Made by a program: the position numbers and the translations under genes
Assembly: GCA_051000635.1 (NCBI GenBank)
Contig: JBPCOC010000048.1
Location: 4,558 to 68,557 of the forward strand
DNA from: Sphingomicrobium sp.
GTDB taxonomy: Bacteria; Pseudomonadota; Alphaproteobacteria; Sphingomonadales; Sphingomonadaceae
Length of the DNA: 64,000 nt
Direction: 5' to 3'
Shown here: piece after piece, positions 1 to 64,000 of the stretch
Layout: every line of letters begins with the position of its first letter
How positions within the stretch are numbered: position 1 is the stretch's first letter
Notes under the pieces: model-generated
What the model was told of the DNA's origin: nothing
Databases searched by the model: none
What the model saw: the letters and a program-made list of their open reading frames with translations, nothing else

Positions 1-269
1 GACACCGCCCAGGGAAACAGGAATGCGACCTCGAGGTCGAAGATGATGAACAGGATCGCGATCAGGTAGAAGCGAACGTCGAACTGCGAGCGCGCGTCCT
101 CGAAGGCCGGGAAGCCGGATTCATATTCGGACAGCTTCTGCGGGTCGGGCCGGTGGGCGCCGGTGAAGCGCGCCACCAGCATCGGAAGCACAACGAATCC
201 GAACGACAGGCCGAGGGCGACCAGAAGGAAAAGCAGGATCGGCAGGTAACCGGCGGCAACGCTTGCCAA
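1..269 (-). CDS. nuoA: NADH-quinone oxidoreductase subunit A (3' end runs off the window)
   Basis: Manual translation from TTG at 269 gives [23 protein letters not shown]...[45 protein letters not shown], which has the NuoA motifs. This frame is not in the ORF track. Confidence 0.93.
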
Positions 270-340
270 GGGGAACTCCAGGGGGCTCGAAAACTTGGCC
301 GCGCTTTAGGACAGCGAGTAGTGGGCCGCAACCTTCCTGG

Positions 341-1168
341 TCAGCCGCGGAGCGCCCCCGCCACCAGCTTTTGCAGCTTGCTGTGGATTGCGCCCGAAGC
401 AGCTACATATTCGCCGCGCTCGAACGAACGATCGGAGCCGCGATAATCGGTCACGAAGCCGCCCGCTTCCTTCACCAGGATCACTCCGGCGGCGGTGTCC
501 CAGATCGCGAGCTCGTCCTCCCAGAAACCGTCCATCCGGCCGGCGGCGACCCAGGCGAGATCGAGCGCGGCCGAACCGAAGCGGCGAATGCCCGACACCT
601 GCGGCGCCACCTGCGAGTAAATCTTGCCCCAGGTTTCCGGCACTCCGCGCCCGCAGTGCGGGATTCCGGTGCCGATCACCGCTTCGACGAGGTCGCGGCG
701 CGACGACACCCGCAGGCGCCGGTCGTTGAGCCAGGCGCCCCTGCCTTTTTCCGCCCAATAGCTCTCGTCGGTCAGCGGCTGGTAGACGAGGCCATGGCTG
801 ATCTCGCCGCGCGCGCCTTTGGTCCCGCCCACCTTTGGCACCTCGACCGCGATCGAAATCGCGAAATGCGGGATCCCGTGGAGGAATTTGGTGGTCCCGT
901 CGAGCGGGTCGACGATCCAGCGCGGCTTGTCGGGATTGCCCTCGATCTCACCCTGCTCCTCGACCAGCAGGCCCCAGTCGGGGCGGGCGTTGCGAAGCTC
1001 GTCGATGATCGTCTGCTCGGCGCGCTTGTCGGCAAGCGATACGTAATCGGCCGGGCCCTTGCGGCTGACCTGGAGCTGCTCGACCTCGCCGAAGTCGCGC
1101 CTCAGCCGCGGCGCCGCCTTGTGGACGGCCCGCTGCATGACGGTGATGAGGCCGGAATGGGAGACCAT
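341..1168 (-). CDS. suhB: Inositol monophosphatase family protein (SuhB)
   Basis: Motifs DPLDGTT and RRFGSAALDLAWVAAGRMDGFWE, plus WDTAAG. Confidence 0.93.
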   Translation of the reverse strand: MVSHSGLITVMQRAVHKAAPRLRRDFGEVEQLQVSRKGPADYVSLADKRAEQTIIDELRNARPDWGLLVEEQGEIEGNPDKPRWIVDPLDGTTKFLHGIPHFAISIAVEVPKVGGTKGARGEISHGLVYQPLTDESYWAEKGRGAWLNDRRLRVSSRRDLVEAVIGTGIPHCGRGVPETWGKIYSQVAPQVSGIRRFGSAALDLAWVAAGRMDGFWEDELAIWDTAAGVILVKEAGGFVTDYRGSDRSFERGEYVAASGAIHSKLQKLVAGALRG

Positions 1169-1174
1169 TTTCGC

Positions 1175-1438
1175 TCAGGTATTCTTTGCTAGAATGCCAG
1201 TTTTCTTATCAACAGAGCGCAACCATTCCTCCCGACCGAAGCTTTTCAATTCCTCCGATAACCACTTCGGGAGACGGTGCGATGAATGCTTCGATATCTT
1301 CGTTCTAGTCTTGAACGCCTGCTCGACTACCGGATACCACCAGTGGCGGCATTCTTCTTCTGTTCGTGGCCTGTAGAAACCTCTTGCCGGTCGAGTGCCC
1401 CCGACATTTTTCGGTTTACCGAACGCGTGCTTGTACAT
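1175..1438 (-). CDS. Hypothetical 87-aa low-GC ORF
   Basis: Fills the efp-suhB gap. Its ATG overlaps the efp stop (ATGA). About 51% GC by hand count; no recognised motif. Confidence 0.4.
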   Translation of the reverse strand: MYKHAFGKPKNVGGTRPARGFYRPRTEEECRHWWYPVVEQAFKTRTKISKHSSHRLPKWLSEELKSFGREEWLRSVDKKTGILAKNT

Positions 1439-2001
1439 CAGTCGGCGCGCCGGACATATTCCTGGGAGTACGGATCGACGACGATCCGGGTTCCGGCGGT
1501 GATATGCGGCGGCACCATCACCCTCACTCCGTTGTCGAGTATCGCCGGTTTATAGCTCGAGGATGCCGTCTGCCCCTTCACCACCGCGTCGGCCTCGACG
1601 ATCGTCGCTTCGATCTGGCTTGGAAGCTCGACCGAGATCGGCTTCTCCTCGTACAGCTCCAGCTGCACGTCCATGCCGTCCTGGAGGAAGGCCGCGGCAT
1701 CGCCGAGCAGGTCGGCCGGAAGGCTGATCTGCTCATAATTCTCCTTGTCCATGAAGGTGAGCATGTCACCGTCACGGAAAAGAAACTGGAAATCCTTGGT
1801 GTCCAGACGGACGCGCTCCACCGTCTCGGCGGAGCGAAACCGGACATTGTTCTTCCGACCGTCGATCAAATTCTTCAACTCGACCTGCATGTAGGCGCCG
1901 CCCTTGCCGGGCTGCGTGTGCTGGATCTTCACTGCGCGCCAGATGCCGCCTTCATATTCGATGATGTTGCCGGGACGGATGTCCACGCCGCTGATCTTCA
2001 T
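1438..2001 (-). CDS. efp: Translation elongation factor P
   Basis: [18 protein letters not shown] and TASSSYKPA motifs; 187 aa. Confidence 0.97.
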
Positions 2002-2043
2002 GGATCGCCTGCTCGTGCTGGAATGGTGGGATCGGCGGGCGCT

Positions 2044-2721
2044 CTAGCCGCTGACCTGTTTTCCGGCAAGCAGCGGATAGGGATTGATCGCCTCTCCGCC
2101 GTGCCAATCCTCTTCGGCTGTCATGCGTTTGATGGCGAAGTGCAAATGGGGTCCTTCGGGACTGGCGTTGCCGGTCGAGCCGACATAGCCGATCACCTGC
2201 CCACGCTTGACCCGCTGACCTTCCCGCAGCCCCGGTACGTAGCGCAGGAGATGCGCATAATAATAGGACCAGCGCCCGTCGTCGGAGCGGATGTAGACGG
2301 TGACCCCGCCTCCGCCCTGGCTGAGGAAGAGCCTCTCTACCGTGCCGGGCGCGGCCGCGACGACCGGCGTTCCCTCCGGCGCCATGATATCGATCGCGTC
2401 GTGCCGGCGTGCGCCCCCTGCCCTGGCCTGGGTGAAGGTGTCGATGAGGTCGTCGGCGCTTAATCCGGCGACCGGGATCGCAAGGCCGGCAGGCCCGACG
2501 ACCACCCCTTCGGCGATTGCGACGGGCGCTCCATCCTGCGGATCGACAACTCTGACGTCGCCCGAACGGGCGACTTCGCCGCGCGGCGCGGTGACGATGT
2601 TGTAGGCAAAGATCCAGAAGGCGCTGGCCAGGATCGCGGTAACGACAGCCGTCGAAACGACAGCGAATTTCCGCGACCGGCGGGGCCGTCTGATATCGCC
2701 CGGGCTTGTCTTTCGGTCCAC
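2044..2721 (-). CDS. M23 family metallopeptidase (start uncertain, 2721-2775)
   Basis: HDAIDIMAPEGTPVVAAAPG, YYYAHL and GPHLHF M23 motifs after an N-terminal hydrophobic segment. Confidence 0.88.
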   Translation of the reverse strand: MDRKTSPGDIRRPRRSRKFAVVSTAVVTAILASAFWIFAYNIVTAPRGEVARSGDVRVVDPQDGAPVAIAEGVVVGPAGLAIPVAGLSADDLIDTFTQARAGGARRHDAIDIMAPEGTPVVAAAPGTVERLFLSQGGGGVTVYIRSDDGRWSYYYAHLLRYVPGLREGQRVKRGQVIGYVGSTGNASPEGPHLHFAIKRMTAEEDWHGGEAINPYPLLAGKQVSG

Positions 2722-2868
2722 TCGCAACTCTCTTCCGCTCGATACCGTTGTCGCAGTGGAACGATACAGGCACAAACTGTTTCCTCACCGACTCCGATCC
2801 GGATCGGCTGAGTGGCCTGTGCGTCCCTGCCGATTGGCAATTGCCGCAAAGTGCAGCACATTGCTCCA

Positions 2869-3582
2869 ATGTCCGACGCCGACCCGCCGCCCTTCTACGA
2901 CCCGCCGACGATGCCGTTCGCCACGCAGCGCTCGGAGCTTCGCGCCGCCGTCGGGCGAGAAGTCGGGAAGGGGCTGGATTCCACACCCGGCCTGTGGCGC
3001 CTCGGCTCGAGCCTTGAGCGGCCGGTGCAGCTCTATTTCCAGGAGAGCTTTCTCACCGCCGACGAATGCCGGCAGCTTCGCGAGCGGATCGATTCGGGAG
3101 TCTATCCCTCGCCGCTGTACGAAAAGGAAAAGTACGAAGGGGTCCGCACCAGCCAGAGCTGCAACCTGGACGTCTACGACTCGTTCGTCGCGGACATCGA
3201 AACGCGGATCGCCGACATGCTCGGAATCGACCGCTCCTGGGGCGAGCCGCTGCAGGGCCAGAAGTACGAGGTTGGCCAAGAGTTCAAGGCCCATTCGGAC
3301 TTCTTCTACATCGACCAGCCCTATTGGTCCGAATATGAGCCTCACGGCGGCCAGCGCACCTGGACCGCGATGATCTATTTGAACGAGCCGAAAAAAGGCG
3401 GCGGGACGGGCTTTCCCTATCTCGACCTGGTCGTTCAGCCGAGGCTCGGCCGGATCCTCATCTGGAACAACATGGCCGGCGACGGCAGCCCCAACCCATG
3501 GACCCAGCATGAGGGGCAGCCGGTCGAGGCCGGCACCAAATATATCGTCACCAAATGGTACCGCGAGCGGACCTTTTGCTGA
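2869..3582 (+). CDS. 2OG-Fe(II) oxygenase, prolyl 4-hydroxylase-like
   Basis: EPLQGQKYEVGQEFKAHSD (HxD), RTWTAMIYLN, GGGTGFP, and a distal H followed by KYIVTKWYRE. Confidence 0.88.
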   Translation: MSDADPPPFYDPPTMPFATQRSELRAAVGREVGKGLDSTPGLWRLGSSLERPVQLYFQESFLTADECRQLRERIDSGVYPSPLYEKEKYEGVRTSQSCNLDVYDSFVADIETRIADMLGIDRSWGEPLQGQKYEVGQEFKAHSDFFYIDQPYWSEYEPHGGQRTWTAMIYLNEPKKGGGTGFPYLDLVVQPRLGRILIWNNMAGDGSPNPWTQHEGQPVEAGTKYIVTKWYRERTFC

Positions 3583-3585
3583 CCG

Positions 3586-4260
3586 TCAATCCGCGAGCGG
3601 CTGATTGAACGCTCGTACCGCAGCCGCCGGATCGTCGTTTCCCCACACCGCCTGACACACGGCCAGAAAGTCCGCGCCCGCCTCGACCAGCGGCTTCGCA
3701 TTCTCCGGCGTAATCCCGCCGATGGCGACGCACGGAATCTCGAACAGGGCCGACCACCAGGTCAGGATCGACGGGTCGGGCCGATAGTCGCTGGGCTTGG
3801 TCGTGGTCGGATGGAAGGCACCGAACGCGACGTAGTCCGCTCCCGCCTCCCCGGCTTCCATCGCCAGATGGCGGCTGTCGTGGCAGGTCTTGCCGATCTG
3901 CGCCGCCGGCCCGAGCAGCGCCCGGGCCTCCCGAACGTCGCCGTCCTGCTGGCCCAGATGCACTCCGTCGGCGCCGAGGCGCTTGGCCAGCGCCATGCTG
4001 TCGTTGACGATGAACGCGACGTCCGCCTCGGCGCAGATTCGCTGCAACGGCTCGGCCAGTCGCGCAAGCTCGTGCTCGTCAGTGTCCTTGACCCGAAGCT
4101 GGAAGGCCACCGCGAGGCCCGGCTCGAGCGCCGCCTTCAGCCGGTCGGGAAAGCCGCCGCCGACCTCCTGCGGGCTGATCAGGTAGAGCCTGCACGGGCC
4201 GCGCTCGACTGGCGCGAAAATGTCCGCAATCTCATTGATGACTTCAGGATTGTCGGTCAC
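3586..4260 (-). CDS. thiE: Thiamine phosphate synthase
   Basis: QLRVK, FIVND, ADGVHLGQQD, GADYVAFG and VAIGGI motifs. Confidence 0.92.
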   Translation of the reverse strand: MTDNPEVINEIADIFAPVERGPCRLYLISPQEVGGGFPDRLKAALEPGLAVAFQLRVKDTDEHELARLAEPLQRICAEADVAFIVNDSMALAKRLGADGVHLGQQDGDVREARALLGPAAQIGKTCHDSRHLAMEAGEAGADYVAFGAFHPTTTKPSDYRPDPSILTWWSALFEIPCVAIGGITPENAKPLVEAGADFLAVCQAVWGNDDPAAAVRAFNQPLAD

Positions 4261-4267
4261 CCAGCCT

Positions 4268-4323
4268 CCGTTCGTGTCGAGCGAAGTCGAGACACGTCCC
4301 TCGACTACGCTCGGGACGAACGG
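4268..4323. repeat. REP-like palindromic repeat (CCGTTCGT...ACGAACGG), copy A
   Basis: Nested inverted repeats. Its right 37 nt match copy C with 2 mismatches. Confidence 0.85.
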
Positions 4324-4345
4324 GAAAGAAGCGCGTCGCCAGCCA

Positions 4346-5248
4346 CTACGCCGGCACCTTTGCCGTCGACGCCTCGTAGATTGTGTCGATCGACTCAGCG
4401 AGCGTTCGGTTGAACTCCTCGTCGCTCATGTCGTGGGACAAGCCCTCGAGCAGAGCGCGCGAGAAGCTCGCGACCATGCCATCGTTCTTCGCCAGCTCGC
4501 GGCACGCTTCCTCGCGGGTGAAGCCGCCCGACAGAGCGACCACCCGAAGCACCCGCGGGTGGCGGATTAGCGGCTCGAACAGCCCGGGCTCGACCGGGAT
4601 CGACAGCTTGAGCATCACTTGCTGGTCGTCGGGAAGCACGTCGAGCGCGCCTTTGAGCTCGTCGAGGAGGATTCGGTCGCACTCGGCGCGGTCGCCGCTC
4701 TTGATCGACACTTCCGGCTCGATGATCGGAACCAGCCCGAAGCGGATGATCTGCTGGGCGACCTCGAACTGCTGGCGGACGATGTCGGCGATCCCCTTCG
4801 GGTTGGCCGAGTTGATCACCGAGCGCATCTTGGTTCCGAAGACGCGCTTGCTCACGCCCCGCTCGAGCAGCGAGTCGAGGGTCGGGTTGGGCTTCATCAG
4901 CTGGACACCGTCGCGCTCCTCATCGAGGCCCTTGTCGACCTTGAGGAAGGGCACGACCCCGCGGCTCCACAGATATTCGGGCACAGGGCGGCCGTCGGCT
5001 TCGCCGTCCATCGTCTTTTCGAACAGGATTGCGCCCAGGATCTTGCCGCCGTCGAAAGGCGGTGCGGTGATGATCCGCACCCGCATCTTGTGAACCAGGC
5101 CGAACATCTCCTCGTCGCTCGACCATTCGTCGCCCGAATAGCCGTAATTCTTCAGCGCCTTGGGGGTCGATCCGCCGCTCTGGTCGAGCGCCGCGACGAA
5201 CCCGTCGGCATCCCTGATCTTCGCAAACATTTCCTGTTTGTGAGCCAT
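4346..5248 (-). CDS. fda: Fructose-bisphosphate aldolase class I
   Basis: FVAALDQSGGSTPKAL, FGTKMRSVI, PIIEPEV and VVALSGG motifs. Confidence 0.94.
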   Translation of the reverse strand: MAHKQEMFAKIRDADGFVAALDQSGGSTPKALKNYGYSGDEWSSDEEMFGLVHKMRVRIITAPPFDGGKILGAILFEKTMDGEADGRPVPEYLWSRGVVPFLKVDKGLDEERDGVQLMKPNPTLDSLLERGVSKRVFGTKMRSVINSANPKGIADIVRQQFEVAQQIIRFGLVPIIEPEVSIKSGDRAECDRILLDELKGALDVLPDDQQVMLKLSIPVEPGLFEPLIRHPRVLRVVALSGGFTREEACRELAKNDGMVASFSRALLEGLSHDMSDEEFNRTLAESIDTIYEASTAKVPA

Positions 5249-5263
5249 CGTCTCTACCCTTGA

Positions 5264-6466
5264 TTATCTCTGCAGGGCTGCAACGCCCGGAAGCGTACGC
5301 CCTTCCATCCATTCTAGAAACGCTCCACCCGCCGTCGAGACGAAACTGAAATCCCGGGCGACACCGGCGTGGTTGAGCGCCGCGACCGTATCGCCGCCGC
5401 CGGCAACGGAGATGAGCGAGCCTTCCTTCGTCAGCGCCGCGGCGGTCTTTGCAAGCGCCACGGTCGCTTCGTCGAACGGCGCCACCTCGAAGGCTCCCAG
5501 CGGGCCGTTCCACACCAAAGTCCGGCAGGTCTTGAGCACGTCGGAAAGCGCCTCGACGGCCGCCGGGCCGATGTCGAGGATCATTTCGGCCGGCTGGACC
5601 TCGTGGACGTTGCAAATGCGCAGCGACGGCGGGTTGGGCGCAAGGTCTTGTGCGACGACGACGTCGTACGGCAAATGGATCGTGCATCCCACCTCCTCGG
5701 CCCGGCTCATGATCGCCTCGGCCTCGCCGGTCAGGTCCCGCTCGGCGAGCGACTTGCCGATGTCGATGCCGCGGGCGGCAAGGAAGGTGTTCGCCATTCC
5801 GCCGCCGATGATCAGGTGGTCGACCTTGCCGACCAGATGCCCCAGAACGCCGAGCTTGGTCGAAACCTTGGCGCCGCCGACCACCGCCGCGACCGGCCGC
5901 TCCGGATTGCCGAGCGCTTTTTCCAGCGCCTTGAGCTCCGTCTCCATCGCCCGGCCGGCAAAGCTCGGGAGCAGGTGCGCGACACCCTCGGTCGATGCAT
6001 GCGCCCGGTGAGCCGCCGAAAAGGCGTCGTTGACGTAATAATCGCCGAGCCCGGCCATCGCGCTGGCAAGGTCCGGATCGTTCGTCTCTTCGCTCGAATG
6101 AAAGCGGGTATTTTCCAGGAGTCCGATCGAGCCCGGGCGCATCGTCCCGATCGCCCGCTCGGCCTCGGGGCCCTGGCAGTCCTCGATGAACCGCAACTGC
6201 CGCCCGAGCAGCTCAGACAAGGGCCGGACCAGCAGCGCGGTCGACATGTCCGGACGGCTGTGCCCCTTCGGGCGCCCGAAGTGCGACAGCAGCAGCACGA
6301 TCGCTCCGCGGTCCGCCAGATCGGCGACCGTCGGCACGACCGCCCTCAGGCGCGTGTCGTCGCTTATCGCGCCTTCGTGCATCGGCACGTTGAGGTCGAC
6401 CCGGACAAGCACCCGCTTTCCGGTCAGCTCCTCGGGCAAATCATCTAGAGTCTTGAAATCACTCAT
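5264..6466 (-). CDS. pgk: Phosphoglycerate kinase
   Basis: [31 protein letters not shown] and [13 protein letters not shown]. Start set at MSDFK (6466); the longer ORF runs into a repeat. Confidence 0.96.
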
Positions 6467-6478
6467 CAGCTCAACGGT

Positions 6479-6571
6479 CCGTTCGTCCTGAGCGGAGCGC
6501 GGAGCGCGCAGTCGAAGGGCGCTTGGCACGCCCGTCGAGCACACGCCCTTCGACTTCGCTCAGGACGAACG
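6479..6571. repeat. REP-like palindromic repeat, copy B (gap-pgk spacer)
   Basis: CCGTTCGTCCTGAGCG...GTCGAAGGGCG...CGCCCTTCGACTTCGCTCAGGACGAACG long hairpin. Confidence 0.85.
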
Positions 6572-6592
6572 AGGCCGTTGCGCGATGCAAGC

Positions 6593-7600
6593 CTACCCAA
6601 GCCGCGCCATCGCGCCTGCGGTATCGACCATCCGGTTCGAAAAGCCCCATTCATTGTCGTACCAGCTAAGGACACGCACCAGCTTTCCCTCGAGCACGGC
6701 GGTTTCGAGGCTGTCGACCGTCGAGCTCGCCGGATTGTGGTTGAGGTCGATCGAGACCAGCGGCTCGTCGGTGTAATCGAGGATGCCCTTCAGGCGGTCG
6801 CTTTCGCTCGCCGCCTTCAGCGCGCCGTTCACTTCCTCGACATTCGTGTCGCGCTTGGGGGTGAAGGTCAGGTCGACGAGGCTGACGTTCGGCACCGGCA
6901 CGCGGACCGCCGAGCCGTCGAGCTTGCCCTTCAGCTCCGGAAGCACTTCGCCGACGGCGCGGGCGGCGCCGGTCGTCGTCGGGATCATCGACATCCCCGC
7001 AGCACGAGCGCGGCGCATGTCGGGATGGATCTGGTCGAGGATCTTCTGGTCGTTGGTGTAGGCGTGGATTGTCGTCATCAGGCCGCGCTCGATCCCGATC
7101 GTGTCGTTCAGAACCTTGGCGACGGGAGCGAGGCAGTTGGTCGTGCACGACGCGTTCGACACGATCTTGTGCTCGGGGGTGAGCTTGTCGTCATTGACTC
7201 CGTAGACGACGGTCAGGTCGACGCCCTTGGCCGGAGCCGAGATCAGGACTCGCTTGGCGCCCGCCTCGAGGTGCTTCTCGGCGCCTTCGCGGCTGGTGAA
7301 GAAGCCGGTGCACTCGAGCGCTATGTCGATGCCGTTCTCGCCGTGGGGCAGCTTGGCCGGGTCGCGCTCCGCGGTGACCTTGATCCGCTTGCCGTCGACG
7401 ATGATCGCGCCTTCCTCATGGCCGACCTCGCCCGGGAACGGCCCGTGGACGCTGTCGCGCTTGAACAGCAAAGCATTGGCTTTTGCGTCGGCGAGATCGT
7501 TGATCGCTACCAGCTCCAGCCCGCAGTCCGGCCGCTCTAGAATCGCCCTCGCGACCAGGCGGCCGATCCGGCCGAAGCCGTTGATTGCAACTTTCGTCAT
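6593..7600 (-). CDS. gap: Glyceraldehyde-3-phosphate dehydrogenase, type I
   Basis: [26 protein letters not shown] and [12 protein letters not shown]. Confidence 0.97.
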
Positions 7601-9585
7601 CGCATTTCCCTTTGTTTCATGAAGTCGAGCACCCGGGCAGCGACCGCGTCGGGAGTCAGCCCGAAGAATTCGAAGGCATCCTTCGCCGGCGAGGAGACGC
7701 CGAAGCGGTCGACACCGATCCTTAAGCCGTGAAGGCCCGTGTAGCGCTCCCACCCGAAGGTGGTCCCGGCCTCCACCGAAACGCGCAGGATCTCGCGGTT
7801 GGAGACGTCGGGCAGGACGTGCTCGCGATAGTCTTCCGGCTGCGCGTCGAAGCGCTCGGTGCAAGGCATCGATACGACGTCGGCGCCGACCCCCTGCTCT
7901 TCGAGCTGCCCGGCAGCGGCAAGCGCGATCTCAACCTCCGATCCGGTGGCGATGAAGATCACCTTGCGCTCGGAACCTGCAGATTTCAGCCGGTAGGCGC
8001 CGCGCGCGCACAAATTCTCTTTTGCCGGCTCGGTCCGCACGGGGCTGAGGGCCTGGCGGGTCAGCGCGAGGATGCTCGGAGTTTCGCTTTCCAGCGCCAG
8101 CGCCCAGCATTCGGCCGTCTCGACGGCGTCGGCGGGACGGAAAACCTCCAGTCCGGGCATCGCGCGAAGGCTCTGCAGATGCTCGATCGGCTGGTGGGTG
8201 GGTCCGTCCTCGCCGAGCCCGATCGAATCGTGGGTCATGACATAGATGACCGTGGCGCGCTGGAGCGCCGATAGCCGGATTGCCGGCCGCGCATAGTCGG
8301 TGAACACCAGGAACGTCCCGCCGTAGGGTATCACTCCGCCGTGAAGCGCCATCCCGTTCATCGCCGCGGCCATCCCGAACTCGCGGATGCCGTAATAGAT
8401 GTAGCGGCCGCCGTAATTCTCGGCCGTAAGCGGCTCGAGCGCCTTGGTTTTCGTGTTGTTCGAGCCGGTGAGGTCGGCCGACCCGCCGATCGTCGATTCA
8501 ACCACCGGGTTGATCTTCTCGAGCGCCATTTCCGACGCCTTTCGGGTCGCAACCTTCGGCGGCTTTGCAACCAGCTCGTCGAGATAGGGCTGGAGCCAGC
8601 CAGTGTCGGCCTTGCCCGACAGGCGCGCATAGAAGTCGTCGCGCCTGCCGCTTTCGCTCAGGCGCCGCTGCCATTCGCGATGATCGGATTCGCCGCGCCT
8701 GCCGACCTCGCGCCAGGCGGAAAGCACGTCGTCCGGCATTTCGAACGGCTCCGCGTCCCAGCCGAGTTCCTTCCTGGCGGCTGCGACTTCTTCCGCTCCG
8801 AGCGCGGCGCCGTGGGTCGCCTCGGTCCCCTGCTTGGTTGGTGCGCCATAGCCGATGATCGTCTTGCAGCGGATGATCGACGGCCGAGCGTCGGCGAGCG
8901 CGGCATCGAGCGCCCGGCCGACGCTGGCGCTGTCGAGGCCGTCGCATTCGACCGTGTGCCAGGCCGAGGCTGCGTAGCGCGCCATCACGTCTTCGGTGCG
9001 CGACAGCTCGGTCGATCCGTCGATGGTGATCCGGTTGTCGTCCCAAAGCACGATCAGCCGGCCGAGCTTCAAATGCCCGGCGAGTCCGGCGGCTTCGTGG
9101 TTGACGCCCTCCATCAAATCGCCGTCGCCGGCGATCACATAGGTGCGGTGGTCGACCAGATCGTCGCCATAGGTCGCATTGAGGTGCCGCTCGGCGATCG
9201 CCATCCCGACCGCCATCGCCAGCCCCTGCCCGAGCGGGCCGGTGGTCACCTCGACTCCGGGAAGCTCGAAATTTTCCGGATGGCCGGCGCACGGCGATCC
9301 GATTTGCCGGAAGTTCCTGATGTCCTCGATCGTCGGGCGCGAATAGCCGGTCAGGTACAAAAGCGCGTAGATCAGCATCGATCCGTGGCCGGCGGACAGC
9401 ACGAAGCGGTCGCGGTCGGGCCAGTTGGGGTCGGCCGGGTCGAACTTCAGATAGCGTGTGAACAGCGCGGTCGCCGCGTCCGCCATTCCCATCGGCATCC
9501 CTGGATGGCCGCTGTTTGCGGCCTCGACTGCGTCCATGGCCAGGGCGCGGATGGCGTTGGCAAGTCGGCGTTGGGTCGGCTGCAT
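7597..9585 (-). CDS. tkt: Transketolase
   Basis: [31 protein letters not shown] and [16 protein letters not shown]. Confidence 0.97.
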
Positions 9586-9711
9586 CCGAACTCCATTATG
9601 GGGCTTGGTCGCACGGCGGATTCGCCGGGCCGTTTGCGCGGCTCCTTTGGAAGGTGAGCCGATGGGCGTCAATGCTTGCCCGTCCGCCACATCTTGCGTA
9701 GGCCTTCGAAC

Positions 9712-9879
9712 ATGGACGACGGCGCCCTGTCGGCGGCACTCGAGCGTGCCGAACGCGCTCTGGCGCGGGTCGAGAGCGCCATTGCCCAGCGCAAGCCCGA
9801 GAGCGACGAGGATCTCCGCGACAAGGTTCGCGAGGCGGTCGCCGAGCTCGACCAGCTGATCCGGGAATCGGCGGGCTGA
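9712..9879 (+). CDS. Small coiled-coil protein upstream of zapA (ZapB-like position)
   Basis: 55 aa, helical heptad pattern; its stop overlaps the zapA ATG. Confidence 0.65.
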   Translation: MDDGALSAALERAERALARVESAIAQRKPESDEDLRDKVREAVAELDQLIRESAG

Positions 9880-10196
9880 TGGCCGAAATCGACGTGATCA
9901 TCGCGGGACGGCCGTACAAGGTCGCTTGCCGCGACGGCGAAGAGGAGAGCCTTCGGGCGGCGGCGCGCCTGGTGGATTCCAAAAGCCGCGAGGCGCTCGC
10001 CGGGCTGGGGACGCTTTCCGAAGCCCGACAGCTTCTGTTCGCCGGCCTCCTCCTTGCCGACCAGCTGATCGAGCAAAACCCCGAAGCCGCGACCCCGGCC
10101 GGTCCGGATCCGGAGCTCGCGGTTCGCGCCGAACAACTGGCGAAGCGGCTCGAATCGCTCGCCGACTCACTTGAGAGCGGGGGTGGGAGCCCCTAA
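9879..10196 (+). CDS. zapA: Cell division protein ZapA
   Basis: IAGRPYKVACRDGEEESL...LLFAGLLLAD; canonical zapA-6S-fau order. Confidence 0.88.
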   Translation: MAEIDVIIAGRPYKVACRDGEEESLRAAARLVDSKSREALAGLGTLSEARQLLFAGLLLADQLIEQNPEAATPAGPDPELAVRAEQLAKRLESLADSLESGGGSP

Positions 10197-10203
10197 ATAG
10201 GGT

Positions 10204-10361
10204 GCGACGGGTACTGCCCGGTACGAAGCCTTCAAAATCCCTGAGGCTATTCAATATCCTAGGGAGCTGTCCCTGCCCGGACCCTGGTCCGATGCACACG
10301 GCGCCCACCTGACGTTTGTAGCGTCAGAGGATTTCCGGCAAACGGCCATGGTGGTCCCGTC
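10204..10361 (+). ncRNA. ssrS: 6S RNA
   Basis: About 160 nt between zapA and fau, with complementary ends (GACGGG...CCCGTC). Called mainly on conserved position; ends approximate. Confidence 0.72.
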
Positions 10362-10980
10362 ACCTCCACTTCCTCCAGGTCCCCGGCAGCCGACGCCGCC
10401 GCTGTCGAAGGATTCGCTTCGCCTCGCCGCACTCGACGCCCGCAAGGCGTTCGTCCGGACGATCGACGACGCGACCCGAACGCTTCTCGAGGAGCAGCTT
10501 GCAAGCAACCTCACAGGGATTAGCGCGCACGCCCGTGTCGTCGGCGGATATTCGCCGCTCGGCAGCGAGATCAGCCCGCTGCTGGCGATGGAGGAAGCGC
10601 GCGCGGTCGGCGCGATCGTCGCTTTCCCGGCCTTCCACAACCCGGCAAAGCCGTTCCGTTTCCTCGCCGGCGACCCCTCGATTCCCGGCCCGTTCGGGAT
10701 CATGCAGCCCAAACCGACTGCTCCCGCGGTGGAGCCCGAGATGGTGCTGGTGCCGCTGATCGCGGTCGATCCGGTTGGAGCCCGACTCGGGCGCGGAAAG
10801 GGGCATTACGACCGGGTTCTCGGCAAACTGAGGAGGTCGGGCGCCAGGCTGATCGGTGTCGGCTGGTCGATTCAGCGGATTGACGATAGAATCCCCGCCG
10901 ACCCGTGGGACGTGCATCTCGACGCTTTCGCGAGCCCCGAAGGACTCGAATGGTTCCACCGTTCAGCCCGCGGTCATTGA
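10348..10980 (+). CDS. fau: 5-formyltetrahydrofolate cyclo-ligase (start uncertain)
   Basis: VLVPLIAVDPVGARLGRGKGHYDR and DPWDVHLD motifs. Confidence 0.9.
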   Translation: MVVPSPPLPPGPRQPTPPLSKDSLRLAALDARKAFVRTIDDATRTLLEEQLASNLTGISAHARVVGGYSPLGSEISPLLAMEEARAVGAIVAFPAFHNPAKPFRFLAGDPSIPGPFGIMQPKPTAPAVEPEMVLVPLIAVDPVGARLGRGKGHYDRVLGKLRRSGARLIGVGWSIQRIDDRIPADPWDVHLDAFASPEGLEWFHRSARGH

Positions 10981-11020
10981 GCAACGCGTATTATTCGACT
11001 ATATCACCCGCAGCATATTG

Positions 11021-12073
11021 ATGATTAAATCATTCCTCTCGTCCGCCCGACCGTGGCGCAAGCCCCCGCGCGAATTCGTCGCGCTGGGCGGAATTGCGCT
11101 TGTCCCACTGATTACCGCCGCCGGAGTCGCCTGGTCCAGCCCGAACCTCGGAAACGTCGCCGCCGTCAGAGCCGACAAGACAGCTCCGGCACCGCCGCCG
11201 ATGCTCATCCGCAGCATGCAGCCGGGCGACGCGGTCGCTGCGAACCAGAATATCCCGGTCAGCACCGGGCCGAACCCGCCGGCGCAGCCGTTCGCGTTCA
11301 GCGGCGATTCGGCGACGCAAGCCCGGGCGACCGAGTGCCTGGCGAGCGCAATCTATTACGAGGCCGGCCGCGAGAGCGAGAACGGGCAACGGGCTGTCGC
11401 GCAGGTCGTGCTCAACCGTGTCCGGCATCCAGCTTTCCCCTCGACGGTCTGCGGAGTCGTCTACCAGGGTTCGACTCGTGCAACCGGGGCCCAGTTCACC
11501 TTCACAAACGACGGCTCGCTGTACCGCCAGCCGGACTCCGGCGGCTGGGCGCGCTCGCGCCGAATCGCCGAGGCTGCGCTCAACGGAGCAGTGTTCGGCC
11601 CCGTTGGCTGGGCGACCCACTATCACGCGAATTACGTTCTGCCCTATTGGGCCGCAACGCTGGCGAAGAATGCAGTGGTCGGTGCCCATCTTTTTTACCG
11701 CTGGGCCGGCGGCTGGGGACGATCGCCTGCATTCACGCAGCGCTATGCCCGCCAGGAGCCGAGCTCCGCCGCGCTGAAAGCCGCGGCGCTCGCCGCACTC
11801 GCCACCCGCCCGGCTCAAACCGAGCTCGAGCAAATTGCCGGGATTGCGGGCGCAGAGGTCGAGAAGGCGCCCGCTGGCCGGATCGCCGTCCGATTCAACC
11901 TCGAGGCGGCTCGAAAGGCAGTCGAGGAAGCGCCGCGCCAGGACTATGTCGAGAAGGTTGCGGCGTCCGACACCCTTCGCTGGACACTGACGGGAAGCAG
12001 CACGGACGGGGGCCAGAAGCCGCTCGGCCGATCGGCTTCTCCCAGCGGACCTACGGCCGGCGCCGCTGACTAG
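11021..12073 (+). CDS. Cell wall hydrolase (SleB / Hydrolase_2 family)
   Basis: CLASAIYYEAGRE..GQRAVAQVVLNRVRHPAFPSTVCGVVYQG and ATHYHANYVLPYWA. Confidence 0.9.
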   Translation: MIKSFLSSARPWRKPPREFVALGGIALVPLITAAGVAWSSPNLGNVAAVRADKTAPAPPPMLIRSMQPGDAVAANQNIPVSTGPNPPAQPFAFSGDSATQARATECLASAIYYEAGRESENGQRAVAQVVLNRVRHPAFPSTVCGVVYQGSTRATGAQFTFTNDGSLYRQPDSGGWARSRRIAEAALNGAVFGPVGWATHYHANYVLPYWAATLAKNAVVGAHLFYRWAGGWGRSPAFTQRYARQEPSSAALKAAALAALATRPAQTELEQIAGIAGAEVEKAPAGRIAVRFNLEAARKAVEEAPRQDYVEKVAASDTLRWTLTGSSTDGGQKPLGRSASPSGPTAGAAD

Positions 12074-12861
12074 AGCGGCTGGCGGGCGGCCTCGTCTAGC
12101 TTCGGGATCAGCGCCAACTCCACTCGCGTCCGTATCTGATTCAGCCGTGAATCGGCGGCCAGCATGTCGTGCGACAGCAGCCGCGCGGCCCCCATCTGCC
12201 GAGTCATCACCGATGACGTATTGAACGGGCCCGGATCCAGGAGCGGATTTGCGCCGCTGAGAATGACGACCGCCTCGTCGAAAGCGGCGCAGGCGTCGAA
12301 CCAGGTGAGGCTGGGGTCCTCGCGAAGCTTGTTGTGGCAGGCGCGGCTGAACGCCAGCGTTGCGGCCGGGTCTGCAGCCTTGTCGAATTGCACCGCGTCG
12401 GCGACCGCGCGATCGATGACCGCGGCCTGCAGTGGCTCGTCGAAGCTCGTCAGCGGAGAAACCGCCGCCGCGCTGGCTGGCCGATCGGCCGGCGCCGGCC
12501 ACTGGAACGGCATCGCGTAATCCGAACCACCGGACCCGCCGCCACGATCGGTGTTTGCGGCGCCTATGCCTGCGGCGACAACGGCCGCGCCAAGCAGCAT
12601 CCAGCCCGCGCGGGAGCGGCGCCGGGGGCGCGCTCGCGGCTGCACGGGGACCGGCATCCGGCGTCGCGGCCGCACCGGCCCTTCGAAACTCTGCCTGAGC
12701 ACAGTGTAAGCGCGGTTGATTTCCGCCGCCCGGCTGCAATCGCCCCCGGTACGGTCGGGATGGTATCGCTTGATCAGCCGCCGGTAGGCTTCATCCACCT
12801 CGGCACGGCCGGCCTCGGCGCTCAGCCCGAGCGTCGCAAAAGCGGAATTCTCCCCGGTCAT
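12070..12861 (-). CDS. J-domain (DnaJ-like) membrane protein
   Basis: N-terminal J domain with YHPD motif, followed by a hydrophobic segment. Confidence 0.82.
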   Translation of the reverse strand: MTGENSAFATLGLSAEAGRAEVDEAYRRLIKRYHPDRTGGDCSRAAEINRAYTVLRQSFEGPVRPRRRMPVPVQPRARPRRRSRAGWMLLGAAVVAAGIGAANTDRGGGSGGSDYAMPFQWPAPADRPASAAAVSPLTSFDEPLQAAVIDRAVADAVQFDKAADPAATLAFSRACHNKLREDPSLTWFDACAAFDEAVVILSGANPLLDPGPFNTSSVMTRQMGAARLLSHDMLAADSRLNQIRTRVELALIPKLDEAARQPL

Positions 12862-12916
12862 CGCGACGCGTAACTACCGCATGCGCGCCGATTCAGACAG
12901 GCCCATTTTGGAAGAA

Positions 12917-12993
<77 letters not shown>

Positions 12994-13051
12994 GCATTCG
13001 CTGGGGTTCCAGCCAAAGCTGCCTTGACCGGGTCCCGATGAGGCGCGCGAC

Positions 13052-14254
13052 CTAGGTGACGCCCCTTTCACTGTCAACAAGAGCCTCTTCGTTTTCCTCC
13101 TCCTCCCCGACATGGGTCAACGTCCCGTTTTCGAACAGGAATCCGGCGATGTCGGGAGTGCCGGCGGCGGAAAAGACCTGCTTGATGATGATCAACAGCG
13201 GCACTGCGAGAAGCGCCCCCGTCGTGCCCCAAACCCAGGCCCAGAAACTGAGCGAAATCAGGATGGCGAGCGGGTTTATCTTCAGCCTCTCGCCGACCAC
13301 CATCGGCGTAATCAGGTTCGCCTCGAGGAGGTGCAGGCCGGTGAACACCAGCGGCGGGAGCATCGCCGACCAGGCATCGGGGAACACCATCAGCCCGCCG
13401 AGGAACAGCAGCAAGGCCGCTGCGATCGGGCCGAGGTACGGGATGTAGTTCAGGACCGCGACGATACCGCCCCACATCACCGGCGAGGTCATATCCAGCT
13501 GCCACAGGACGAGCGCCGTCACGGCGCCGAGCGACACGTTGATGACCGTGATGGTCCCTATGTAGGTCGACGTCGAATCGACGACCTGCTGGATCACCCG
13601 GGCGGTGGTGAGAGCCCCTTCGAAGCTTCCGCGGCTGACGATCGTGCTCTTCCTCATGGCCGTCCAGCCGGCAAGGAAGAAGAAGATTACCAGCAAGGCG
13701 AAGAACAGCTGGATAATCAGGTGCGGAGCCGAGGTCGCCAGTAGCCCGGACAAGGAGTTCGGAGTTTCGATCGTCACCACCCGGCCGGGGTCGGGCACCG
13801 ACGCGACCTGCGAAAGAATGCCCTCCACGAACCGGTCGAACGCCTTGTAGAGGTCGAGAAGCGGCTCGAGCGTTGCCCGAACCTGGCCGATCCGCTCGGG
13901 GATGAGCGCGATCCAGTCGATTGCCGGAAGGACGATCGACCCGATCGCGAAGACAGCGAACGCCAGGAAGAGCAGCACGCACAGCGCGGCTGCGATTTTC
14001 GAAGGCACTCCATGCCGCTCGAACCATTCGAGCATCGGCACGAGCGCGATCGCAATCACCAGCGCGGCCGTAACGGGAAGGAAGAATTCCGCCCCCGCCC
14101 TCAGCGCGAACGGGAGGGCGACGATAAGCCCGACACCGCCGATCAGGGTCAGCGCCGCCAGCAGCCGGTCGCGCTTGGCGGTGAACGCCTCGGCGAGCGA
14201 GTGCACGTGTTTGGCCTCATCGGCCGCTTCTTGTTTGATCGTCGGGGCGTCCAT
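13052..14254 (-). CDS. AI-2E family transporter
   Basis: Multi-TM protein with LNYIPYLGP, LEANLITPMVVG and WGTTGALLAVP motifs. Confidence 0.9.
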   Translation of the reverse strand: MDAPTIKQEAADEAKHVHSLAEAFTAKRDRLLAALTLIGGVGLIVALPFALRAGAEFFLPVTAALVIAIALVPMLEWFERHGVPSKIAAALCVLLFLAFAVFAIGSIVLPAIDWIALIPERIGQVRATLEPLLDLYKAFDRFVEGILSQVASVPDPGRVVTIETPNSLSGLLATSAPHLIIQLFFALLVIFFFLAGWTAMRKSTIVSRGSFEGALTTARVIQQVVDSTSTYIGTITVINVSLGAVTALVLWQLDMTSPVMWGGIVAVLNYIPYLGPIAAALLLFLGGLMVFPDAWSAMLPPLVFTGLHLLEANLITPMVVGERLKINPLAILISLSFWAWVWGTTGALLAVPLLIIIKQVFSAAGTPDIAGFLFENGTLTHVGEEEENEEALVDSERGVT

Positions 14255-14304
14255 CGCCACAGCATATCCGCGCTCCTTTAGTCCCGCCAGCGGCTAATGC
14301 ATGA

Positions 14305-14330
14305 GCAACCAAGCGGCGCGACCGATCGTT
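14305..14330 (+). promoter_or_regulatory. Candidate EcfG/sigmaT (general stress) promoter
   Basis: GCAAC-N17-CGTT, one mismatch to GGAAC-N16/17-CGTT, about 22 nt upstream of the L,D-transpeptidase start. Confidence 0.4.
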
Positions 14331-14352
14331 GCTAGCCGGAAGGAGAGCGAAC

Positions 14353-15066
14353 TTGATTGGACGTATAGGAATCGCTGCCTGCGCGCTGCTCGGTGCCACC
14401 GCATGCGAGGTCAGGACCGTCAACGAAGACACGGAGGCGAACCAAGCGGCGCAACCCGAACAGCCGGAAAGCGATCCGTACGCCTCGAATCCGCAGGCGA
14501 TCGCCCGCGCCCGTCAGCTCGCCGCAGCTCAGGCGCCGGAGGAGCAACGGGCAAGGCTTCGCGAGCAGGCCCGGGGCGAGCTTCGGGACCTCCGATTCGT
14601 CGTCGACATCAGCGATCGCGAACTGCGCGTTCTCAGCGGCGACCGTGAGGTCGAAACGCACCCGGTCGCAGTCGGAAGCGAGGAATGGCCGACACCGACA
14701 GGGTCCTGGGAATTCCATCGGGTCGATTTCAATCCTGAATGGAATCCACCCAAGACGGAAGACTGGGCGAAGGACGAAACGCGCAAAGCTCCAGGGGATC
14801 CGGAGAACCCGATGGGACGTGCCCGGCTGGTCTACCGGATGCCGAACACCGTCCATGGGACCGACGATCTCGATTCGCTCGGCAAGGCCGTGTCTCACGG
14901 ATCGATCCGCGTCGCCAACGAGGTCGCCCTCAACCTAGCCGAGATGCTGCTGAAGGCAGGCCACGCCTGGGAGGGACCGCAATGGTTCGGGCAGATGACG
15001 CAGGACCGCACGACCGAGTACCAGATCGAGCTTCCGGATGGCATTCCAATAGAGGTACAGGAATAA
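14353..15066 (+). CDS. L,D-transpeptidase (YkuD) lipoprotein
   Basis: Lipobox-like LGATAC; NPMG and HGT...LGKAVSHGSIR (the usual catalytic Cys of SHGC is Ser here). TTG start after GGAG. Confidence 0.8.
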   Translation: MIGRIGIAACALLGATACEVRTVNEDTEANQAAQPEQPESDPYASNPQAIARARQLAAAQAPEEQRARLREQARGELRDLRFVVDISDRELRVLSGDREVETHPVAVGSEEWPTPTGSWEFHRVDFNPEWNPPKTEDWAKDETRKAPGDPENPMGRARLVYRMPNTVHGTDDLDSLGKAVSHGSIRVANEVALNLAEMLLKAGHAWEGPQWFGQMTQDRTTEYQIELPDGIPIEVQE

Positions 15067-15120
15067 CGGCGATCGCGGGGCGACCTGCCGACGGCAATTT
15101 GCCCGACTGTAGTGTTGCGA

Positions 15121-15205
15121 TGGTGCCCCTGGTCCGATTCGAACGGACACTCCGGTTAGGAACTCGATTTTGAGTCGAGCGCGTCTACCATTCCGCCACA
15201 GGGGC
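15121..15205 (-). tRNA. tRNA-Leu (CAA)
   Basis: GCCCCTGTGGCGGAATGGTAGACGCGCTCGACT-CAA-AATCGAG, long variable arm, GTTCGAATC and CCA end. Confidence 0.96.
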
Positions 15206-15241
15206 ACTCGGACGGCTAGTTAGGCGAGGCATGGCCCCCAA

Positions 15242-16750
15242 TCAATTGCGCGGTGCCTGCCGGCGATAGCTCAGGGCCTCGGCGATATGGATCCGACCGA
15301 CCTGCTCAACTCCGGCCAGGTCGGCGATGGTGCGGGCAACCCGCATCACCCGGTGGAAGCCGCGGGCCGAGAGGCGCATTGCGGCAGCCGCATCGGCGAG
15401 CAGCTTGCGCCCCGGCTCGTCCGGAGTCGCGACATCGTCGAGCAGCTCTCCGTCGGCCTCGGCGTTGGTTCGCACGCCCGAGCTGTTGTAGCGCTTCGAC
15501 TGAAGCTTTCGGGCGGCCGCGACCCGGGCTGCGACTTCGCCGCTGCCCTCGGCGGGCGGCGGAAGGGTCAAATCGGCGGCCGAGACGCCTTGCACGTCCA
15601 CATGCAGGTCGATCCGGTCGAGGAGAGGACCCGACACCCGCGTCTGATAGTCTGCGGCGCAGCGCGGAGCCCGGCTGCACGCGAGCGCCGGATCGCTCAA
15701 ATGCCCGCACCGGCAAGGGTTCATCGCCGCGATCAGCTGGACTCGCGCTGGAAAGGTGACGTGGGTGTTCGCCCTGGCGACGCTGACGCTTCCGGTCTCG
15801 ATGGGTTGCCGTAGCGAATCGAGCACCTGGCGCTGGAATTCCGGCAATTCGTCGAGGAACAGCACGCCCAGATGCGCGAGGCTGATTTCGCCGGGGCGGA
15901 CCTTGAGACCGCCGCCGACCAGCGCCGGCATCGATGCCGAATGGTGCGGCGCCCGGAACGGCCTTCGCCGGCGGATCTTGCCTACGTTCAGCTCCCCGGC
16001 GACCGAAGCGACCATCGACACTTCCAGCGCTTCCGAAGGCTCCAGCGGCGGAAGGATTCCGGGCAGGCAGGCGGCGAGCAGCGACTTTCCGGCCCCCGGC
16101 GGGCCGCTCATCAGCAGATTGTGGCCTCCGGCCGCAGCGATCTCCAGCGCACGCTTGGCGACTTCCTGGCCTTTGACCTGAGCAAGATCGGGGCCCGAAT
16201 CCGGCGGCTCGGCCTCGGCAAGCGGAGGCGGCGGCAACAGGCTGCTGCCTTTGAGGTGGGCCAGGAGGGCAAGCAGATCGGGCGCGGCGACCACTTCCAG
16301 CTCGCCGGCCCAGCTCGCTTCGCTGCCCTGGGACGCCGGGCAGATCAGCCCCTTGTCCTCTCCCGATGCGTGAAGCGCCGCAAGAAGGACGCCGGGCGAC
16401 GCCGCGATCCGTCCATCGAGGCTCAGCTCGCCGACCGCGACATAGTGCGACAGGGTCTCGGCGTCGGTCGCTCCGATCGCGGCGAGCAGGCACAAGGCGA
16501 TCGGAAGATCGTAATGCGAGCCTTCCTTCGGCAGATCGGCGGGAGAAAGGTTGACGGTGATCCGCTTGGGCGGGAGCGCAAGTCCGATGGCGGCAAGCGA
16601 CGCCCGGACCCGCTCACGGCTCTCCGCCACCGCTTTGTCGGCAAGTCCGACGATGACGAAGGCCGGGAGCCCGGACGACAGCTGGACCTGGACTTCGACG
16701 GCGCGCGCCTCGAGCCCCAGATAGGCGACGGTTGCCACGGTGGCGGCCAT
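15242..16750 (-). CDS. comM: YifB/ComM Mg-chelatase-like AAA+ ATPase
   Basis: NLSPADLPKEGSHYDLPIA, GPPGAGKS, PGEISLAHLGVLFLDELPEF and SGPLLDRID. Confidence 0.92.
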   Translation of the reverse strand: MAATVATVAYLGLEARAVEVQVQLSSGLPAFVIVGLADKAVAESRERVRASLAAIGLALPPKRITVNLSPADLPKEGSHYDLPIALCLLAAIGATDAETLSHYVAVGELSLDGRIAASPGVLLAALHASGEDKGLICPASQGSEASWAGELEVVAAPDLLALLAHLKGSSLLPPPPLAEAEPPDSGPDLAQVKGQEVAKRALEIAAAGGHNLLMSGPPGAGKSLLAACLPGILPPLEPSEALEVSMVASVAGELNVGKIRRRRPFRAPHHSASMPALVGGGLKVRPGEISLAHLGVLFLDELPEFQRQVLDSLRQPIETGSVSVARANTHVTFPARVQLIAAMNPCRCGHLSDPALACSRAPRCAADYQTRVSGPLLDRIDLHVDVQGVSAADLTLPPPAEGSGEVAARVAAARKLQSKRYNSSGVRTNAEADGELLDDVATPDEPGRKLLADAAAAMRLSARGFHRVMRVARTIADLAGVEQVGRIHIAEALSYRRQAPRN

Positions 16751-16888
16751 CTACGGCCGCCTCCGGTCGCTCACACCTTCGCAGTCACGCAACGGTCCCC
16801 CTAGCTCGGCGACATGAGTGCTAGCCCGCGCCGCGCCTTGGGCGCAAGCGCTCTTGCGGGCGCGCCTTCTCCAGCCCACATCGAAGCA

Positions 16889-17209
16889 ATGATGACGCGT
16901 GAGCAGTGGCGAGCCTTCGCCGGCAGCAAGGCGATGCGGATCGCGCTGTTCGTCACCGGCCTGGTGCTGATCGTCATTTCCCCGCTCCTCGGCGCGCTTC
17001 CCGGGCCGGGCGGGATTTTCGTCTTCGCGGCCGGTTTGGCGCTGGCCTTGCGCAACAGCGAGTGGGCAAAACGCAAATATGTTCGCTTCAAACGCTGGCA
17101 GCCGAAGGCTGGCCACTGGACCGACTGGGGATTGCGCCGCAAAAGCGCCCGGCGCAGGCATGATCTCCGCAAGGAGAAGGAGCGTCAGGACAAGGCCTCG
17201 GCTGATTGA
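16889..17209 (+). CDS. Small membrane protein, PGPGW-like (start could be 16814)
   Basis: Two hydrophobic segments around LPGPGGI, with a basic tail. Confidence 0.7.
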   Translation: MMTREQWRAFAGSKAMRIALFVTGLVLIVISPLLGALPGPGGIFVFAAGLALALRNSEWAKRKYVRFKRWQPKAGHWTDWGLRRKSARRRHDLRKEKERQDKASAD

Positions 17210-17234
17210 CTTTGACGCCCCCCTCCCTTACTTG
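17206..17234 (+). promoter_or_regulatory. Possible sigma70 promoter of the rpmH operon
   Basis: TTGACT-N17-TACTTG about 55 nt upstream of the ATG pair. Confidence 0.3.
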
Positions 17235-17287
17235 CGCGCGCAACCGAGGCTGCCCGAACGGCGGCCCTTTTTCTTTGATTTTGAGGC

Positions 17288-17761
17288 ATGAGCGATGAAG
17301 CGCACCTTTCAGCCGAGCAATCTCGTCCGCAACCGCAGGCACGGCTTTCGCGCGCGCATGGCAACTCCGGGCGGCCGCAGGATCCTGAACGCGCGCCGCC
17401 GCCAGGGCCGCAAGAAGCTCAGCGCGTAGAGCGCCCAGGCACAATCAGGAAACGCAAGGATTTCCTGGCTGCGAACGCCGGACGGCGCGCCGCCACGCCC
17501 GGATTCGTGCTTCTCGTCCGCAACCGCAACGACGGCGACCCGCTCAAGCGCGTCGGATTCACCGTCAGCCGCAAGGTCGGCAATGCAGTCGCCCGAAACC
17601 GGATGAAGCGGCGCTTTCGGGCGCTCGCGCGCGAGATCATTCCCGCACACGGTTACTCGGGGTCGGATCATGTGATGATCGGTCGCGCCGGTGGAATCGA
17701 GCGCGAGTTCCCCGCCTTGCGGAGCGATTTTATCCGTGCGCTGGAGCGAGCGGCGCCGTGA
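17288..17761 (+). CDS. rnpA: Ribonuclease P protein component, apparently N-terminally extended across rpmH
   Basis: Core IRKRKDF...[24 protein letters not shown]. The only in-frame ATG/GTG/TTG upstream of the core is ATG 17288. Confidence 0.88.
17295..17429 (+). CDS. rpmH: 50S ribosomal protein L34
   Basis: Manual translation: [48 protein letters not shown] lies 8 nt upstream. Confidence 0.97.
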
Positions 17762-17967
17762 CCCGGCTGCTGATCTGGATTTGCCGCGGGTGGCAGATGG
17801 GACCGTCTCGCGTGCTTCCGCCGAGCTGCCGGTACCAGCCGAGCTGCTCGGCCTATGCGATCACTGCACTCTCGCGCTATGGCGCCCTTCGCGGGAGCTG
17901 GCTTGCAGTCAAGCGGCTCTCGCGATGCCATCCATGGGGGGGCCAGGGCTACGACCCGGTTCCCTAA
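17758..17967 (+). CDS. yidD: Membrane protein insertion efficiency factor
   Basis: [11 protein letters not shown]...[14 protein letters not shown]. Confidence 0.95.
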
Positions 17968-17991
17968 CCCAATTGCGAGGATCGCGCTGAC

Positions 17992-19701
17992 GTGAACGAC
18001 AATCGGAACATGATCCTCGCGATTGTGCTGAGCGCATTGGTGCTGATCGGCTGGAGCATGCTTTCCGAGCGTTTCCTTCCCAGCGCCCCGCCGCCGGCAC
18101 AGCAGGTCGACGACGGCCAGCCCCAGCCAAGTCCGCAGGCGCAGGCCGGTCCTGTGGAGCGCACGCCCCAGAAGATTCGCTCCCGGCAGGAAGTCCTGGC
18201 GGAGAGCCCGCGGGTCCAGATCCGTACGCCGAGCCTGAGGGGCTCGATCAACCTTACCGGCGCCCGGATCGACGACCTGGTGCTGCTCAGGGAGCGGCAA
18301 AGCATGGCGAAGGATTCGCCGCCGGTCAGGCTGCTGTCACCCGCCGGCGCTCCGGAGGCGTATTTCGCGAGCTTCGGCTGGACCGGACAGGGGGTGCAGG
18401 TTCCGACGCCTACGACCCGCTGGACCGCGAGCGCTCCTGTCCTTCAGCCCGGACAGCCGGTCACGCTGACATGGTCGAACGGCGAGGGCCAAACCTTCGA
18501 GATCATCATCGGAGTCGATGAGAACTACCTGTTCACCGCGCAGCAGCGCGTAGTGAACAGCGGTTCGGGAGCCGTCGCGGTGCGGCCCTACGGCCTCATC
18601 AGCCGCGCCGACGAATCGCCGGACCCCGATTATTGGACCGTGCATGTCGGCCCAATCGGCGTGTTCAACGATGCCGCCACTTACGACATCGACTGGTCGT
18701 CCCTCGAGGGCGGACAGGTCGAACGGTTCGACAGCCGTGGCGGCTGGCTCGGCTTTAGCGACAAATATTGGCTGACTGCGCTTGCTCCAGCAGGAAATCC
18801 GCAGATCGCCGCCAGCTTTACCGGTACTCCGGGCGGCGGATTCCAGGCGGATTATGCCGAGCAGCCGCAGATCGTGCCCCCCGGCGGCGGCGTGTCGACC
18901 GAAACCCGGTTGTTCGCCGGGGCGAAGGAAAAGGCGCTCCTAGACCGCTATGAGGGCCTTGGAATCCCGAAGCTGTCGAAGTCGATCGACTGGGGCTGGT
19001 TCGAATGGTTCATGCGGCCGATCTTCGACGTCCTGAACTGGCTGTTCGAAGCGACCGGCAATTTCGGACTCGCGATCATCTGCCTGACCGTGATCGTCCG
19101 TCTGATCATGTTCCCGATCGCCCAGAAGCAGTTCAAATCGTTCGCTGCGATGCGCAAGGTCCAGCCGAAGCTCAAAGCGCTCCAGGAGAAGTTCAAGGAC
19201 GACAAGACCAAGCAGCAGCAGGCGATGCTCAAGCTGTACAAGGAGGAGAAGATCAACCCGGCCGCCGGCTGCCTTCCGATCCTCCTCCAAATCCCGATCT
19301 TCTATGCGCTGTATAAGGTGCTTCTTGTTTCGGTCGAAATGCGCCACCAGCCGTTCGCGTTGTGGATCAAGGACCTGTCCGCCCCCGATCCGCTGACCCC
19401 GGTCAACCTTTTCGGCCTTCTACCCTTCACTCCGCCGCTGTTTCTCACCATCGGAATCCTGCCGATCCTGCTCGGCGTTACGATGTGGCTCCAGTTCAAG
19501 CTCAACCCGCAGCAGCTGGACAAGACGCAGCAGCAGATCTTCATGCTGATGCCGTGGGTGATGATGGTGATCCTGGCGCCGTTCGCGGCCGGGCTAGTTC
19601 TCTACTGGGTGACGTCGAATGTGCTTACGATCGCCCAGCAATGGTGGCTGTACCGCCGCTTCGGGCTGCACCTGTCCGACACCCATCCGGTCAAGACCTG
19701 A
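17992..19701 (+). CDS. yidC: Membrane protein insertase YidC
   Basis: IDWGWFEWF, NFGLAIICLTVIVR, GCLPILLQIPIFYALY and WIKDLSAPDP. Confidence 0.96.
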   Translation: MNDNRNMILAIVLSALVLIGWSMLSERFLPSAPPPAQQVDDGQPQPSPQAQAGPVERTPQKIRSRQEVLAESPRVQIRTPSLRGSINLTGARIDDLVLLRERQSMAKDSPPVRLLSPAGAPEAYFASFGWTGQGVQVPTPTTRWTASAPVLQPGQPVTLTWSNGEGQTFEIIIGVDENYLFTAQQRVVNSGSGAVAVRPYGLISRADESPDPDYWTVHVGPIGVFNDAATYDIDWSSLEGGQVERFDSRGGWLGFSDKYWLTALAPAGNPQIAASFTGTPGGGFQADYAEQPQIVPPGGGVSTETRLFAGAKEKALLDRYEGLGIPKLSKSIDWGWFEWFMRPIFDVLNWLFEATGNFGLAIICLTVIVRLIMFPIAQKQFKSFAAMRKVQPKLKALQEKFKDDKTKQQQAMLKLYKEEKINPAAGCLPILLQIPIFYALYKVLLVSVEMRHQPFALWIKDLSAPDPLTPVNLFGLLPFTPPLFLTIGILPILLGVTMWLQFKLNPQQLDKTQQQIFMLMPWVMMVILAPFAAGLVLYWVTSNVLTIAQQWWLYRRFGLHLSDTHPVKT

Positions 19702-20339
19702 TGGAGCCCGGGCCGAGCCTCGCCGAAGACGCCCGGAAGCTGTTTTCGGGGCCGGTCGAGTTCCTGAAATCGGCGCCATCACTCCCGTACCTGCCCGATC
19801 CGGACGTGCCCGAGGTCGCCTTCGCCGGCCGCTCGAACGTCGGCAAGAGCGCGCTTCTGAACGCGCTCACCAACCGCAAGTCGCTCGCCCGGACCTCGAA
19901 CACTCCGGGCCGCACCCAGGAGCTGAATTTCTTCGACGTCGGCAAGCCGCTCCGGCTTCGGCTGGTTGACATGCCCGGATACGGATTCGCCGATGCCCCG
20001 AAGGACCTCGTCAAGCGTTGGCGAGGGTTGGTGAACAGCTATCTGCGCGGCCGACCGGTTCTCAAGCGCGCGCTTGTCCTGGTCGACTCGCGCCATGGGC
20101 TAAAGCCCATCGACGGCGAAGTGATGCGGATGCTCGACGAGGCTGCGGTGAGCTACCATCTGGTTCTGACCAAAGGCGACAAGGTGAAGCCGACCGATCT
20201 GGAAGCAGTGCTTGCTCAAACCGCGGCCGAGGCTGCAAAGCATCCCGCAGCGCATCCGCAGCTGATCGCGACGTCGAGCGAAACCGGTGAAGGCATCGCC
20301 GAGTTGCGGACTGCGATTCTCGAAGCCGCGATGACTTAG
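19701..20339 (+). CDS. engB: GTP-binding protein EngB/YihA
   Basis: EVAFAGRSNVGKS, TSNTPGRTQ, DMPGYG and TKGDK. Confidence 0.95.
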   Translation: MEPGPSLAEDARKLFSGPVEFLKSAPSLPYLPDPDVPEVAFAGRSNVGKSALLNALTNRKSLARTSNTPGRTQELNFFDVGKPLRLRLVDMPGYGFADAPKDLVKRWRGLVNSYLRGRPVLKRALVLVDSRHGLKPIDGEVMRMLDEAAVSYHLVLTKGDKVKPTDLEAVLAQTAAEAAKHPAAHPQLIATSSETGEGIAELRTAILEAAMT

Positions 20340-20348
20340 GAGATCGCC

Positions 20349-21014
20349 TTGCTCAAACTGATCATTGGCAACCGCGCCTATTCGAGCTGGTCGATGCGGG
20401 GCTGGCTGGCGTGCAAGCAGTCGGACGAAGAGTTCGAGGAATATGTCGCTCCGCTGTTCGACGCCGAATGGGCGAAGCGGCGTGACGGCGACGAGTTCGC
20501 GCCCTCGTCGGGGAAGGTGCCGATCCTGTGGGACGGCGATTGCGTCGTCTGGGACAGCCTGGCGATAATCGAATTCCTCGCCGACCGCGTTGGCAGGGAC
20601 AGATTCTGGCCGGAGGACGATGCAGCGCGCGGGATGGCGCGCTCGATGGCCGCGGAAATGCATTCGAGCTTCCCCAATTTGCGCCGCGAGCTGCCGATGA
20701 ACGTTCGCAAGAGCTATCCGCCGGTCACGCTCTCCGACGCCGTCCGCGACGAGATCAACCGGATCCTGCAGCTGTGGGCGCAGGCTCGAGCCCGCCACGG
20801 CGGAACCGGCGACTTTCTGTTCGGCAAATGGTCGGCTGCCGACATCATGTACGCGCCGGTCGTCACCCGCTTCATCACCTACGGTGTGAAAATGCCGCCG
20901 TTCGCCGCCCTCTACATGAAGGCGGTGCTGTCCCACCCGGACGTCAACGACTGGATCGACAAGGCGCAGGACGAGCCCTGGGTGATCGAAGAATATGAGA
21001 CCGAGGCCGCCTAG
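20349..21014 (+). CDS. Glutathione S-transferase family protein
   Basis: IGNRAYSSWSMRGWL, SGKVPIL, WDSLAI and ADIMYAPVV. Confidence 0.9.
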   Translation: MLKLIIGNRAYSSWSMRGWLACKQSDEEFEEYVAPLFDAEWAKRRDGDEFAPSSGKVPILWDGDCVVWDSLAIIEFLADRVGRDRFWPEDDAARGMARSMAAEMHSSFPNLRRELPMNVRKSYPPVTLSDAVRDEINRILQLWAQARARHGGTGDFLFGKWSAADIMYAPVVTRFITYGVKMPPFAALYMKAVLSHPDVNDWIDKAQDEPWVIEEYETEAA

Positions 21015-21463
21015 TAGGACGTCCCGTCCTTCTGGGTCATCCGGTTGGCCTCGGCGTTATAGTGGAGGTCCACGTCCGGGTAGTGACAGTCACCCTCCCC
21101 AACCCGGCAGTCGATTGCCACGAACGTGCACGGGCGGTCGCTCCGATTCACCAGGTGATGGCCGTTGGGATCGTCCTTCGGGAAGGCAGCGCAATCTCCG
21201 GCACGCATCACCGTCTCGCCATGCTCCTCGACCAACACCGCTTCGCCGTCGAGCATGACGACGAACTCGTCGATTCCCTCATGCCAGTGGCGCTGGCTCG
21301 ACCAGGCGCCCGGATCGAGCACGACATGGCTCGCTCCGATCTGAGTAAGGCCGGCGGCCTTTCCGACCCGGCGGTAGCGGCGGCCGCGGACATCGCTTGC
21401 GAACGGCTCGGGATAGCTGGTCCGGTTCGTTTCCTCGATCGCGTCGATGTCCAGCTTCGGCAT
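21011..21463 (-). CDS. Cupin domain protein
   Basis: PGAWSSQRHWHEGIDEFV and GDCAAFP...NGHHLVN. Confidence 0.88.
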   Translation of the reverse strand: MPKLDIDAIEETNRTSYPEPFASDVRGRRYRRVGKAAGLTQIGASHVVLDPGAWSSQRHWHEGIDEFVVMLDGEAVLVEEHGETVMRAGDCAAFPKDDPNGHHLVNRSDRPCTFVAIDCRVGEGDCHYPDVDLHYNAEANRMTQKDGTSY

Positions 21464-21512
21464 TTGCCGGCGCTCCCTGTGCAATGACCCGACTGCTTGC
21501 TAGGCGCTCGCA

Positions 21513-22643
21513 ATGACCGCTTCAATCGACCCCGTGGAGCTCGCTCGCCAGCTGATCCGATGCCCGAGCGTCACCCCGGCGCGTGGGCAAGTGTTCGACG
21601 TGCTGGAGGGGATGCTCGAGCCGCTCGGCTTCACAGTCCACCGCTTCGTGCTGGGAGAGCCGCCCGACGGGCCGACCGAGAACATGGTCGCCTTTCGCGG
21701 CGAAGGCTCTCCGCACTTCGGCTTTGCCGGGCACCTCGACGTCGTCCCCCCGGGCGAGGGCTGGGACTGCGACCCGTTCGAAGCGAAAATCGAGGACGGC
21801 CGGCTGATCGGGCGTGGCGCAAACGACATGAAGAGCGCGATCGGCGCCTTCGTGGCGGCCGTCGCACAAGCCAATCAGGCGCGCGGGACCCTGTCGTTCC
21901 TGATCACCGGCGACGAGGAAGGCTATTCGACTTACGGGACTCCGCGGATCATCGACTGGCTGAACGAGCGGCAGATCAGGCCGGACATGATCCTCATCGG
22001 CGAGCCGACCTCGGTCGACCGCCTCGGCGACACCGTGAAGATCGGCCGCCGCGGGTCGGTCAACATGTGGATCGAAGTGCCTGGCCTTCAGGGCCATGTC
22101 GCCTACCCGCACCGGACCGAAAACCCGGTGCCTCCCCTCGCGCGGATCATCGCCGCGCTCGACAGCCTTCACCTCGACGACGGGACCGAGGCGTTCCCTC
22201 CGTCGAACCTGGAGTTCACCGGAGTCGACACGCCGACCCACGCGAGCAACGTCATCCCCGGTTCCGCTACCGCCCAGCTCAACATCCGCTTCAACGACCT
22301 GCACAAGGGCGCCGATCTCGTTCGCAAGGTCGAGGAGATCGCCCAGGGCGAAGCCCCGGGAGCAACGGTCCGGGGGCGAATTTCAGGCGAGGCCTTCCTC
22401 ACTCCGCCTGGCCCGCTCTACGACGTCGTCGTTGAGGCGATCCGCGCGGAAACCGGCGAGGCGCCGGAGCTGTCGACCAGCGGCGGGACGTCCGACGGAC
22501 GGTTCCTGATCCAGCTATGCCCGGTAGTCGATTTCGGCCTTCCCAACGCGACGATGCACAAGGTCGGCGAAACTGCCGCGCTCGAAGATATCCAGGCGCT
22601 GTCGCGAATCTATCAAAGAATTATCGAGAAGGTCGTCGGCTAA
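21513..22643 (+). CDS. dapE: Succinyl-diaminopimelate desuccinylase
   Basis: AGHLDVVPPG, GRGANDMKS, ITGDEEG, GEPT, GRRGS, QGHVAYPH and GGTSDGRF. Confidence 0.95.
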   Translation: MTASIDPVELARQLIRCPSVTPARGQVFDVLEGMLEPLGFTVHRFVLGEPPDGPTENMVAFRGEGSPHFGFAGHLDVVPPGEGWDCDPFEAKIEDGRLIGRGANDMKSAIGAFVAAVAQANQARGTLSFLITGDEEGYSTYGTPRIIDWLNERQIRPDMILIGEPTSVDRLGDTVKIGRRGSVNMWIEVPGLQGHVAYPHRTENPVPPLARIIAALDSLHLDDGTEAFPPSNLEFTGVDTPTHASNVIPGSATAQLNIRFNDLHKGADLVRKVEEIAQGEAPGATVRGRISGEAFLTPPGPLYDVVVEAIRAETGEAPELSTSGGTSDGRFLIQLCPVVDFGLPNATMHKVGETAALEDIQALSRIYQRIIEKVVG

Positions 22644-22647
22644 GTGC

Positions 22648-22679
22648 CTAGTGTCCGCTTTGGGTGGAAAGCGGACATT
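22648..22679 (+). repeat. GTCCGC/GCGGAC palindrome E1
   Basis: CTAGTGTCCGCTTTGGGTGGAAAGCGGACATT; 11/12-bp stem with a GGGTGG loop; 4 nt after the dapE stop. Confidence 0.85.
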
Positions 22680-22791
22680 CAATTTCCAATCGTCGAGCTG
22701 ATACAAGCCTCTAGACTCTGGGATTAACTCGGCAGAGGATAATTCCTGTTTGATCGAGTCGCGGTGAATCAAACCTTGCGCTGGGGGGCGA

Positions 22792-22968
22792 ATGGCGGAC
22801 ATTGACTATCTGCGTAATCGGGCTCGTGCCGAACGCCTCGCAGCGTGCAACTCCTCCGGGTCGATCGTGCGGTTGCGCCACCTCGAGTTTGCCGAAGCTT
22901 ATGAATTTCGCGTCCGTGAGATGGAATGCAGAGGTTCGTCGTTCAGCGATGCCCCTGAACCGGCTTAA
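22792..22968 (+). CDS. Small hypothetical protein (58 aa), Y-x-R-x-RA-x-x-ER family
   Basis: Manual translation MADIDYLRNRARAERLAACNSSGSIVRLRHLEFAEAYEFRVREMECRGSSFSDAPEPA; clearly similar to the ORFs at 24041 and 46717. Confidence 0.7.
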   Translation: MADIDYLRNRARAERLAACNSSGSIVRLRHLEFAEAYEFRVREMECRGSSFSDAPEPA

Positions 22969-23019
22969 CAGACGCAAAGGACTGCGAAGCCAAGTTTAGG
23001 CGTGGCCTCAACCATCTCG

Positions 23020-23052
23020 TAACGTCCGGAATGGGTGGAAAGCGGACATTAG
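23020..23052 (+). repeat. GTCCGC/GCGGAC palindrome E2
   Basis: TAACGTCCGGAATGGGTGGAAAGCGGACATTAG. Confidence 0.85.
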
Positions 23053-23211
23053 CGCCGGTCCCTGCCCTGATCGTCAAGACTGTCAGTGGTGCGAACCGCG
23101 TCGCCACAGGTTCGGTGAAAATCTAATCGCTGCCTGGACGAACATTGCACCTGCCTCGCGCCCCCGTTCGTTCTGCCCCGACGCGAGCTTTGCGTAGGAG
23201 GAGGCCGAAAA

Positions 23212-23808
23212 ATGAATGAGACCCTGTTGATTGTCGTGGCGGTTGTCGCCGTTCTCGCCGTCGCTGGCTGGTGGTTTTACCAGCGGCGCCAGTCGGAGCA
23301 CCTGCGGTCCCGCTTCGGCAGCGAATATGAGCATGAGGTCGAGGAAAAGGGGAGCCGGCGAAAGGCCGAAGCCGAGCTGGCGGATCGGGAAAAACGAGTG
23401 AAGAAGCTGGACATTCGGCCGCTAGAGCCGTCGGCCCGCCGGGGTTTCATAGAGCGCTGGAAGGAAGTCCAGGCGCGGTTCGTAGACGACCCGCCAGCGG
23501 CGGTTGGCGAGGCTGATGATCTGCTCGGCGAGGTGATGCGCACTCGGGGCTATCCGGTCGGCGACTTCGAGCATAGCGCCGGCGATATTTCAGTCGATCA
23601 CCCGCAGGTCGTGAAGCATTACCGCGCAGGTCACGACATCGCCGTGAGGCACGAGCGCGGCGAGGCCAGCACCGAAGAGTTGCGCCAGGCGATGATTCAT
23701 TACCGGGCGCTGTTTGATGAGCTGGTCGAAGATGAAGGTGCGGAGGGTCGCGATAAGCAGGAGACGGCTACCGAGTCCCCCTCACCCGACCGGCGGAAGC
23801 GGTCCTAA
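23212..23808 (+). CDS. Hypothetical membrane-anchored protein (198 aa)
   Basis: Strong SD (AGGAGG); N-terminal TM helix followed by a charged helical domain. Confidence 0.8.
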   Translation: MNETLLIVVAVVAVLAVAGWWFYQRRQSEHLRSRFGSEYEHEVEEKGSRRKAEAELADREKRVKKLDIRPLEPSARRGFIERWKEVQARFVDDPPAAVGEADDLLGEVMRTRGYPVGDFEHSAGDISVDHPQVVKHYRAGHDIAVRHERGEASTEELRQAMIHYRALFDELVEDEGAEGRDKQETATESPSPDRRKRS

Positions 23809-23812
23809 GCCG

Positions 23813-23843
23813 CTAGTGTCCAGAATGGGCTGGAAATCGACGC
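23813..23843 (+). repeat. Degenerate palindrome E3
   Basis: CTAGTGTCCAGAATGGGCTGGAAATCGACGC; same CTAGTGTCC start as E1 and the same 4-nt offset from a TAA stop. Confidence 0.55.
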
Positions 23844-24040
23844 CGGGCCCGCCCCCTAAACATCACCGGTAGGGGGAACGCGGCGTTAACGCCCGGCGGC
23901 GGTTTTTGTGGGGCAACATGCGGGCTTCGGACTCGGTGCTGTAACGAAAGTAAGTTATCCACAGTCATCGCCGTGGGTCATCAAGCGAGGCGGCGACTGA
24001 GAGACCCACGCGCTCCCCGCTTGATATAGGAGTTGGGCAT

Positions 24041-24268
24041 ATGTCCCCTGATGATACCAGCTACTATCGGCAACGCGCAGTTGAGGAGCGAACGAGAGCG
24101 CTTACGGCTGAGTGCGAGGACGTTCGGGAGATCCACGAGGAGCTGGCACGGCTATACGACGCGCTCGTCTTGCAGGACGAGTTGCGGCCGACGATTCGGA
24201 CAATCTTCGGCTTCGGGAAGCTTCGATCGGCTTCGGCACCTGAGAAACTGACTGGATCAATGGCTTAG
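24041..24268 (+). CDS. Small hypothetical protein (75 aa), Y-x-R-x-RA-x-x-ER family
   Basis: AGGAG SD; MSPDDTSYYRQRAVEERTRAL...VREIHEELARLYD. Confidence 0.72.
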   Translation: MSPDDTSYYRQRAVEERTRALTAECEDVREIHEELARLYDALVLQDELRPTIRTIFGFGKLRSASAPEKLTGSMA

Positions 24269-24355
24269 TCTTCAGGATGGTGGTGCCGCCACACAAGCAC
24301 GGAGAGGTACTCGAAACGTAAGCGGTTCCGCCGCTTCTTCGGCAAAGACGGGTCG

Positions 24356-24389
24356 CTAATGTCCGATTTGGGTCGAAAGCGGACGCTAG
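24356..24389 (+). repeat. GTCCGC/GCGGAC palindrome E4
   Basis: CTAATGTCCGATTTGGGTCGAAAGCGGACGCTAG. Confidence 0.85.
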
Positions 24390-24399
24390 CGTGGGCGCG

Positions 24400-26082
24400 T
24401 CAGGCGACCGATTGGGCCTCGCCGCCTTCGTGGCTAACCAGGGCGCGAAATTCCTGCTCCGACATCGGCTCGCCGAACACGAAGCCCTGAACCGTATCGC
24501 AGCCCATCGCCCGAAGGATGTCGGCCTGCGCGCTGTTCTCGACCGCCTCGGCGACGATTTCGCAGCCGACGCCCTTGATCAACTGAACGACGGCCTGGAC
24601 GATCACCCGCGCCTTTTCGGAATCTTCGATTTCCGCGATCAGCGATGGGTCGAGCTTAACCCTGTCGAGCGGCATCGAGCGCAGCCGCGAGAGGTTGGAA
24701 TAACCGGTGCCGAAGTCGTCGATCGCGATTTTGGCGCCGTCCTCGCGAAGCAATGCGATCTCCTCAAGCACCGGTTCGCTCGCCTTCATCGCCGCGCTCT
24801 CGGTGAACTCGAGCTCGACTAGCGACAGCGGCACCTCCTGGTCGGCAAAAGCCTGGCGCAGCCTGGCGAAGAAATCGGCCCGGTCGAGCTGCCTCGGGCT
24901 GACGTTGAACGCGATTCGATGCGCAATCCCGTCGCGGTGCCATGCCCCGAGCATCAGCGCGACCTCGCCAATGACCCATTCTCCGATCTCGGCGACCAGG
25001 CCGGTTCGCTCGGCCACCGGGATGAAGGTTTCAGGCATACGCAACCCGTCGCGCGGGTGGTTCCAGCGCAACAGTGCTTCGGCTCCAACGATTTCTTCGG
25101 TTGCCAGGCTCAGCTGCGGCTGCAGCGCCAGCTGGAATTCGCCACGCTGCACCGCCGCCGTCAGCGCTTTTTCTGTCTCCGCTTTCGAGTGGTGATCGGC
25201 GGAGAGCTCGTCATTGAAAAGGCAATATTGGCCACCGCCGCGCGATTTTGCGTCGTACATCGCGATGTCGGCTGCTCGCATCAGCGATTCGACGCTGGTT
25301 CCATGGTCGGGGCTGACCGAAACACCGATCGAAGCTCCGATGTCGACGCTATGGCCGTAAAGCTCGAACGGCTCCGACACCGCAAGCGCGATTCGCCGAG
25401 CGACGCGTTCGACATCCTCGACGGACTGAACCTGCGGGAAGAAAATTGTGAATTCGTCGCCGGCGAGGCGGGCGAGCAGCGGCCGCCGCGCAACGCTGTC
25501 GCTCAAGTCTGCAGTCACGACCACCCGAAGCCTGTTCGCCACCATGATCAGTAGCTGGTCGCCGCGAGCGTGGCCGAGGCTGTCGTTGACTCCCTTGAAG
25601 CGGTCGAGGTCGACGAACAGCATCGCAGCCCTCGCCCCCGTCGGAATATCCCCCAGAAGCTTGTCCGCTTCGGACCGGAAGTGAAGCCGGTTGGGAAGCG
25701 ATGTCACCGGGTCGTACATTCCAAGAGCATGGGCGTTTTCGATGGAGGAGCGCACTTCAGCGAACAAAGTGTCGATCGCTGCGGCGACCTTGGGCATGAC
25801 TTTTCGGACGATGGGCGGCGGCGGGGAGACGAGGTCTCCGTCTTCGACAGCAAGCAGGCGATCGCCGAGCGCCGCCAGCGCGCGGGCGTTTTCGCTGTTC
25901 GGGCGCTCCGAAGCTATATAGCTGATCAGCAAGCAAAAAGTGCCAGCAGTGATGGCCGCCAGGATCTTCCCGTCGAGCTCGGTGATGTACAGTAGCGCGC
26001 TCAGCGAAAAGATGAACGAGGCCGCTCCAGCCGCGCACGAGAGAATGGCGTTGCTGATCTTCTGGGCCGTGCCTTCTTGCAT
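24400..26082 (-). CDS. GGDEF-EAL protein (putative c-di-GMP phosphodiesterase/cyclase)
   Basis: Two N-terminal TM segments; DPVTSLPNR, DLDRFKGVND and RLAGDEF; EALLRW and DDFGTGYS. Confidence 0.92.
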   Translation of the reverse strand: MQEGTAQKISNAILSCAAGAASFIFSLSALLYITELDGKILAAITAGTFCLLISYIASERPNSENARALAALGDRLLAVEDGDLVSPPPPIVRKVMPKVAAAIDTLFAEVRSSIENAHALGMYDPVTSLPNRLHFRSEADKLLGDIPTGARAAMLFVDLDRFKGVNDSLGHARGDQLLIMVANRLRVVVTADLSDSVARRPLLARLAGDEFTIFFPQVQSVEDVERVARRIALAVSEPFELYGHSVDIGASIGVSVSPDHGTSVESLMRAADIAMYDAKSRGGGQYCLFNDELSADHHSKAETEKALTAAVQRGEFQLALQPQLSLATEEIVGAEALLRWNHPRDGLRMPETFIPVAERTGLVAEIGEWVIGEVALMLGAWHRDGIAHRIAFNVSPRQLDRADFFARLRQAFADQEVPLSLVELEFTESAAMKASEPVLEEIALLREDGAKIAIDDFGTGYSNLSRLRSMPLDRVKLDPSLIAEIEDSEKARVIVQAVVQLIKGVGCEIVAEAVENSAQADILRAMGCDTVQGFVFGEPMSEQEFRALVSHEGGEAQSVA

Positions 26083-26144
26083 CGGTGGTTTGCGCCCCGT
26101 CCGACGGTCCGATCCGTCTGAATTCCCCGGTTAAGCAGACAGGG

Positions 26145-26681
26145 TTAAGAAAGGGTGGCTTTTGAGCGATTTCGTCGCAAAATAATATAGAGGCTTCCGC
26201 CCCCGCCGTGACGTCCGTGCGCGCCTCGTACAGCGGCAATTCTGGGCGCGTGCCGCGAAGCCGTCAGCCAATCGTGCACAGCCGCTCGGATCCTGCCTCG
26301 CTGGACCGGAGGCTCGCCCCGTCTGGCATGGCCGGTGATTAGAAGCAGCGTTCGATCTCCGGCCTCGACTGCACGTTCGATGCCCCGGTCGATCGCGCTC
26401 CATGCCTGGTCGAGATTGAGACCGTGCAGATCGAGCACCCGGTCAGGCTCGATCGTGCCCGTGCGAAGCCGGCGGTCCCAGGTCGAATCCAGCGTCCCGG
26501 CAGAAGCAGCCGGAGCGGGAATGGGAGCTGGAGACGGTCTAGCCGAAGGTCGCGCCTCGGATCGGCGCTCGTGAGCCGGCGGGGTCACGGCCGGGGCGGT
26601 CAGCGGGTCGCGGGAGAGCGGACGGATGGTCGCGGCAACGCGCGCCCACAGCTTCTCCTCGTCAGGGTCGAGCGAGCGCAC
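26145..26681 (-). CDS. Smr/MutS2 domain protein
   Basis: LDLHGL, LLITG and HGGGGSLYIIL. Confidence 0.88.
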   Translation of the reverse strand: MRSLDPDEEKLWARVAATIRPLSRDPLTAPAVTPPAHERRSEARPSARPSPAPIPAPAASAGTLDSTWDRRLRTGTIEPDRVLDLHGLNLDQAWSAIDRGIERAVEAGDRTLLLITGHARRGEPPVQRGRIRAAVHDWLTASRHAPRIAAVRGAHGRHGGGGSLYIILRRNRSKATLS

Positions 26682-27843
26682 GCGCCGCCGCGCCCCTGGG
26701 AAGGAGGATCAGGGCCTGGCCGGAAGCCGCCATCCCGCCGGCGATCCGCCGCGCTTCGGGGCCGGCGCCCCAGAACGTGTCGAGCCGGTTGGCGCCCTTG
26801 ATCGCCCCGCCGGTGTCCTGCGCAACCCACAGCCCCCAGGCCTCGGGTCGGTCGGACGCAAGAAATACCGGTGCTCCAAGCGGGATGAAATTCGGATCGG
26901 CGGCGACGGTCGCGTAGGGAGTGACCGGAAGGCCCATCGCTCCGAGCGGTCCGGGACCGGTCAGCGGCTTGAAGAAGATGTAGGACGGGTTCGCCCGCAT
27001 CAGCTCGACCGCCTGGCCGGGGTTGGCGCGCATCCACGCCATGATCGCCTGCATCGATGTGCCGCCGGACGGCAGGACTCCCCGCTCCCTCAGCAACCGC
27101 CCGATGGCGACATATTCGCGGCCGTTCTGGTTGTCGTAGCCGATGCGGGTGACGGTCCCGTCGGGGAAGCGGAGACGGCCCGAGCCCTGGATGTGAAGGA
27201 AGAACAGCTCGACCGGATCGGCGGCCCAGGCGATCTCGAGCCCCTTGCCGGCAAGCGCGCCCTGCTCGATTTCCGCCCGGGAGTAATAATAGACGCACTG
27301 CCCGTTCTCGTCGATCCGGCCGCGGCCGGTCCGTCCGTCGGGAAGTGCGCAGCGGGTAAGATCCGGCGGAGTTCTATAGATCGGCACATGCCCCGGCGCC
27401 GGCACACGCGAACCGGCGATCTCCGGCTCGAAATAGCCGGTTGCGAACGCCTTTCCGTCACCCACTCGAACCCAGTCGAAGCTGTTGCGGAAGAATTCGG
27501 AAGCTCCGCCTGGCGGAACAGTTGCGGCCTGGGCGCAAACGCCGTTCCAGTCGGCGGGGTTCGTCAATCCGGAGCGGTCGGTGCGCTTGACGACCGAACG
27601 GCAGCTGATCCGGAACGCTGTCAGCGCCTCGGCGGCATCCCTCTCGTGAAGAATCGCCGGCGGCGAGAGGCTTATTCCGGCCTGGACCGCATTGGCCGGC
27701 GGCGGCGGCTCGGGCCGAGGCAGTGGCTGGACCGGCGGCTCAACTGGCGGAAGCGGCGGCTGCGGCGGCTGGACTGGCCTGCTTACGCAGGCGGAAAGCA
27801 ACAGAAGTGAGGCGAGGGCTAACCCTCTCGACCAGCCCTTCAC
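26662..27843 (-). CDS. mltA: Membrane-bound lytic murein transglycosylase A
   Basis: Lipobox LSAC; ATGYFEP, FFLHIQGSG, NPSYIFF, AQDTGGAIKG and LDTFWG. Confidence 0.93.
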   Translation of the reverse strand: MKGWSRGLALASLLLLSACVSRPVQPPQPPLPPVEPPVQPLPRPEPPPPANAVQAGISLSPPAILHERDAAEALTAFRISCRSVVKRTDRSGLTNPADWNGVCAQAATVPPGGASEFFRNSFDWVRVGDGKAFATGYFEPEIAGSRVPAPGHVPIYRTPPDLTRCALPDGRTGRGRIDENGQCVYYYSRAEIEQGALAGKGLEIAWAADPVELFFLHIQGSGRLRFPDGTVTRIGYDNQNGREYVAIGRLLRERGVLPSGGTSMQAIMAWMRANPGQAVELMRANPSYIFFKPLTGPGPLGAMGLPVTPYATVAADPNFIPLGAPVFLASDRPEAWGLWVAQDTGGAIKGANRLDTFWGAGPEARRIAGGMAASGQALILLPRGAAARALARP

Positions 27844-28493
27844 TCTTCCTCGTCAGTCTCGACAAGAAGCCAATTGGGGTCGCGCGCGGCGATGTCGCGA
27901 CGAAAAGTCCACAAATCGCGGGTCTGGACGGCATCGCTCATCGACCCCGCGACCACCTCGCCGGCCTTGTTTTTGGTGATGGCGGCAATGTCGGCCTCGA
28001 ACCTGACCGTAACGAACGCCACGGTCTGCTCGAGCGAGGCGGCCGAGATCAGTGCCTGCTCGATGTTCACCAGGCGATTGTCGAGAATCAACTGCTCTTT
28101 CTCGCGCTGCTCGAGGGCCGAGGCGAACGCCTTATAGACATTGTCGTCGACGTGCGGGCGAAGTGTGTCGAGATCGCCCTTCCAAAACGCTTCCAAAATC
28201 ATCCGGTAGGCGGCCTGGGCGCCTTCGAGGAACCGCGCGACATCGAACGTCGGGTCGGCGGCGAGCAGCGCCCGAACGCCTGGCCCCGCCGTCGGCAGAT
28301 AGGCGAGTTCGGAACCGTCGGTTGCCGGCTGGGGCGTCGGCGTCGATGGGGCGGGACGAGTATCGACTCGCGCATCGGGGTCGGCCGGCTTGAGGATCGG
28401 CTGCTGCTCATGTCCAGTGCGCTCGCCGAGCACGCTGTACAGGCGTAGGCCGATAAAGAGCGCCACGAGCGCGAGGATGATGATGACTGTCAA
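27840..28493 (-). CDS. Tim44/TimA family protein
   Basis: RLYSVLGERTG, FLEGAQAAYRMILEAF and WTFRRD...PNWLL. Confidence 0.88.
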   Translation of the reverse strand: MTVIIILALVALFIGLRLYSVLGERTGHEQQPILKPADPDARVDTRPAPSTPTPQPATDGSELAYLPTAGPGVRALLAADPTFDVARFLEGAQAAYRMILEAFWKGDLDTLRPHVDDNVYKAFASALEQREKEQLILDNRLVNIEQALISAASLEQTVAFVTVRFEADIAAITKNKAGEVVAGSMSDAVQTRDLWTFRRDIAARDPNWLLVETDEEE

Positions 28494-28671
28494 CGGTTGC
28501 GTTCCAGGTTCAATGTCTCAACGAACATAATGCGCGGATGGGTCAGATTCAAAGCTGCTTCTCGCTGTTGGCCGCCATTGCACGCCATTTGCCCGACTGC
28601 TAGGCGCCAACCCGAAAACGCGCCCGGCTCCTTCCGGCTCCACAACCACCCCGATTGAGGCAAGACGAGAC

Positions 28672-29226
28672 ATGGCTGAAGAGGATTCCACCCGCGCCGG
28701 AAACGGCTCCGACGGCAACGGCAGCGAAGCGCAGGCCGCGACGCTCGCGCAGTATATCAAGGACCTGTCGGTCGAAAGCCCGAGCGCTCCGCAGGTGTTC
28801 CAATGGCAGGAAGAGACGTCGCTGGACGTCAACTTCAATCTCAACATCGAGCGTGTGTCCGATGACGTCAACGAGGTCATGCTCAAGATCGAGGTCAGGG
28901 CGCATTCGCAAAGCGGCGTCCAGTTCCTCGTCGACCTGAGCTTCGCCGGACTGTTCGGGCTTCGCAACTTCCCGGAAGAGGCCGTCGCTCCCTTCCTCTT
29001 GATCGAGGCACCGCGGCTTCTGTTCCCGTTCGCCCGCCAGATCGTCTGCGAGTCGGTCCAGAACATGGGCTTCCCGCCCCTGCTTCTCGAGCCGATCGAT
29101 TTCGCTTCCGCCTACATGGCGCAGGTCGAGGCAGCGCAGCAGCAGCAGCAGAAAAAGGGCGAAGGAGCCGCGATCGGCGATTCTGAGGCCGAAAAGCCGG
29201 CCGGGAAAGGCCCCGGCGAGGGCTGA
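28672..29226 (+). CDS. secB: Protein-export chaperone SecB
   Basis: QYIKDLSVESP and PRLLFPFARQI...PPLLLEPIDF. Confidence 0.94.
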   Translation: MAEEDSTRAGNGSDGNGSEAQAATLAQYIKDLSVESPSAPQVFQWQEETSLDVNFNLNIERVSDDVNEVMLKIEVRAHSQSGVQFLVDLSFAGLFGLRNFPEEAVAPFLLIEAPRLLFPFARQIVCESVQNMGFPPLLLEPIDFASAYMAQVEAAQQQQQKKGEGAAIGDSEAEKPAGKGPGEG

Positions 29227-29255
29227 CCGGCCGCGCCCGAAACGGATAGGCGCGC

Positions 29256-30812
29256 ATGAACCTTGTCAGGGCGGGAGGAACGATCGGCGGACTGACTCTG
29301 GTCAGCCGAATCCTCGGCTTCGTCCGCGAGATGGTGTTCGCCCGGGTGATGGGCGCCGGAATGGCCGCCGACGCCTTCGCTTTGGCCTTCTTGATCCCCA
29401 ATTTGTTCCGGCGGCTGTTCGGCGAAGGAGCCTTCAGCCAGGGCTTCGTGCCGCTGTTCGCGCGCCGGCTCGACGGACCCGGCGGGATGGAGGAAGCCAA
29501 GCGCTTCGCCGAAGAGGTCCAGGCGGTGTTCCTGCCGATCCTGATCGGCATCACAATCATCTTCATGATCGCCATGCCCGCCTTCGTCGGTCTCATCGCT
29601 TCGGGCTGGAGCGACGATCCCGAGAAGTTCGGCCTCGCCATCGACCTCACCCGGATCACCTTTCCTTATCTGATCTTCATCAGCCTCGTCTCGCTCTTCT
29701 CGGGCGTTCTCAATTCGCTGACCCGCTTCACCGCGGCGGCATTCGCGCCCGCGTTGCTCAACGTCGCGCTCATCGGTGCCTTGCTTCTTGTTCCCAGCGG
29801 CGGTCCGGCGACCGCCACGGCGATGGCCTGGTCGGTGATTGCCGGCGGGATTCTCCAGCTCGCGCTCCTCATCGTCGCGACAAGGCGCGCCGGACTGACG
29901 CTCAAGCTGCTGCCGCCCAGGATGACACCGCGCGTCAAGGAGCTTTTCGTCCTCATCCTTCCAGCGACGCTCGGCGCCGGCGGCTATTATATCAGCCAGC
30001 TGTTTTACGCCTATTTCGCCACCGGCCTGCAGCAGGGCAGCCTCGTCTATCTCAGCCAGGCCGATCGGCTGAACCAGCTCCCGCTCGCACTCATCGGCTC
30101 GGCGCTCGGGACAGCGATCCTGCCGGCCATCAGCCGCCACATCGGCGCCGGGGAAGAACGCCAGGCCGCCAATATCCAGGGCCGCGCGACCGAATTGGCG
30201 ATGCTCCTGACGATTCCCGCCGCGGTCGCGCTGTCGGTCGCGGCCGAGCCGATCATGACCGTCCTGTTCCAGGGTGGTCGGTTCACCGAGGCGGACGCGG
30301 CGGTCTCGGCACTGGTCCTGTCGATCCTCGTCGCCGGGCTTCCCGCTTATGTGATGATCAAGGTTCTGGCGCCCGGCTTCTTCGGCCGGAAGGACATGTG
30401 GACTCCGTTCTGGATCACCGTCGCGTCACTGGCAGTCGGAGTCGGGGCCAATTTCATCCTGGTCCCGATCATGGGGATCGCAGCGCTTGCAGCGACCACC
30501 GCCGGGGCGGCATGGATCAATGCCATCGGCCTCTATGTCATCCTTGTAGCCCGCGGCCATTTCCGCTTCGAGGGATGGCTGATCGCCCGTCTTCTCAAAC
30601 AGCTTCTCGCCGCCGGCGTGATGGCCGGGGCCATCTTGCTCGTCCAGTCGGCCTTTGCGGGTTTCTTCTCCGGCTCCGCCGGCGAACGAATGGTCGCGAC
30701 GGCCGCGCTGGTCGGCACGGGCGCGATTGCCTATTTCGTAATCGCCTGGTTCACCGGGGCAATGGACAAGGAAGACCTGCTGATCCTCCTTCGCCGCAAG
30801 AAAGTGAAGTGA
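29256..30812 (+). CDS. murJ: Lipid II flippase MurJ
   Basis: SRILGFVRE, ADAFALAFLIPNLFRRLFGEGAFS and RLNQLP. Confidence 0.95.
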   Translation: MNLVRAGGTIGGLTLVSRILGFVREMVFARVMGAGMAADAFALAFLIPNLFRRLFGEGAFSQGFVPLFARRLDGPGGMEEAKRFAEEVQAVFLPILIGITIIFMIAMPAFVGLIASGWSDDPEKFGLAIDLTRITFPYLIFISLVSLFSGVLNSLTRFTAAAFAPALLNVALIGALLLVPSGGPATATAMAWSVIAGGILQLALLIVATRRAGLTLKLLPPRMTPRVKELFVLILPATLGAGGYYISQLFYAYFATGLQQGSLVYLSQADRLNQLPLALIGSALGTAILPAISRHIGAGEERQAANIQGRATELAMLLTIPAAVALSVAAEPIMTVLFQGGRFTEADAAVSALVLSILVAGLPAYVMIKVLAPGFFGRKDMWTPFWITVASLAVGVGANFILVPIMGIAALAATTAGAAWINAIGLYVILVARGHFRFEGWLIARLLKQLLAAGVMAGAILLVQSAFAGFFSGSAGERMVATAALVGTGAIAYFVIAWFTGAMDKEDLLILLRRKKVK

Positions 30813-31834
30813 TGAGCAAGAGCAAGATGCGAGTCGTTTCCGGAATCCAGCCGACAGGCGACCTGCACCTGGGCAATCTGCTGGGCGCGATCCTTCGGTG
30901 GGTCCGGATGCAGGAGGAGGTGGAAGGAAGTGATTCCCTTCTGTTCTTCCTTGCCGACCTTCACGCGCTCACCATCGCCGTCGATCCGGTCGGGCTACGA
31001 TCGAATGTGCGCGAGATGGCGGCCGCGCTGATCGCCAGCGGAATCGATCCGTCGAAGTCGGTACTCTTCGCGCAAAGCGCTGTCCGGGCCCATTCGGAGC
31101 TCGCCTGGCTTCTGCAATGCACCGCCCGGGTCGGCTGGTTGAGCAGGATGACCCAGTTCAAGGAGAAATCGGGCAAGAACCGCGAAGGCGCGTCGGTCGG
31201 CCTCTATACCTATCCGGTGCTCCAGGCCGCCGACATCCTTCTGTACCAGGCGACTCACGTGCCCGTAGGCGAGGACCAGAAGCAGCATATCGAGCTCACT
31301 CGCGACATCGCGTTCAAGTTCAACACCGATTTCGACGTCGACCTGTTCGTCCCGCCCGAACCGTTCATCGGCGGCGGCTCGGCAGCGCGAGTGATGAGCC
31401 TTCGCGACGGCACGGCGAAGATGTCCAAGTCCGACCCGTCGGACATGAGCCGGATCAATCTCACCGACAGCGACGCCGCAATCGCGCAGAAGATTCGCAA
31501 GGCGAAGACCGATCCCGATCCGCTTCCCGACAATTCCATCGCGCTTGCCGGGCGGCCCGAGGCGAAGAATTTGCTCGGCATCTACGCCGAGGTTACGGGC
31601 GAGAGCGTCGACCAGGTCCTCGGCCGCCTGGCCGGCGAGGGCTTTGGCCAGCTCAAACCGGCGCTCGCCGATGCGCTGATCGCCCTCATCGCTCCGATCC
31701 GGGAACGGCTTGTCGAGCTTCGCCGCGATCCGGCCGAGCTCGACCGGATTCTCGCTGACGGCGCGGAGCGTGCGTCCGACCTTGGCGCGCCTGTCCTAGC
31801 GAAGGCCAAATCGGCAGTCGGTTTAACGGCTTAG
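30812..31834 (+). CDS. trpS: Tryptophan--tRNA ligase
   Basis: SGIQPTGDLHLGN, YPVLQAADIL, VPVGEDQKQH and KMSKS. Confidence 0.96.
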   Translation: MSKSKMRVVSGIQPTGDLHLGNLLGAILRWVRMQEEVEGSDSLLFFLADLHALTIAVDPVGLRSNVREMAAALIASGIDPSKSVLFAQSAVRAHSELAWLLQCTARVGWLSRMTQFKEKSGKNREGASVGLYTYPVLQAADILLYQATHVPVGEDQKQHIELTRDIAFKFNTDFDVDLFVPPEPFIGGGSAARVMSLRDGTAKMSKSDPSDMSRINLTDSDAAIAQKIRKAKTDPDPLPDNSIALAGRPEAKNLLGIYAEVTGESVDQVLGRLAGEGFGQLKPALADALIALIAPIRERLVELRRDPAELDRILADGAERASDLGAPVLAKAKSAVGLTA

Positions 31835-31851
31835 CGCGACACTGGAGAAGC

Positions 31852-33249
31852 TCAGCCCTCGAGCTGCCGGGTAAGCAGACGGATGTCCGCGTCGAGCTCC
31901 GAATCGCAGGCTCGAAGCTTCTCGATTTGCCGAACGGCGTGGATGACGGTGGTGTGATCGCGACCGCCGAAGCGACGGCCGATATCCGGCAGAGACTTGG
32001 GCGTGAGCTGCTTCGAAAGGTACATCGCAACCTGGCGCGGCCGTGCCACTTCGCGAGCTCGCCGGGCGGACGTCATCTCCGCCTTGCGGATCCGGTAATG
32101 CTCGGCGACCTGGGTCTGAATCTCGTCGATCGAAATTCGCCGCTGGTTCGCCCGAAGGACGTTTGCAAGCACCTCTTCGACGAAGGCGACGTCGATCTCG
32201 CGGCCGGTCATCATCGCGTAGGCCGCGATCCGGTTAAGAGCGCCTTCCAGCTCGCGAACGCTCGAAGTCACCCTGCGCGCGAGGAACTCGACGACCGTTC
32301 GCGGCATCTCGACGGCGGGGAGAAGCGTAAGCTTGGCGATGATGATGTTGTAGCGGAGCTCGAAATCGGCGGAATTGATGTCCGCGACGAGTCCCCACGA
32401 CAGCCGCGACAATATTCTCGGAGCGATCCCGTCGAGGTCGTGCGGAGCGCGGTCCGAAGTGATTACCAGCCGCTTACCAGCACCGATGATCTCGTTCATC
32501 GTGTGAAAGAATTCTTCCTGAGTTGAATCCTTGCCGGCGATGAACTGGACGTCGTCGATGAGCAGCAGATCGGCGCCCCGCAAGCGGCTCTTGAAGCCGA
32601 TCGTGTCGTTCTCCTTGAGGGCGCGAATGAACTCGACCATGAACTTTTCGGCCGACATCGAGACGATCCGGTGGCCTGGATAGCGCTCGCCGAAGGCGTG
32701 CCCGATTGCATGCAGGAGGTGGGTTTTGCCGCGCCCCGTTCCACCGTGGACGAAAAGCGGGTTGAAGCTGACCTGCTCGGCCGTTGCGAGCGTTCGAGCG
32801 GCGGTCGCCGCGACTTCATTCGCCTTGCCGACGACGAAGCTCTCGAAGCGATACCGCGGGTCGAAATTGGGAGCGGCCGGATCACGCTCAACCGAACCTG
32901 GCGTCGGGATATCCTCGAGGATCAGCAGCGGCGCCGGCCGCGGCGCGCCGGCGGCGGCGACGATCTTGACGTCGCGGACGATCGGCAGGGTCGTCTTCCA
33001 CGCGAGCGCCAGCCGTTCACCGAAATGCGAGCGCACCCAGTCGGCCATGAACTGGCTCGGCATCACCACTTCGAGGGTTCCGGTGTCCGGGTCGAGGGCC
33101 CCGAGCCCGGCCGGCTTCAGCCAGCCGTCGAAAGTGCGGGCTCCAAGATCGCGCCGGAGGCCGGTTCGGATGGACTCCCAAGCTGCTTCAAGCGGTGCTG
33201 CGACCGTGGTGTCGTCGAGCTGGGATGAGTCCGTCCGTACGCCCTGCAC
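31852..33249 (-). CDS. dnaA: Chromosomal replication initiator DnaA
   Basis: [38 protein letters not shown] and GGRDHTTV. Confidence 0.97.
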
Positions 33250-33313
33250 TGGCCCGCGCCTCCCTCAGCTAGCCCCTGGCTCCAAGACAAAAGGAACCCG
33301 ATGCCCGCGATCC

Positions 33314-33527
33314 GAGTCGCGCGCTCGACGGTCTCTTTCTCTCTTGCCCCCGGCGCGGATTCGCGCCTCGGAATGCTGTTTTTGCGAGTCTCGGCGGCAG
33401 CTTTCAAGCCTGATTTTTCACGAAAGTGAAATAAATCGGGTTGACACTCAAAATTGCCGGAAACCCGCCGGAACGGCAGAATTCTGCCAATCTTGGCAAA
33501 ATTAACTTTTCGGTAATCCCGCGAATC
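33314..33527 (-). promoter_or_regulatory. dnaA upstream control region with four GANTC sites and a CtrA-like site
   Basis: GANTC at 33314, 33358, 33386 and 33523; TTAA-N7-GTAA at 33502-33516; AT-richer than the flanks. Confidence 0.45.
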
Positions 33528-33620
33528 GCGGGATTTCCTACCTTTTTTACAAGTAGCGAAATAAAACGGGCCGCCGGAGGATCCGACGGCCCATTTGGAA
33601 CCCGATTTTGCGAGCTGTTG

Positions 33621-33884
33621 TCAGCCCAGCGCGGCAACCCTTTTGGACAACCGCGACAATTTCCTCGAAGCCGTGTTCTTGTGAAGCACGCCGTGCGAAA
33701 CTCCCTTGGCGAGCTCCGGCTGTACCTTTTTGAGAGCCTCGGCCGCTTCGTCCTTTTTGCCGGCGGCGAGCGCCGACTCGACCTGCTTCACGAACGACCG
33801 GATCCGGCTGATTCGCGCATTGTTGATGATCGCGCGATTGGCATTGCGGCGGATTCGCTTCTTCGCTTGCGGCGTGTTCGCCAT
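33621..33884 (-). CDS. rpsT: 30S ribosomal protein S20
   Basis: [13 protein letters not shown]...[13 protein letters not shown]. Confidence 0.97.
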
Positions 33885-33990
33885 TTAATACGTCCCTTGG
33901 TCCATGAAAAAGCGGCGCCGGAGGCCGAGCCCCCGCGCCGATACGGCCGCTCCACTACAGCGCAGCCCGATTCGGGTCAATGCTGGCACG

Positions 33991-34797
33991 CTAGCGTTGG
34001 CATAGTGGACAATAGAAAGTCGAACGCCCGCCCTGGACGATTCGCCGTACCGGAGCGCCGCATCCGCAGGCCAATCCCTCGCGATCGTAAACCCGAAACT
34101 GGGCCGCGAAGTAGCCAAGCTCGCCGTCGGGCCTGGCATAGTCGCGAAGGGTCGATCCGCCGGTCTCGATCGCCTCGGCGATAACGACTCGAATCGCGCT
34201 CACGAGCCCCTCGATCCGGGGGCGGGACAATCGCCCGGCGGCGCGGCGCGGATGAATCCGGGCGCGGTGAAGCGCCTCGCAGACGTAGATATTGCCGAGG
34301 CCGGCGATAATCCTCTGGTCGAGCAGAAGCGATTTGATCGGCGCTTTGCGTCCGGCAAGCTGGTGGTAGAGCCGCTCCGAATCGAGACTCGTCGGCTCCG
34401 CTCCAAGCTCGGCGATGGCTCGCCACAAATCGAGCGAATCGGTTGCGACGAGGTCGACCGACCCGAATCGGCGTGGGTCGTTGAGCGCAAGCCGGCGCCC
34501 CTCGCCGGTTTCGATCAGCAGATGATCGTGCAGGTGAATCTCCTCCGGATCGACCCGCCATTTGCCCGACATGCCCAGGTGGAACACCAAAGTATCGCCG
34601 CGGTCGGTATGGATCAGCCCGAACTTGCCGCGGCGGCCAAGCCCGCTCACGACGGCGCCGGTCAGCCTCTGGCGAAGGTCTGGCGGAAAGGCTCGGCGAA
34701 GATCCGCCCGGCGGGGCTCGACCCGGGCGATTCGCCGTCCCAGCAGCACCTTTTCCAGGCCGCGAACGGTGGTTTCGACTTCGGGAAGCTCGGGCAC
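33991..34797 (-). CDS. mutM: Formamidopyrimidine-DNA glycosylase
   Basis: Start set at GTG 34797 so that the catalytic Pro is residue 2 (PELPEVET); RRGK, HLGMSG, GLGNIY and a C-terminal zinc finger. Confidence 0.95.
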   Translation of the reverse strand: MPELPEVETTVRGLEKVLLGRRIARVEPRRADLRRAFPPDLRQRLTGAVVSGLGRRGKFGLIHTDRGDTLVFHLGMSGKWRVDPEEIHLHDHLLIETGEGRRLALNDPRRFGSVDLVATDSLDLWRAIAELGAEPTSLDSERLYHQLAGRKAPIKSLLLDQRIIAGLGNIYVCEALHRARIHPRRAAGRLSRPRIEGLVSAIRVVIAEAIETGGSTLRDYARPDGELGYFAAQFRVYDREGLACGCGAPVRRIVQGGRSTFYCPLCQR

Positions 34798-34844
34798 CTG
34801 GGCCATATGGCGAACCTTGCCGCACCCAGCTAGAGGCGGGCACG

Positions 34845-35573
34845 ATGACGGATCGGGTCAATTTCGGAGACGAGCTGGTCAGCACGGACGAGAAGCGCCG
34901 GCGTGTCGGACGGGTCTTCAGCTCGGTGGCTCGGCGCTACGACGTGATGAACGACCTGATGTCGGGCGGGCTTCACCGGCGCTGGAAGGACCGTTTCGTT
35001 GCAAGGGTGAAGCCGCAGCCAGGCGAGCAAATCCTCGACCTGGCGGGGGGCACCGGCGACGTCGCCTTCCGAATGGCCCGGCGCAGCGCCCATGTTACGG
35101 TCGCCGACATCAACCCCGACATGCTCGCCGTGGGGATGGAGCGGGCCGAGACTCGCGGCCTCGATCTGGTGTGGAAGCAGGAGAATGCCGAAGGGCTTAC
35201 GTTCGACGATTCCAGCTTCGACGCCTGCACGATCGCGTTCGGAATCCGCAATGTCACCGACATCGGGCAGGCACTGGCCGAAGCCCATCGCGTGCTCAAC
35301 CACGGCGGCCGCTTCTTCTGCCTCGAGTTCTCGACAAGCGAATGGCCGGTCTTCGCCGACGTCTATGAGCTCTACGCGAGCAGGGTGATCCCGCGGATCG
35401 GGCGGGCGGTCGCGCGCGACGAGGACAGCTATCGATACCTTGTCGAATCGATCCGGCGGTTCCCGAGGCCCGAGCCGTTCCGGCGGATGATTGCCGGCGC
35501 CGGCTTTTGCCAGACGAAGGTCGAGCCGATCCTCGGCGGCCTTGTGTGCATCCACAGCGGCTGGAAGATTTGA
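34845..35573 (+). CDS. ubiE: Ubiquinone/menaquinone C-methyltransferase
   Basis: VFSSVARRYDVMNDLMSGGLHR, LDLAGGTGD and FGIRNVT. Confidence 0.94.
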   Translation: MTDRVNFGDELVSTDEKRRRVGRVFSSVARRYDVMNDLMSGGLHRRWKDRFVARVKPQPGEQILDLAGGTGDVAFRMARRSAHVTVADINPDMLAVGMERAETRGLDLVWKQENAEGLTFDDSSFDACTIAFGIRNVTDIGQALAEAHRVLNHGGRFFCLEFSTSEWPVFADVYELYASRVIPRIGRAVARDEDSYRYLVESIRRFPRPEPFRRMIAGAGFCQTKVEPILGGLVCIHSGWKI

Positions 35574-37102
35574 CAACCTCGGCGACCCACCTGTGGCGGC
35601 TGATGAAGTGGGGCCGGACGCTTGCCCGCCACGGCGCGCTGTCCGGTGTCGAAAAGGACCCGCTGACTCCACGACAACTCCGCCGCGTCGCGCGAATCGC
35701 CCGCTTCGGAGCCCGGGTCCCCGACAAGCCCGACTATGCACTGGCCCTTCAGGATATCGGCCCGCCCGCGATCAAGCTCGGCCAGACCCTGTCGACCCGC
35801 CCCGATTTGGTCGGAGCCGAGGCAGCGGAGAATCTGTCGCGGCTTCAGGACAATCTCCCGCCGGCGCCGTTCCCGGCGATCAGGGCGGCAATCGAGGACG
35901 CTTTCGGCGCTCCGCTCGAGACAATCTATTCATCCTTCGATCCGGAACCGATCGGCTCGGCATCGATCGCTCAGGTTCACCGCGCAGTGACTGCTGGCGG
36001 CCGCGATGTCGCGGTGAAGGTGCTTCGCCCCGGTATCGAGGAGGAGTTCGCACGCGCCATCGACACCTACGAATGGGCGGCCGCTCAGGTCGAGACGATG
36101 GGGCCGGAGGCGGCACGGCTTCGGCCTCGGCTCGTGGTTGCGCATTTCAAGCAATGGACCACTCGCGAGCTCGACCTGCAGCGCGAGGCTGCGTCCGCGT
36201 CCGAGCTGCGCGAGAACATGGTCGCGGAGCCCGGCTATTTCGTGCCGGAAATCGACTGGCGCCGGACCGCCCGGCGAGTGCTCACTCTCGAATGGGTTTC
36301 CGGGATCAAGCTCAACGACCGCGACGCGCTCCTCGCCGAGGGCCACGATTGCAAGGCGCTCGCGGAGACCCTCGTCCGCGCCTTCCTTCGCCAGGCGATC
36401 GTCGACGGCTTCTTCCACGCCGACCTTCATCACGGCAATCTGTTCGCGATTCCCGACGGGCGGGTCGCGGCGATCGATTTCGGGATCATGGGCCGAATCG
36501 ACAGGCGCGCCCGGATCTGGCTCGCCGAAATCCTCTACGGCCTGATCACCGGCAATTACCGGCGGGTCGCCGAGATCCATTTCGAGGCGCAATATGTGCC
36601 GGCGCATCACAGCGTTCAGGAGTTCGCGACCGCTCTTCGCGCTGCCGGCGAGCCGATCCGCGGGCTTCCGGTCAAGGACATCTCGGTCGGGCGGATGCTC
36701 GAAAGCCTGTTCGCCATCACCCGTGATTTCGACATGCCGACGCAGCCGCATCTTTTGCTCCTTCAAAAGACGATGGTGATGAACGAAGGGGCGGCCACCA
36801 GGCTCGATCCCGACATCAACATGTGGGAGGCGGCCGAGCCCTTTCTTCGCGAGTGGATGCGCTCGGAGCTTGGGCCCGAGGCCTATTATGCAGACCGGAT
36901 CGTCGATGCGGTACGCGCGATCAAGAAAATCCCGGACCTCATCAACCGGCTCGACGAATATTACCCCCCGGCGGGCGGCGCGCCGCCACCGCCGCCGCTG
37001 CCGCCGGTAAAACTGATCGAAGGCGCCCGCTGGTGGGGCTATTTGGCCGCCGCGACGCTCGGACTGATCGCCGGCGCGGGGGCGATGCTGCTTTTCGCCT
37101 AG
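35570..37102 (+). CDS. ubiB: Ubiquinone biosynthesis kinase-like protein UbiB
   Basis: IKLGQTLSTRPD, SASIAQVH, VAVKVLRP, FFHADLH and IDFG; TTG overlaps the ubiE stop. Confidence 0.93.
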   Translation: MTTSATHLWRLMKWGRTLARHGALSGVEKDPLTPRQLRRVARIARFGARVPDKPDYALALQDIGPPAIKLGQTLSTRPDLVGAEAAENLSRLQDNLPPAPFPAIRAAIEDAFGAPLETIYSSFDPEPIGSASIAQVHRAVTAGGRDVAVKVLRPGIEEEFARAIDTYEWAAAQVETMGPEAARLRPRLVVAHFKQWTTRELDLQREAASASELRENMVAEPGYFVPEIDWRRTARRVLTLEWVSGIKLNDRDALLAEGHDCKALAETLVRAFLRQAIVDGFFHADLHHGNLFAIPDGRVAAIDFGIMGRIDRRARIWLAEILYGLITGNYRRVAEIHFEAQYVPAHHSVQEFATALRAAGEPIRGLPVKDISVGRMLESLFAITRDFDMPTQPHLLLLQKTMVMNEGAATRLDPDINMWEAAEPFLREWMRSELGPEAYYADRIVDAVRAIKKIPDLINRLDEYYPPAGGAPPPPPLPPVKLIEGARWWGYLAAATLGLIAGAGAMLLFA

Positions 37103-37285
37103 GTCCACCCTGCCCCGTGCCGACGCCGCGAGTCGCGGGACGCCCCGGCTTCCTTCAGGGTGACCAGAAACCCAATGAAAGCGCGAGCGGCAAGCAGCCG
37201 AGCAGCATCATCTGATCGCTTCCTCATGCCCTTGCGGAGGCCGCGATACTCGACTCGCGGCCTCTAGCGGGGCAATTGGCCTGTT

Positions 37286-37828
37286 ATGAAAGTCCTTCTT
37301 ATCGTCGGTGGCGGTATCGCCGCCTACAAGGCGCTCGAGCTGGTTCGGCTTCTGAAGAAAGCCGGGCATCAGGTAACACCGGTGCTGACCAAAGGCGGTG
37401 AGCATTTCGTCACTGCGATGAGCCTCGGCACGCTTTCGGAGAGCCCGGTCTACACGTCGCTGTGGGAGCTTAAGGACGAGGTCGAGATCGGCCATATCCA
37501 GCTGTCCCGTTCCGCCGATTTCCTGCTGGTCTGCCCGGCCACCGCCGATTTGCTTGCCAAGATGGCGGCGGGCCTGGCCGACGACCTTGCGACAACATTG
37601 CTCTTGGCGACCGACAAGCCGGTGGTCGTCGCGCCCGCGATGAACGTCCGCATGTGGAACCATCCCGCGACCAAGCGAAACATGGCGCAGCTCAAGGAGG
37701 ATGGAGTCCAAGTCATCGATCCTGCCGAAGGCGAAATGGCCTGCGGCGAGTTCGGCCCGGGGAGGCTACCGGAGCCCGAAGCCATCATGAATTGGCTGAG
37801 CACCAACGACTTGCTCGCAGCGAAGTGA
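37286..37828 (+). CDS. coaC: Phosphopantothenoylcysteine decarboxylase (N-terminal half of CoaBC)
   Basis: [31 protein letters not shown] and [10 protein letters not shown]; ends at TGA 37828. Confidence 0.88.
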
Positions 37829-38460
37829 GCCTAGAGGGCAAGCACATTGTCGTCACCGCCGGCCCGACGCACGAGCCGATCGACCCGGTGCGGGTCATCG
37901 CCAACCGCTCTTCGGGCCGGCAGGGATTTGCGATCGCTCGAATTGCTGCCGAGGCAGGCGCCCGGGTGACGCTGATTGCCGGTCCCGTTTCGCTGGAGTC
38001 TCCGGAGGGAGTGGAGCGGGTCGACGTCGAAACGGCCCAGCAGATGTCCGATGCGGTCGCCGCAGCGCTCCCTGCCGACGTCGCAATTCTCGTCGCGGCA
38101 GTGGCCGACTGGCGGGTCGAGCCCTCTCCAACCAAGCTCAAGAAGGCGGACGGCCCTCCGGAGCTCAAGTTCCTGCCCAACCCCGACATCCTCGCCGATC
38201 TTGCCTCAAGAGCCGATCGGCCGCGGCTGCTCGTCGGCTTTGCCGCCGAAACCGAGAATGTGGCCGAAAACGCGGTGGCAAAGCGGCTTTCCAAGGGTGC
38301 AGACTGGATCATCGCCAACGACGTCTCCGGTGGCGTAATGGGCGGCCGCGACAACCGGGTTCACCTGATCACGTCAGCGGGCGTCGAGCATTGGCCGGAA
38401 ATGAGCAAAGAGGCGGTCGCCCGGCACCTGGTCGAGCGCATTTCGAAGGAACTTGGATGA
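37825..38460 (+). CDS. coaB: Phosphopantothenate--cysteine ligase (C-terminal half of CoaBC)
   Basis: [39 protein letters not shown] and ANDV; its GTG overlaps the upstream TGA. Confidence 0.88.
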
Positions 38461-38894
38461 TCGAGATCAAGCTGTTCCGGCTTCCTCACGGCGAAGGCCT
38501 GGCGCTCCCGAAATATGCCAGCGAGGATGCGGCCGGGCTCGACGTTTCGGCAGCCGAAGAGCTCACCTTGCAGCCCGGAGAGCGGCACGCGGTCGCCACC
38601 GGCTTCGCGATCGAGATCCCGCGCGGCTTCGAAGTGCAGGTGCGGCCGCGCTCCGGGCTTGCGATAAAGAACGGAATCACGTGCCTCAACACGCCCGGAA
38701 CCATCGACAGCGACTATCGCGGCGAGGTGAAAGTGATCCTGATCAACCTTGGGCAAGAGCCGTTCGAAGTCCGCCGCGGCGAGCGCATCGCCCAGCTCGT
38801 GCCCGCGCCGGTGCTGCGCGCGAACTTCGTCGAGGTCGGTGAACTCGCCGGGTCCGAGCGCGGCTCGGGCGGGTTTGGCTCGACCGGTCGGTGA
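38457..38894 (+). CDS. dut: dUTP diphosphatase
   Basis: [23 protein letters not shown] and [10 protein letters not shown]. Confidence 0.96.
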
Positions 38895-38904
38895 ATTTAA
38901 AACT

Positions 38905-38970
38905 TCGTTCGTATCGAGCGGAGCGAAGCGCAGTCGAGATACGTCCCTCGACTTCGCTCGGGACGAACGA
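38905..38970. repeat. REP-like palindromic repeat, copy C
   Basis: TCGTTCGTATCGAGCG...GTCGAGATACGTCCCTCGACTTCGCTCGGGACGAACGA; ends 2 nt before the next ATG. Confidence 0.85.
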
Positions 38971-38972
38971 AA

Positions 38973-39728
38973 ATGGCTGAACTCAGCGACGACGAACTCG
39001 ACCGCTTCGCGCGCCACATCGTGCTTCCGCAGTTCGGCGGTGTCGGGCAGCGGCGGCTGAAAGACTCGAGCATCGCGATCGTCGGTGCCGGCGGGATCGG
39101 AAGCGCGGCAATCCCGGCGCTTGCCGGAGCCGGGATCGGCCGGCTGACAATCATCGACGACGGCGCAGTCGAGCGATCGAACCTCCAGCGACAGACGATT
39201 TTCCGAAACGACCAGCTCGGCCGGCCCAAGGCCGTGCTTGCAGCCGACTTCGCGCGCGCCCTCAACCCGCATGTCGACGCAGCCGCCGCACAACAGCATC
39301 TCGATACGCGAAACGTGGAGGAATTGATCGACGGTCACGAGCTTGTTCTCGACGGCAGCGACAATTTCGCCACCCGTCTCGCTGTCGGCGATACGTCGAC
39401 ACGCCTGCACATCCCGCTCGTCTCGGCCGCCGCAGTCCAGCTCCAGGGGCAGGTCGCCTTGTTCCGCGGCTGGGAATCGGACAGGCCCTGCTACCGCTGC
39501 TTCGTCGGCGATGCCTTCGATTCCGAGGATTGCGACACCTGCGCTGAGCTAGGGGTGCTCGGCCCGCTTGCAGCCAGTGTCGGCAGCTTCGCCGCGCTGA
39601 TGGCAGTCCAAGCGCTCGCGGGCATCGGGGCCGACGTCGCCGGAAGCTTGTTCCTGCTCGACGGTGCGGCTCTCGAGTGGCGCAAGATCCGGCTCCCGAA
39701 GGACCCCGGCTGCACGGCCTGCGGCTAG
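38973..39728 (+). CDS. HesA/MoeB/ThiF family adenylyltransferase
   Basis: RFARHIVLP, VGAGGIG, DDGAVERSNLQRQ, DGSDNF, CYRC and CTAC. Confidence 0.9.
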   Translation: MAELSDDELDRFARHIVLPQFGGVGQRRLKDSSIAIVGAGGIGSAAIPALAGAGIGRLTIIDDGAVERSNLQRQTIFRNDQLGRPKAVLAADFARALNPHVDAAAAQQHLDTRNVEELIDGHELVLDGSDNFATRLAVGDTSTRLHIPLVSAAAVQLQGQVALFRGWESDRPCYRCFVGDAFDSEDCDTCAELGVLGPLAASVGSFAALMAVQALAGIGADVAGSLFLLDGAALEWRKIRLPKDPGCTACG

Positions 39729-42196
39729 GCCTTCTTCACCTTCTTCCGCCGCCCCTTCTTCTTCGCCGGTCCCTTGGCCGCCTTTGCATCGATCCATTCC
39801 ACCGCCTTGTCCAGGGTCACTGACTTGGGCTCGGTGTCCTTGGGTATAGTCGCGTGGGTCGTCCCGTCGGTGACATAGGGGCCGTAGCGGCCGGCCATCA
39901 CCTTGATCTCTTTCCCGCTGCCGGGGTGATTGCCGAAAACCGCGATCGGCTCGCGGGCGGCGCCGCGCCGGCCGCCCGCAGCCGCTGCGGCCTCGGCAAG
40001 CTTGACCACGGCGGCGTTCATTCCGGTTTCGAACACCTCCGCGGTCAAGCCGAGCTTTGCATATTTGCCGTCGTGGGCGAGATACGGCCCATAACGGCCG
40101 ATCGACGCAATGATCGGCTTTCCGGTCTCCGGATGGGGGCCGATTTCGCGCGGGAGCGAGAGCAGTTTCTCGGCCATTTCCGTAGTGACATCATCGGCCG
40201 GAATGTCCTTTGGGATCGACGAGCGCTTGCCGTCCCGCTCGAGATAGGGACCGAACCGCCCGGTCTTCAGCTCGATTCCGTTGCCGAGGTCCTGCGGCCC
40301 TTCGATCGCCTGCGGGTCGCCACCGGCCTGGCCGAACGGCTGCGTGTGCCGGCACTCGGGATAGTTCGAGCAGGCGATGAACGCCCCGAATCGTCCACCT
40401 CGAAGCGACAGCCGCCCGTCGCCGCAGGCCGGGCACTGGCGCGGGTCGGTTCCAGCCTCGCGCGGCGGGTAGAGCCACGGCTCCAGGAACTCGTCGATGG
40501 CAGCGGTGATCTCCGAGGGCTTCTGGTCCATCACCTCGTCCGCTTTCGGCCGGAAGTCGTGCCAGAATTCGTCGAGCAGGCGGTTCCAGCCGAGCCGGCC
40601 GCCGGAGACGTCGTCGAGCTCCTCCTCGAGCTCGGCGGTGTAATCGTAGCTGACGTATTTCTCGAAGAACCGCTCGAGAAATGCCGTTACCAGCCGACCG
40701 CTCTCCTCGGGAACGAAACGGGCCTTCTCGACCCGGACATATTCGCGGTCCTTCAGCGTCTGAATGATCGACGCATAAGTCGACGGGCGGCCGATTCCGA
40801 GCTCCTCGAGCCGCTTCACCAGGCTCGCTTCCGAAAAGCGCGGCGGCGGCTGGGTGAAATGCTGGGCAGCCTCGACGCCAGTCTTGGCGGGAGCGTCGCT
40901 CTCGCGAAGCAGCGGCATCCGGTCGCCGTCCTCGTCCTCGCCCTTTTCGTCCCGGCCCTCCTCGTAAAGCGCGAGATAGCCGGGAAAGAGCATTGTCTGG
41001 CCGCTGGCTCGGAGCACCGCCCGGCCGGTGCCGTCGGAGAGTTCGACGGTCGTCCGCTCGAGCCGCGCCGAGGCCATCTGGCTCGCAAGCGCCCGGTTGT
41101 GGACGAGTTCGTAGAGCCGGGCGTGGTCGCCGGTCGCGGCGCGGGTGCGCGTGAAATCGGTCGGCCTGATCGCTTCGTGCGCTTCTTGCGCATTCTTGAC
41201 CTTGCTCGTGTAGTGGCGCGGCCGGTCGGGCACGTAGCCGGCATTGTAGCGGTCGACGATCGCCCGGCGGGCATCGCTGATCGCTTCGGCGGCCATGTCG
41301 ACGCCATCGGTGCGCATGTAGGTGATGTGCCCGCCCTCATAGAGGCCCTGCGCGACCCGCATCGTGTGGCTTGCGGAAAAGCCGAGCTTTCGAGCGGCCT
41401 CTTGCTGCAGTGTCGAGGTCGTGAACGGTGGCGGAGGATTCTTGGTGAACGGCTTGGTTTCGACCGAGGAGACGGTGAACCGCCCTTCCTCCACCGCGGC
41501 CTCGGCCCGCTCGGCATCGGCCCGGTTGCCGATCGTGAGCCGCTCAATTTTCTCGCCCTCGAACTGCACCAGCCGGGCGGTGAAGCTTTGGCCGTCGGCT
41601 TCGAAGCTTGCCGTCACCGACCAATATTCCTGCGGCCGGAAGACCTCGATCTCGCGTTCGCGATCGACGATCAGCCGAAGCGCGACCGACTGCACCCGCC
41701 CTGCCGACTTCGCTCCCGGCAGCTTGCGCCACAGGATCGGCGAGAGCGTGAAGCCGACGAGATAGTCGAGCGCCCGGCGCGCCTTGTAGGCGTCGATCAA
41801 ATCCTCATCGAGCTTGCGCGGGTGCGCCATCGCCTCGGTCACCGCCGATTTGGTGATCGCATTGAACGCGACCCGCTCGACGTTGGGCGGGAGCGCCTTG
41901 CGCTTCTTCAGCACCTCGGCGAGATGCCAGCTGATCGCCTCACCCTCCCGGTCCGGGTCGGTGGCGAGGATCAGCGTGTCCGCGTTCTTCGCCTCGTCGG
42001 TGATCGCCTTCAATTGGCGGGTCTTGTCCGGCGAGACCTGCCATTCCATCGCGAAGTCCTGCTCGGGATCGACCGAGCCGTCTTTTGCGGGAAGGTCACG
42101 GACATGGCCGTAGGATGCCAGGACTCGATGCCCCGGCCCCAGATATTGTTCGATTGTTTTCGCCTTAGCGGGCGATTCGACGACGACGAGCTTCAA
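39725..42196 (-). CDS. topA: DNA topoisomerase I
   Basis: LVVVESPAKAK, ATDPDREGEAI, SAGRVQS, ITYMRTD and GIGRPSTY. Confidence 0.97.
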   Translation of the reverse strand: MKLVVVESPAKAKTIEQYLGPGHRVLASYGHVRDLPAKDGSVDPEQDFAMEWQVSPDKTRQLKAITDEAKNADTLILATDPDREGEAISWHLAEVLKKRKALPPNVERVAFNAITKSAVTEAMAHPRKLDEDLIDAYKARRALDYLVGFTLSPILWRKLPGAKSAGRVQSVALRLIVDREREIEVFRPQEYWSVTASFEADGQSFTARLVQFEGEKIERLTIGNRADAERAEAAVEEGRFTVSSVETKPFTKNPPPPFTTSTLQQEAARKLGFSASHTMRVAQGLYEGGHITYMRTDGVDMAAEAISDARRAIVDRYNAGYVPDRPRHYTSKVKNAQEAHEAIRPTDFTRTRAATGDHARLYELVHNRALASQMASARLERTTVELSDGTGRAVLRASGQTMLFPGYLALYEEGRDEKGEDEDGDRMPLLRESDAPAKTGVEAAQHFTQPPPRFSEASLVKRLEELGIGRPSTYASIIQTLKDREYVRVEKARFVPEESGRLVTAFLERFFEKYVSYDYTAELEEELDDVSGGRLGWNRLLDEFWHDFRPKADEVMDQKPSEITAAIDEFLEPWLYPPREAGTDPRQCPACGDGRLSLRGGRFGAFIACSNYPECRHTQPFGQAGGDPQAIEGPQDLGNGIELKTGRFGPYLERDGKRSSIPKDIPADDVTTEMAEKLLSLPREIGPHPETGKPIIASIGRYGPYLAHDGKYAKLGLTAEVFETGMNAAVVKLAEAAAAAGGRRGAAREPIAVFGNHPGSGKEIKVMAGRYGPYVTDGTTHATIPKDTEPKSVTLDKAVEWIDAKAAKGPAKKKGRRKKVKKA

Positions 42197-42327
42197 GCGG
42201 GCAGGTTCCTATACGTGTACGCGCGATGGTGGAGCCTTGAGATTCTCGGCGTCAACAACCCTCGACAATGGCAGCGGGTTCAGTGATTTACGAGGTGCCA
42301 AATCCGTTCTTGCACGTTTGGAGTGGC

Positions 42328-42927
42328 ATGACGGACCCGAGTTACGACGAATGCCTGGTCGACGCGGAGCTGAAGGCGCGCGCCGCATATTCCGAGCCGC
42401 ACCGAGACTATCACGATCATCGTCACCTCGACGAATGCCTGGATCACGTCGATGGCATCCGCGACCTCGACGACCGCGGCCGGCGGCTGCTCAAATGGGC
42501 GATTCTCTGGCACGACGCAGTCTACGAGCCCGGCCAGCGCGACAATGAGGAGCGAAGCGCCGAGCTTGCACTGTCGGACCTTTCGGGCTGCGGGGTCGCC
42601 CAAGAGGATTCAGCGGAGGTCGCCCGCCTCATTCGGCTGACCGAGCGCCACCGGGCGGAGCCGGACGACCGCCTCGGCGCGCTGATGGTGTCGATCGACC
42701 TTTCAATCCTGGGAGCCGATCCGGAACGCTATTGCGAATATTCAGCCGATGTCCGCCGCGAATATGGCCATGTTCCCGAGCAGCTGTGGCGAACCGGTCG
42801 CTCCCTTGTCCTTAAGCGCTTGCTTACGGCCGATCCGCTTTACCCGGACCCGGACTTCCGCGAGAAATTCGAGGCGCGGGCGCGGAATAATATCGAACAG
42901 GAGATTAAGGCGCTGGGCGAAGACTGA
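42328..42927 (+). CDS. Predicted HD-superfamily phosphohydrolase
   Basis: YSEPHRDYHDHRHL, AILWHDAVY, DLSILG and VRREY pattern. Confidence 0.8.
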   Translation: MTDPSYDECLVDAELKARAAYSEPHRDYHDHRHLDECLDHVDGIRDLDDRGRRLLKWAILWHDAVYEPGQRDNEERSAELALSDLSGCGVAQEDSAEVARLIRLTERHRAEPDDRLGALMVSIDLSILGADPERYCEYSADVRREYGHVPEQLWRTGRSLVLKRLLTADPLYPDPDFREKFEARARNNIEQEIKALGED

Positions 42928-43987
42928 CCCGTCCTCCGGCATGGCGGTCGAGCCGTCCGGCGAGGTCGAGCTCGAGAAGCGCCATCTGCACCGCTCCGCT
43001 CGGCGCGCCCGACAGCCGGATGATCTCGTCGACCGGCACCGGCGATGGCCCGAGCAGGGACTCCACTTTCTCCACGCCTTCGCCGTCATATTGATCGGGC
43101 CGAGGCTGGTAACCGGCTTCGGGCGAAGCGACGCGCGGCTTCATCGGCTGAACCGCTTCGATCACGTCGGCCGCATTCTGAACCAGCGTCGCCCCGTCGC
43201 GGATCAGCTGGTTGCAGCCCCGAGCGCGCGGGTCGAGCGGCGAGCCGGGGACCGCCATTACGTCGCGCCCTGCCTCGGCCGCCAGCCGGGCGGTAATCAG
43301 CGATCCGGAGCGCGGCGCGGCTTCAACGACGATCGCTCCGAGGCTCAGTCCGGCGATGATCCGGTTGCGGTAAGGGAAGTGGCGCGCCCGAGGCTCGGTC
43401 CCCGGCGGCATTTCGGCCAGCACCAGGCCTCGCTCGAACAGCGCCTTCTGCCTGTGCTCGTTTTCCGGCGGATAGAAGACGTCGACCCCTCCGGCGACGA
43501 TGCCGATCGTGCCGCTTTCGAGCGCTCCGTCGTGAGCGGCCGAATCGATTCCCCGGGCGAGCCCGGAAACCACCACCAGCCCCTCCTGCCCGAGGTCGTG
43601 GGCCAGGCTTCGAGCGAAGCGGCATGCGGCCGCCGACGCGTTGCGGGCCCCGACCATCGCGATCGCGGAGCGGTCGAGAAGCCCGATGTCGCCTTTGGCG
43701 ATGAGCAGCGGCGGGGCGTCGTCGAGCTCGGCCAGAAGCGACGGATACAGGCCCTGGCCGAGCACCAGATAGCGCGCACCGAGCTTTTCGATCTTCTTCC
43801 GCTCGCGTTCCGCATCATCCTTGCTGTACAGCTTCGGGGGCGACCCGCCGCCGCGGCGGGCAAGGTCGGGGATCGCTTCGAGCGCCGCTTGCGCGGAGCC
43901 GAAGCGTGCGATCAGCTGGCGGTACGTGACGGGCCCGATCGAAGGCGATCGGATCAGCCGGATAGGGGCGATCAGGTCGTCGCTCAT
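42905..43987 (-). CDS. dprA: DNA-processing protein DprA
   Basis: [31 protein letters not shown] and SGSLITA. Confidence 0.95.
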
Positions 43988-44598
43988 TCGGGCTTGATCC
44001 GAGGCTCGGCGCCGGAGCGCAGGCGAGCGATGTTGGAGCGGTGCTTCCACACGATCAGAAGCGCAAAGCCGAGCAGCAGCGGAAACAGCCGGTCCACGCC
44101 CATCGCCACGGCCGCGATCGGGGCGCTGATCACTGCCGCGATCCCCGCCACCGAGGAGACCCGGACGACCAGCAGCACCGCCAGCCACACGATCGCGTAG
44201 ACCAGCGCGGCTGCCGGCCACAAAGCGATGAGGGCACCGAACAATGTCGCGACGCCCTTGCCGCCCTGGAACTTGAGCCAGACCGGGTAGAGATGCCCGA
44301 TCAACGCGCCCGCGGCCGCGGCCTGGCCGACGACCGGCGATTCGGCCATCAAAGCCTGTGCGACCCAGACCGAGGCCGCACCCTTGAGCACATCGAGCAC
44401 AAGCGTGAGCGCGGCGAGCGCCTTGCCGCCGGTTCTCAGCACGTTGGTCGCGCCGATGTTTCCGGAGCCGAACTTTCGAACGTCGCCCTTGCCGGCGATC
44501 CGGGTCACGAGCAGCCCGAACGGGATCGAACCGAGCAGGTAGCCGATCAGCAGCGCCACAAGCATTTCGGTCGTCAAGGCGTCCCCCTCGATGCGCAA
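43984..44598 (-). CDS. plsY: Glycerol-3-phosphate acyltransferase (start uncertain)
   Basis: [29 protein letters not shown]...GGKGVAT and HRSNI. Confidence 0.94.
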
Positions 44599-44638
44599 GA
44601 GTTGCAGGCGACTTCGCCGTCAGTCAAATGCGCGTGCA

Positions 44639-45430
44639 ATGAACGCGCAATCGCCCCTGCTGTTCTTCGATTCCGGAGTCGGCGGTTTGTCGGTGCTCGA
44701 ACCGACGCGCGAGCTGCTCCCCACGGCGCCGATCGTCTATGCCGCCGACAGCGCCGGCTATCCCTACGGAACTCGGAGCGAAGCCGAGATTGCTTCGCGC
44801 GTTCCCGCGCTGCTCGGCCGGCTGGTCGAACGTTTCCAGCCGCGGCTGATCGTCATCGCCTGCAACACCGCCTGCACGATCGCACTCGACCAGGTCCGCG
44901 CGGCACTCGACCTTCCGGTGGTCGGGACGGTCCCGGCGATCAAGCCGGCCGCCGAAAATACGAAAACCGGCGTCATCGGAGTGCTCGGCACAAAAGCGAC
45001 CATCCGCCAGCCCTATGTCGACGATCTCGCGACACGGTTCGCGAGCAACTGCACCGTCGTCCGCTACGGCTCGGCGGAGCTTGGCGATATCGCCGAAGCG
45101 AAGCTCGGCGGCGACCCGGTTTCGGTCGACGAGGTTCGCCGGACCGTGGCGCCGCTGTTCGAGCAGGACGGAGCAAAGAACATGGACTCTGTCGTCCTCG
45201 CCTGCACCCACTTCCCGCTGCTGCGCGACGAGCTCGACCAGGCGTTCCCCGGCCTCAGCTGGGTCGACGGCGGCCCGGGGATCGCCCGGCGAATCCGGTA
45301 CCTCACTCGCGAGCAGCCGTGGCCGGGGGAATATCCGGGCGGAATCGCCGTCTTCACTGGCGGTCCGCCGCGAAAGCCGCTTCTGAGCGCGCTGGCCGCT
45401 TACGGCCTTGGCGACGTCCAGGCGCTCTAG
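44639..45430 (+). CDS. murI: Glutamate racemase
   Basis: [21 protein letters not shown] and VLACTHFP. Confidence 0.95.
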
Positions 45431-45495
45431 TTGCGAGTCGTTCTCATTGGAAATCCGCCGCATCGGACGGTAAAGGCGCGCAAGAGAGCGCATCG

Positions 45496-46710
45496 GTGGA
45501 TTACGACAGCATCTTCAGATCGGCCATTAGCCGCCTTCACAGCGAGGGCCGGTACCGCGTATTCATCGACATTCTGCGCACCAAGGGCTCCTACCCGAAC
45601 GCGCAATGCTTCGCCGGGCACAACGGGCCGAAACCGATCACGGTCTGGTGCTCGAACGACTATCTCGGGATGGGCCAGCACCCGTCGGTGATCGAGGCGA
45701 TGGAAACCGCGCTCCACGAGGTCGGCGCGGGATCGGGCGGAACCCGCAACATCAGCGGCAACACCCATTACCACATGCAGCTGGAGGCCGAGTTGGCATC
45801 GCTGCACGGCAAGGACGGCGCGCTTTTGTTCACGTCGGGCTATGTGTCGAACGAGGCGGCGCTCTCGACGATCGGCAAGCTTCTTCCCGACTGCGTGATC
45901 TTCTCCGACGAGCTCAACCACGCCTCGATGATCGCCGGGATCAAGAGCTCGGGCTGCGAAAAGCGCGTGTTTCGCCACAACGATATCGAGCACCTCGAGC
46001 AGCTGCTTCGCGATTGTGACCCGGACTCGCCCAAGCTGATTGCGTTCGAGAGCGTCTATTCGATGGACGGCGATATCGCTCCGATCGCCGAATTCTGCGA
46101 CCTCGCCGACCGATATGGCGCCCTGACCTATCTCGACGAGGTCCATGCGGTCGGAATGTACGGCGACCATGGCGGCGGAATCTCCGAGCGCGACGGCCTG
46201 GCACAGCGGATTACGATTATCGAGGGCACGCTCGGCAAGGCGTGCGGAGTGATGGGCGGCTATATCGCCGCGAGCCGGACGATCATCGACTGCATCCGAA
46301 GCTATGCGCCCGGCTTCATCTTCACCACCTCACTGTCGCCGGTGCTCGTTGCCGGAGCGCTGGCCAGCGTTCGGCACCTGAAGCAATCCAGGGCCGAGCG
46401 CGAGGCTCAGCAGCATTGCGCGGCAATGCTCAAGAAGAAGTTCGCCGCCGCCCGGCTTCCGGTGCTTCCGAGCGTCACCCACATCGTCCCGCTTCTGGTC
46501 GGCTGCCCGGTCAGGGCGAAAAGGATCAGCGACATTCTCCTGGCCGAATACGGGCTCTACGTTCAGCCGATCAATTTCCCGACCGTCCCGCGCGGCACAG
46601 AGCGGCTGCGCTTCACCCCCGGCCCGTGCCACACCGCCGAGATGATGGACGAGCTGACTGACGCACTGGTCGAGATCTGGAGCCGGCTGGAGCTGAAGCT
46701 CGCCGCCTGA
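45496..46710 (+). CDS. hemA: 5-aminolevulinate synthase
   Basis: [40 protein letters not shown] and GTLGKA. Confidence 0.96.
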
Positions 46711-46716
46711 GCCGTT

Positions 46717-46923
46717 ATGGAGAGCGATACTGAGTATTTTCGGAGGCGGGCCTCTGAGGAACGCACGGCCGCACTTCAGGCGCGAGATACGCGAGTGCGG
46801 AAGGCGCATCTGGAGATGGCGGAACGATACGAAGATCTCGTCCGAGCTATTGCGGGACATGAGCAGGCTCTCGGCCTGCGATCAATCGCGTCGCCTCAAG
46901 CAGCTCCGGGATACTGGCGATAA
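46717..46923 (+). CDS. Small hypothetical protein (68 aa), Y-x-R-x-RA-x-x-ER family
   Basis: MESDTEYFRRRASEERTAAL...VRKAHLEMAERYE; 6 nt after the hemA stop. Confidence 0.72.
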   Translation: MESDTEYFRRRASEERTAALQARDTRVRKAHLEMAERYEDLVRAIAGHEQALGLRSIASPQAAPGYWR

Positions 46924-46954
46924 AGAAGACTCGGCTGACGGTGCTGCCGTTAGC

Positions 46955-46988
46955 CTAATGTTGGCCGTGGGTGGAAAGCGGACACTAG
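46955..46988 (+). repeat. GTCCGC/GCGGAC palindrome E5 (left arm diverged)
   Basis: CTAATGTTGGCCGTGGGTGGAAAGCGGACACTAG. Confidence 0.8.
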
Positions 46989-47011
46989 CGCTTGGCGCCC
47001 TGCAGCTCGGG

Positions 47012-47638
47012 ATGGGGAGCCATGTAAAGATTCGTGAGAAGCAGGTCCTGCTTCAGGAGCTCCAGCACCGTGTCGCTAACAGCCTGCAGATCATTGCAAG
47101 CGTGTTGATGCAAAGCGCCAAGCGCGTTCAGTCCGAGGAGACCCGTCTCCATCTTCACGACGCCCACAGCCGGGTCATGTCGATCGCGATGCTTCAAAAG
47201 CAGCTGGCGGTCACGCAGCTTAAATCCGTTGAGCTACAGCCTTATTTCGAGGACCTGTGCCGAAGCATTTCCGCTTCCATGATTGACGATCCACAACGGA
47301 TCGCTCTCGAGACGATCGTGGATGATACGAGCACAAACTCTGATGTGTCGGTCAGCATGGGCCTGATCGTCACGGAATTGGTGATCAACGCGATCAAGCA
47401 TGCGTTCCCGGATCGGGCCGCTGGCGGCAAGATCATTGTGTCTTTTGCGGCAGACGAGGGCGGCTGGCTGCTGTCCGTGTCGGATGATGGCGCAGGAATA
47501 CCGGTCGGCGAGGAAGAGGGAAAGCCGGGTCTTGGAACAGGGATCGTCGAGGCCTTGTCCAGGCAACTTGAGGCGAGTGTGACCGTGCTCAACGCAAATC
47601 CGGGGACTCGCGTGGAAGTTCGACACGACCAAAGCTGA
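47012..47638 (+). CDS. Sensorless HisKA_2-type histidine kinase (possibly a truncated remnant)
   Basis: ELQHRVANSLQ H-box, ELVINAIKHAF, DDGAG and GLGTGIV. No PAS/GAF/TM region upstream; start uncertain (46958 or 47012). Confidence 0.75.
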   Translation: MGSHVKIREKQVLLQELQHRVANSLQIIASVLMQSAKRVQSEETRLHLHDAHSRVMSIAMLQKQLAVTQLKSVELQPYFEDLCRSISASMIDDPQRIALETIVDDTSTNSDVSVSMGLIVTELVINAIKHAFPDRAAGGKIIVSFAADEGGWLLSVSDDGAGIPVGEEEGKPGLGTGIVEALSRQLEASVTVLNANPGTRVEVRHDQS

Positions 47639-47660
47639 GGCAATCTACCGCTCGCCTACG

Positions 47661-47691
47661 TTATGTCTGCTTTCGGTCGGAGGCAGACATT
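47661..47691 (+). repeat. Palindrome E6 (compensated variant)
   Basis: TTATGTCTGCTTTCGGTCGGAGGCAGACATT; GTCTGC/GCAGAC replaces GTCCGC/GCGGAC. Confidence 0.7.
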
Positions 47692-47720
47692 CTGTACCCA
47701 CAATCTGGCGATTATGGGCC

Positions 47721-47906
47721 TTAGGGCTTGGAGCCCTCTGAGCTGGACTTGCGTAGCTGCATAATCTGTGACCGTATCTGGGGCCCCTTGAGGTGCTCGA
47801 TGACCCGCGAATACCCTTCACGGCTCAGTGTCCTTTGCAGCTCCTCAATCGATCGGCATTCAGGCGCAAGTAGAAACGCCCTTTCAATGATACTGACCCC
47901 CTGCAT
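47721..47906 (-). CDS. Small hypothetical protein (61 aa)
   Basis: MQGVSIIERAFLLAPECRSIEELQRTLSREGYSRVIEHLKGPQIRSQI; sits between E6 and E7; start could be 47960. Confidence 0.6.
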   Translation of the reverse strand: MQGVSIIERAFLLAPECRSIEELQRTLSREGYSRVIEHLKGPQIRSQIMQLRKSSSEGSKP

Positions 47907-47980
47907 AGATCGATGATCCAATTGATGGCTCGTTCGAGCAACAGGAATTTGCCCGCTCAATGTTTTTTGCGACCGGCTGC

Positions 47981-48009
47981 AATGTCCGCAATGGGTGGAA
48001 AGCGGACGT
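47981..48009 (+). repeat. GTCCGC/GCGGAC palindrome E7
   Basis: AATGTCCGCAATGGGTGGAAAGCGGACGT. Confidence 0.85.
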
Positions 48010-48049
48010 GGAGATCAATGCCTAGCAATTGAGCGGACCCAGCTGCCGA

Positions 48050-48447
48050 TCAGCAATGGCCCATCTCCCGGTGCTCAGCCGTGCATGTGCCAGCCCCCGC
48101 CTCTGGTTCTGCCTCGGGGTCCGCTGCCGGCTCGGCCTTCGGCTTAGATGCTGGCTCGCCGCTGCCTCGGTTGAAGGCTTGCGAATAGTCTGCTGCTTCG
48201 GCTCCGCCGCAGTCGACCGGCCGTCTCGCTTGTCGGCAACAGGAGCTGCAGTGTGCGCCGGCTGAGCAGGAGGTGGAGACTGCGTTTCCATCTCGCGAAC
48301 GGCGGTGGCAGAATTGGAGTTGGTAACGACGAGGTTGTTGACCGAGAGCGTGTCGATGACGTTCGCTTCGGCGGCTTCGCCGTTTTCCACCTCAGCCGAG
48401 CAAGCGGCGAGGATCGCGAGTAGCGGCACTGCAGCATACCTGATCAT
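48050..48447 (-). pseudogene. Pro/Ala-rich lipoprotein with an apparent single frameshift
   Basis: Lipobox ILAAC. The low-complexity linker continues in another frame near 48150-48160 and ends in CTAEHREMGHC-stop. Confidence 0.6.
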
Positions 48448-48828
48448 GAGTGGCTCCAAGAAGGGAATCAGAAGCACAAACGTGTTACCAAGTCCCAGTT
48501 TCCGTCCGCCCACCTGGAGCATACGGTCTTCACGACTGCACAACTTCCTCTCACCCGCAGATAGCCCCATCGCAGCACTCGTGGGCGTCTCACGACCGGA
48601 TCGCACTTTCCGGATCGACCGAAACGCTGTCCTACAGGCCGCTTAGGCGTTAGGCAGCTCCTCATGATCGGCCACGCTTCCGCATCGACAGCGCGGAAAT
48701 TCGACACTCGGGCGCCGTCTCTCGCGCTCGCGACGAGCTTCGACATTCGGAGGCTGCCTCGCGCGCGCGCGTTGAGGAGCGAACTTGGCGAACTTTCGCA
48801 CCGCCCGGATGGAGGCTAGGGAGTCCCA

Positions 48829-49275
48829 ATGCGCATCGCCCTTGCCTCCGACCACGCCGGCTTCCCTTTGAAGGATGAGCTTTCCGCCTGGCTTCGCGAC
48901 AGCGGCCATGTCGTGATCGACCTTGGCACCAACAGCGCCGACAGCGTCGATTATCCTGAGTTCGGTGCGCGCCTGGCCCGGGCCGTCGCCTCCGGTGATG
49001 CCGAGCGCGGTATCGCCGTCTGCGGCTCCGGGATTGGCATCTCGATCGCCGTCAATCGCAATCCGGCATGCCGCTGCGCCCGGGTCGACGATCCGCTGTC
49101 GGCGAGGCTCGCCCGCGAGCATAACGACGCCAACGTGCTGGCGCTCGGGGCGCGCCTGATCGGCGCGGACATGGCGCGGGCCTGCATCACTGAATTCCTC
49201 GGCACCGATTTTGCCGCCGGCCGCCACCAGCGCCGGGTCGACCAGCTCTCTAAGCTCCTGCAGGAAAGCGACTGA
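48829..49275 (+). CDS. rpiB: Ribose-5-phosphate isomerase B
   Basis: [33 protein letters not shown] and GRHQRRV. Confidence 0.95.
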
Positions 49276-50582
49276 TGGCAAGCGCCGCCAACTTGAACGA
49301 CGTCCAGCCCAAGGGTTTCTTCACCGACACTCTCGCCCAGGCGGACCCCGAGATCGCCGAGGCGATCGAAAAGGAACTTGGGCGGCAGCGCGACAAGATC
49401 GAGCTGATCGCCTCGGAGAATATCGTTTCCAAAGCGGTGCTCGAGGCACAGGGCTCGGTGCTCACCAACAAATATGCCGAGGGCTATCCGGGCAAGCGCT
49501 ATTACGGCGGCTGTGAATATGTCGACATCGCCGAGACCCTGGCGATCGAGCGCGCAAAGCAGCTGTTCGGCGCGAATTTCGCGAACGTCCAGCCCAATAG
49601 CGGCAGCCAGATGAATCAGGCCGTGTTCCTCGCGCTGCTTCAGCCCGGCGATAAATTCATGGGCCTGGACCTTAACGCCGGCGGCCATCTTACCCACGGA
49701 TCGCCCGTCAACATGTCGGGCAAATGGTTCAACCCGGTCGCCTACGGGGTGCGGCGCGACGACCATCTGATCGATATGGACGAGGTCGCCGATATCGCCC
49801 GGCGCGAGCAGCCCAGGCTGATCATCGCCGGCGGCACCGCTTATTCCCGAACCTGGGATTTCGAAGGTTTCCGGCGGATCGCGGATGAGGTCGGCGCCTA
49901 TCTGATGGTCGACATGGCCCATTTCGCTGGGCTCGTGGCCGGGGGCGTTCACCCCAACCCGGTGCCCCACGCCCATGTCACGACGACGACGACACACAAA
50001 TCGCTTCGCGGGCCGCGCGGGGGCCTGATCCTCGCCAACGACGAGGACATCGCCAAGAAGATGAACTCGGCGGTGTTTCCGGGCCTGCAGGGTGGACCGC
50101 TGATGCATGTCATCGCAGCGAAGGCGGTTGCCTTCCGCGAAGCCCTGCAACCGCAGTTCAAGACCTATGCGGCCAACGTCGTCGCCAACGCCCGGGCGCT
50201 TGCAAGTTCGTTGCAGAATTGCGGCCTCGATATTGTTTCGGGCGGTACCGACAATCATTTGATGCTGGTCGATCTGAGGCCCAAGCAGGCCAAGGGCAAA
50301 CATGCCGAAAAGGCGCTCGATCGCGCCTGGATCACCTGCAACAAGAACGGAATCCCGTTCGATCCGGAAAAGCCCTTCGTCACCTCCGGCATTCGCCTCG
50401 GGACCCCGGCGGGAACCACTCGCGGCTTCGGCGAAGCGGAGTTCGGACAGATCGGGGAGATGATCGCGGAAGTGGTCGAGGGGCTGCGCAAGAACGGCGA
50501 GGCCGGCGATGCCCAGGTCGAGCAGTCCGTCGCTCGGCGTGTCGGGGAAATGTGCGCGCGCTTCCCGATTTACGAGGGATAA
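49275..50582 (+). CDS. glyA: Serine hydroxymethyltransferase
   Basis: [32 protein letters not shown] and [13 protein letters not shown]. Confidence 0.97.
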
Positions 50583-50586
50583 CTGG

Positions 50587-51039
50587 ATGCGCTGCCCGTT
50601 CTGCGCGCATGAGGCGAGCCAGGTGAAGGACAGCCGCCCGTCGGAGGATGGCGCATCGATCCGGCGCCGCCGGCAGTGCGAAGCCTGCGCGGCGCGATTC
50701 ACGACCTTCGAGCGGGTCCAGCTGCGCGACCTGACCGTCGTCAAGAAGGCCGGTGAGCGCGAGCCGTTCGACCGCACCAAGCTCGAGCAGTCGGTCGCAA
50801 TCGCCTGCCGCAAGCGCGACATTCCGGCCGAGCGGATCGAGCGGCTGATCACCTCGATCCAGCGCCAGCTCGAAACCCGCGGCGATGAAGTTTCGACGAC
50901 CCAGATCGGCGAGGCGGTTATGGACGGCCTCAAAGCGCTCGACCACGTCGCCTACATCCGCTTCGCAAGCGTCTACAAGGACTTCAGCGAGCCCGGCGAC
51001 TTCGCGCAAATCGCCGGCGCGGTCGGCGATGGATCCTAG
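50587..51039 (+). CDS. nrdR: Transcriptional repressor NrdR
   Basis: [22 protein letters not shown] and [10 protein letters not shown]. Confidence 0.95.
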
Positions 51040-51763
51040 CCCGCCGCCGGTCATCGTCCTCGTCCGCCCGCAGCTCGGCGAGAATATCGGCAAGGCGGCT
51101 CGGGCGATGCTCAATTTCGGGCTTACCGAGATGCGCCTCGTCGCCCCTCGCGACGGCTGGCCGAACCCGGCGGCCGGCCCAGCTGCGAGCGGAGCCGACA
51201 TCGTTCTCGAGCGCGCCCGAGTCTTCGACAACGTGCAGGACGCGATCGCCGATTGCTCGAACGTCTATGCATCGACGGTTCGCCGCCGTGACGTGGTGAC
51301 GCCGGTGCTCAGTCCAGAGGCCATGGCGGAGGCTATCGCTTGCTCGAAAACGCCCTCGGCAATCCTGTTCGGGCCAGAGCGGTCGGGGCTCGAGACCGAG
51401 GACGTCGCACTTGCCAACGCGATCGTGACGGTGCCGATCAACCCCGAGTTCGCATCGCTCAACCTCGCCCAGGCCGTCATCCTGCTCGCCTACGAATGGT
51501 CGAAGGGCAGCGCTCTCGCGGTTCCCCCGGAGAAGGAGCTGGAAGCTCCGGCCCCGCACGGGGAGCTTGAAGGGCTGGTCCGGCACCTCGAGCAGGCGCT
51601 CGAAGAAAAGGGCTATTTCCGCCCGCCGTCGCGGACCCAGGCGACCAAGAACACCCTTTGGACAATCTTCACCAAGCCCGGCTGGTCGTCGCGCGAGGTG
51701 AAGGCGGTGCGCGGAGTGATACGGGCGCTGAGCGAGTCGCCCAGAAAACGCGGTAAAACTTGA
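51029..51763 (+). CDS. trmJ: tRNA methyltransferase, SPOUT TrmJ family
   Basis: [26 protein letters not shown] and SLNLAQAV. Confidence 0.9.
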
Positions 51764-51919
51764 CCTTGGGACATGTCGCCCCTAGGTGCCCGGCTCGCAA
51801 TTGATCCCGCACTCCCGGTGAAGCGGTGATCGCGTCTGGCGCCCCTCGACCCGCTGGGACAGGCAAGCCAGGCGGTGCGGTTCCGGGGACTTTTCGAACG
51901 CGAATTGGAGAATAGAAAC

Positions 51920-52534
51920 GTGACCAAGCGCACCAGCGCCAAGTACAAGCTCGACCGACGCATGGGCGAGAACGTCTTCGGACGGCCCAAGAGCCCGGTC
52001 AACCGCCGCGAATACGGCCCCGGACAGCATGGCCAGCGCCGCAAGGGCAAGCTCTCTGACTTCGGAATTCAGCTTCGCGCCAAGCAGAAGCTCAAGGGCT
52101 ATTACGGCGACATCACCGAGAAGCAGTTCAAGGGCACCTATGTCGAGGCGAGCCGGATGAAGGGCGACGCATCGCAGAACCTCATCGGGCTTCTCGAACG
52201 CCGGCTCGACATGGTCGTCTATCGCGCCAAGTTCGCGCCGACGATCTGGGCGGCCCGCCAGCTGGTCAGCCACGGCCACATCAAGGTCAACGGCACCAAG
52301 TGCAACATCGCTTCGCGCAAGGTCGACGTTGGCGACGTCATCGAGCTCGGGTCCAAGGCGCAGGAGATGGCGCTGGTCATCGAGGCGCAGGGCCTCGCCG
52401 AGCGCGACGTGCCCGATTACGTGGTTCCGGACGGCACCTCGAAGGTCACCTACACCCGCGTTCCGACACTCGACGAAGTACCCTATCCGGTGCGGATGGA
52501 GCCCAACCTCGTCATCGAATTCTATTCGCGCTGA
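51920..52534 (+). CDS. rpsD: 30S ribosomal protein S4
   Basis: [31 protein letters not shown] and VIEFYSR. Confidence 0.97.
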
Positions 52535-52556
52535 TCCTCAGCGGGACCGGACAAGC

Positions 52557-52590
52557 AAAGGGCGGCCGTTTGGCCGCCCTTTTCCTTTTC
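52557..52590. terminator. Intrinsic terminator, probably bidirectional (rpsD / peptidase)
   Basis: AAAGGGCGGCC-GTTT-GGCCGCCCTTT followed by TCCTTTTC. Confidence 0.85.
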
Positions 52591-54559
52591 AGTCGCCGAT
52601 CGTTCGGCGGAGAAGCTGACCGATCCTTTCCAGCATTTCGCGGCGAGCGGAGCTGTCCTCCAGATCGTGATCGAGCGAGCGATACCGCAGCAGCTCGACC
52701 GGCGTTCCTGCCGAGCGCAGAGCCGAATTCATTTTCAGCGAGTGGACTACACCAACGTTCATGTCCAGATCGCCATGAACGAGCACTACCGGGGCTTTGA
52801 TTGACCCGGCGCGACGGAGCGGAGACCCGTCTTGAATGTGCGGTCCCATGCCGATGAAATCGGCCCTCACCTGCGCGTCGCTATACCCCTCCCGCTCCGC
52901 CTTCAGCAGTTGCAGGTCGGCAACGGGCGCGATCGCGGCCACAGCCTTGAACAGTTCGGGCTCGGTCGCCGCAGCCAGCAGCGCGGCGTAGCCGCCGTAC
53001 GACCAGCCGACGACAGCAAGCCTGTTGGGATCGGCAATACCCTGTGCAACGAGCCACTTGATCGATCCGGTGATGTCACCAATCGAGGTTCGCCAGCTCT
53101 TGAAGCCGTTCTCCATCAGCCACTCGTCGCCGAAACCCGCCGAGCCACGGAAGTTCGGTTGAATGACGGCGTAGCCGCGGGCAGCAAGGAATTGGGCGAG
53201 CCAGTCGAAGCCCCACTCGTCGCGCGCGCTCGGCCCACCGTGGGGGAGCACGACCGCAGGGAGGTTTCTCGCTTCCGCGCCCGGCGGGAGCGTCAGATAG
53301 GCGGGTACGACCGTCCCATCCGCGACCTTGACGGACACCGGCTTGACCGCGGCCATTCGCCGGTTCTCAAGCTGCGGCCTCGCAAGGAACAGCTCGTTGA
53401 GCCTCTTTGCCGTAGAGTCGAACAGGTAATAACGCCCGGGATCGCCGTCGCTTCCCGCGAAGATCAGCATCTTGGTCCCATCCTGGCTCGCGCCAACAAA
53501 TCGGATCAATGGCAAGCCGGGCAGGGCCTTGCTGAGATTGGCGGCGAGCGCTTTGCGCTCCGGATCGAAATAGAGGGTCTCTTGCTTGTCGTCGACGTAA
53601 CTGTAGCCGATCACCTTTTGCCCGTTCGCCGAGCGAATGACATCGTCGATATCAACACGGGGGTGGGACGCCACCAGCTCCTCATGAACTGGATCAGTTA
53701 GTCGGATTCGGTAGAGCGCGTAACGGCCGTTTTGCTTCTTCAGCGCGTAGAGCGAGTTAATCGTGGTGTCGATCGCCAGCGGTACGAGCTGTTCCGAGCT
53801 GAAGCCGCTAAGGGTCTTCCAATCGCGCGAGTTCGCCAGGCGATAATCGATCCTGGTCCTGCCCGAAAGGACTCCCTCGTGGGTGGTTTCCGATATGATC
53901 GCCAGGCGCACATGGCCGCGGCCGTCGCTCATGTACCCGCTTATGCTCTTTCGCGGCTTCTCAACCGCATTGACTGCCAAGCTCAGCGTATCGAGCCGAT
54001 CGACTCCCAATCCATCAGCCGTACGGATGACGCGCGTGCCGATTTTCCCAGCTTCAGGTATGTATTCGCGAGCCATCAGAACCGCGCCGTCTTCGCCTGG
54101 AAGCCAATCGATTATTCGTCCGTCGTACTGGCGTATGCGCCCGTCATGCGCGCTTGCCCGTTGGCCAACTTCCTTCGACCGCGAGCCATCGCTGTTGATC
54201 GCGACGTGGCGTGCGAAGGGAATGAGCATTACTGCTCCGTCAACGGTTCCGGTATAACGGCAGATCAGCCGTGAATTTGTGACAAATCTACACCAGCGAA
54301 GCACCTCCGGCCCGGTCGAACGCAGGAAAGGCTTGGTCTGTCTGGTCGTGACGTCCGCAACATAAGCGATCGCGGAACTGCCCGTCCCAGGCTCAATATA
54401 TGCGACCTTCGTTCCGTCGGGAGACAGGTCAATTGCCTCGATGCTCTCGCGAACGCCGAACACTCCGGCATCATCCGCAAGGCTGCGCGTCGGCTGCGCA
54501 TGCGCGACTGCGTCAATCGACGCGGCAACGGCCGCGCCGGCAAGAATCCAAGTTTTCAC
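52589..54559 (-). CDS. S9 family (prolyl oligopeptidase-like) secreted peptidase
   Basis: Signal-like N-terminus from GTG 54559; PHGGP, QPNFRGS, GWSYGG nucleophile, HGDLD and DH. Confidence 0.9.
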   Translation of the reverse strand: MKTWILAGAAVAASIDAVAHAQPTRSLADDAGVFGVRESIEAIDLSPDGTKVAYIEPGTGSSAIAYVADVTTRQTKPFLRSTGPEVLRWCRFVTNSRLICRYTGTVDGAVMLIPFARHVAINSDGSRSKEVGQRASAHDGRIRQYDGRIIDWLPGEDGAVLMAREYIPEAGKIGTRVIRTADGLGVDRLDTLSLAVNAVEKPRKSISGYMSDGRGHVRLAIISETTHEGVLSGRTRIDYRLANSRDWKTLSGFSSEQLVPLAIDTTINSLYALKKQNGRYALYRIRLTDPVHEELVASHPRVDIDDVIRSANGQKVIGYSYVDDKQETLYFDPERKALAANLSKALPGLPLIRFVGASQDGTKMLIFAGSDGDPGRYYLFDSTAKRLNELFLARPQLENRRMAAVKPVSVKVADGTVVPAYLTLPPGAEARNLPAVVLPHGGPSARDEWGFDWLAQFLAARGYAVIQPNFRGSAGFGDEWLMENGFKSWRTSIGDITGSIKWLVAQGIADPNRLAVVGWSYGGYAALLAAATEPELFKAVAAIAPVADLQLLKAEREGYSDAQVRADFIGMGPHIQDGSPLRRAGSIKAPVVLVHGDLDMNVGVVHSLKMNSALRSAGTPVELLRYRSLDHDLEDSSARREMLERIGQLLRRTIGD

Positions 54560-54666
54560 TAATTCACTCCCCGCCCCAACTTCGGCAAGACTCCTGATTG
54601 CCGAAAGTCCATTCGAAAACAAGGGCCTGCCTTGGCGGATGGCCGGGCGGTTGCTACGCGGCCGCA

Positions 54667-55644
54667 ATGGATCGACCACCGCTTCCCGAATGGGCGCCGC
54701 ACCAGGCGGTCTGGATCGGCTTTCCCTCCGATCCAGAGCTTTGGCTGGCCGACCTGAAGGCCGCCGAGCGCGAGGTCGCGGGGTTCGCCGAAGCCGTGCA
54801 CGCCGGCGGCAAGGGCGAACAGGTGTGGCTGGTCGCGTCGCATGACGACGCGGGCGCGGCCGCGGCCAGGCTCGCACCCTTTGCAACTGTGATCGTCGAG
54901 CCCTTCGGGGACATTTGGTTTCGCGACACCGGCCCGATCATTGTCGGCTCGGGAAAGCAGCGGCGCGCGCAAGGCTTCCGGTTCAACGGCTGGGGCGGGA
55001 AATACCAGCTCGCCGGTGACGACAGCGTCGGCGAACGGATCGCCGCTCGCGCCGGTTTCCCCTACACCGGGTCGGACTGGATCCTGGAAGGCGGGGCGAT
55101 CGACCACGACGGGTCCGGAACCGTTCTCACGACCGAGCAGTGCCTGCTCAACCCGAACCGCAACCCGCGAATGTCGCTCGAGGACGTCGAGGAGGCGCTA
55201 AAACGCGACCTGGGTTTCGAGCGGGTGATCTGGCTCGGCGACGGACTTTTGAACGACCATACCGACGGCCATGTCGACAATCTCGCGCGCTTCGTCGCTC
55301 CCGGACGGGTAGCGATCCCGACGCCCGCGAAGGACGATCCCAACGAAGCGGTGTTTCGCGACGCCGCGCGGCGCCTTCGTTCGAGCAAGCTCGATATCGT
55401 CACACTGCCATCTCCCGGGCTGGTGACCAACACCGACGGCGACATCGTCCCGGCGAGCTACATGAATTTCTACATCGGCAATGCCGTGGTCGTGGTGCCG
55501 CAATACGGCTCGCCCAACGACCGGGCGGCGATCGACGTCGTCCAAGCGCTGTTCCCGGACCGAAAGGCAGTCGGCCTTCGCGCCGACCATATCCTGACCG
55601 GCGGCGGTAGCTTCCACTGCATCTCGCAGCAGGTGCCGGCCTGA
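54667..55644 (+). CDS. aguA: Agmatine deiminase
   Basis: PEWAPH, DIWFRDTGP, LEGGAID, HTDGHVD and GGGSFHCISQQ. Confidence 0.92.
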   Translation: MDRPPLPEWAPHQAVWIGFPSDPELWLADLKAAEREVAGFAEAVHAGGKGEQVWLVASHDDAGAAAARLAPFATVIVEPFGDIWFRDTGPIIVGSGKQRRAQGFRFNGWGGKYQLAGDDSVGERIAARAGFPYTGSDWILEGGAIDHDGSGTVLTTEQCLLNPNRNPRMSLEDVEEALKRDLGFERVIWLGDGLLNDHTDGHVDNLARFVAPGRVAIPTPAKDDPNEAVFRDAARRLRSSKLDIVTLPSPGLVTNTDGDIVPASYMNFYIGNAVVVVPQYGSPNDRAAIDVVQALFPDRKAVGLRADHILTGGGSFHCISQQVPA

Positions 55645-55688
55645 ATGGCCGGCTTGGGCTTGGCCCCGCTCGTCCCTATGTGGCGCGA

Positions 55689-56540
<852 letters not shown>

Positions 56541-56679
56541 GAAATGGATGCGCCGATCGCTCGATGATGAGTTAGGGCAGGCGGATGGACTCGGGACGGC
56601 GCAGTTCAGGATAGGACACTTTGAAGAACGCCGTCTCTGCGGCCCGAGCGCATGCTGCTCGGCGAGGCAGCCAGCTGCG

Positions 56680-57183
56680 CTAGCCTCGACTAAGGTCGAG
56701 CCTCAAATAGATGCTGTCGTGCCACTCACCGCCGATTTCCCAGGTCCGTGCTGCCCGCCCCGTCTCTGCGAACCCAGCCTTCTGCAGTATCCGTAGTGAC
56801 TTGGCGTTGCGCGGGTCGACGTCGGCTGTGAGCTCGGTCGAGCCCAATCCGCGGCGGCGATCGATGAACGCGGTCAATGCCTCGTATGCAAAGCCCCTGC
56901 CCCAGGCCGCGGGGTCGAATATGAAGCCGATTTCCGGAAGGCGCCAGCAACCGAGCTTGCCGATCAGCGCTCCATCGAGAGTGACGACGAAATCGTCGCT
57001 GAGGTGCGAAGGCGATTCAATTTCGGATCGCACCCAGGTTTCCGTCTGCTCAATGCTGTCGTGCGGCAAGGTCGACCAGAAGCGCATCGCGGCCGGGTCG
57101 GTCATGATCCGGTGCATGGCCGGCGAGTCGTCGAGGCGGAAGCGGCGCAGCACAAGCCGTGCGGTGACGATCCTTTCAGCCAC
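56680..57183 (-). CDS. GNAT N-acetyltransferase (RimJ/RimL family)
   Basis: TARLVLR, EIGF, WGRGFAYEA and NAKSLRILQKAGF. Confidence 0.88.
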   Translation of the reverse strand: MAERIVTARLVLRRFRLDDSPAMHRIMTDPAAMRFWSTLPHDSIEQTETWVRSEIESPSHLSDDFVVTLDGALIGKLGCWRLPEIGFIFDPAAWGRGFAYEALTAFIDRRRGLGSTELTADVDPRNAKSLRILQKAGFAETGRAARTWEIGGEWHDSIYLRLDLSRG

Positions 57184-57832
57184 GGCCTATCTCGACCGCC
57201 CGCTCGAACACGCTCTCGAACATCGCTCGCGTAAGCCTGCCGGTGTTCGTGTTTTGCCGCGACGGGTGATAGCTCGACAGGAGCACTCGCCCGTCGGGCG
57301 CCGCCGTTTCGGCCCGGTGAGCGAACGCCGGCCGAAGCCCGAGAGTCCGGGCAGCGGCTGCGTGCGCGATCTGGCCGAGCGAGACGATCACCCGAACGTT
57401 TGCAAGGGCGGCGAGCGATGCCTCGAGATAATTGCGGCAGGTGGCCACCTCCTCGGCGACCGGCCGGTTCGCCGGAGGCACGCATTTGACGGCGTTGAGG
57501 ACGATCGCTCCGCTGAGCTTCAGCCCGTCCGTCGCCTCGCCCCGATACTCGCCCTTGGCGAGACCGAATTTCAGCAGGGTCGAATAGAAGAACTCACCGG
57601 AATAATCGCCGGTGAATGGCCGCCCGGTTCGGTTGGCACCCTGCTTGCCGGGCGCAAGGCCGACGATCGCGAGCCACGCGTCAGGATCGCCGAACGCCGG
57701 CACCGGCGCGTTCCACCATTGCGGATGCTGGCCGCGAAGCTCGTGCCGGAAACGGACCAGCCGCGGACACAACGGACAGTCGCGCGGCGCCTCCGAGTGC
57801 GGGATCGGCGACAGGTCGGCGGGTTTGAGCAC
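57176..57832 (-). CDS. Uracil-DNA glycosylase, Fe-S type (family 5-like)
   Basis: CPLCPRL, GLAPG..GANRTGRPFTGD, KCVPP and HPS..NTNTG. Confidence 0.88.
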   Translation of the reverse strand: MLKPADLSPIPHSEAPRDCPLCPRLVRFRHELRGQHPQWWNAPVPAFGDPDAWLAIVGLAPGKQGANRTGRPFTGDYSGEFFYSTLLKFGLAKGEYRGEATDGLKLSGAIVLNAVKCVPPANRPVAEEVATCRNYLEASLAALANVRVIVSLGQIAHAAAARTLGLRPAFAHRAETAAPDGRVLLSSYHPSRQNTNTGRLTRAMFESVFERAVEIGRG

Positions 57833-57838
57833 GGTTCA

Positions 57839-57911
57839 GTCATTGCGAGGAACGGAGTGACGAAGCAATCCATGGCGCGACGCTGGATTGCTTCGCTCCG
57901 CTCGCAATGAC
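57839..57911. repeat. REP-like palindrome GTCATTGCGAG...CTCGCAATGAC, copy D
   Basis: 11-bp terminal inverted repeat plus an inner GAAGCAATCCA/TGGATTGCTTC inverted repeat. Confidence 0.85.
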
Positions 57912-57922
57912 AGGGCTGAGGC

Positions 57923-58405
57923 GTGTCCAGTCTCTACGTGATCGCTATCGGCTCGAACCGGCCGCACGGGCGCTTCGGACGGCCTCCGCAAGTGGTCGAA
58001 ACGGCAATTGCCCGTCTCGACCGCGATTTTGGCCTGTTCGACGCCTCGCCGATCGTCCTCAACCGCGCCCAGGGCGGCGCCGGGCGGGATTTCGCCAATG
58101 CGGTAGCGCTGGTCGAAAGCGAGCTCGAGCCTCCCGAAATGCTTAAACGCCTGAAGAGAATCGAGCGCGACTTCGGCCGCCGCGGGGGGCGCCGCTGGGG
58201 GCCCCGGGTGCTCGACCTCGACATCGTCGACTGGAGCGGCGGCGCCTGGCGGTCGCGAGCGCTGACGGTGCCGCACCCGGCCGCGGCGCAGCGCGAATTC
58301 GTGATCGAGCCGCTCGCCGCAATCGCGCCCGGCTGGCGGCTGGAACACGGCCTTACCGCTCGCCAGCTCGCGCACCGCCTTGCCCGGCGCAAGCCGCGAG
58401 GGTAA
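57923..58405 (+). CDS. folK: 2-amino-4-hydroxy-6-hydroxymethyldihydropteridine diphosphokinase
   Basis: IAIGSN, DFANAV, RWGPRVLDLDI, VPHP and FVIEPL. Confidence 0.92.
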   Translation: MSSLYVIAIGSNRPHGRFGRPPQVVETAIARLDRDFGLFDASPIVLNRAQGGAGRDFANAVALVESELEPPEMLKRLKRIERDFGRRGGRRWGPRVLDLDIVDWSGGAWRSRALTVPHPAAAQREFVIEPLAAIAPGWRLEHGLTARQLAHRLARRKPRG

Positions 58406-58421
58406 CGCGTCCCTCGCTGGC

Positions 58422-58497
58422 GGGCCCTTAGCTCAGTTGGTAGAGCAACTGACTTTTAATCAGTAGGTCGCTGGTTCGAATCCAGCAGGGCTCACCA
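58422..58497 (+). tRNA. tRNA-Lys (TTT)
   Basis: GGGCCCTTAGCTCAGTTGGTAGAGCAACTGACT-TTT-AATCAGTAGGTCGCTGGTTCGAATCCAGCAGGGCTCACCA. Confidence 0.97.
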
Positions 58498-58680
58498 GCA
58501 CCGCCCAAAGACATGCCGGGGGCATGTCGACGACAATGCTCCGAGGCGAAGCGCGGGCACTCACGCGAACGACGGAGCGAAACTCAACCAGATGGTAACG
58601 CCTTGCGACGCATAGACGCGTCAAGTTGCGCAAAGCCGTCGCCTGGCGGCCGGATCTGCGCCGTTGGCTGGAGTATTTGG

Positions 58681-59304
58681 GTGGAAGAGCTGCCGATCGA
58701 AGCGACAGTCTATTCGATGTCCGCCGATTTGCCGCGCGAATCCGACCCGCGAACCGGCGAACGCCACCTGACTCTCTTCCGCGTTGCATCGATTGTCACC
58801 GGCGAACGCCGCGAGCTTTGCCTTGTCAAAAACATCTCCACGGGCGGCGCTCTGATCCGCGCCTATTGCAGTCTCGAGCCGGAAACAGAGGTTCAGGTTG
58901 AGCTGAAGGAAGGCCAACCGCTCGCTGGCAATGTCACCTGGGTCCGGGGCAGCGATGCCGGAATCACTTTCGACGAGCCCGTCGATGTCGTCGAGTTGCT
59001 GAAAGCGACCTCGGACGGGCTGCGGCCGCGAATGCCGCGAATAGAAGTGAGTTGCGTCGGCTTTGTCCGGGAGGAGGCGATTCTGCACCGCGCTCTTCTC
59101 CACAATATCTCTCAGGGAGGAGTGAGCGTCGAGCCTGCAAATCCGCTTACGGTCGGCGCCGACGTCACCGTGAGCCTTCCTGGACTTGCGCCGCAGGGCG
59201 GGGTCGTGAGCTGGAACGATGGATCGCGCTACGGAATCAGGTTCAACAGCGTGATTCCGCTCGCCGGCCTGGTCGAATGGCTGCACTCCCGCCAGGGCGC
59301 GTAG
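58681..59304 (+). CDS. Tandem PilZ-domain protein (start uncertain)
   Basis: Two repeats of NIS.GG (NISTGG and NISQGG) preceded by R-rich segments (ERH, RPRMPR). Confidence 0.8.
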   Translation: MEELPIEATVYSMSADLPRESDPRTGERHLTLFRVASIVTGERRELCLVKNISTGGALIRAYCSLEPETEVQVELKEGQPLAGNVTWVRGSDAGITFDEPVDVVELLKATSDGLRPRMPRIEVSCVGFVREEAILHRALLHNISQGGVSVEPANPLTVGADVTVSLPGLAPQGGVVSWNDGSRYGIRFNSVIPLAGLVEWLHSRQGA

Positions 59305-59307
59305 CCC

Positions 59308-59724
59308 TCAATCGCCCAATTGTCTCGCCCCTCCTGCCGCCCAGCGCTCGATCAGGATTCGCTCTCCCTCGGTGAGCGGTTGCGCGCCAAAGCCCGGCCT
59401 CCGATTGATCGGCGGCGGCGGCGGCTTGCGTTCGCGCGTTGGAATGTGCCGGAGCAGCTCGCGCGGGAACAGTGGAAAGTCGAAGTGCAGGCCGGTGTGG
59501 TTGCAATGCGACCAGATGACCCGGCTGGGGACGCTCAATCCGTCCCGGTGGAACAGGACACGAGCCCCTTCTTCAGGGAGGATTTCCCCCTGCACCAGCG
59601 CCCCCTTCTGCGACAGATTGCGAAGCACGACCGGAAGCGAAGCGTCGGGCATTTCCAGCGTCGCCTTCAGAAGCACGTTCGACCGGCGAAACTGCCGATT
59701 CTGTACAGGCCCGCTCTCGTCCAT
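59308..59724 (-). CDS. PilZ-domain protein
   Basis: NRQFRRSNV (RxxxR) and NLSQKGA. Confidence 0.78.
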   Translation of the reverse strand: MDESGPVQNRQFRRSNVLLKATLEMPDASLPVVLRNLSQKGALVQGEILPEEGARVLFHRDGLSVPSRVIWSHCNHTGLHFDFPLFPRELLRHIPTRERKPPPPPINRRPGFGAQPLTEGERILIERWAAGGARQLGD

Positions 59725-59760
59725 TGCAGCGCCTATAAATCTTCTGGGTAAAAGCTTAGT

Positions 59761-60411
59761 TTAATTTGGTTCAGTCTGTCCTTTTCGGAACAGGATCATC
59801 AGATTGTTCGCCGGCATCGGCCGCTGCTCGATGAAGTGAAGGTCCCTCGCCTCCGCCTCGCGGGCGAAATCCTCGATCCTTCGAAGCCCCCATTCTTCGT
59901 TCCGCCGCCGCAAGTCCGAATCGAAAGCAAGATTGCTCGGCGCCGTCTCGATGCTCTCGCTAAGCCACGGCCCGTAAAGAATCAGCGGCGCTCCTGCCGC
60001 CAGCAGCCGCCCGGAGCCGTCGAGCAGCCCGAGCGCCGAGCCCCACGGGCTGATGTGAACCATGTTGATGTTGAGCACCGAGTTCGCCCGGTCGATCGGC
60101 CAGACAGGGGCGGCAGAATCGATGACGGCCGGCTCGCGAATGTTGGCAAGTCCTGCCTCGGCACGCCATGCGCGGATGGATTGAAGGGCATTTTCGTCGA
60201 GGTCGCTCGGCTGCCATTCGAGATTCGGAAACCGCCCGGCGAAATGAACCACATGCTCGCCGGTGCCGCTGGCGATTTCGAGCACGAGGCCGCTTTCCGG
60301 CAGCCAGTCCGCCAACACCTTCGCAATCGGCTCGCGGTTGCGCAGCGCCGCGGGAGCCGAACGGCGGGCGGCGCTCGCGGGAGCTTCGTAGGAGCGGCGC
60401 CCGCTTGTCAC
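59761..60411 (-). CDS. DUF938-type SAM-dependent methyltransferase
   Basis: APAALRNREPI, LEIASGTGEH, WQPSD, NMVHISPW, LYGP and MPANN. Confidence 0.88.
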   Translation of the reverse strand: MTSGRRSYEAPASAARRSAPAALRNREPIAKVLADWLPESGLVLEIASGTGEHVVHFAGRFPNLEWQPSDLDENALQSIRAWRAEAGLANIREPAVIDSAAPVWPIDRANSVLNINMVHISPWGSALGLLDGSGRLLAAGAPLILYGPWLSESIETAPSNLAFDSDLRRRNEEWGLRRIEDFAREAEARDLHFIEQRPMPANNLMILFRKGQTEPN

Positions 60412-61979
60412 TGTTCTGCTTCGGCCTGCTCCGGCTCCTTGTAGACCAGCACCGGTTTGCGCGCGGCGAGGGTCTCGTCGAGTCGCCGCCGGGGCGCGTA
60501 GACGGGCGCGGCTTTCAGGCTCTGGTCGCCTGCCTTCGCGCGCTCTGCGATGACACGCATTGCGGCGATGAACTGGTCGAGCGCCGCCTTGGATTCGGTC
60601 TCGGTCGGCTCGACCAGCATCGCCCCGTGCACGACCAGCGGGAAATACATGGTCATCGGGTGGAAGCCCTCATCGATCAGAGCCTTGGCGAGATCGATCG
60701 TGCTCAGGCCGCCGGCGAAGCCTTTGTCGGAGAAGATCGCCTCGTGCATGCACGGGCCGCTCGCCGCGAACGGCGCATCGAGCACGTCCTCGAGCGCCCG
60801 AAGCACATAATTGGCGTTGAGAACGGCGTCCTCGGCGACCTGGCGGAGCCCGTCGGCGCCGTGGCTCAGGATATAAGCGAGCGCGCGGGTGAACATGCCC
60901 ATCTGCCCGTGGAACGCGGTCATTCGCCCGAAGCTTTCCGGGTGCATCTCGGCCGCGCTTTCCTCCTCGACCAGTCTGTAGCTGCCATCGGGCATTTTCG
61001 CGGCAAAGGGGAGCGGCCCGAACGGCGCAAGCGCTTCCGACACGACCACCGGCCCCGATCCGGGGCCGCCGCCGCCGTGCGGCGTCGAAAAGGTCTTGTG
61101 AAGATTGATGTGCATCGCATCGATTCCGAGGTCACCCGGACGGACCTTGCCGACGATCGCGTTGAAATTGGCGCCGTCGCAATAGACGAAGCCGCCGGCG
61201 GCGTGGACCGCGTCGCTGATCGCCTTCATGTCCGGCTCGAACAGCCCGCAGGTGTTGGGGTTGGTGATCATCACCGCCGCGACATCGGGCCCGAGCCGGC
61301 TCTTCAGCGCCTCGAGGTCGACTCGCCCGGCCTTGTTGGCGGGGATGTTCTCGACACGATAGCCGGCGAAGGCCGCGGTCGCGGGATTGGTGCCGTGCGC
61401 GCTTTCCGGAACAAGCACGACCTCGCGCGGATCGCCGCGCGCCTCGAGCGCTGCACGAATGCACAGCAGCCCGCACAATTCGCCGTGAGCGCCGGCCTTG
61501 GGGCTCATCGCAACGCCGTACATTCCGGTCAGGTCGATCAGCCAGAAGGCAAGCTCGTTGATCACCTGGAGCGCGCCCTGGACGGTCTCCTGCGGCTGAA
61601 GCGGGTGAACGTCGGCGAAGCCGGGGAGCCGGGCGATCTTCTCGTTCAGGCGCGGGTTGTGCTTCATCGTACACGACCCGAGCGGAAAAAGGCCGAGGTC
61701 GATCGCGTAATTCTGCCTCGAAAGCCGCGTGTAGTGCCGGACCGCCTCGGGCTCGGACAGGCCTGGAAGGCCGATGTCGCGGCTGCGCTCGAGGCCGCCC
61801 AGCCGGTCTCCGGAGGCCTTCGTTTCGGGAATATCGACGCCGGTCTGGTCGAAGCGACCGCGCTCGAACAGAAGCGGCTCTTCGAGCTGAAGAGCGCGAT
61901 TTCCGGTCACGGTGGTGGCTTCCGAACTCTCATCGCTGGCGGGAGAGGTCGGCCGCCAGCCCGACGGATTGACGCTCAC
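60408..61979 (-). CDS. gcvPB: Glycine dehydrogenase subunit 2
   Basis: [37 protein letters not shown] and EPTETESK; GTG start overlaps the gcvPA stop. Confidence 0.95.
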
Positions 61980-63334
61980 CGGCACACCTCCTTCAGCGCC
62001 GCTTCTAGAGCGTCGATGTCCTCGTCGGTGACGGTTTCGGTGACTGCGACGATGAGCCCGTTCTCGAGCGAATCGACACCGGGGTAGAGCCTGCCCAGCG
62101 ACACTCCTCCGAGCACTGAGCGTTCGACCATCGCGTGAACCGCCGGCCGCGCCTCGACGGCAAGCCGGACGGTGAATTCGTTGAAGAAGCTGTCGTTGAC
62201 GATCTCGGCTCCGGGAATAGCGGCCAGCCGATCAGCCACTTCGCACGCGCGCGCGTGATTCAGGGAGGCGAGCTGCCTCAGCCCCTTTTCGCCAAGAAGG
62301 CTAAGGTGCACCGAGAAAGCGAGCGCGCACAGCCCCGAGTTGGTGCAGATGTTCGAAGTCGCCTTCTCGCGGCGGATATGCTGCTCACGGGTCGACAGAG
62401 TGAGCACGAAGCCGCGCTTGCCTTCCGCATCGACGGTCTGCCCGGCGATCCGCCCCGGCATCTGGCGGACGAACTTCTCGGCGCAGGCGAACAGGCCAAC
62501 ATAAGGCCCGCCGAACTGCAGCCCGACTCCGATAGCCTGGCCTTCGCCGACGACGATGTCGGCTCCCATCTCTCCCGGCGACCTGATCAGCCCGAGCGCC
62601 ACCGGCTCGGTCACCACCGCGATCAGCAGCGCGCCTTTCGAATGCGCCGCTTCGGCGATCGGAGCGAGGTCGGTGATTCTTCCGAGTATGTCCGGGTACT
62701 GGACCACCACGGCGCTCGTCTGGTCGTCGATTGCCGCGATCAGCCTCTCGGTGTCCGTCTCAGCCGACAGTTCCGGCGTCGCCGTATCGAGAATATCGCC
62801 GGTAAAGCGCGCCATCGTCGTGGCGACGCTGACGTAATGCGGGTGAAGCCCGGACGATATGACCGCCTTGTCTCGCCGGGTGATCCGCGCCGCCATCAGG
62901 ATCGCTTCCCAGCAGGCGGTCGAGCCGTCGTACATCGACGCATTGGCGATGTCGCAGCCGAACAGTCGCGCGACCTGGGTTTGGAATTCGAACTGCACCT
63001 GGAGAGTGCCCTGCGCGATCTCCGGCTGATAGGGCGTGTAGCTGGTCAGGAACTCGCCGCGCTGGATGATGTGGTCGACCGATGCCGGGACGTGGTGACG
63101 ATAGGCTCCGCAGCCGAGGAAAAAGGGCACGTCCCCGGCGACCATGTTTTTCGCCGCCATCGCGCCCAGCTGCCGTTCCACCGAGATTTCGGAAGCGTGC
63201 ATCGGCAGGCCCTCGATCAGTCCGTCCAGCCGCGCGCCCTCGGGCACATCGACAAACAGCTCGTCGATCGACTTGGCACCGATCGCGTCCAGCATCTCGG
63301 CGCGGTCGGGATCGCTCAAAGGCAGGTAACGCAT
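61976..63334 (-). CDS. gcvPA: Glycine dehydrogenase subunit 1
   Basis: [28 protein letters not shown] and [17 protein letters not shown]. Confidence 0.95.
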
Positions 63335-64000
63335 CAAACAGGCTTTCTCATGATGAAGCGGAGGCGGACGTAGTCGGCGACGTCGGAGCCGAATCGCTCG
63401 GCCACTGCGGCACCGATCTTAAAACGTTCGTCCTCGGGCACTCCGGCGCGCTCGAGCCAGCCGCGGCGGAAGGTCGTGACCCAGGCAGCGATCCCGTGCT
63501 CGAGCTGCGTCGGCCGGTCGATCAGCCGAGCGTCGATCTCGTCGAAACCGGCATCCTCGTAGACGTCGGCGAATTCCTCGGCCGACGCGTACCAGTTCGA
63601 CGATTCGCCCGGCGGCGAATAGCCGCGGATCACCAGCTCGGAGTCCAGCGCCTCTCGAAGCTTCGCGAGGTTTCCCTCGCCGCCCATCTCGCCGGCAAAG
63701 CGGCCGCCGGGTTTCAGAGCGCGGAAGATCGCCGCCGCCACTGCGTCGCGGTCCAGCATCCAGTGGAGCGCGGCGTTGGAAAAGGCCGCGTCGAACTGCC
63801 GGTCGAAGCTCATCTCCGCCGCGTCGAGCAGCTCGGCATGAATGCCTTTGCCTCGAGCCGCCTCGACCAGCTCGGGCGAATTGTCGACACCGACCACTTC
63901 AGCACCGCGGTCGACGATCTGCAGCGACAGCGTTCCATCGCCGCAGCCGACGTCGAGGACCCGCTCGCCGGTCTTCGGATCGAGAAGCTCGAGCGCCGCC
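63334..64000 (-). CDS. Class I SAM-dependent methyltransferase (5' end outside the window)
   Basis: The frame stays open to the window edge: [23 protein letters not shown] and LKPGGRF. Confidence 0.85.

Follow-up and report, generated by a model that had tools for sequence, protein, structure and literature searches.

In the window analysed here, a stretch of 64,000 nucleotides from a Sphingomicrobium genome, rnpA, the gene for the protein component of RNase P, is very likely translated from the ATG at position 17288, passes through the whole of rpmH, which encodes ribosomal protein L34, in the -1 frame, and continues into the conserved part of RnpA, which would make the two genes a nested pair of the type known from Thermus. 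The start region reads GAGG (17283-17286), C (17287), ATG (17288), AGCG and ATG (17295), on the forward strand like all features described below. The GAGG is the single Shine-Dalgarno core of the region and lies at a distance of 1 nt to the rnpA ATG and of 8 nt to the rpmH ATG. The second ATG opens rpmH (17295-17429, 44 aa), and the first opens a frame of 157 codons plus the TGA at 17759-17761, the long form of rnpA (17288-17761), which is defined by the list of open reading frames, by Pfam and TIGRFAM matches, and by the conservation of an ATG at position -7 relative to the rpmH start, in the following ATG(-7). rpmH lies wholly within rnpA; rnpA uses the -1 frame of rpmH or, seen from rnpA, rpmH is shifted by +1 nt. 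Residues 1-51 of RnpA (17288-17440) comprise the N-terminal extension, with 47 codons that overlap rpmH and a linker of 11 nt that contains a lineage-specific in-frame insertion of 9 nt. Residues 52-157 (17441-17758) form the core with the RNR motif, as delimited by Pfam, TIGRFAM, the pLDDT values of a structure model and matches to solved chains. The stop codon of rpmH (TAG, 17427-17429) ends 11 nt ahead of the first RnpA-homologous residue, so that there is no room for a separate rnpA ribosome-binding site. From 17288 to the core no in-frame ATG, GTG or TTG is present; the first one is the GTG at 17507, which is situated inside the core, past the conserved stretch with the RNR motif. These results bear out a preliminary description of the sequence, which had reported the geometry of the start region with L34 in the 17295 frame, the two distances of the single GAGG, the frame that stays open from 17288 through rpmH into RnpA, and the lack of ATG, GTG and TTG on this way. 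The stretch 17288-17302, ATGAGCG followed by ATGAAGCG, resembles an rpmH start that was duplicated imperfectly in tandem, and the upstream ATG may have arisen in this way. In addition, a TGA (17289-17291) is found in the rpmH frame two codons ahead of the rpmH ATG.

The identity of both proteins is clear from profile matches. L34 matches PF00468 over its full length (positions 1-44 of 44, 78.5 bits) and TIGR01030 with 77.9 bits, in both cases above the cut-off, and residues 52-155 of the long form match the RnpA profiles PF00825 (72.1 bits, cut-off 22.3) and TIGR00188 (59.3 bits, cut-off 38.35). The profile scores, the RNR motif in the core together with an alpha-beta fold, the synteny rpmH-rnpA-yidD-yidC, and the occurrence as a single copy identify the product as RnpA; in a genome-wide search the gene at 17288-17761 was the sole PF00825 or RnpA homolog of the genome. 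In an AlphaFold2 model residues 51-157 have pLDDT values of about 90-96 and the element order H-E-E-E-H-E-H, while residues 1-49 are devoid of secondary structure and have block-mean pLDDT values of 43-61. Nine solved RnpA chains that were matched by sequence align only to query residues 47-155. The first approximately 50 residues are therefore predicted to be a disordered tail, the sequence of which would be dictated mostly by the coding of L34, and the remainder is predicted to adopt the normal RnpA fold.

The arrangement is conserved throughout the genus. The genus was surveyed with the RnpA core alone as a query, which is unbiased toward the long form, and rnpA was recovered in 21 of the 24 other genomes, in 20 of them together with a complete rpmH 5' end. 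All 20 loci have an ATG at -7 (ATGAGCGATGAAG; codon 2 is AAC in one locus) and rnpA in an open -1 frame, and in all 20 the rpmH stop is only 2-11 nt away from the core, with no ATG, GTG or TTG between them. The upstream ATG and the stop-free overlap, the two features that the preliminary description had singled out for comparison, are thus both kept in close relatives. The other families of the order have a different layout: in nine genomes (loci L022-L030) rpmH and rnpA are separated by a spacer of 60-150 nt, often with a terminator-like element in it, rnpA has its own ATG, GTG or TTG, and its frame is random (0, 1 or 2) when compared with that of rpmH.

Within the family Sphingomonadaceae, a scan with overlap peptides, which is hence biased to the nested form, placed 80 loci by record title, all of which were nested (80/80); by these titles the nested relatives belong to Sphingomicrobium, Sphingomonas, Sphingobium, Parasphingopyxis, Rhizorhapis, Allosphingosinicella, and others. 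The loci L031-L140 were found with a full-length query, and therefore this sample also favours nested loci. An unbiased sample was obtained by locating rpmH in one genome per genus, which yielded 104 usable genera. ATG(-7) is present in 28 of them, and the overlap frame is stop-free in all 28, right up to the core, so that the layout extends to many genera of the family, the level at which the preliminary description had suggested a check. In comparisons that are not corrected for kinship, genera with ATG(-7) differ from the others in three respects: rnpA is in the -1 frame in 28/28 versus 36/76 (Fisher test, 1e-7), the overlap frame is free of stops in 28/28 versus 58/76 (0.003), and a canonical start codon downstream of the rpmH stop and ahead of the core occurs in 6/28 versus 64/76 (4e-9). 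In the same sample TTG is found at -7 in three genera and GTG in one, and three further genera have an in-frame start upstream of rpmH at -22, -25, and -46, respectively, and no downstream start. Taken together, nested forms account for about 27-34% of the genera, i.e., roughly one quarter to one third of the family. A class-wide pattern search, which detects only ATG-start rpmH genes with a consensus N-terminus and is thus an incomplete survey, found an ATG at -7 in 1 of about 398 alphaproteobacterial genomes outside the family. For independent contrasts of ATG(-7) against a downstream start, a tree of L34 and the RnpA core offered only two supported pairs and is too weakly resolved; the best tree requires 15 state changes, a number that is probably inflated by the poor resolution.

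Two additional groups of genera were seen in the family. In 12 genera (L157, L161, L169, L180, L186, L198, L205, L216, L219, L226, L239, and L244) rnpA uses the +1 frame of rpmH, which is open from nucleotide 4 of rpmH, and GTG, TTG or ATG candidates exist inside rpmH or at the core; these loci may represent a partial-overlap variant. Six genera (L156, L158, L210, L214, L231, and L243) lack an in-frame start upstream of rpmH as well as any ATG, GTG or TTG ahead of the core. In L231 the ATC at the Ile of 'TIR' is the sole near-cognate option, and in L243 there is no near-cognate codon whatsoever before the RnpA core. Assembly errors, exotic start codons, or recoding are possible explanations for this group, and the six genera make it probable that rnpA has non-canonical starts in some part of the family.

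An open -1 frame alone is no more than would be expected by chance, because it is shared by most family loci that lack ATG(-7). In a pooled set of 222 distinct loci, the overlap frame was open in 135/135 loci with ATG(-7) and also in 62/87 (71%) of the loci without it. The latter value would fit to the view that the long open reading frame is a by-product of the GC-rich sequence, and that the upstream ATG is a part of the ribosome-binding region of rpmH that is unrelated to the expression of rnpA. This view would also be in line with the distribution of T at synonymous sites of rpmH at which a T would create a stop codon in the overlap frame, because a depletion is visible even in the loci without ATG(-7), where such a T occurs at 28/487 sites (5.7%) compared to 25.5% elsewhere. 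However, the depletion is complete in the loci with ATG(-7), with 0/776 versus 12.9% T at the other synonymous sites, although about 22 stop-creating T's are expected when the ratio of the loci without ATG(-7) is used for scaling. The unbiased subset gives the same picture, with 0/231 in loci with ATG(-7), where about 5-6 are expected, and 18/420 in loci without it. Not a single stop was found in overlap or linker of the 135 loci with ATG(-7), ATG(-7) was never found together with rnpA in another frame (0/28, compared to 40/76 genera with rnpA off the -1 frame among those without ATG(-7)), and it is negatively associated with a canonical downstream start. The linker from the rpmH stop to the core varies between 2 and 77 nt and has at least 13 distinct lengths, all of which are 2 mod 3 and stop-free.

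The sequence around the two starts argues in the same direction. In the nested loci the seven nucleotides ATGAGCG are almost invariant, positions -12 to -9 are GAGG or AAGG in the 135 loci, with a G at -10 in 130/135, and position -8 and the region upstream of -12 are variable. Non-nested genera have unrelated spacers between the Shine-Dalgarno sequence and the rpmH ATG, and therefore rpmH itself does not need ATGAGCG. A mere by-product of base composition is thus highly improbable. The combination of ATG(-7), rnpA in the same frame, and the lack of a downstream start exceeds chance, and the absence of overlap-frame stops in the relatives, the in-frame linkers, and the negative association with downstream starts show, in counts that are not corrected for kinship, that the nested layout is maintained by selection against such stops.

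Public databases are inconsistent with respect to the start of rnpA. The records of relatives at NCBI and JGI list a 'ribonuclease P protein component' of 154-157 aa, in contrast to the NCBI record of the window's own genome, in which RnpA (P0080) has 105 aa and begins with M followed by RKRKDF, i.e., the ATC at 17444-17446 was read as the start codon. The same ATC had been named in the preliminary description, as a codon near 17445, as the alternative start. If RnpA began there, ribosomes that finish L34 at the TAG at 17427-17429 would re-initiate at this non-canonical codon, and neither the upstream ATG nor the open frame would be relevant, or they would yield a minor isoform only. A protein of this size has some appeal, because with the N-terminus M-RKRKDF it comes close to typical RnpA lengths; the solved structures have 113-137 aa, and their alignment begins at about query residue 47-53. 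An AGG is located 4 nt upstream of the ATC, weak re-initiation would likewise result in a low RnpA:L34 ratio, and the family contains the genus L231 with an ATC as the sole near-cognate codon at this site as well as five other genera without canonical starts. However, ATC is found at the homologous position in only 11/20 relatives of the genus, and CTT, CTC or CTA in the rest, and the frequency of ATC is nearly the same in nested (27%) and non-nested loci (23%). The codon behaves as an ordinary codon for Ile or Leu, and relatives have not kept it in a form that could serve as a start. Furthermore, in 15/135 nested loci, of which five belong to the window's genus, the stretch from the rpmH stop to the core does not contain any ATG, GTG, TTG, CTG, ATT, ATC or ATA. 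For these two reasons, the comparison with relatives does not support the 105-aa call from ATC 17444 for the window genome. A start at the ATC would also leave unexplained why ATG(-7) is invariant, why the frame is open in 135/135 loci, and why stop-creating T's are absent from all 776 sites. We therefore regard it as unlikely, although a minor short isoform of RnpA may exist in the window.

Restart of ribosomes after termination on rpmH can also be viewed at the level of the family. A CTG overlaps the stop codon (CTGA) in 69/135 nested loci, those that end rpmH with TGA, which makes a restart conceivable there, and a CTGA restart is possible in these relatives. In the other 66/135 nested loci rpmH ends with TAA or TAG, and the junction reads CTA, GTA or TTA, without an overlapping CTG; in the genus, the junction is CTAG, CTAA, TTAA, GTAG or TTAG in 18/20 loci. 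For the window itself a CTGA restart was ruled out, because the junction is GCG-TAG, the codon in the rnpA frame is GTA, and no start-capable codon overlaps the stop. The only candidate in the window is the unconserved ATC, 15 nt downstream of the rpmH stop, and in 114/135 nested loci the stretch from the rpmH stop to the core is devoid of canonical starts.

The -1 relation of the two frames and the lack of an intervening stop are also what would be expected if programmed -1 ribosomal frameshifting within rpmH gave rise to RnpA as an L34-RnpA fusion protein, and the family genus L243, without any start-like codon ahead of the core, could be accommodated in this way. However, when rpmH was read by eye, a slippery heptamer of the type X XXY YYZ was not found in the rpmH frame. 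In addition, frameshifting leaves the conserved ATG(-7) unaccounted for, and the L34 sequence would end up buried in RnpA as part of a fusion. We therefore consider frameshifting to be extremely improbable, and initiation at ATG 17288 remains the reading that is followed here.

The best precedent for such a start is found in Thermus. As far as the account given in PMC9841429 of the work of Feltens et al. (2003, PNAS 100:5724) goes, the Thermus start region is AUGGAUG behind one GGAGG, rpmH is fully nested in rnpA, and the upstream rnpA start is described as experimentally demonstrated. In 2022 the Thermus rnpA-rpmH genes were said to be the only described bacterial pair of overlapping genes that is translated from one ambiguous ribosome-binding site (PMC9841429). 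The locus in the window shares the essentials of this arrangement: the rnpA start precedes the rpmH start by a few nucleotides and follows the same Shine-Dalgarno sequence, rpmH is nested out of frame, and the outer frame is continuous into RnpA. Measured against the same account, further similarities are the -1 frame relation, the N-terminal extension of RnpA of about 50 residues, the proposal of one Shine-Dalgarno sequence for both genes, and the presumed role, which is to make little RnpA beside much L34. The description as a Thermus-like gene-in-gene arrangement is thus supported by the identical frame relation, the nesting, and the conservation in relatives. There are also differences. 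The offset is 7 nt here (ATGAGCGATG) and 4 nt in Thermus (ATGGATG), i.e., -7 versus -4, and the rnpA ATG abuts the Shine-Dalgarno sequence with a spacing of 1 nt. Thermus belongs to the Deinococcota, whereas the host here is a member of a mesophilic alphaproteobacterial family, in which the layout is polymorphic, being present in about 27-34% of the genera.

The layout can also be compared with the conventional rpmH-rnpA operon of E. coli, B. subtilis, and the other families of the order. Both share the gene order rpmH-rnpA-yidD-yidC and, as predicted for the nested locus, a low abundance of RnpA compared to L34, but the nested locus lacks both the spacer of 60-150 nt and the separate rnpA start of the conventional operon. 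The ambiguous sites AUGUG and GUGUG of E. coli (PMC9841429) are similar in that two nearby starts in two frames share one ribosome-binding site; they differ from the present case, where 7 nt separate the starts and an essential, conserved protein is encoded in each of the two frames. A literature search for rnpA and rpmH in combination with sphingomonads or nesting retrieved no described case besides Thermus. The ordinary layout in the sister families and the result of the class-wide search, with a single ATG(-7) among about 398 genomes from outside the family, point to an origin of the nested layout that is independent of Thermus, and the normal spacers and own starts in the other families of the order fit to the earlier suggestion of a possibly independent solution.

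The sequences upstream of the pair are in agreement with a start at 17288. A promoter-like element, TTGACT and TTACTT with a spacer of 16 nt (17206-17233), was found by reading the sequence and is the putative promoter of rpmH and rnpA. It overlaps the stop codon of the open reading frame that directly precedes it (16814-17209), the translation of which (131 aa) appears to have a hydrophobic middle part and a tail rich in Arg and Lys. A promoter scan with the E. coli consensus did not find anything, and the proposed promoter is based on motif conservation, as relatives contain homologous motifs of the form 'TTGAC..CTAACCGCGC / CCTATCGGCGC' upstream of a leader hairpin. This GC-rich hairpin (17248-17266), detected with seven pairs in a terminator scan, is followed by a run of T's (together 17248-17276), which ends 6 nt ahead of the Shine-Dalgarno core. 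Hairpin and T-run are kept across the Sphingomonadaceae, in nested and non-nested loci alike, and compensatory changes occur in four of five predicted pairs. An Rfam search of the region 16900-17900 gave no match for the hairpin, which is a candidate attenuator, terminator, or 5' stabiliser in the rpmH leader. Because the promoter-like motif and the hairpin both precede the Shine-Dalgarno core, ATG 17288 is located well inside the predicted mRNA. Downstream, yidD (17758-17967; PF01809, 94 bits) begins with a GTG that overlaps the rnpA stop (GTGA), which suggests that yidD is translationally coupled to rnpA. It is followed by an open reading frame for a YidC-like membrane insertase (17992-19701), which was taken from the list of open reading frames and named by synteny and by reading of its translation only.

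These features can be combined to a simple model of expression. rpmH and rnpA would share one mRNA leader and one Shine-Dalgarno sequence, the GAGG, and initiation at ATG 17288 would yield an RNase P protein of 157 aa. Studies on spacing in E. coli have revealed that a distance of 1 nt between Shine-Dalgarno sequence and ATG is very unfavourable for initiation. With a normal distance of 8 nt to the rpmH ATG and of only 1 nt to the rnpA ATG, many starts on L34 and few on RnpA are to be expected, and thus most ribosomes would begin L34 and a small minority RnpA. The competition of the two ATGs for one Shine-Dalgarno sequence would set the L34:RnpA ratio, and translation of the operon would continue into yidD by coupling via GTGA. 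The excess of L34 over RnpA in E. coli is about 130:1 (PMC9945441), and the excess that is expected from the geometry of the start region matches this value. The rnpA start that is pressed against the Shine-Dalgarno sequence could represent a built-in divider of roughly 1:100.

If this is correct, the Sphingomonadaceae provide a second, independent, and family-wide case of nested rpmH and rnpA genes, this time in mesophiles, and the layout is present in genera that can be cultured, among them Sphingomonas, Sphingobium, and Parasphingopyxis. The competition between two start codons and a fixed ratio of a ribosomal protein to RNase P would thereby become directly testable, and natural variants are at hand, namely ATG, TTG and GTG at -7, TGA and TAA junctions, and non-nested sister genera. 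The case also exposes a problem in the annotation of rnpA starts in public records. Beyond that, it is possible, although we propose it only tentatively, that the family as a whole represents a natural experiment in rnpA starts, in which nested, separate, +1-overlapping and startless forms exist side by side, the lineages have switched repeatedly between them, and a long isoform of RnpA from ATG(-7) coexists with a short one from a restart at ATC or CTG.

Follow-up and report, generated by a model that had tools for sequence, protein, structure and literature searches.

The 64,000-nucleotide stretch of Sphingomicrobium sp. DNA analysed here (contig JBPCOC010000048.1; the window) contains a small island between two convergent core genes, dapE and a GGDEF-EAL gene. 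A preliminary description, made from the sequence alone, saw this island as divided into one-gene units by four related palindromes. The locus raises the question of whether such palindromes are sites at which small genes are gained and lost by recombination, or repeats that lie among acquired genes for other reasons.

The island between dapE and the GGDEF-EAL gene

The features of the island are listed in Table 1. The palindromes were found to mark both island edges at exactly the coordinates first described, and all four face the same way. E1 starts 4 nt past the dapE TAA, and 10 nt separate the end of E4 from the TCA with which the minus-strand GGDEF-EAL gene stops at 24400. E1, E2 and E4 are clear members of one family, but E3 is only a decayed copy that forms no hairpin and whose nhmmer match covers 12 nt only. 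The 24-nt core used for the comparison also matches E7 elsewhere in the window and had 0 matches in 100 shuffles. The predicted hairpins of E1 and E4 both have an energy of -10.4 kcal/mol (z = -4.2 and -3.9, respectively); the fold of E2 is no better than that of shuffled sequence. The site order is G-G-g*-C, with three modules, and the island GC content is 60.3% vs 64.3% for the genome.

Table 1. Positions in the window of the island, its genes and sites, and the second array
Feature	Position	Strand	Remarks
dapE (succinyl-diaminopimelate desuccinylase, M20 peptidase), left core flank	21513..22643	+	Pfam Peptidase_M20 and M20_dimer
Island	22644..24399	.	1,756 bp, lineage-specific, inserted into ancestrally overlapping convergent stop codons
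E1, G-type (loop GGGTGG), first array site	22648..22681	+	0 core mismatches; nhmmer E=2e-13
ORF58 module	22792..22968	+	Coding score below threshold; coding status doubtful
E2, G-type, degenerate left arm	23020..23054	+	3 core mismatches; nhmmer E=1.7e-11
Conserved leader or promoter-like stretch of the ORF198 module (TTGCACCTG...CGTTCGTTCTG...AGGAGG)	23140..23211	+	Alignment upstream of ORF198 homologues
ORF198, membrane-anchored protein, large uncharacterised family	23212..23808	+	Coding score 47
Relic right arm of first doublet member, GGAAGCGGTCCTAAGCCG	23795..23812	+	Overlaps last codons and stop of ORF198
E3, decayed G-type, second doublet member	23813..23845	+	CTAGTGTCCAGAATGGGCTGGAAATCGACGCC; nhmmer E=0.69
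ORF75 module	24041..24268	+	Marginal coding score
E4, C-type (loop GGGTCG), terminal array site	24356..24389	+	2 core mismatches; nhmmer E=3.2e-13
GGDEF-EAL gene, right core flank	24400..26082	-	Pfam GGDEF and EAL
Second window array	46954..48009	+
E5, G-type	46954-46991	+
E6, C-type, GCAGAC variant	~47661-47693	+
E7, G-type	47980-48009	+

Each interval had been assigned one open reading frame. ORF198 is a real, widespread gene with more than 7,600 homologues (the best 79-93% identical), but the other two frames fall at or below the limit of coding prediction. The DNA of both is nevertheless conserved elsewhere: window 22709-22969 (the ORF58 region) is 74.7% identical to DNA adjoining an ORF198 homologue on metagenome contig L163, and window 23955-24163 (the ORF75 region) is 73.6% identical to positions 1051-1257 of contig L165, where a C-type site lies 3' of the ORF. 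ORF75 has paralogues on contigs C63 and C37 and, in the window itself, at 46726-46911 (41% identity, E=1.7e-6). Pfam and NCBIfam gave no family for ORF58, ORF198 or ORF75.

The pattern TAA-N4-CTAGTGTCC noted at E1 and E3 is present at both but is no independent rule, the spacing at E3 being that of a relic doublet junction. The relic agrees with doublet junctions across the genome. It is retained 3' of the ORF198 gene in genome G000 and, as GAAAGCGGACCTRAGCCG, 3' of the homologues on contigs L159 and L160; L165 retains only the CCTAAGC junction. A G-type copy lies 3' of the ORF198 gene in G000, L159 and L165, and in L159 and L165 the copy at the position equivalent to E3 is clearer than E3 itself.

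Comparison of the dapE/EAL interval across the genus upheld the view that the island is accessory. dapE had a single match in 29 of 31 genus genomes searched, and the GGDEF-EAL orthologue is convergent with it throughout the genus. About 20 related species have a 4-nt overlap between these stop codons (CTAG/CTAA; gap -4 nt) and lack the island genes at this place. Eight other species have unrelated insertions at the junction, with no full element copy and none passing the E<0.01 cut-off of the genome count; a weak or partial match was found at the EAL end of the insertion in G007 (E=0.0018) and G014 (E=0.18). Gene gain at this junction therefore needs no full palindromes. No homology between the island and the other insertions at this site was detected by tblastx, and an exact-protein search with DapE returned no other assembly of the same species.

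The site family and the order of its arrays

The consensus of the palindrome is CTAATGTCCGC(TTT/AAT)GGGT(G/C)GAAAGCGGACAYTAG, an asymmetric sequence of about 35 nt (range 34-40 nt) whose ends, CTAR and YTAG, are inverted, not direct. Two types of site are distinguished by the loop base, G or C. A genome scan established that the palindromes belong to a genome-wide family bracketing modules in co-oriented arrays, with 160 copies at an nhmmer cut-off of E<0.01 and 217 when the right half was used as anchor; a reversed control pattern had 0 matches. Called genes exclude 142 of the 160 copies, and the gaps that hold copies are convergent in 38 cases vs divergent in 18, a mild preference for gene 3' ends. 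Many copies are decayed. Of 156 copies, 127 have CTAATG as their 5' word and 22 have CTAACG; A precedes the 3' TTAG word in 102 of them and G in 35.

The element has a conserved 16-mer (TGGGTSGAAAGCGGAC), and its loop and right arm are conserved far beyond the needs of pairing. The paired fractions are near those expected of independently varying arms, with little excess pairing, and maintenance of the hairpin by compensatory change was rejected on this ground. Common variants are in linkage equilibrium, the exceptions being AA/TT, which behaves as a unit, and the C-type base with GCAGAC; there are therefore no subfamilies except that of the first doublet members. The crossover position was not located by this linkage analysis.

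Judged by sequence searches, the family is confined to the GTDB genus Sphingomicrobium, a genus of soil bacteria (copies in 20 of 25 genus genomes, 0-142 each), and the sampled sister genera are almost free of it (one match in 16 other genera). A literature search found no paper on such a repeat in Sphingomonadaceae, the motif string matching unrelated primer sequences only, and the family is previously undescribed. Copies are present on a plasmid of the cultured carrier Sphingomonas daechungensis KACC 18115 / JCM 17887 and on P4-like and other IMG/VR contigs. About a dozen of the 19 matched IMG/VR stretches contain extended palindromic copies, several with two or three in the same orientation; bare 17-mer matches in IMG/VR are about as numerous as estimated by chance for a collection of this size. 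The phage collection gave no element match.

The copies form 53 clusters on 40 contigs. Neighbouring copies less than 8 kb apart have the same orientation in 92 cases and the opposite in one; beyond 8 kb the ratio is 8:4, and in G016, a relative with long contigs, orientation is random at long range (6:5 beyond 20 kb). This co-orientation is independent of gene strand, genes of 36-900 aa being found between sites on either strand. Setting of orientation by replication direction or gene strand was rejected, since long-range orientation is random. GC skew is weak and loosely associated with orientation (96 vs 64), and a contig-level gene-strand test gave 20 vs 13.

Within an array, G-type sites follow one another and a single C-type site comes last, a pattern with which the terminal position of E4 agrees. 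Of 30 arrays, 26 open with a G-type site (reached in 0 of 5,000 label shuffles), and 20 of 23 close with a C-type site (1 of 5,000); among 17 solitary copies, 13 are C-type (36 of 5,000). Tandem doublets are direct with a period of 35-37 nt; 17 of 22 have the order C-then-G and none the order G-then-C (0 of 5,000 label shuffles). They are kept as 66-72-nt units across species, and GCAGAC, which marks a subfamily of doublet first members, is nearly confined to internal array positions. A C-type site is found on the left side of 13 modules. The same polarity was seen by eye in G016 and G020. Strict polarity of this kind is not predicted by a passive repeat.

Bracketed modules at other loci

Copies cluster in low-GC accessory DNA that is absent from relatives at the same loci. 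At six loci with conserved flanks (dapE/EAL, C9a, C9b, C29, C60 and the second island of the window), relatives lack the bracketed DNA or have DNA of a different length. The core genes flanking the second array are about 45 nt apart in G016 and 400-3,040 nt apart in other relatives; one module of this island lies before E5, so its edge is not at a site. The module genes have a GC content of 61.7% vs 64.7% and a lower codon score (p about 1e-21). Almost no single copies lie between adjacent core genes at the tested loci. Variable DNA occupies the same hot spots in G022, which is free of the element. Two islets have a duplicate of the upstream gene's 3' end at their flanks; a search for general target duplication around arrays found none, an 11-nt repeat being present in 2 of 26.

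The proposal that modules are gained and lost was supported by the recurrence of the same modules at other loci and in other order, again with the element. At least six contexts contain homologues of ORF198 at 79-93% identity. The homologue on L159 is 3' of gshB inside an element array, the first G-type site of which abuts the gshB stop as E1 abuts that of dapE; in L163 and L165, ORF58-like and ORF75-like DNA is found beside the ORF198 gene in another arrangement. A two-module block is common to contigs C50 and C57.

An earlier suggestion was to see whether breakpoints fall at one fixed position in the motif, and the ORF198 module did not behave in this way: the homology that its contexts share starts 80-90 nt rightward of E2 rather than at the site itself. 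At seven of eight loci it begins within window 23130-23199; conservation of the leader stretch varies, L163 being clearly divergent. Comparisons of assembled sequence revealed no recombination event at a palindrome, no excision, no circle and no presence/absence breakpoint inside a site. One recent paralogous pair lies on contigs C15 and C32 (90% identical). Its homology starts inside the left site, with the G loop and right arm common and the left arms different, and extends precisely as far as the 3' CACTAG in the right site, where the loop base differs (G vs C). These homology ends fit a crossover leftward of that base. In older paralogue pairs (70-80% identical), divergence is too great for the homology ends to be placed.

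Enzymes, named systems and competing explanations

The layout had been likened to integron attC arrays or REP-delimited modules, with the enzyme supplied in trans. A tyrosine recombinase or RAYT gene co-occurring with the motif was not found. PF01797 (Y1/RAYT) has no match in the genome (99.7% complete); among 61 genus genomes it has matches in 4, which are not element-rich, and it was detected in control genomes. Mobilisation by RAYT/HUH was rejected, PF01797 being absent from this and the other element-rich genomes. Nine tyrosine recombinases are encoded in the genome, including XerC, XerD and phage-type integrases. The six scanned with NCBIfam (XerC, XerD, those on C19 and C32 and two on C50) score far below the cut-off of the IntI model, and a whole-genome search with this model (TIGR02249), which also covers those on C52, C56 and C14, put none of 61 genus genomes, including this one, over the cut-off. 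XerC and XerD appear to be the sole tyrosine recombinases common across the genus. The only dif-like sequence is AGTCTGATAATATGTATTATGTAAAAC (C13:8567); it has no arm in common with the element, and XerCD action at dif-like sites was rejected as the dif-like site is unrelated to the element. The integrase beside the C50 array was rejected as the enzyme of the system because it is unique to this genome. Gene families that recur near sites (TIR-TPR, HWE kinases, Amidohydro_2, beta-lactamase-fold, AraC, GtrA, desaturase and SWIB) include no recombinase or nuclease. No recombinase was linked to the arrays, and the earlier statement that the motif is not recognised as a named system was sustained, also by the literature and Rfam searches.

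Sedentary chromosomal integrons and CALINs share with the arrays co-oriented imperfect palindromes between small accessory modules, array polarity, recurrence of a module elsewhere with its own downstream site, and some arrays without a nearby recombinase. Vibrio VCR repeats were at first interpreted as REP-like. The likeness to integrons holds for the co-oriented module arrays, but not for enzyme or site. attC sites are 57-141 nt long, with R''/R' core words (RYYYAAC...GTTRRRY) and a bulged hairpin, whereas the element is 34-40 nt, and the core words are missing in most copies (GTT triplet in ~22%, AAC in ~14%). Here genes lie on either strand, modules reach 900 aa or several genes, and at least 40 loci are occupied rather than one platform; unlike attI, the exceptional site lies at the 3' end of the array and has one loop base changed. 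Integron membership was rejected on the lack of IntI and attC architecture, the mixed gene strands and the many loci.

REP, BIME and REPIN sequences (RAYT, Y1 HUH) are likewise extragenic imperfect palindromes of 20-40 nt, lineage-specific, in hundreds of copies, often at gene 3' ends and sometimes clustered, and the element has the short extragenic imperfect palindrome and high copy number of the REP type. In contrast to REPs, it has no RAYT, its doublets are direct with a fixed C-then-G order rather than inverted, its arrays are co-oriented rather than alternating, its copies are concentrated in accessory DNA, and its 5' end is CTAR rather than GTAG. A MITE would have terminal inverted repeats plus a target-site duplication; the arms might act as such repeats, and the arrays have no general flanking duplication. 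The pdif (Xer) modules of Acinetobacter plasmids and other Xer-exploiting elements resemble the arrays in having modules bounded by short palindromic recombination sites, a host enzyme acting in trans and genes in either orientation; pdif sites, however, resemble dif and alternate in orientation, whereas the sites here all face one way. IS200/IS605 elements and their transposase-less derivatives (PATEs) have at their left and right ends subterminal hairpins that are alike and co-oriented but fall into two slightly differing types. G-type sites would correspond to left ends and C-type sites to right ends, and tandem units would give C-G junctions. These elements need a Y1 transposase, which is absent here, and the scheme does not account for several consecutive G-type sites ahead of a single C-type site; nor is orientation here tied to replication direction.

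We put at about even the chance that the palindromes serve as recombination sites in an undescribed module-capture system with a putative trans-acting recombinase. Recombination at the sites, the crossover position, circles and the enzyme are inferred. In the proposed mechanism, a circular module with one G-type site would recombine with a resident chromosomal site, the crossover falling immediately to the left of the variable loop base, in or next to WWT-GGGT. The product on the left would then always carry the incoming G, and that on the right would retain the loop base of the target. Repeated insertions at a resident C-type pad would give a G-type run closed by a single C-type site, all facing one way with genes on either strand; loss of all modules would leave a solitary C-type site, and modules with their own C-type element beside the G site would yield C-then-G doublets. 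The dapE/EAL island, with its three modules, fits this scheme. The search without a candidate enzyme, the insertions at dapE/EAL and other hot spots without a full element, the island edges away from sites, the start of ORF198 homology to the right of E2 and the 13 modules with a C-type site on their left count against module capture. A more specific version, which we hold tentatively and consider somewhat less probable than its opposite, is a two-state capture system with ~35-bp sites and without an integron integrase, in which C-type sites are resident landing pads at many loci (on chromosome, island or plasmid) and G-type sites travel on circular modules; with a crossover beside the loop base, every array would record its own history as G...G-C.

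The main competitor, which we consider rather doubtful, is a selfish palindrome of REP or MITE type, lacking a RAYT, that copies itself into nearby intergenic DNA and is tolerated mainly in dispensable, recently acquired DNA, the modules being simply the genes between insertions and doublets arising where new copies insert beside old ones. Its short, extragenic, palindromic form, high copy number and mild 3'-end preference agree with this. The range of 0-142 copies between sister species and the many decayed copies also look like those of a selfish repeat and speak against module capture. The retention of doublets as units whose first members form a subfamily, and the insertions at the same hot spots in species free of the element, point the same way. 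Yet no Y1/RAYT is present in this or other element-rich genomes, the doublets are direct, lone copies between adjacent core genes are almost lacking at the tested loci, and linkage equilibrium leaves only the doublet-first subfamily. Nor would strand- or replication-directed copying explain a 92:1 local co-orientation that ignores gene strand and is random at long range, and a G-run ending in C and the solitary C-type sites have no obvious basis in transposition.

It is less probable still, and we think it unlikely, that the elements are passive passengers, an mRNA-end or DNA-structure feature of an accessory gene pool that is shared within the genus and carried on plasmids and integrative islands. 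Modules would then be taken up through ordinary homologous or integrase-mediated exchange in the flanking DNA, and arrays would be inherited and eroded as blocks. Arrays do lie in tRNA/integrase islands (tRNA and integrase on C14; integrases on C19, C32, C50 and C56), and the copies on the S. daechungensis plasmid and on P4-like and other IMG/VR contigs, the block shared by C50 and C57, and the two islets with a duplicated gene 3' end, as in integrative elements, speak for this explanation. Each gene also retains its downstream element across loci, as would any closely linked feature. Against it, the co-oriented arrays with mixed-strand genes and the G...C polarity are left unexplained. No T-run follows the E1-E4 hairpins and element orientation has no consistent relation to the transcription of the adjacent gene; an RNA-end role is therefore unlikely. 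Rfam gave no match at E<=1 in window 22400-24600 and one tRNA only in 68 kb of arrays. An intrinsic terminator or known RNA was rejected on these three grounds, and the possibility raised earlier that the copies act only as terminators was not borne out. Finally, TGGGTSGAAAGCGGAC might be the binding site of a putative chromosome-architecture or silencing protein that coats foreign DNA, arrays then reflecting selection. Conservation of the loop and right arm beyond pairing needs, the scarcity of compensatory change and the enrichment in low-GC acquired DNA are compatible with this, but it offers no mechanism for the de novo origin of near-identical 35-nt sites at module joints, leaves polarity and doublets unexplained and has no known candidate protein; we regard it as very improbable.

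If the elements are recombination sites, they represent a new bacterial route for collecting and shuffling genes, one distinguished from that of integrons by the length of its sites, by its tolerance of either gene strand, by its dozens of loci and by its enzyme. Integrons were reportedly found absent from Alphaproteobacteria by Cury et al. in 2016, and an integron-like function in that class would fill this gap. The G...C polarity predicts a crossover beside the loop base and circles with a single G-type site. If instead the element is selfish, it is an unusual REP-like family, spread without RAYT and with ordered direct doublets, and bears on how repeats move. The element breaks short-read assemblies of these soil genomes, and it marks flexible gene content amounting to ~5% of the genome.

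A genus-restricted family of elements with two site types

The palindrome belongs to a large family that is restricted to its genus. The window (C10:4558-68557, C-numbers denoting contigs) is part of a 2.36-Mb genome in 74 contigs with a GC content of 64% (G000), and the genome-wide scan called for in the preliminary description extended the family well beyond the island. Specifically, a profile made from the clearest copies detected 160 copies at E<0.01, or 217 when the right half was used as an anchor; these counts are lower bounds, and the arrays are longer than counted, because the repeat breaks the assembly graph and contigs end in it. Many contigs start or stop in an element (for example at the end of C5 and the starts of C14 and C15), and an identical 127-nt end is common to three contigs. 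The consensus is CTAATGTCCGC(TTT/AAT)GGGT(G/C)GAAAGCGGACAYTAG, with conservation highest in the loop and right arm and little compensatory pairing between the arms. Copies were found in 20 of 25 genomes of the genus, G000 included (range 0-142 in the search of relatives), against a single match across 16 further genera of the order. The genus is GTDB Sphingomicrobium, to which Sphingomonas daechungensis belongs; a plasmid of this species and several IMG/VR contigs, one of them a P4-like element, also carry full copies.

The main new result is the existence of two site types in a polar array pattern. The loop base of GGGT[S]G marks 84 copies as G-type sites (G) and 69 as C-type sites (C). Arrays were scored in the element's own reading direction and compared with 5,000 label shuffles. 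The first site was G-type in 26 of 30 arrays (equaled in 0 shuffles) and the last was C-type in 20 of 23 (1 shuffle), and solitary copies were C-type in 13 of 17 cases (36 shuffles). Tandem doublets with a period of 35-37 nt were C-then-G in 17 cases and G-then-C in none (0 shuffles). Typical arrays read GC, GGC, GGGGC, or CG-CG-CG-G-G-G-C. The sites that open doublets belong to one subfamily (C-type with GCAGAC), and the doublet is kept as a 66-72-nt unit in other species. The same polarity was seen by eye in the match lists of two further genomes (G016 and G020).

The co-orientation of copies noted in the island holds locally throughout the genome, with a same-to-opposite ratio of 92:1 for neighbors separated by under 8 kb. 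At greater distances it was 8:4, and beyond 20 kb in G016, which has long contigs, it was 6:5. Replication direction and transcription were ruled out as the determinants of orientation, as neither GC skew nor gene-strand bias accounts for it and orientation is random at long range. Co-orientation that is only local points to a process by which each cluster is assembled in place.

A single palindrome on an enterobacterial plasmid, that of Duffyella gerundensis (L167, NZ_CP073264.1, 2501-2533), where it is flanked by SIR2 and TraI-domain genes, is 91% identical to the G-type element, through chance or distant kinship. Weaker doublet-like matches were found on Pantoea and Cronobacter plasmids.

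The dapE/GGDEF-EAL island and its junction

The positions of the four elements of this island (E1-E4), all on the plus strand, were confirmed on the sequence. The 24-nt core GTCCGCTTTGGGTGGAAAGCGGAC was matched with 0, 3, and 2 mismatches by E1, E2, and E4, respectively, and by one further copy in the window; 100 shuffles of the sequence gave 0 matches. The DNA of E1 and E4 folds into strong hairpins (-10.4 kcal/mol, z about -4), the left arm of E2 is degenerate, and E3 is a decayed copy without a fold. Read by site type, the island is G(E1)-G(E2)-g*(E3)-C(E4).

Both flanking genes were traced in 30 congeneric genomes and, beyond these, in loci drawn from the GTDB species collection. The convergent dapE and EAL genes run into each other in about 20 species, with a 4-nt overlap of their stop codons (CTAG or CTAA), whereas G000 carries 1,756 bp between the two. 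The island is thus lineage-specific, in line with its earlier description as accessory. Exactly the same junction holds insertions in eight other species. No kinship of these to the G000 island was found, and none contains an element counted as a full copy at the E<0.01 genome-count cut-off; weak or partial matches lie at the EAL end in G007 (E=0.0018) and G014 (E=0.18) only. This makes the junction a hot spot of repeated insertion, for which full palindromes are not required.

Features of the island, its junction, and related loci
Feature	Location	Strand	Description
dapE	upstream of E1		left flank; M20 peptidase
E1	22648-22681	+	begins 4 nt past the dapE stop
ORF58	22792-22968
Leader (~70 nt)	23140-23211		upstream of ORF198; TTGCACCTG, 12-14 nt, CGTTCGTTCTG, GACGCGA..GCG, Shine-Dalgarno
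ORF198	23212-23808
ORF75	24041-24268
E4	24356-24389	+	10 nt short of the EAL gene stop
EAL gene	beyond E4	-	right flank; GGDEF-EAL protein
Junction insertion	G042		3,207 bp
Junction insertion	G007		3,709 bp
Junction insertion	G008		1,944 bp
Junction insertion	G002 and S. daechungensis		about 700 bp
Junction insertion	G014		268 bp
Junction insertion	L108		about 1,270 bp
Junction insertion	L060		about 1,170 bp
groEL module	L038 (G000 C14) 11165-13562		groEL (Cpn60 by Pfam) and small upstream ORF, between C-type site and C-G doublet
Paralogues of one protein family, ≤160 nt from an element (5 of 8)	C63:7505-9403, C4:3195-5354, C31:24831-26813, C14:190-2451, C27:11828-13471
Islet 3'-end duplication	C9:8440-8486 vs 9780-9833
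Islet 3'-end duplication	C55 about 27640 vs about 28150-28300

Cargo and mobility of the bracketed modules

A neighboring copy lies within 3 kb for 138 of the 160 copies (median spacing 915 nt). The elements bracket one gene or small gene groups, on either strand, encoding 36 to 900 aa. These genes make up 5.3% of the genome; their GC content is reduced, at 61.7% versus 64.7%, as is their codon score (p about 1e-21). What they encode is typical of accessory DNA: TIR-TPR proteins, HWE histidine kinases, amidohydrolases, beta-lactamase-fold hydrolases, AraC regulators, GtrA, a desaturase, and a SWIB protein. The C63 member of the tabulated paralogue family (632 aa), the sole one scanned, is a TIR-domain plus TPR protein and possibly defense-type cargo. 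In the 14-kb C14 array the groEL-containing stretch is the only portion conserved across the genus; copies of this module on C67 and C36 are 80-88% identical. A stretch of about 140 nt in the same array (L038, 7944-8084) is matched at 76-83% identity, mostly once, in at least 22 of 31 genomes searched; it has no Rfam family or tRNA, and an overlapping 71-aa ORF has no Pfam match.

The flanks of 16 clusters were joined as one query and searched in five relatives. Wherever both flanks were conserved (the window's second island and C9a, C9b, C29, and C60), relatives lacked the bracketed DNA or had DNA of another length in its place, which ties the element to the flexible genome; for the remaining clusters, one or both flanks had no adjacent match. 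Empty sites were directly visible in G006 and G016, and G022, which has no element copies, likewise lacks or replaces the bracketed DNA at those loci. Among the loci that could be tested, no lone element was found between core genes that adjoin each other. Two element-bounded islets lie between direct repeats of the final 11-17 nt of the upstream core gene (for example AAATACGGGGCKTAR), a pattern such as is left by integrative elements that target and restore a gene 3' end.

Sequence comparison suggests mobility of the modules. The family of ORF198 is very large and uncharacterized, and eight homologues with 79-93% identity are spread over at least six different neighborhoods. One lies downstream of gshB within an array of the same element (L159), whose first G-type site abuts the gshB stop as E1 does that of dapE; another has a G-type site directly behind it (L165). 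A G-type copy at the E3 position is common to G000, L159, and L165, and a relic right arm of a first doublet member behind ORF198 is common to G000, L159, and L160. The previously reported TAA-N4-CTAGTGTCC pattern is present but arises from this relic arm. ORF58-like DNA lies upstream of the homologue in L163, and 1 kb upstream of the L165 homologue there is ORF75-like DNA with a C-type site behind it. ORF58 and ORF75 gave no BLASTP alignment with each other at E<=100; ORF75 matches a 68-aa ORF at 46717-46923 (41% identity, E=1.7e-6). The ORF198 leader, recognizable in most of the eight contexts (L158-L165; divergent in L163), probably acts in regulation, as a promoter or within the 5' UTR. 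The word CGTTCGT was also singled out elsewhere in the window. In a 90% identical module pair on C15 and C32, homology sets in within the left site and reaches precisely to the 3' end of the right one, whose loop base differs between the two copies.

Origin of the arrays and the search for an enzyme

These boundaries are consistent with insertion by single crossover, as are the local co-orientation, the indifference to gene strand, the G runs closed by C, and the solitary C sites. A circle with one G-type site would recombine at any resident site, with the exchange point immediately to the left of the loop base; G would then pass to the left product, and the right product would retain the loop base of the target. 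Modules with a C-type element of their own next to the G site would yield C-then-G doublets. Thirteen modules violate the G/C rule, and no recombination event at an element was seen. The main rival to single-crossover insertion, a selfish repeat without a RAYT, accounts for copy numbers that vary widely, for decayed copies, and for the conservation of doublets but leaves the polarity and the local-only co-orientation unexplained. Passive hitch-hiking of the element, or a role in protein binding, is less likely.

The suggested resemblance to attC arrays or REP-delimited modules holds in part. The system functions most like an integron cassette array and the element looks most like REPs, yet it fails the defining tests of both, as well as those of pdif modules and IS200/IS605 derivatives. 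As first supposed, the motif matches no named system, and no published description was found. The arrays are repeat-bounded gene modules, a kind already known; that they constitute a genuinely new capture system is possible but rather doubtful.

The enzymes proposed to accompany the motif did not emerge. No Y1/RAYT transposase was found in G000 or in other element-rich genomes. The nine tyrosine recombinases of G000 are XerC, XerD, and seven phage-type integrases, several of which sit in array-bearing islands. No integron integrase is among them, and 0 of 61 genomes of the genus had one over the cut-off. No recombinase-like family recurs near the sites, and the integrase beside the C50 array was found in G000 alone. 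The dif-like sequence AGTCTGATAATATGTATTATGTAAAAC at C13:8567, likely the chromosomal dif site, is unrelated to the element. A 308-aa Xer/IntI-like frame that is absent from G000 is present in the element-rich G020 (C80:1425-2225) and partly in G046; it covers positions 6-184 and 237-315 of the integron-integrase model, the middle part being missing.

Follow-up and report, generated by a model that had tools for sequence, protein, structure and literature searches.

A polar 34-bp palindromic repeat bounding accessory gene modules, a candidate junction element of gene-cassette exchange

The DNA window analysed here (64,000 nt) contains seven copies of a palindromic repeat (E1–E7) in two islands of accessory genes. 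Island 1 lies between a dapE-like M20 peptidase gene (21534..22643, + strand; Pfam) and a GGDEF-EAL gene (24400..26082, - strand), both of which are core genes. Its left edge is E1 (22648..22681, +), which starts 4 nt past the dapE stop codon and is a G-loop, TT-form copy with a full stem (PWM score 53 bits; fold -10.4 kcal/mol, z -4.3). The first cargo gene is a 58-aa ORF without a Pfam family (22793..22969, +), and it is followed by E2 (23019..23052, +), a G-loop copy with the degenerate left arm ACGTCCGGAA that scored 50 bits and folded no better than shuffled sequences (z -0.7). The second cargo gene (23212..23808, +) encodes a protein of 198 aa whose family is large and conserved but has no Pfam entry; elsewhere the protein was found in three different genomic contexts, one of them again flanked by elements. 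The 3' end of this cassette is a decayed doublet (23793..23846, +; 14–16 bits, no fold) composed of the remnant right arm GCGGAAGCGGTCCTAAGCCG and the degenerate copy E3 (23813-23846, +) as its second half, and this doublet is kept with the homologous cassette in L180. The right edge of the island is E4 (24356..24389, +), a C-loop copy (53 bits; -10.4 kcal/mol, z -3.7) located 10 nt before the stop codon of the convergent GGDEF-EAL gene.

Island 2 lies between the core genes for a class I/II aminotransferase (hemA-like; 45496..46710, +; Pfam) and rpiB (48829..49275, +). E5 (46955..46988, +), a G-loop copy with a degenerate left arm (38 bits, no fold), marks the start of a sensorless HWE/HisKA_2 kinase cassette, whose gene (46958..47638, +) encodes a 226-aa histidine kinase with HisKA_2/HWE and HATPase_c domains (Pfam). 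In other metagenome contigs, an 86%-identical copy of this kinase was again enclosed between elements. Downstream are E6 (47660..47693, +), a C-loop-like copy with the compensated pair T12-A29 (26 bits), and E7 (47979..48012, +), a G-loop, AA-form copy (42 bits; -7.6 kcal/mol, z -2.95). Island 1 was missing from 29 relatives, in 23 of which dapE and the EAL gene were directly convergent or abutting. The site of island 2 was empty in 11 relatives (aminotransferase–rpiB distance 42-193 nt), and in genome G049 it held a small G...C unit. Both islands are lineage-specific insertions, each separating a pair of core genes that are direct neighbours in relatives.

A PWM scan identified 163 copies of the element genome-wide, compared to 0 in a shuffled genome, and 162 of them were intergenic. 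The element is a polar, REP-like, 34-base palindromic repeat with the consensus CTAATGTCCGC-WWT-GGGTSG-AAA-GCGGACATTAG, in which two inverted 14-bp arms surround a 6-bp asymmetric centre. The base at S divides the copies into G-loop and C-loop forms. Conservation was highest in the loop TGGGTSGAAA (92-100% per column), and its GGGTSG is not palindromic, a real asymmetry. Columns 15-16 were AA (53%) or TT (43%), while their partner columns 25-26 were A in 94-96% of copies. The outer consensus is CTAAT...ATTAG, with C at column 8 in 20 and G at column 33 in 33 of the 163 copies. The CTAR/YTAG ends that the first-pass annotation had described in several window copies belong to this palindrome as its outermost 5 bp, and other lineages have GAAT/ATTC instead. 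No conserved or duplicated sequence was found in the flanks in any position class. A target-site duplication flanking terminal inverted repeats, as expected for a MITE of a DDE transposon, was thus not found.

The number of exact cores ranged from 0 to 67 among congeneric species, and a core of 24-30 nt was near-identical between alpha-, beta-, and gammaproteobacteria. Among 72,556 plasmid records, the doublet occurred in only one. The host is a small-genome soil alphaproteobacterium, and the element occurs in other Proteobacteria as well.

Within the window, the 16-mer TGGGTSGAAAGCGGAC of the right arm is exact at 22661, 23032, 24369, 46968, and 47992. All five are on the + strand, and 100 shuffles gave 0 matches. 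The first-pass annotation had listed this 16-mer in E1, E2, E4, E5, and E7, and the five exact occurrences where none was expected bear it out. The left-arm variants also match those it listed. It had also taken an invariant right arm and a variable left arm to be a property of the element, which did not hold over the 163 copies, although the quoted sequences are real. Exact matches numbered 61 both for the 16-mer on the right and for its mirror on the left, and the exact arm cores GTCCGC and GCGGAC were present in 80 and 86 copies, respectively. A seed of the loop plus right arm gave 145 matches, 12 with a dead left arm, and a seed of the left arm plus loop gave 141 matches, 12 with a dead right arm. 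Decay is thus equal in both arms, a result that the first-pass annotation had said would refute its view; the pattern of the window is a sampling effect, and the genome-wide asymmetry is restricted to columns 15-16 and the loop GGGTSG.

Folding of the consensus gives a 15-bp stem without interruption (-15.9 kcal/mol). Three of the seven window copies (E2, E3, E5) have no fold, and covariation was weak. The suggested covariation analysis of all genomic copies yielded 66 compensated changes versus 528 one-sided ones, and the excess of Watson-Crick cells was marginal (1387 observed versus 1362+-11 shuffled, with 32 of 2000 shuffles reaching the observed value). Mismatches showed no strand preference (G-T versus A-C, 140 versus 163). 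The pair GTCTGC/GCAGAC in E6 (47660-47693) is indeed compensated and folds (-6.8 kcal/mol, z -3.8), but no strong trend of this kind exists among the copies. Of the proposed selection on both sequence and hairpin, the part concerning sequence is supported by the conserved loop and core, while that concerning the hairpin is weak given the marginal covariation and unbiased mismatches. The absence of a U-tract was confirmed: a scan for terminators was negative at the window element sites, and only one of 163 copies had at least six T (>=6) within 10 nt after the stem. None of the copies qualifies as a canonical terminator. Since, in addition, orientation is not linked to gene strand, an intrinsic (Rho-independent) terminator was rejected, in agreement with the earlier view that these are not ordinary terminators.

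The copies are organized in co-oriented arrays, such as those on contigs C14 (15 copies, all +), C3 (13, all -), and C56 (10, all +). Orientation was constant within an island and independent of gene strand. In loci of foreign genomes, 167 neighbouring pairs had the same orientation and 15 did not. GC skew was too weak in this genome to assign replication direction. In the closed relatives G050 and G060, orientation flipped many times between islands, indicating that it is not set replichore-wide.

The two loop forms followed a grammar. The 23 doublets in this genome were all direct with a period of 35-38 nt, and by loop type of the first and second copy they were CG (16), CC (5), and GC (0). 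Cargo-separated neighbours were GC (38), GG (28), CC (14), and CG (8). In 120 foreign loci, doublets were CG (18), CC (7), and GC (1), and neighbours were GC (65), GG (34), CC (24), and CG (10). The grammar was also seen in 30 metagenome contigs, and when metagenome contigs were picked by the doublet junction alone, the scored doublets all began with a C-type copy. In the pooled data, the left boundary of a cargo interval was G-type in 153 of 197 cases (78%, p 3e-15) and the right boundary was C-type in 126 of 197 (64%, p 1e-4). Typically, a module therefore has a G-loop copy first and a C-loop copy last, and stacking of such modules head to tail results in C=G doublets 35 nt apart.

Accessory DNA is split by co-oriented copies into short modules, usually of one gene on either strand, and the islands occupy hot spots between core genes. 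The cargo was very diverse, with the largest protein cluster comprising four of 205 intervals. Homologous cassettes were found in unrelated contexts, with homology stopping at the elements. There were exceptions: one of four paralogous cassettes had its cargo inverted relative to the G...C frame, and in the G000/L180 cassette pair, homology began not at the left element but ~95 nt inward of it.

Three metagenome contigs (L213, L227, and L229) were 99.4-100% identical and differed by block swaps. The breakpoints followed column 32 in a C-type copy, preceded column 6-9 in a C-type copy, and separated columns 17 and 18 in a G-type copy. Within this assembly, four places where contigs branch or their homology ends likewise coincided with elements. 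These comparisons show that blocks are exchanged in natural populations with breakpoints inside the elements. Over all cases, breakpoints were at columns 17/18, 32/33, 33/34, and 39/40 and before column 9; those on the right side clustered at the stem base (32/33 and 33/34). Since no position was fixed, short-homology recombination between repeats could have produced them without a dedicated enzyme. Loop column 22 was linked with right-arm variants and not with left-arm variants, and in two homologous cassette pairs the left-hand elements shared their right part and differed in their left arms. An earlier suggestion that variable left arms are hybrids made by recombination in the loop is to some extent directly supported by this linkage, the cassette pairs, and the 17/18 breakpoint, but the remaining breakpoints map to the element's feet and not to the loop. 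A test for cross-cassette pairing, of the left arm of site i+1 with the right arm of site i, was negative.

We searched for an enzyme that might act on the element. A six-frame search of the genome (99.7% complete) gave no PF01797 match for a Y1 HUH protein (RAYT, TnpA), while the controls matched. The best score for an integron integrase (TIGR02249) was 78 bits versus a cut-off of 265, and the matches were Xer- or phage-type recombinases. There was no IS110 match in the genome, and no recurrent recombinase or nuclease gene was found beside the arrays in about 100 loci. The proposal that an integrase or HUH protein recognises the element as an ssDNA hairpin thus found no candidate enzyme of the Y1 HUH, integron integrase, or IS110 type in this genome. 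The SRM motif of Ssn nucleases, HGTCWYN(0-2)YYVSBRHN(0-5)WNVSBRGN(0-2)RNCYNB, had 32 regex matches in the genome, none overlapping an element, compared to 41 in a shuffled genome. No element lies within 3.7 kb of the ssn-like gene in this genome (contig C51:16855-17151), and three genomes with 22-36 exact cores each (G020, G050, G060) are without an Ssn homologue. Where ssn genes adjoin elements, they have canonical SRM hairpins of their own and resemble cargo.

We propose, with moderate confidence, that this palindrome serves a system of gene-cassette exchange as its polar, REP-like junction element. The element would be a site of DNA cutting and joining, or of strand switching. Cassettes might move by Campbell-type integration and excision of one-element circles or as G...C-ended units, which would explain the arrays as direct repeats, and single hybrid copies may have arisen from crossover within an element or from collapse of a doublet. 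The arms around the asymmetric centre would most likely bind a putative trans-acting protein not encoded beside the arrays, whose substrate could be either duplex DNA or the hairpin. A more specific version, which we offer tentatively as possible rather than probable, is that the elements are recombination sites of a previously undescribed cassette system of Sphingomonadales, Caulobacterales, and Xanthomonadales, with 34-bp lox-like G and C sites at cassette start and end, a host-encoded unlinked enzyme, and dozens of mini-arrays at core-gene hot spots. Alternatively, but in our opinion unlikely, the repeat may be a selfish mini-element, akin to a REP or MITE, that propagates itself and accumulates where tolerated, in accessory DNA and at gene ends, the cassette-like appearance being a by-product of homologous or slipped-strand recombination without machinery. 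Variable copy number among congeners (0 to 67 exact cores), the lack of an enzyme gene linked to arrays, the shifting breakpoints, and neutral, equal arm decay all fit such an element, and the GG:CC ratio of neighbours (62:38) equals that calculated for random collapse of 35-nt C=G doublets. However, independent insertions would not yield a co-orientation of 167:15 regardless of gene strand, nor the G-first, C-last polarity; target-site duplications and conserved flanks are absent, 34 nt is very short for the substrate of a DDE transposase, and the core is conserved in three proteobacterial classes.

The model of the first-pass annotation, a protein-recognised ssDNA hairpin of integrase or HUH type, is taken here to mean a folded hairpin of which one strand is read by an HUH transposase, by an integron-type integrase, or by a GIY-YIG nuclease of the Ssn type (as for IS200/IS605 LE/RE, attC, and Neisseria NTS), and is rather improbable. 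The consensus hairpin is stable, the loop renders the two strands distinguishable, the direct-oriented G (left) and C (right) ends resemble LE/RE hairpins, right-side breakpoints cluster at the stem base, and small nucleases with oriented hairpin repeats bracketing genes are a precedent (PMC11893778). Against it stand the marginal covariation and lack of strand bias among wobble mismatches, the three non-folding window copies, the genome without a Y1 HUH match or IntI, the unmatched SRM motif together with high-copy genomes without Ssn, the cargo-like ssn genes with their own SRM hairpins, and the orientation flips between islands on closed chromosomes. Very improbable is an element acting at the RNA level, that is, a hairpin without a U-tract that, like E. 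coli REPs, would stabilise transcripts or terminate them at the 3' ends of genes, with spread being secondary. Many copies do lie close to a stop codon, at about 20 nt or less (lower quartile of the distance 16-21 nt), the gene on the 3' side has its own 3' end toward the element in 100 of 152 cases, and convergent genes often surround copies (E1 and E4 in the window). Such a role is nevertheless hard to reconcile with a T-tract in only one of 163 copies, orientation set by the island and not the gene, direct doublets and G/C polarity that have no RNA rationale, the absence of Rfam matches at element sites, and copies at orthologous positions that are not conserved between species.

If the elements are true exchange sites, they show how soil sphingomonads with small genomes, and their neighbours, shuffle accessory genes one at a time with no integron, plasmid, or linked transposase involved; the two-form grammar could then help to detect such cassettes in metagenomes, and the 34-bp site would be a defined bait in a search for the enzyme. 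As passive repeats, they would nevertheless account for many contig breaks and for much strain-level mosaicism among these metagenome-assembled genomes.

Among known systems, the Neisseria dRS3/NTS repeats with the SsnA nuclease (Chenal et al. 2025, PMC11893778) are likewise short oriented palindromes with tens to hundreds of copies, strongly variable between congeners. As in our case, they cluster around or bracket accessory genes between conserved genes, and the sequence is conserved rather than pairing alone. The Neisseria repeats flank 'minimal mobile elements'. Unlike them, the element described here does not match the Ssn-related motif (SRM, HGTCWY...RNCYNB), has no genome-level link to ssn, and forms strictly co-oriented arrays with two-type G/C polarity; membership of the Ssn/SRM family was rejected on the unmatched motif and the lack of gene–repeat co-occurrence. 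The attC sites of integrons are 55-140 nt long, with an unpaired spacer, extrahelical bases, and the cores RYYYAAC/GTTRRRY, and an attC cluster lacking an integrase is termed CALIN. Our arrays resemble these in having co-oriented imperfect palindromes between mostly single, very diverse genes without an integrase nearby and in having the same cassette in different contexts. They differ in the 34-nt element with a perfect stem and unconserved RYYYAAC/GTTRRRY cores, and in the dozens of small islands per genome instead of one array, with cargo on both strands and no IntI. An attC/CALIN assignment was therefore rejected by length, cores, and missing IntI, although the co-oriented single-gene layout fits.

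The element shares with REP/BIME and REPIN sequences the character of extragenic palindromes of 20-40 nt with high copy number, often just downstream of genes, and both are rearrangement sites and insertion-sequence targets. REP/BIME and REPIN sequences are mobilised by RAYT (Y1 HUH) transposases; RAYT genes are usually flanked by REPs, REPINs are inverted doublets, and BIMEs alternate in orientation. By contrast, our doublets are direct, a GTAG-type tetranucleotide and RAYT are lacking, and local co-orientation is strong; REP/RAYT membership was rejected on the absence of a Y1 HUH gene, of inverted doublets, and of alternation, while the trait of a short multicopy palindrome fits. Compared to IS200/IS605 elements, there is no TnpA, no conserved cleavage or guide sequence outside the hairpin, and no replication-strand bias; as with IS200/IS605 ends and their non-autonomous derivatives (PATEs), two similar, distinguishable, direct-oriented hairpins bound a cargo unit (here G left and C right). 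In contrast to lox, FRT, and dif sites, no cognate recombinase is known for the element and the crossover position does not appear to be fixed, and the pdif modules of Acinetobacter plasmids alternate in orientation, whereas ours are co-oriented. In its layout, with an asymmetric centre of 6 bp between inverted arms of 14 bp and 34 bp in total, the element matches loxP, and its modules are bounded by sites as with lox/FRT/dif and pdif.

The 34-nt palindromic elements form a polar REP-like family that marks the exchange of single-gene modules, and they probably mediate this exchange as well. A position-weight scan of the assembly (2.36 Mb in 74 contigs, with the window at C10:4558-68557) identified 163 copies in total, and the same threshold yielded none in the shuffled genome. 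The window contains seven of them, each on the + strand, with E1 to E4 at 22648, 23019, 23813 and 24356, and E5 to E7 at 46955, 47660 and 47979. The window has five occurrences of the 16-mer TGGGTSGAAAGCGGAC, always on the + strand, and shuffled sequence has none. Across the genome, all 163 copies but one are intergenic. Columns 4-37 read, in consensus, C T A R T G T C Y G C W W T G G G T S G A A A G C G G A C A Y T A G, and the CTAR and YTAG ends therefore make up the outermost 5 bp of a single palindrome. At loop column 22, 84 copies have G (G-type) and 75 have C (C-type), and this state is associated with columns 27 and 29 of the right arm, with no link to the left arm. A literature search using the element sequence returned no relevant paper.

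The first-pass annotation had described an invariant right arm and a variable left arm. The sequences it quoted around the 16-mer copies are real and were re-read in the window as quoted, but the generalisation is wrong, as the two arms are alike across genomic copies. Exact GTCCGC was found in 80 copies and exact GCGGAC in 86, 61 copies matched the right 16-mer exactly and 61 its left mirror, and seeding with the loop plus right arm gave 145 matches compared to 141 with the left arm plus loop, with a dead partner arm in 12 of each. The genuine asymmetry lies in the loop, which is not palindromic, and at columns 15-16, where 53% of copies have AA and 43% have TT opposite an invariant A in the partner columns; the AA/TT state was only weakly related to position in the array. 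The compensated pairing noted in one window copy does not belong to any strong trend. Covariation over all copies was marginal, with 1387 Watson-Crick cells versus 1362 ± 11 when the right-arm letters were shuffled, a value reached in 32 of 2000 shuffles. Compensated arm changes numbered 66 versus 528 one-sided ones. G-T and A-C mismatches were equally common (140 vs 163), and thus no strand was favoured.

Copies within one contig were co-oriented, whatever strand the intervening genes used (15 copies in C14, 10 in C56 and 8 in C15, all +; 13 copies in C3, all -). Among 120 loci from other genomes, orientation was the same in 167 cases and opposite in 15. A replication-strand bias was rejected, since orientation flips island by island in two closed relatives (G050 and G060) and is therefore not set by replichore; the GC skew of this genome is too weak for a replication-strand test. 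Read along the element's own strand, doublets of two tandem copies (period 35-38 nt) were C=G in 16 cases, C=C in five and G=C in none, while neighbours separated by cargo were GC in 38 cases, GG in 28, CC in 14 and CG in 8, the CG gaps being mostly large. The 120 foreign loci gave doublets of CG (18), CC (7) and GC (1), and neighbours of GC (65), GG (34), CC (24) and CG (10). In 30 metagenome contigs picked by the doublet junction alone, every scored doublet opened with a C-type member. When cargo intervals were pooled, the left boundary was G-type in 153/197 and the right boundary C-type in 126/197, and the two states were statistically independent. Integron-style pairing of the left arm of one site with the right arm of the previous one gave no signal.

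As the gene order in relatives shows, the two islands are insertions at hot spots. The two genes that flank island 1 (E1-E4) here, dapE and the GGDEF-EAL gene, converge in the closest relative, where their stop codons overlap and the element is absent. This convergent arrangement was found in 23 of 29 relatives, mostly with the gene ends 3-52 nt apart, and the remaining six had other inserts between the two genes. In relatives, the two stop codons have in common a 4-nt palindrome, TTAA or CTAG (L014 1498-1501 and other dapE loci), and island 1 of this genome is inserted at the shared-stop point. An empty-site variant of the dapE 3' end was looked for in metagenomes, without a match. In 11 relatives, 42-193 nt separate the hemA-like aminotransferase gene from rpiB, the two genes that flank island 2 (E5-E7); at this site the relative G049 carries a single short ORF within a small G...C unit, and G050 has an element copy ~0.8 kb from rpiB. 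Neither target-site duplications nor conserved flanks were found around the elements.

The cargo between neighbouring elements was diverse. The largest protein cluster in 205 intervals had four members, and no recurrent protein was found within or beside arrays (205 intervals and ~100 loci). Cargo in the window comprises a 58-aa ORF (22793-22969), a 198-aa protein (23212-23808) and a sensorless HWE kinase. The 58-aa ORF and another small ORF of ~68 aa (46718-46925), located in or beside the two islands, are alike in charged, helical character, and neither has a Pfam family. The 198-aa protein is a member of a large conserved family and was found elsewhere in three unrelated contexts. In one of the loci from elsewhere (L180), the gene again lies within an element array, and homology with this genome begins ~95 nt past the left element, extends across both the gene and a decayed doublet, and ends where E3 ends. 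The protein has thousands of soil-metagenome homologues at 70-93% identity, with a different genomic context in every contig examined; it has no Pfam family and is labelled "ZipA-like" in some sources. Four amidohydrolase-like paralogues (C50, C34, C11 and C24), diverged to 68-74% nucleotide identity, each lie in an interval of 1.08-1.12 kb with G...C boundaries, and one of these genes is inverted with respect to its elements. In further homologous cassette pairs, the left element is shared over its right part but not over its left arm.

In the metagenome contigs L213, L227 and L229, shared blocks were 99.4-100% identical and neighbouring blocks differed. Switches follow column 32 of a C-type copy with a rare T27, precede column 6-9 in the C copy of a C=G doublet, and fall between column 17 and column 18 in a G-type copy. 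Within this genome, C5 continues as C14 or C15, with divergence between columns 33 and 34 of a C-type copy. The homology of C4 and C34 stops between columns 32 and 33, that of C12 and C67 stops after column 39, and C25 and C57 have common sequence from about column 9 rightwards. Where the breakpoint seems to lie differs from case to case, in part because most of the core is identical in any two copies.

Since switches and homology ends lie at elements, the elements are where modules are joined. We favour a cassette-junction role, to which we give about even credence, over passive selfish repeats, which we consider unlikely. A strictly single-stranded hairpin site, the kind of site proposed in the first-pass annotation, is more doubtful still: the consensus folds as DNA at -15.9 kcal/mol, but the mismatches favour no strand, the covariation is marginal, and E2, E3 and E5 fold no better than shuffles. 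An RNA element is quite improbable; the earlier remark that the window copies lack a U-tract held genome-wide, with a T-tract in only 1/163 copies, the terminator scan was empty at element sites, and no Rfam family matched there.

Congeneric genomes had between 0 and 67 exact cores each. Among the isolates with the element are Sphingomonas daechungensis, S. rhizophila and Lysobacter soli. Full palindromes were also found in other Sphingomonadales, in Brevundimonas, Caulobacter and Phenylobacterium, and in isolates of Lysobacter, Noviluteimonas, Dyella and Telluria, and the doublet was present in only one plasmid of PLSDB. Copies in Xanthomonadales were almost all C-type (L054 Lysobacter soli, L109 Dyella, L076 Noviluteimonas), and those of L. 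soli occur as inverted pairs 260-490 nt apart, an arrangement unlike that in sphingomonads.

This genome also carries a multi-copy IS5-family insertion sequence that causes many contig breaks (ends of C3, C27, C30, C45, C53, C54, C69 and C73), with a transposase C-terminus of ...RYDKLAANFLGNIHLAAAIMWWL and insertion-sequence ends of ...GGCCCTAG. It inserts at CTAG/CTAA, once at the left foot of a 34-nt element (start of C27). Rfam matches in the window were one 6S RNA and three tRNA genes (10208-10361, 12920-12993, 15124-15205 and 58422-58494), which are unrelated to the elements.

Searches of this genome for Y1 HUH transposases (RAYT/IS200), the integron integrase IntI and IS110 gave no match. 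Two serine and nine tyrosine recombinase genes are present, several of them in or near arrays, and a small serine recombinase gene lies 50 nt from a terminal C-type copy on C50. At C50:43508-48418, straight after the terminal C-type copy of an array, there are genes for a small serine recombinase, a tyrosine recombinase-like protein (369 aa) and an integrase (406 aa). The Ssn nuclease was rejected as the cognate enzyme, given the mismatch to its SRM motif, a single ssn-like gene in this genome that no element flanks, the lack of co-occurrence across genomes, with high-copy genomes devoid of ssn, and the canonical SRM hairpins that element-adjacent ssn genes in G049 and G001 carry of their own. 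The single-domain GIY-YIG (Ssn-like) gene of this genome (98 aa, C51:16855-17151, - strand) has CCCTGC/GCAGGG-type hairpins upstream; loci of relatives (L164-L168) were covered as well. Its paralogues in G049 and G001 form SRM-ssn-SRM units between 34-nt element copies, and the ssn genes there look like cargo.

By the tests that define membership, the element family belongs to none of attC, REP/RAYT and SRM/Ssn. The closest published precedent for the element is the Ssn family, small ssDNA nucleases of the GIY-YIG type whose associated repeats are oriented hairpins (PMC11893778).

Follow-up and report, generated by a model that had tools for sequence, protein, structure and literature searches.

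We found that the hemA-rpiB interval of a Sphingomicrobium sp. genome carries members of a family of 34-bp imperfect palindromes, which stand in the same direction along each array, with a single exception among 213 close neighbours, and which separate small gene modules. The comparisons presented here establish the family itself, its polarity, a grammar of two subtypes, X and Y, the foreign cargo, the variability of the locus and the presence of one module flanked by elements in unrelated contexts. The role of the elements is an inference. The explanation to which we give most weight, still somewhat short of an even chance and with no direct evidence of excision or integration, is that they serve as end or junction sites in an undescribed integron-like system of module shuffling, where they are cut and joined by an unidentified trans-acting enzyme. 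Breakage and joining at the element through a trans-acting recombinase or nuclease is likewise inferred. Integrons are the textbook example of how bacteria store up single genes and reshuffle them, and Sphingomicrobium is an abundant alphaproteobacterial genus of soil and freshwater.

The window, i.e. the whole stretch of 64,000 nucleotides that was analysed, contains two islands with the palindrome (Table 1). The original prediction had claimed that E5, E6 and E7 share the orientation of the elements of island 1, and this was confirmed, all of them being on the plus strand, with the order Y, Y, (degenerate), X in island 1. It had also placed a sensorless histidine kinase and a 61-aa ORF on the opposite strand between hemA and rpiB; the gene content held and the word sensorless did not, the kinase being, as judged below, a 5'-truncated copy. 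The right-hand 16-mer GGGTGGAAAGCGGACA, which is the near-invariant right-hand part of the element, occurs 6 times in the window when up to 3 mismatches are permitted, compared to 0.82 expected, and none of 100 shuffles gave 6. The island at 46924-48021 is GC-poor, with 56.7% compared to 64.3% for the genome.

Table 1 Features of the hemA-rpiB island and of island 1 in the window (positions counted from the first letter of the window).
Feature	Coordinates	Strand	Remarks
Island 1	22648..24389	+	Elements at 22648 (Y), 23019 (Y), ~23813 (degenerate) and 24356 (X)
hemA (5-aminolevulinate synthase)	45496..46710	+	Pfam Aminotran_1_2, E = 1e-71; conserved left flank
68-aa small helical protein, function unknown	46717..46923	+	Multi-copy family; no Pfam match
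E5	46955-46988	+	Y-type, spacer GGGTGG; exact right-hand 16-mer, decayed left arm
HisKA_2/HATPase histidine kinase, 5'-truncated	47031..47638 (first in-frame ATG 47012)	+	
E6	47660-47693	+	Degenerate, X-like; spacer CGGTCG, arms TGTCTGC/GCAGACA; right end of kinase module
61-aa ORF, function unknown	47721..47906	-	79 aa from upstream TTG at 47960
E7	47979-48012	+	Y-type; good copy
182-aa ORF, lipoprotein-like N-terminus	48022..48570	-	Variable cargo; no Pfam match
rpiB	48829..49275	+	Pfam LacAB_rpiB, E = 2e-53; conserved right flank; glyA (SHMT) next

The three copies between hemA and rpiB are unequally preserved. The DNA fold of E5 showed no gain over shuffled sequence (z = 0.37), and E6 and E7 folded moderately (z about -2.8 to -3.3). 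With 69% identity to the reference, E6 was below nhmmer detection at E <= 10 in the profile search. It retains a 9-bp stem (z = -2.8), lies 20 nt past the stop codon of the kinase gene, at a position occupied by an element in homologues from other species, and is nearly covered by the DNA homology to the kinase copy of a relative (G107; genus genomes are labelled G plus a number), which extends to 47688, five bases before the end of E6. We regard E6, on account of the stem, the position and the G107 homology, as a real though weak copy. An independent Logan contig of identical sequence starts one base inside E7; the exact-protein look-up of the kinase gave nothing, and this short contig was the only return of the look-ups overall.

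Homologues of HemA with 80-89% identity were found across Sphingomonadales. The 68-aa protein has 121 homologues of 55-90 aa, none of them named, and ~12 paralogues in the genome, three of which, all in this window, are followed by the palindrome. For the 61-aa ORF the Pfam search was negative; one database homologue (78% identity) and a weak match near the kinase homologue of G076 were found.

The alignment of 82 genomic copies gave a unit of 34 bp, CTAATGTCCGC-WWT-GGGTSG-AAA-GCGGACAYTAG, with no conservation outside it. The spacer and the right arm are almost invariant, with ~20 nt of perfect identity in the right half, and the left arm is looser. The arms, ATGTCCGCWWT and AAAGCGGACAT, enclose an asymmetric centre in a layout of 11-6-11 or 14-6-14, with a single stem of 11-14 bp and a loop of 6-12 nt; the element ends are CTAR/YTAG, with a TA dinucleotide at both ends. 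The nhmmer profile search (E <= 0.01, non-overlapping copies) showed ~147 copies in 53 clusters on 41 contigs of the genome from which the window comes (2.36 Mb, 74 contigs, 99.7% complete), 145 of the 147 being intergenic according to our own rough gene calls. The motif was present in 21 of 24 other genus genomes, with 0 to >60 copies each, and closed genus genomes contained up to ~84 copies. It was absent from 16 other genera of the order, barring one chance-level match. Judged from these searches, the family is genus-specific, being found in most genomes of the genus and not in the other families of the order. A search of a library of papers did not find the element or its 15-mer described.

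The consensus hairpin is strong, with -13 to -16 kcal/mol when folded as DNA, and 30 copies lie within 10 nt of a stop, the 5' ends of genes being ~175 nt away (median). Both observations would suit a regulatory or structural site at the ends of foreign genes, such as a bidirectional terminator, an mRNA-stabilising hairpin or a site for a nucleoid or insulator protein, with no movement of DNA. We give this very little credit. The element logo contains no T-tract or T-run, whereas an intrinsic terminator is a GC-rich hairpin with a T-run after it, oriented with its gene, 23 copies sit between divergent gene starts, and the orientation is blind to gene strand yet locally uniform (212/213). Mismatches in the stem are about equally G-T (100) and A-C (113), which favours no transcript strand, and compensated changes are barely above expectation; together with the absence of any Rfam match to the element, this leaves an RNA hairpin under strand-specific selection unsupported. 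The X/Y grammar described below would also remain unexplained by a regulatory role. The near-invariant asymmetric centre and right arm point to recognition by a putative sequence-specific protein. Whether the hairpin or the duplex, as a dimer site of 11-6-11 or 14-6-14, would be recognised is undecided, because the covariation of the arms is weak.

Of the neighbouring copies separated by up to 10 kb, 93 of 94 are co-oriented in this genome and 212 of 213 in the five species together, with one inverted pair, and tandem pairs are direct. The four strand combinations of the flanking genes (found 39, 37, 23 and 22 times) showed that orientation is independent of gene strand, and a setting of orientation by the adjacent gene, as for a terminator, was rejected on this ground. 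The direction of replication was rejected in the same way, since orientation had no link to local GC skew (39 clusters, Fisher p = 0.75) and flips several times within 340 kb of the closed contig G076:C1.

The two subtypes, Y (GGGTGG) and X (GGGTCG), differ essentially at one base of the spacer, the fifth. Tandem doublets, with a period of 35-37 nt, read X then Y in 25 of 31 cases, and clusters begin with Y and end with X in 24 cases versus 4 reversed; neither figure was reached in 5000 shuffles of the labels within clusters. We found no adjacent Y-to-X pairs, the Y-to-X intervals being module-sized with a median of 1.1 kb. The grammar is statistical and not absolute, with 59 Y and 39 X among internal single copies. 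Its simplest description is a unit Y-cargo-X, in which X.Y doublets mark the contacts between units and single copies are collapsed doublets. Both islands of the window fit this description; in the hemA-rpiB island the kinase lies between E5 (Y) and E6 (X-like), and a further interval starts with E7 (Y).

Summed over the genome, the 84 intervals between elements amount to 106 kb; 50 of them hold one gene, 15 two and 16 none. Modules are mostly <4 kb, and their genes are on either strand, 40 on the same strand as the element and 51 on the opposite one. The GC content of the modules is 61.0% versus 64.3% for the genome, with a GC3 of 0.72 versus 0.80 (p = 3e-31) and a codon-usage score of 0.185 versus 0.285 (p = 2e-20). 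The cargo is accessory, modular and foreign-looking in composition.

We then considered where homology between modules stops. A 375-nt module, coding for an 84-aa protein, is common to the arrays C15 and C32, with elements bounding the homology on both sides and the similarity lost immediately past the right-hand CTAG. In the same way, the homology between C4 and C34 stops at an element. Of 67 internal repeat boundaries, 11 fall no more than 45 nt from an element, compared to ~0.6 expected, and of 148 contig ends 15 fall within 170 nt of one, compared to ~1.6 expected. The assembly k-mer was 127, i.e. the overlaps were longer than the element, and contig breaks at elements therefore suggest that the alternative neighbours are real. 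Interspecies BLAST of whole arrays was uninformative, with 12 of 173 boundaries at elements versus a background of ~10% (70-80% identity). A 15-kb array used as query gave mainly groESL matches, two matches per genome being scored.

The end of duplicated-module homology at elements, the usual module size below 4 kb and the stretch of perfect identity in the near-invariant right half would also be found if the elements were passive homology anchors, at which RecA-dependent exchange takes place between 34-bp repeats after transformation or delivery by gene-transfer agents, without the dedicated recombinase that we did not find (see below). This seems to us distinctly improbable: a repeat of ~34 bp is barely long enough for RecA-dependent exchange, and mere anchors explain neither how the copies multiply and spread to element-free sites nor why a distinction of a single base between X and Y goes with a fixed order.

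In ~25 genus genomes the length of the hemA-rpiB gap varies between 41 nt and 4.6 kb: G007, G009, G016 and a fourth relative have 41-56 nt, most of the others have 0.4-3 kb, and the maximum is that of G020. Elements were present in the gap only in G000 (3) and G020 (7), in the same orientation relative to hemA; these two islands have elements in common and an entirely different cargo. No homologue of the four ORFs of this island was found in any relative's hemA-rpiB gap examined, including by tblastn of the 182-aa ORF against these gaps, and no element was found in the short gaps or in the 12 longer gaps scanned (G020 excepted), even in the element-rich G007. The variable gap, the unshared cargo and the element-free empty gaps show that the locus is a hotspot without fixed cargo, whose empty site is truly empty. 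Pure attI-like, integron-style docking was rejected: a simple docking-site model fails because the empty sites, which are the 41-56-nt hemA-rpiB gaps and the sites in C42 and C66 described below, have no palindrome. The occurrence of the same arrangement at two loci had been taken in the original prediction as a sign of a genome-wide mechanism and not of a local duplication, to be given up if the copies were spread evenly between core and accessory intergenic regions or if the cargo was fixed across the genus. The ~147 copies on 41 contigs and the presence in most species of the genus support it, the synteny of the interval showed that the cargo is not fixed, and mapping of the motif over the genome gave an uneven, almost wholly intergenic distribution with atypical modules between the elements, so that neither objection applies.

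Homologues of the window kinase from four species (82-85% identity) occupy open frames of 347-370 aa, and the full-length kinase of G007, ~340 aa, comprises PAS_4, HisKA_2 and HATPase domains and is preceded by a response-regulator gene. The DNA homology of the four species to the window kinase begins abruptly at 47030/47031. Given this start and the longer homologues, the window kinase is a truncated copy, consisting of the 3' 60% of the kinase and of the right-hand element, from which the PAS domain and the response regulator have been lost. The 5' break lies 42 nt to the right of E5 and not at E5, a point against the reading of breakage at the element.

The intact module was found elsewhere in the genus. 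An element lies 25-35 nt past the stop of the kinase homologues in G007, G107 and G050, and a block of ~1.5 kb containing the regulator and the kinase has its right end at an element in four species (G007, G106, G107 and G059). At the left end of the block, the copy in G007 is clearly of Y type, G106 and G107 retain degenerate remnants, and in G059 a partial copy stands inverted; an element or remnant in module orientation is thus present at both ends in three species, with the left trace inverted in the fourth. The DNA beyond both ends of the block is unrelated between species. At the site occupied by the block in G107, the counterpart genes of the present genome (C66:85190-85510) enclose neither block nor element, and a second empty site of that kind was observed in C42, when compared with a five-element island (G020:C76). 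The same module being flanked by elements in unrelated contexts, and the empty sites having no element, we infer that the elements travel with the modules.

We also searched for an enzyme. Y1_Tnp/RAYT (PF01797) is absent from this genome; of the 101 genus genomes, four encode it, and these are not copy-rich. IntI (TIGR02249) was not found above the 265-bit cut-off in any of the 101 genus genomes, the best matches to the model being partial, XerC/D-like and of ~75-98 bits. The IS91-type Y2 transposase (PF04986) was detected in a single element-rich genome out of the 19 tested, 12 of which were element-rich. RAYT, IntI and the IS91 transposase are unsupported as drivers, the first two being ruled out across the genus and the third being rare in the genomes tested. 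Nine tyrosine recombinases are encoded in this genome, several of them near arrays, and they resemble XerC/D or P4-type island integrases. A 235-aa serine recombinase, with Resolvase and Recombinase-type HTH regions, lies 57-99 nt past an X-type copy in three of seven orthologues (G000, G060 and G104); in G000 the gene (C50:43517-44224) follows, at 57 nt, the X that closes a Y.Y-Y-Y-X array. Next to its start, every orthologue carries a distinct palindrome of its own. As a universal driver this protein is unsupported despite the local linkage, PF00239 being absent from the element-rich closed genome G079. The driver enzyme cannot be named.

A REP- or MITE-like selfish repeat, spreading by itself through an unknown trans-acting enzyme while the genes move by other means, might account for part of these data. 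Boundaries would then coincide with elements since only intergenic targets are tolerated, and the repeat would accumulate in islands that were already variable. A short, high-copy, intergenic palindrome restricted to a narrow clade, with a very uneven number of copies (0 to >80 among species of one genus), is typical of REP, BIME and REPIN sequences; no element stands at the empty sites, 16 of the 84 inter-element intervals are geneless, self-targeted insertion could give tandem doublets and the TA at both element ends could be a target duplication. We nevertheless consider this reading unlikely, whether as regards the selfish spread or the coincidence of boundaries. The RAYT/Y1 transposase is missing here and from the copy-rich genomes, and 212 of 213 neighbours are direct and do not form REPIN or BIME pairs, whereas an inverted arrangement of pairs is usual in REPs and REPINs. 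The spacer or loop and one arm are the most conserved parts here, and there are two subtypes in fixed order, which also differs from REP/RAYT systems. Neither the X-then-Y order nor the Y-first/X-last polarity is expected from independent insertion of single hairpins, and the module of regulator and kinase has elements at both ends in four species.

The organisation resembles integrons and CALINs in that co-oriented imperfect palindromes (212/213) separate foreign-looking modules that are mostly of a single gene (50/84), many arrays have no recombinase nearby and one module may stand in different arrays. The differences are numerous. The attC sites are of 57-141 nt, with R''-L''...L'-R' boxes, extrahelical bases and a GTTRRRY core, whereas the element is of 34 bp with one stem. 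The ORFs of integron cassettes are co-oriented with the site and promoterless, whereas the genes here are on both strands relative to the element (40 and 51) and keep ~175 nt of upstream DNA. The empty sites have no site at all, and there are dozens of small arrays and not one platform. This is not an integron, because IntI, looked for in 101 genus genomes, and attC are both lacking; in alphaproteobacteria, 243 genomes were reported to be without integron, In0 or CALIN (PMC4889954).

With IS200/IS605 elements and PATEs the elements share similar co-oriented hairpins at both ends of a unit, in place of inverted terminal repeats, as well as element-free empty sites and tandem head-to-tail units. 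They differ by the lack of a Y1 transposase in copy-rich genomes, by a cargo of arbitrary cellular genes and by the absence of any detected orientation bias versus GC skew. By analogy, direct-hairpin ends of the type Y...X with clean empty sites would work most like the IS200/IS605 design. The element system is not an integron, not REP/RAYT and, by enzyme content, neither IS200/IS605 nor IS91.

The NIME/dRS3 repeats of Neisseria and the pdif sites of Acinetobacter (XerC/D) are also short palindromes with an asymmetric centre that delimit small exchangeable segments within variable regions. The units of NIME arrays consist of non-coding repeats, whereas the modules here are genes; pdif sites alternate in orientation, whereas the elements here are all direct. 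The 11-6-11 layout is, by reading, compatible with Xer/dif-type sites, and the sequence and arms of the element are, we assume, unlike the dif consensus arms.

Under the preferred explanation, that of end or junction sites for module shuffling, a unit would have a Y-type copy on the left and an X-type copy on the right, with one foreign gene, or sometimes a few, of either orientation between them. The targets of units would be intergenic hotspots, the hemA-rpiB gap among them, and the places beside the ends of resident units, and such insertion would lead to strictly co-oriented arrays with X-then-Y doublets at the unit joints. The doublets may later collapse to single copies and the units decay. 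The island studied here would then read hemA, orf68, E5 (Y), truncated kinase, E6 (X), 61-aa ORF, E7 (Y), lipoprotein-like ORF, rpiB.

A broader proposal is that the genus Sphingomicrobium, including Sphingomonas daechungensis, has its own gene-capture system, with two-state 34-bp sites and a recombinase or nuclease of a family that has so far not been connected with such elements; we put this forward as a possibility that we rather doubt than believe. We are equally reserved about its corollary, in which the system would be functionally parallel to integrons, with dozens of chromosomal arrays of single-gene modules having Y on the left and X on the right. The organisation seen in the genus looks integron-like and rests on a different, much shorter site, with an unusual two-state polarity and no known enzyme linked to it. 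If modules do move at these sites, this would be a new recombination system with a new small directional target site, would explain the flexible gene pool of genomes of 2-3 Mb and would provide a simple sequence marker for mapping the accessory DNA of the genus. If the proposal is true, a cassette system would exist in the one proteobacterial class reported to be without integrons (PMC4889954).

The presence of an array in a cultured strain makes the idea directly testable. In Sphingomonas daechungensis KACC 18115 there are 13 copies, which share one strand and lie within 21-59 kb of NZ_CP060781.1, outside the core-operon part of that sequence.

A gene for a 235-aa serine recombinase lies beside the 34-bp palindromic elements in three species. 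Its start was found 57-99 nt past an X-type (GGGTCG) element in the genome holding the window and in orthologues from two other species (loci L151 and L154); in the former, this element is the last copy of its array. A separate perfect palindrome, TTAGTAGCAAC-GTTG-GTTGCTACTAA, is located immediately 5' of the recombinase start codon.

A groES-groEL operon was found as a module between two elements in the same genome (locus L125), and a second groEL copy, 88% identical to that of contig C14, is present on contig C67. From this arrangement in the sequence, one of the two chaperonin copies appears to be array cargo. A family of small helical proteins (55-90 aa) has neither a Pfam domain nor a name; this genome contains about 12 paralogues, and the database 121 homologues. 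Each of its three window copies is followed by a palindrome, and most of the other paralogues have none after them. The motif D..Y.R.RA..ER..A...VR..H.E.A..Y is shared across the family.

Location of the features described
Feature	Position	Domains
Small helical protein copies	window 46717-46923, 22792-22968, 24041-24268	
Serine recombinase gene with its 5' flank	C50:43438-44224, outside the window	Resolvase + Recombinase-type HTH
groES-groEL operon	C14:11159-13597	
Tyrosine recombinase locus, G020	C80:1425-3248	
Motif 5' of rpiB	window 48756-48816	
Second palindromic repeat, 43 nt	window 4269-4322, 6529-6571, 38927-38969	

A tyrosine recombinase of G020, an element-rich relative of the same genus, matched the integron integrase (IntI) model at both ends, with the middle (positions 185-236) missing. 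It adjoins a Y2 transposase gene, the only one of the IS91 family among the 19 genomes tested.

The 128 kb record NZ_CP060781.1 (Sphingomonas daechungensis KACC 18115, loci L158-L161) is labelled as a plasmid. It is linear and non-mobilizable, infA, phaC and scpA are among its genes, and many genes are split, so that its appearance is that of a chromosomal fragment with frameshift errors and not of a plasmid.

Two other repeats were observed in the window. A motif of 35-58 nt directly 5' of rpiB, with three further genomic sites (C29, C45 and C61; 84-94% identity), may be a common promoter or leader. The 43-nt repeat AGCGAAGTCGAGACACGTCCCTCGACTWCGCTCGGGACGAACG, palindromic and without relation to the 34-bp element, occurs in three window copies, one of them at 93% identity to the reference.
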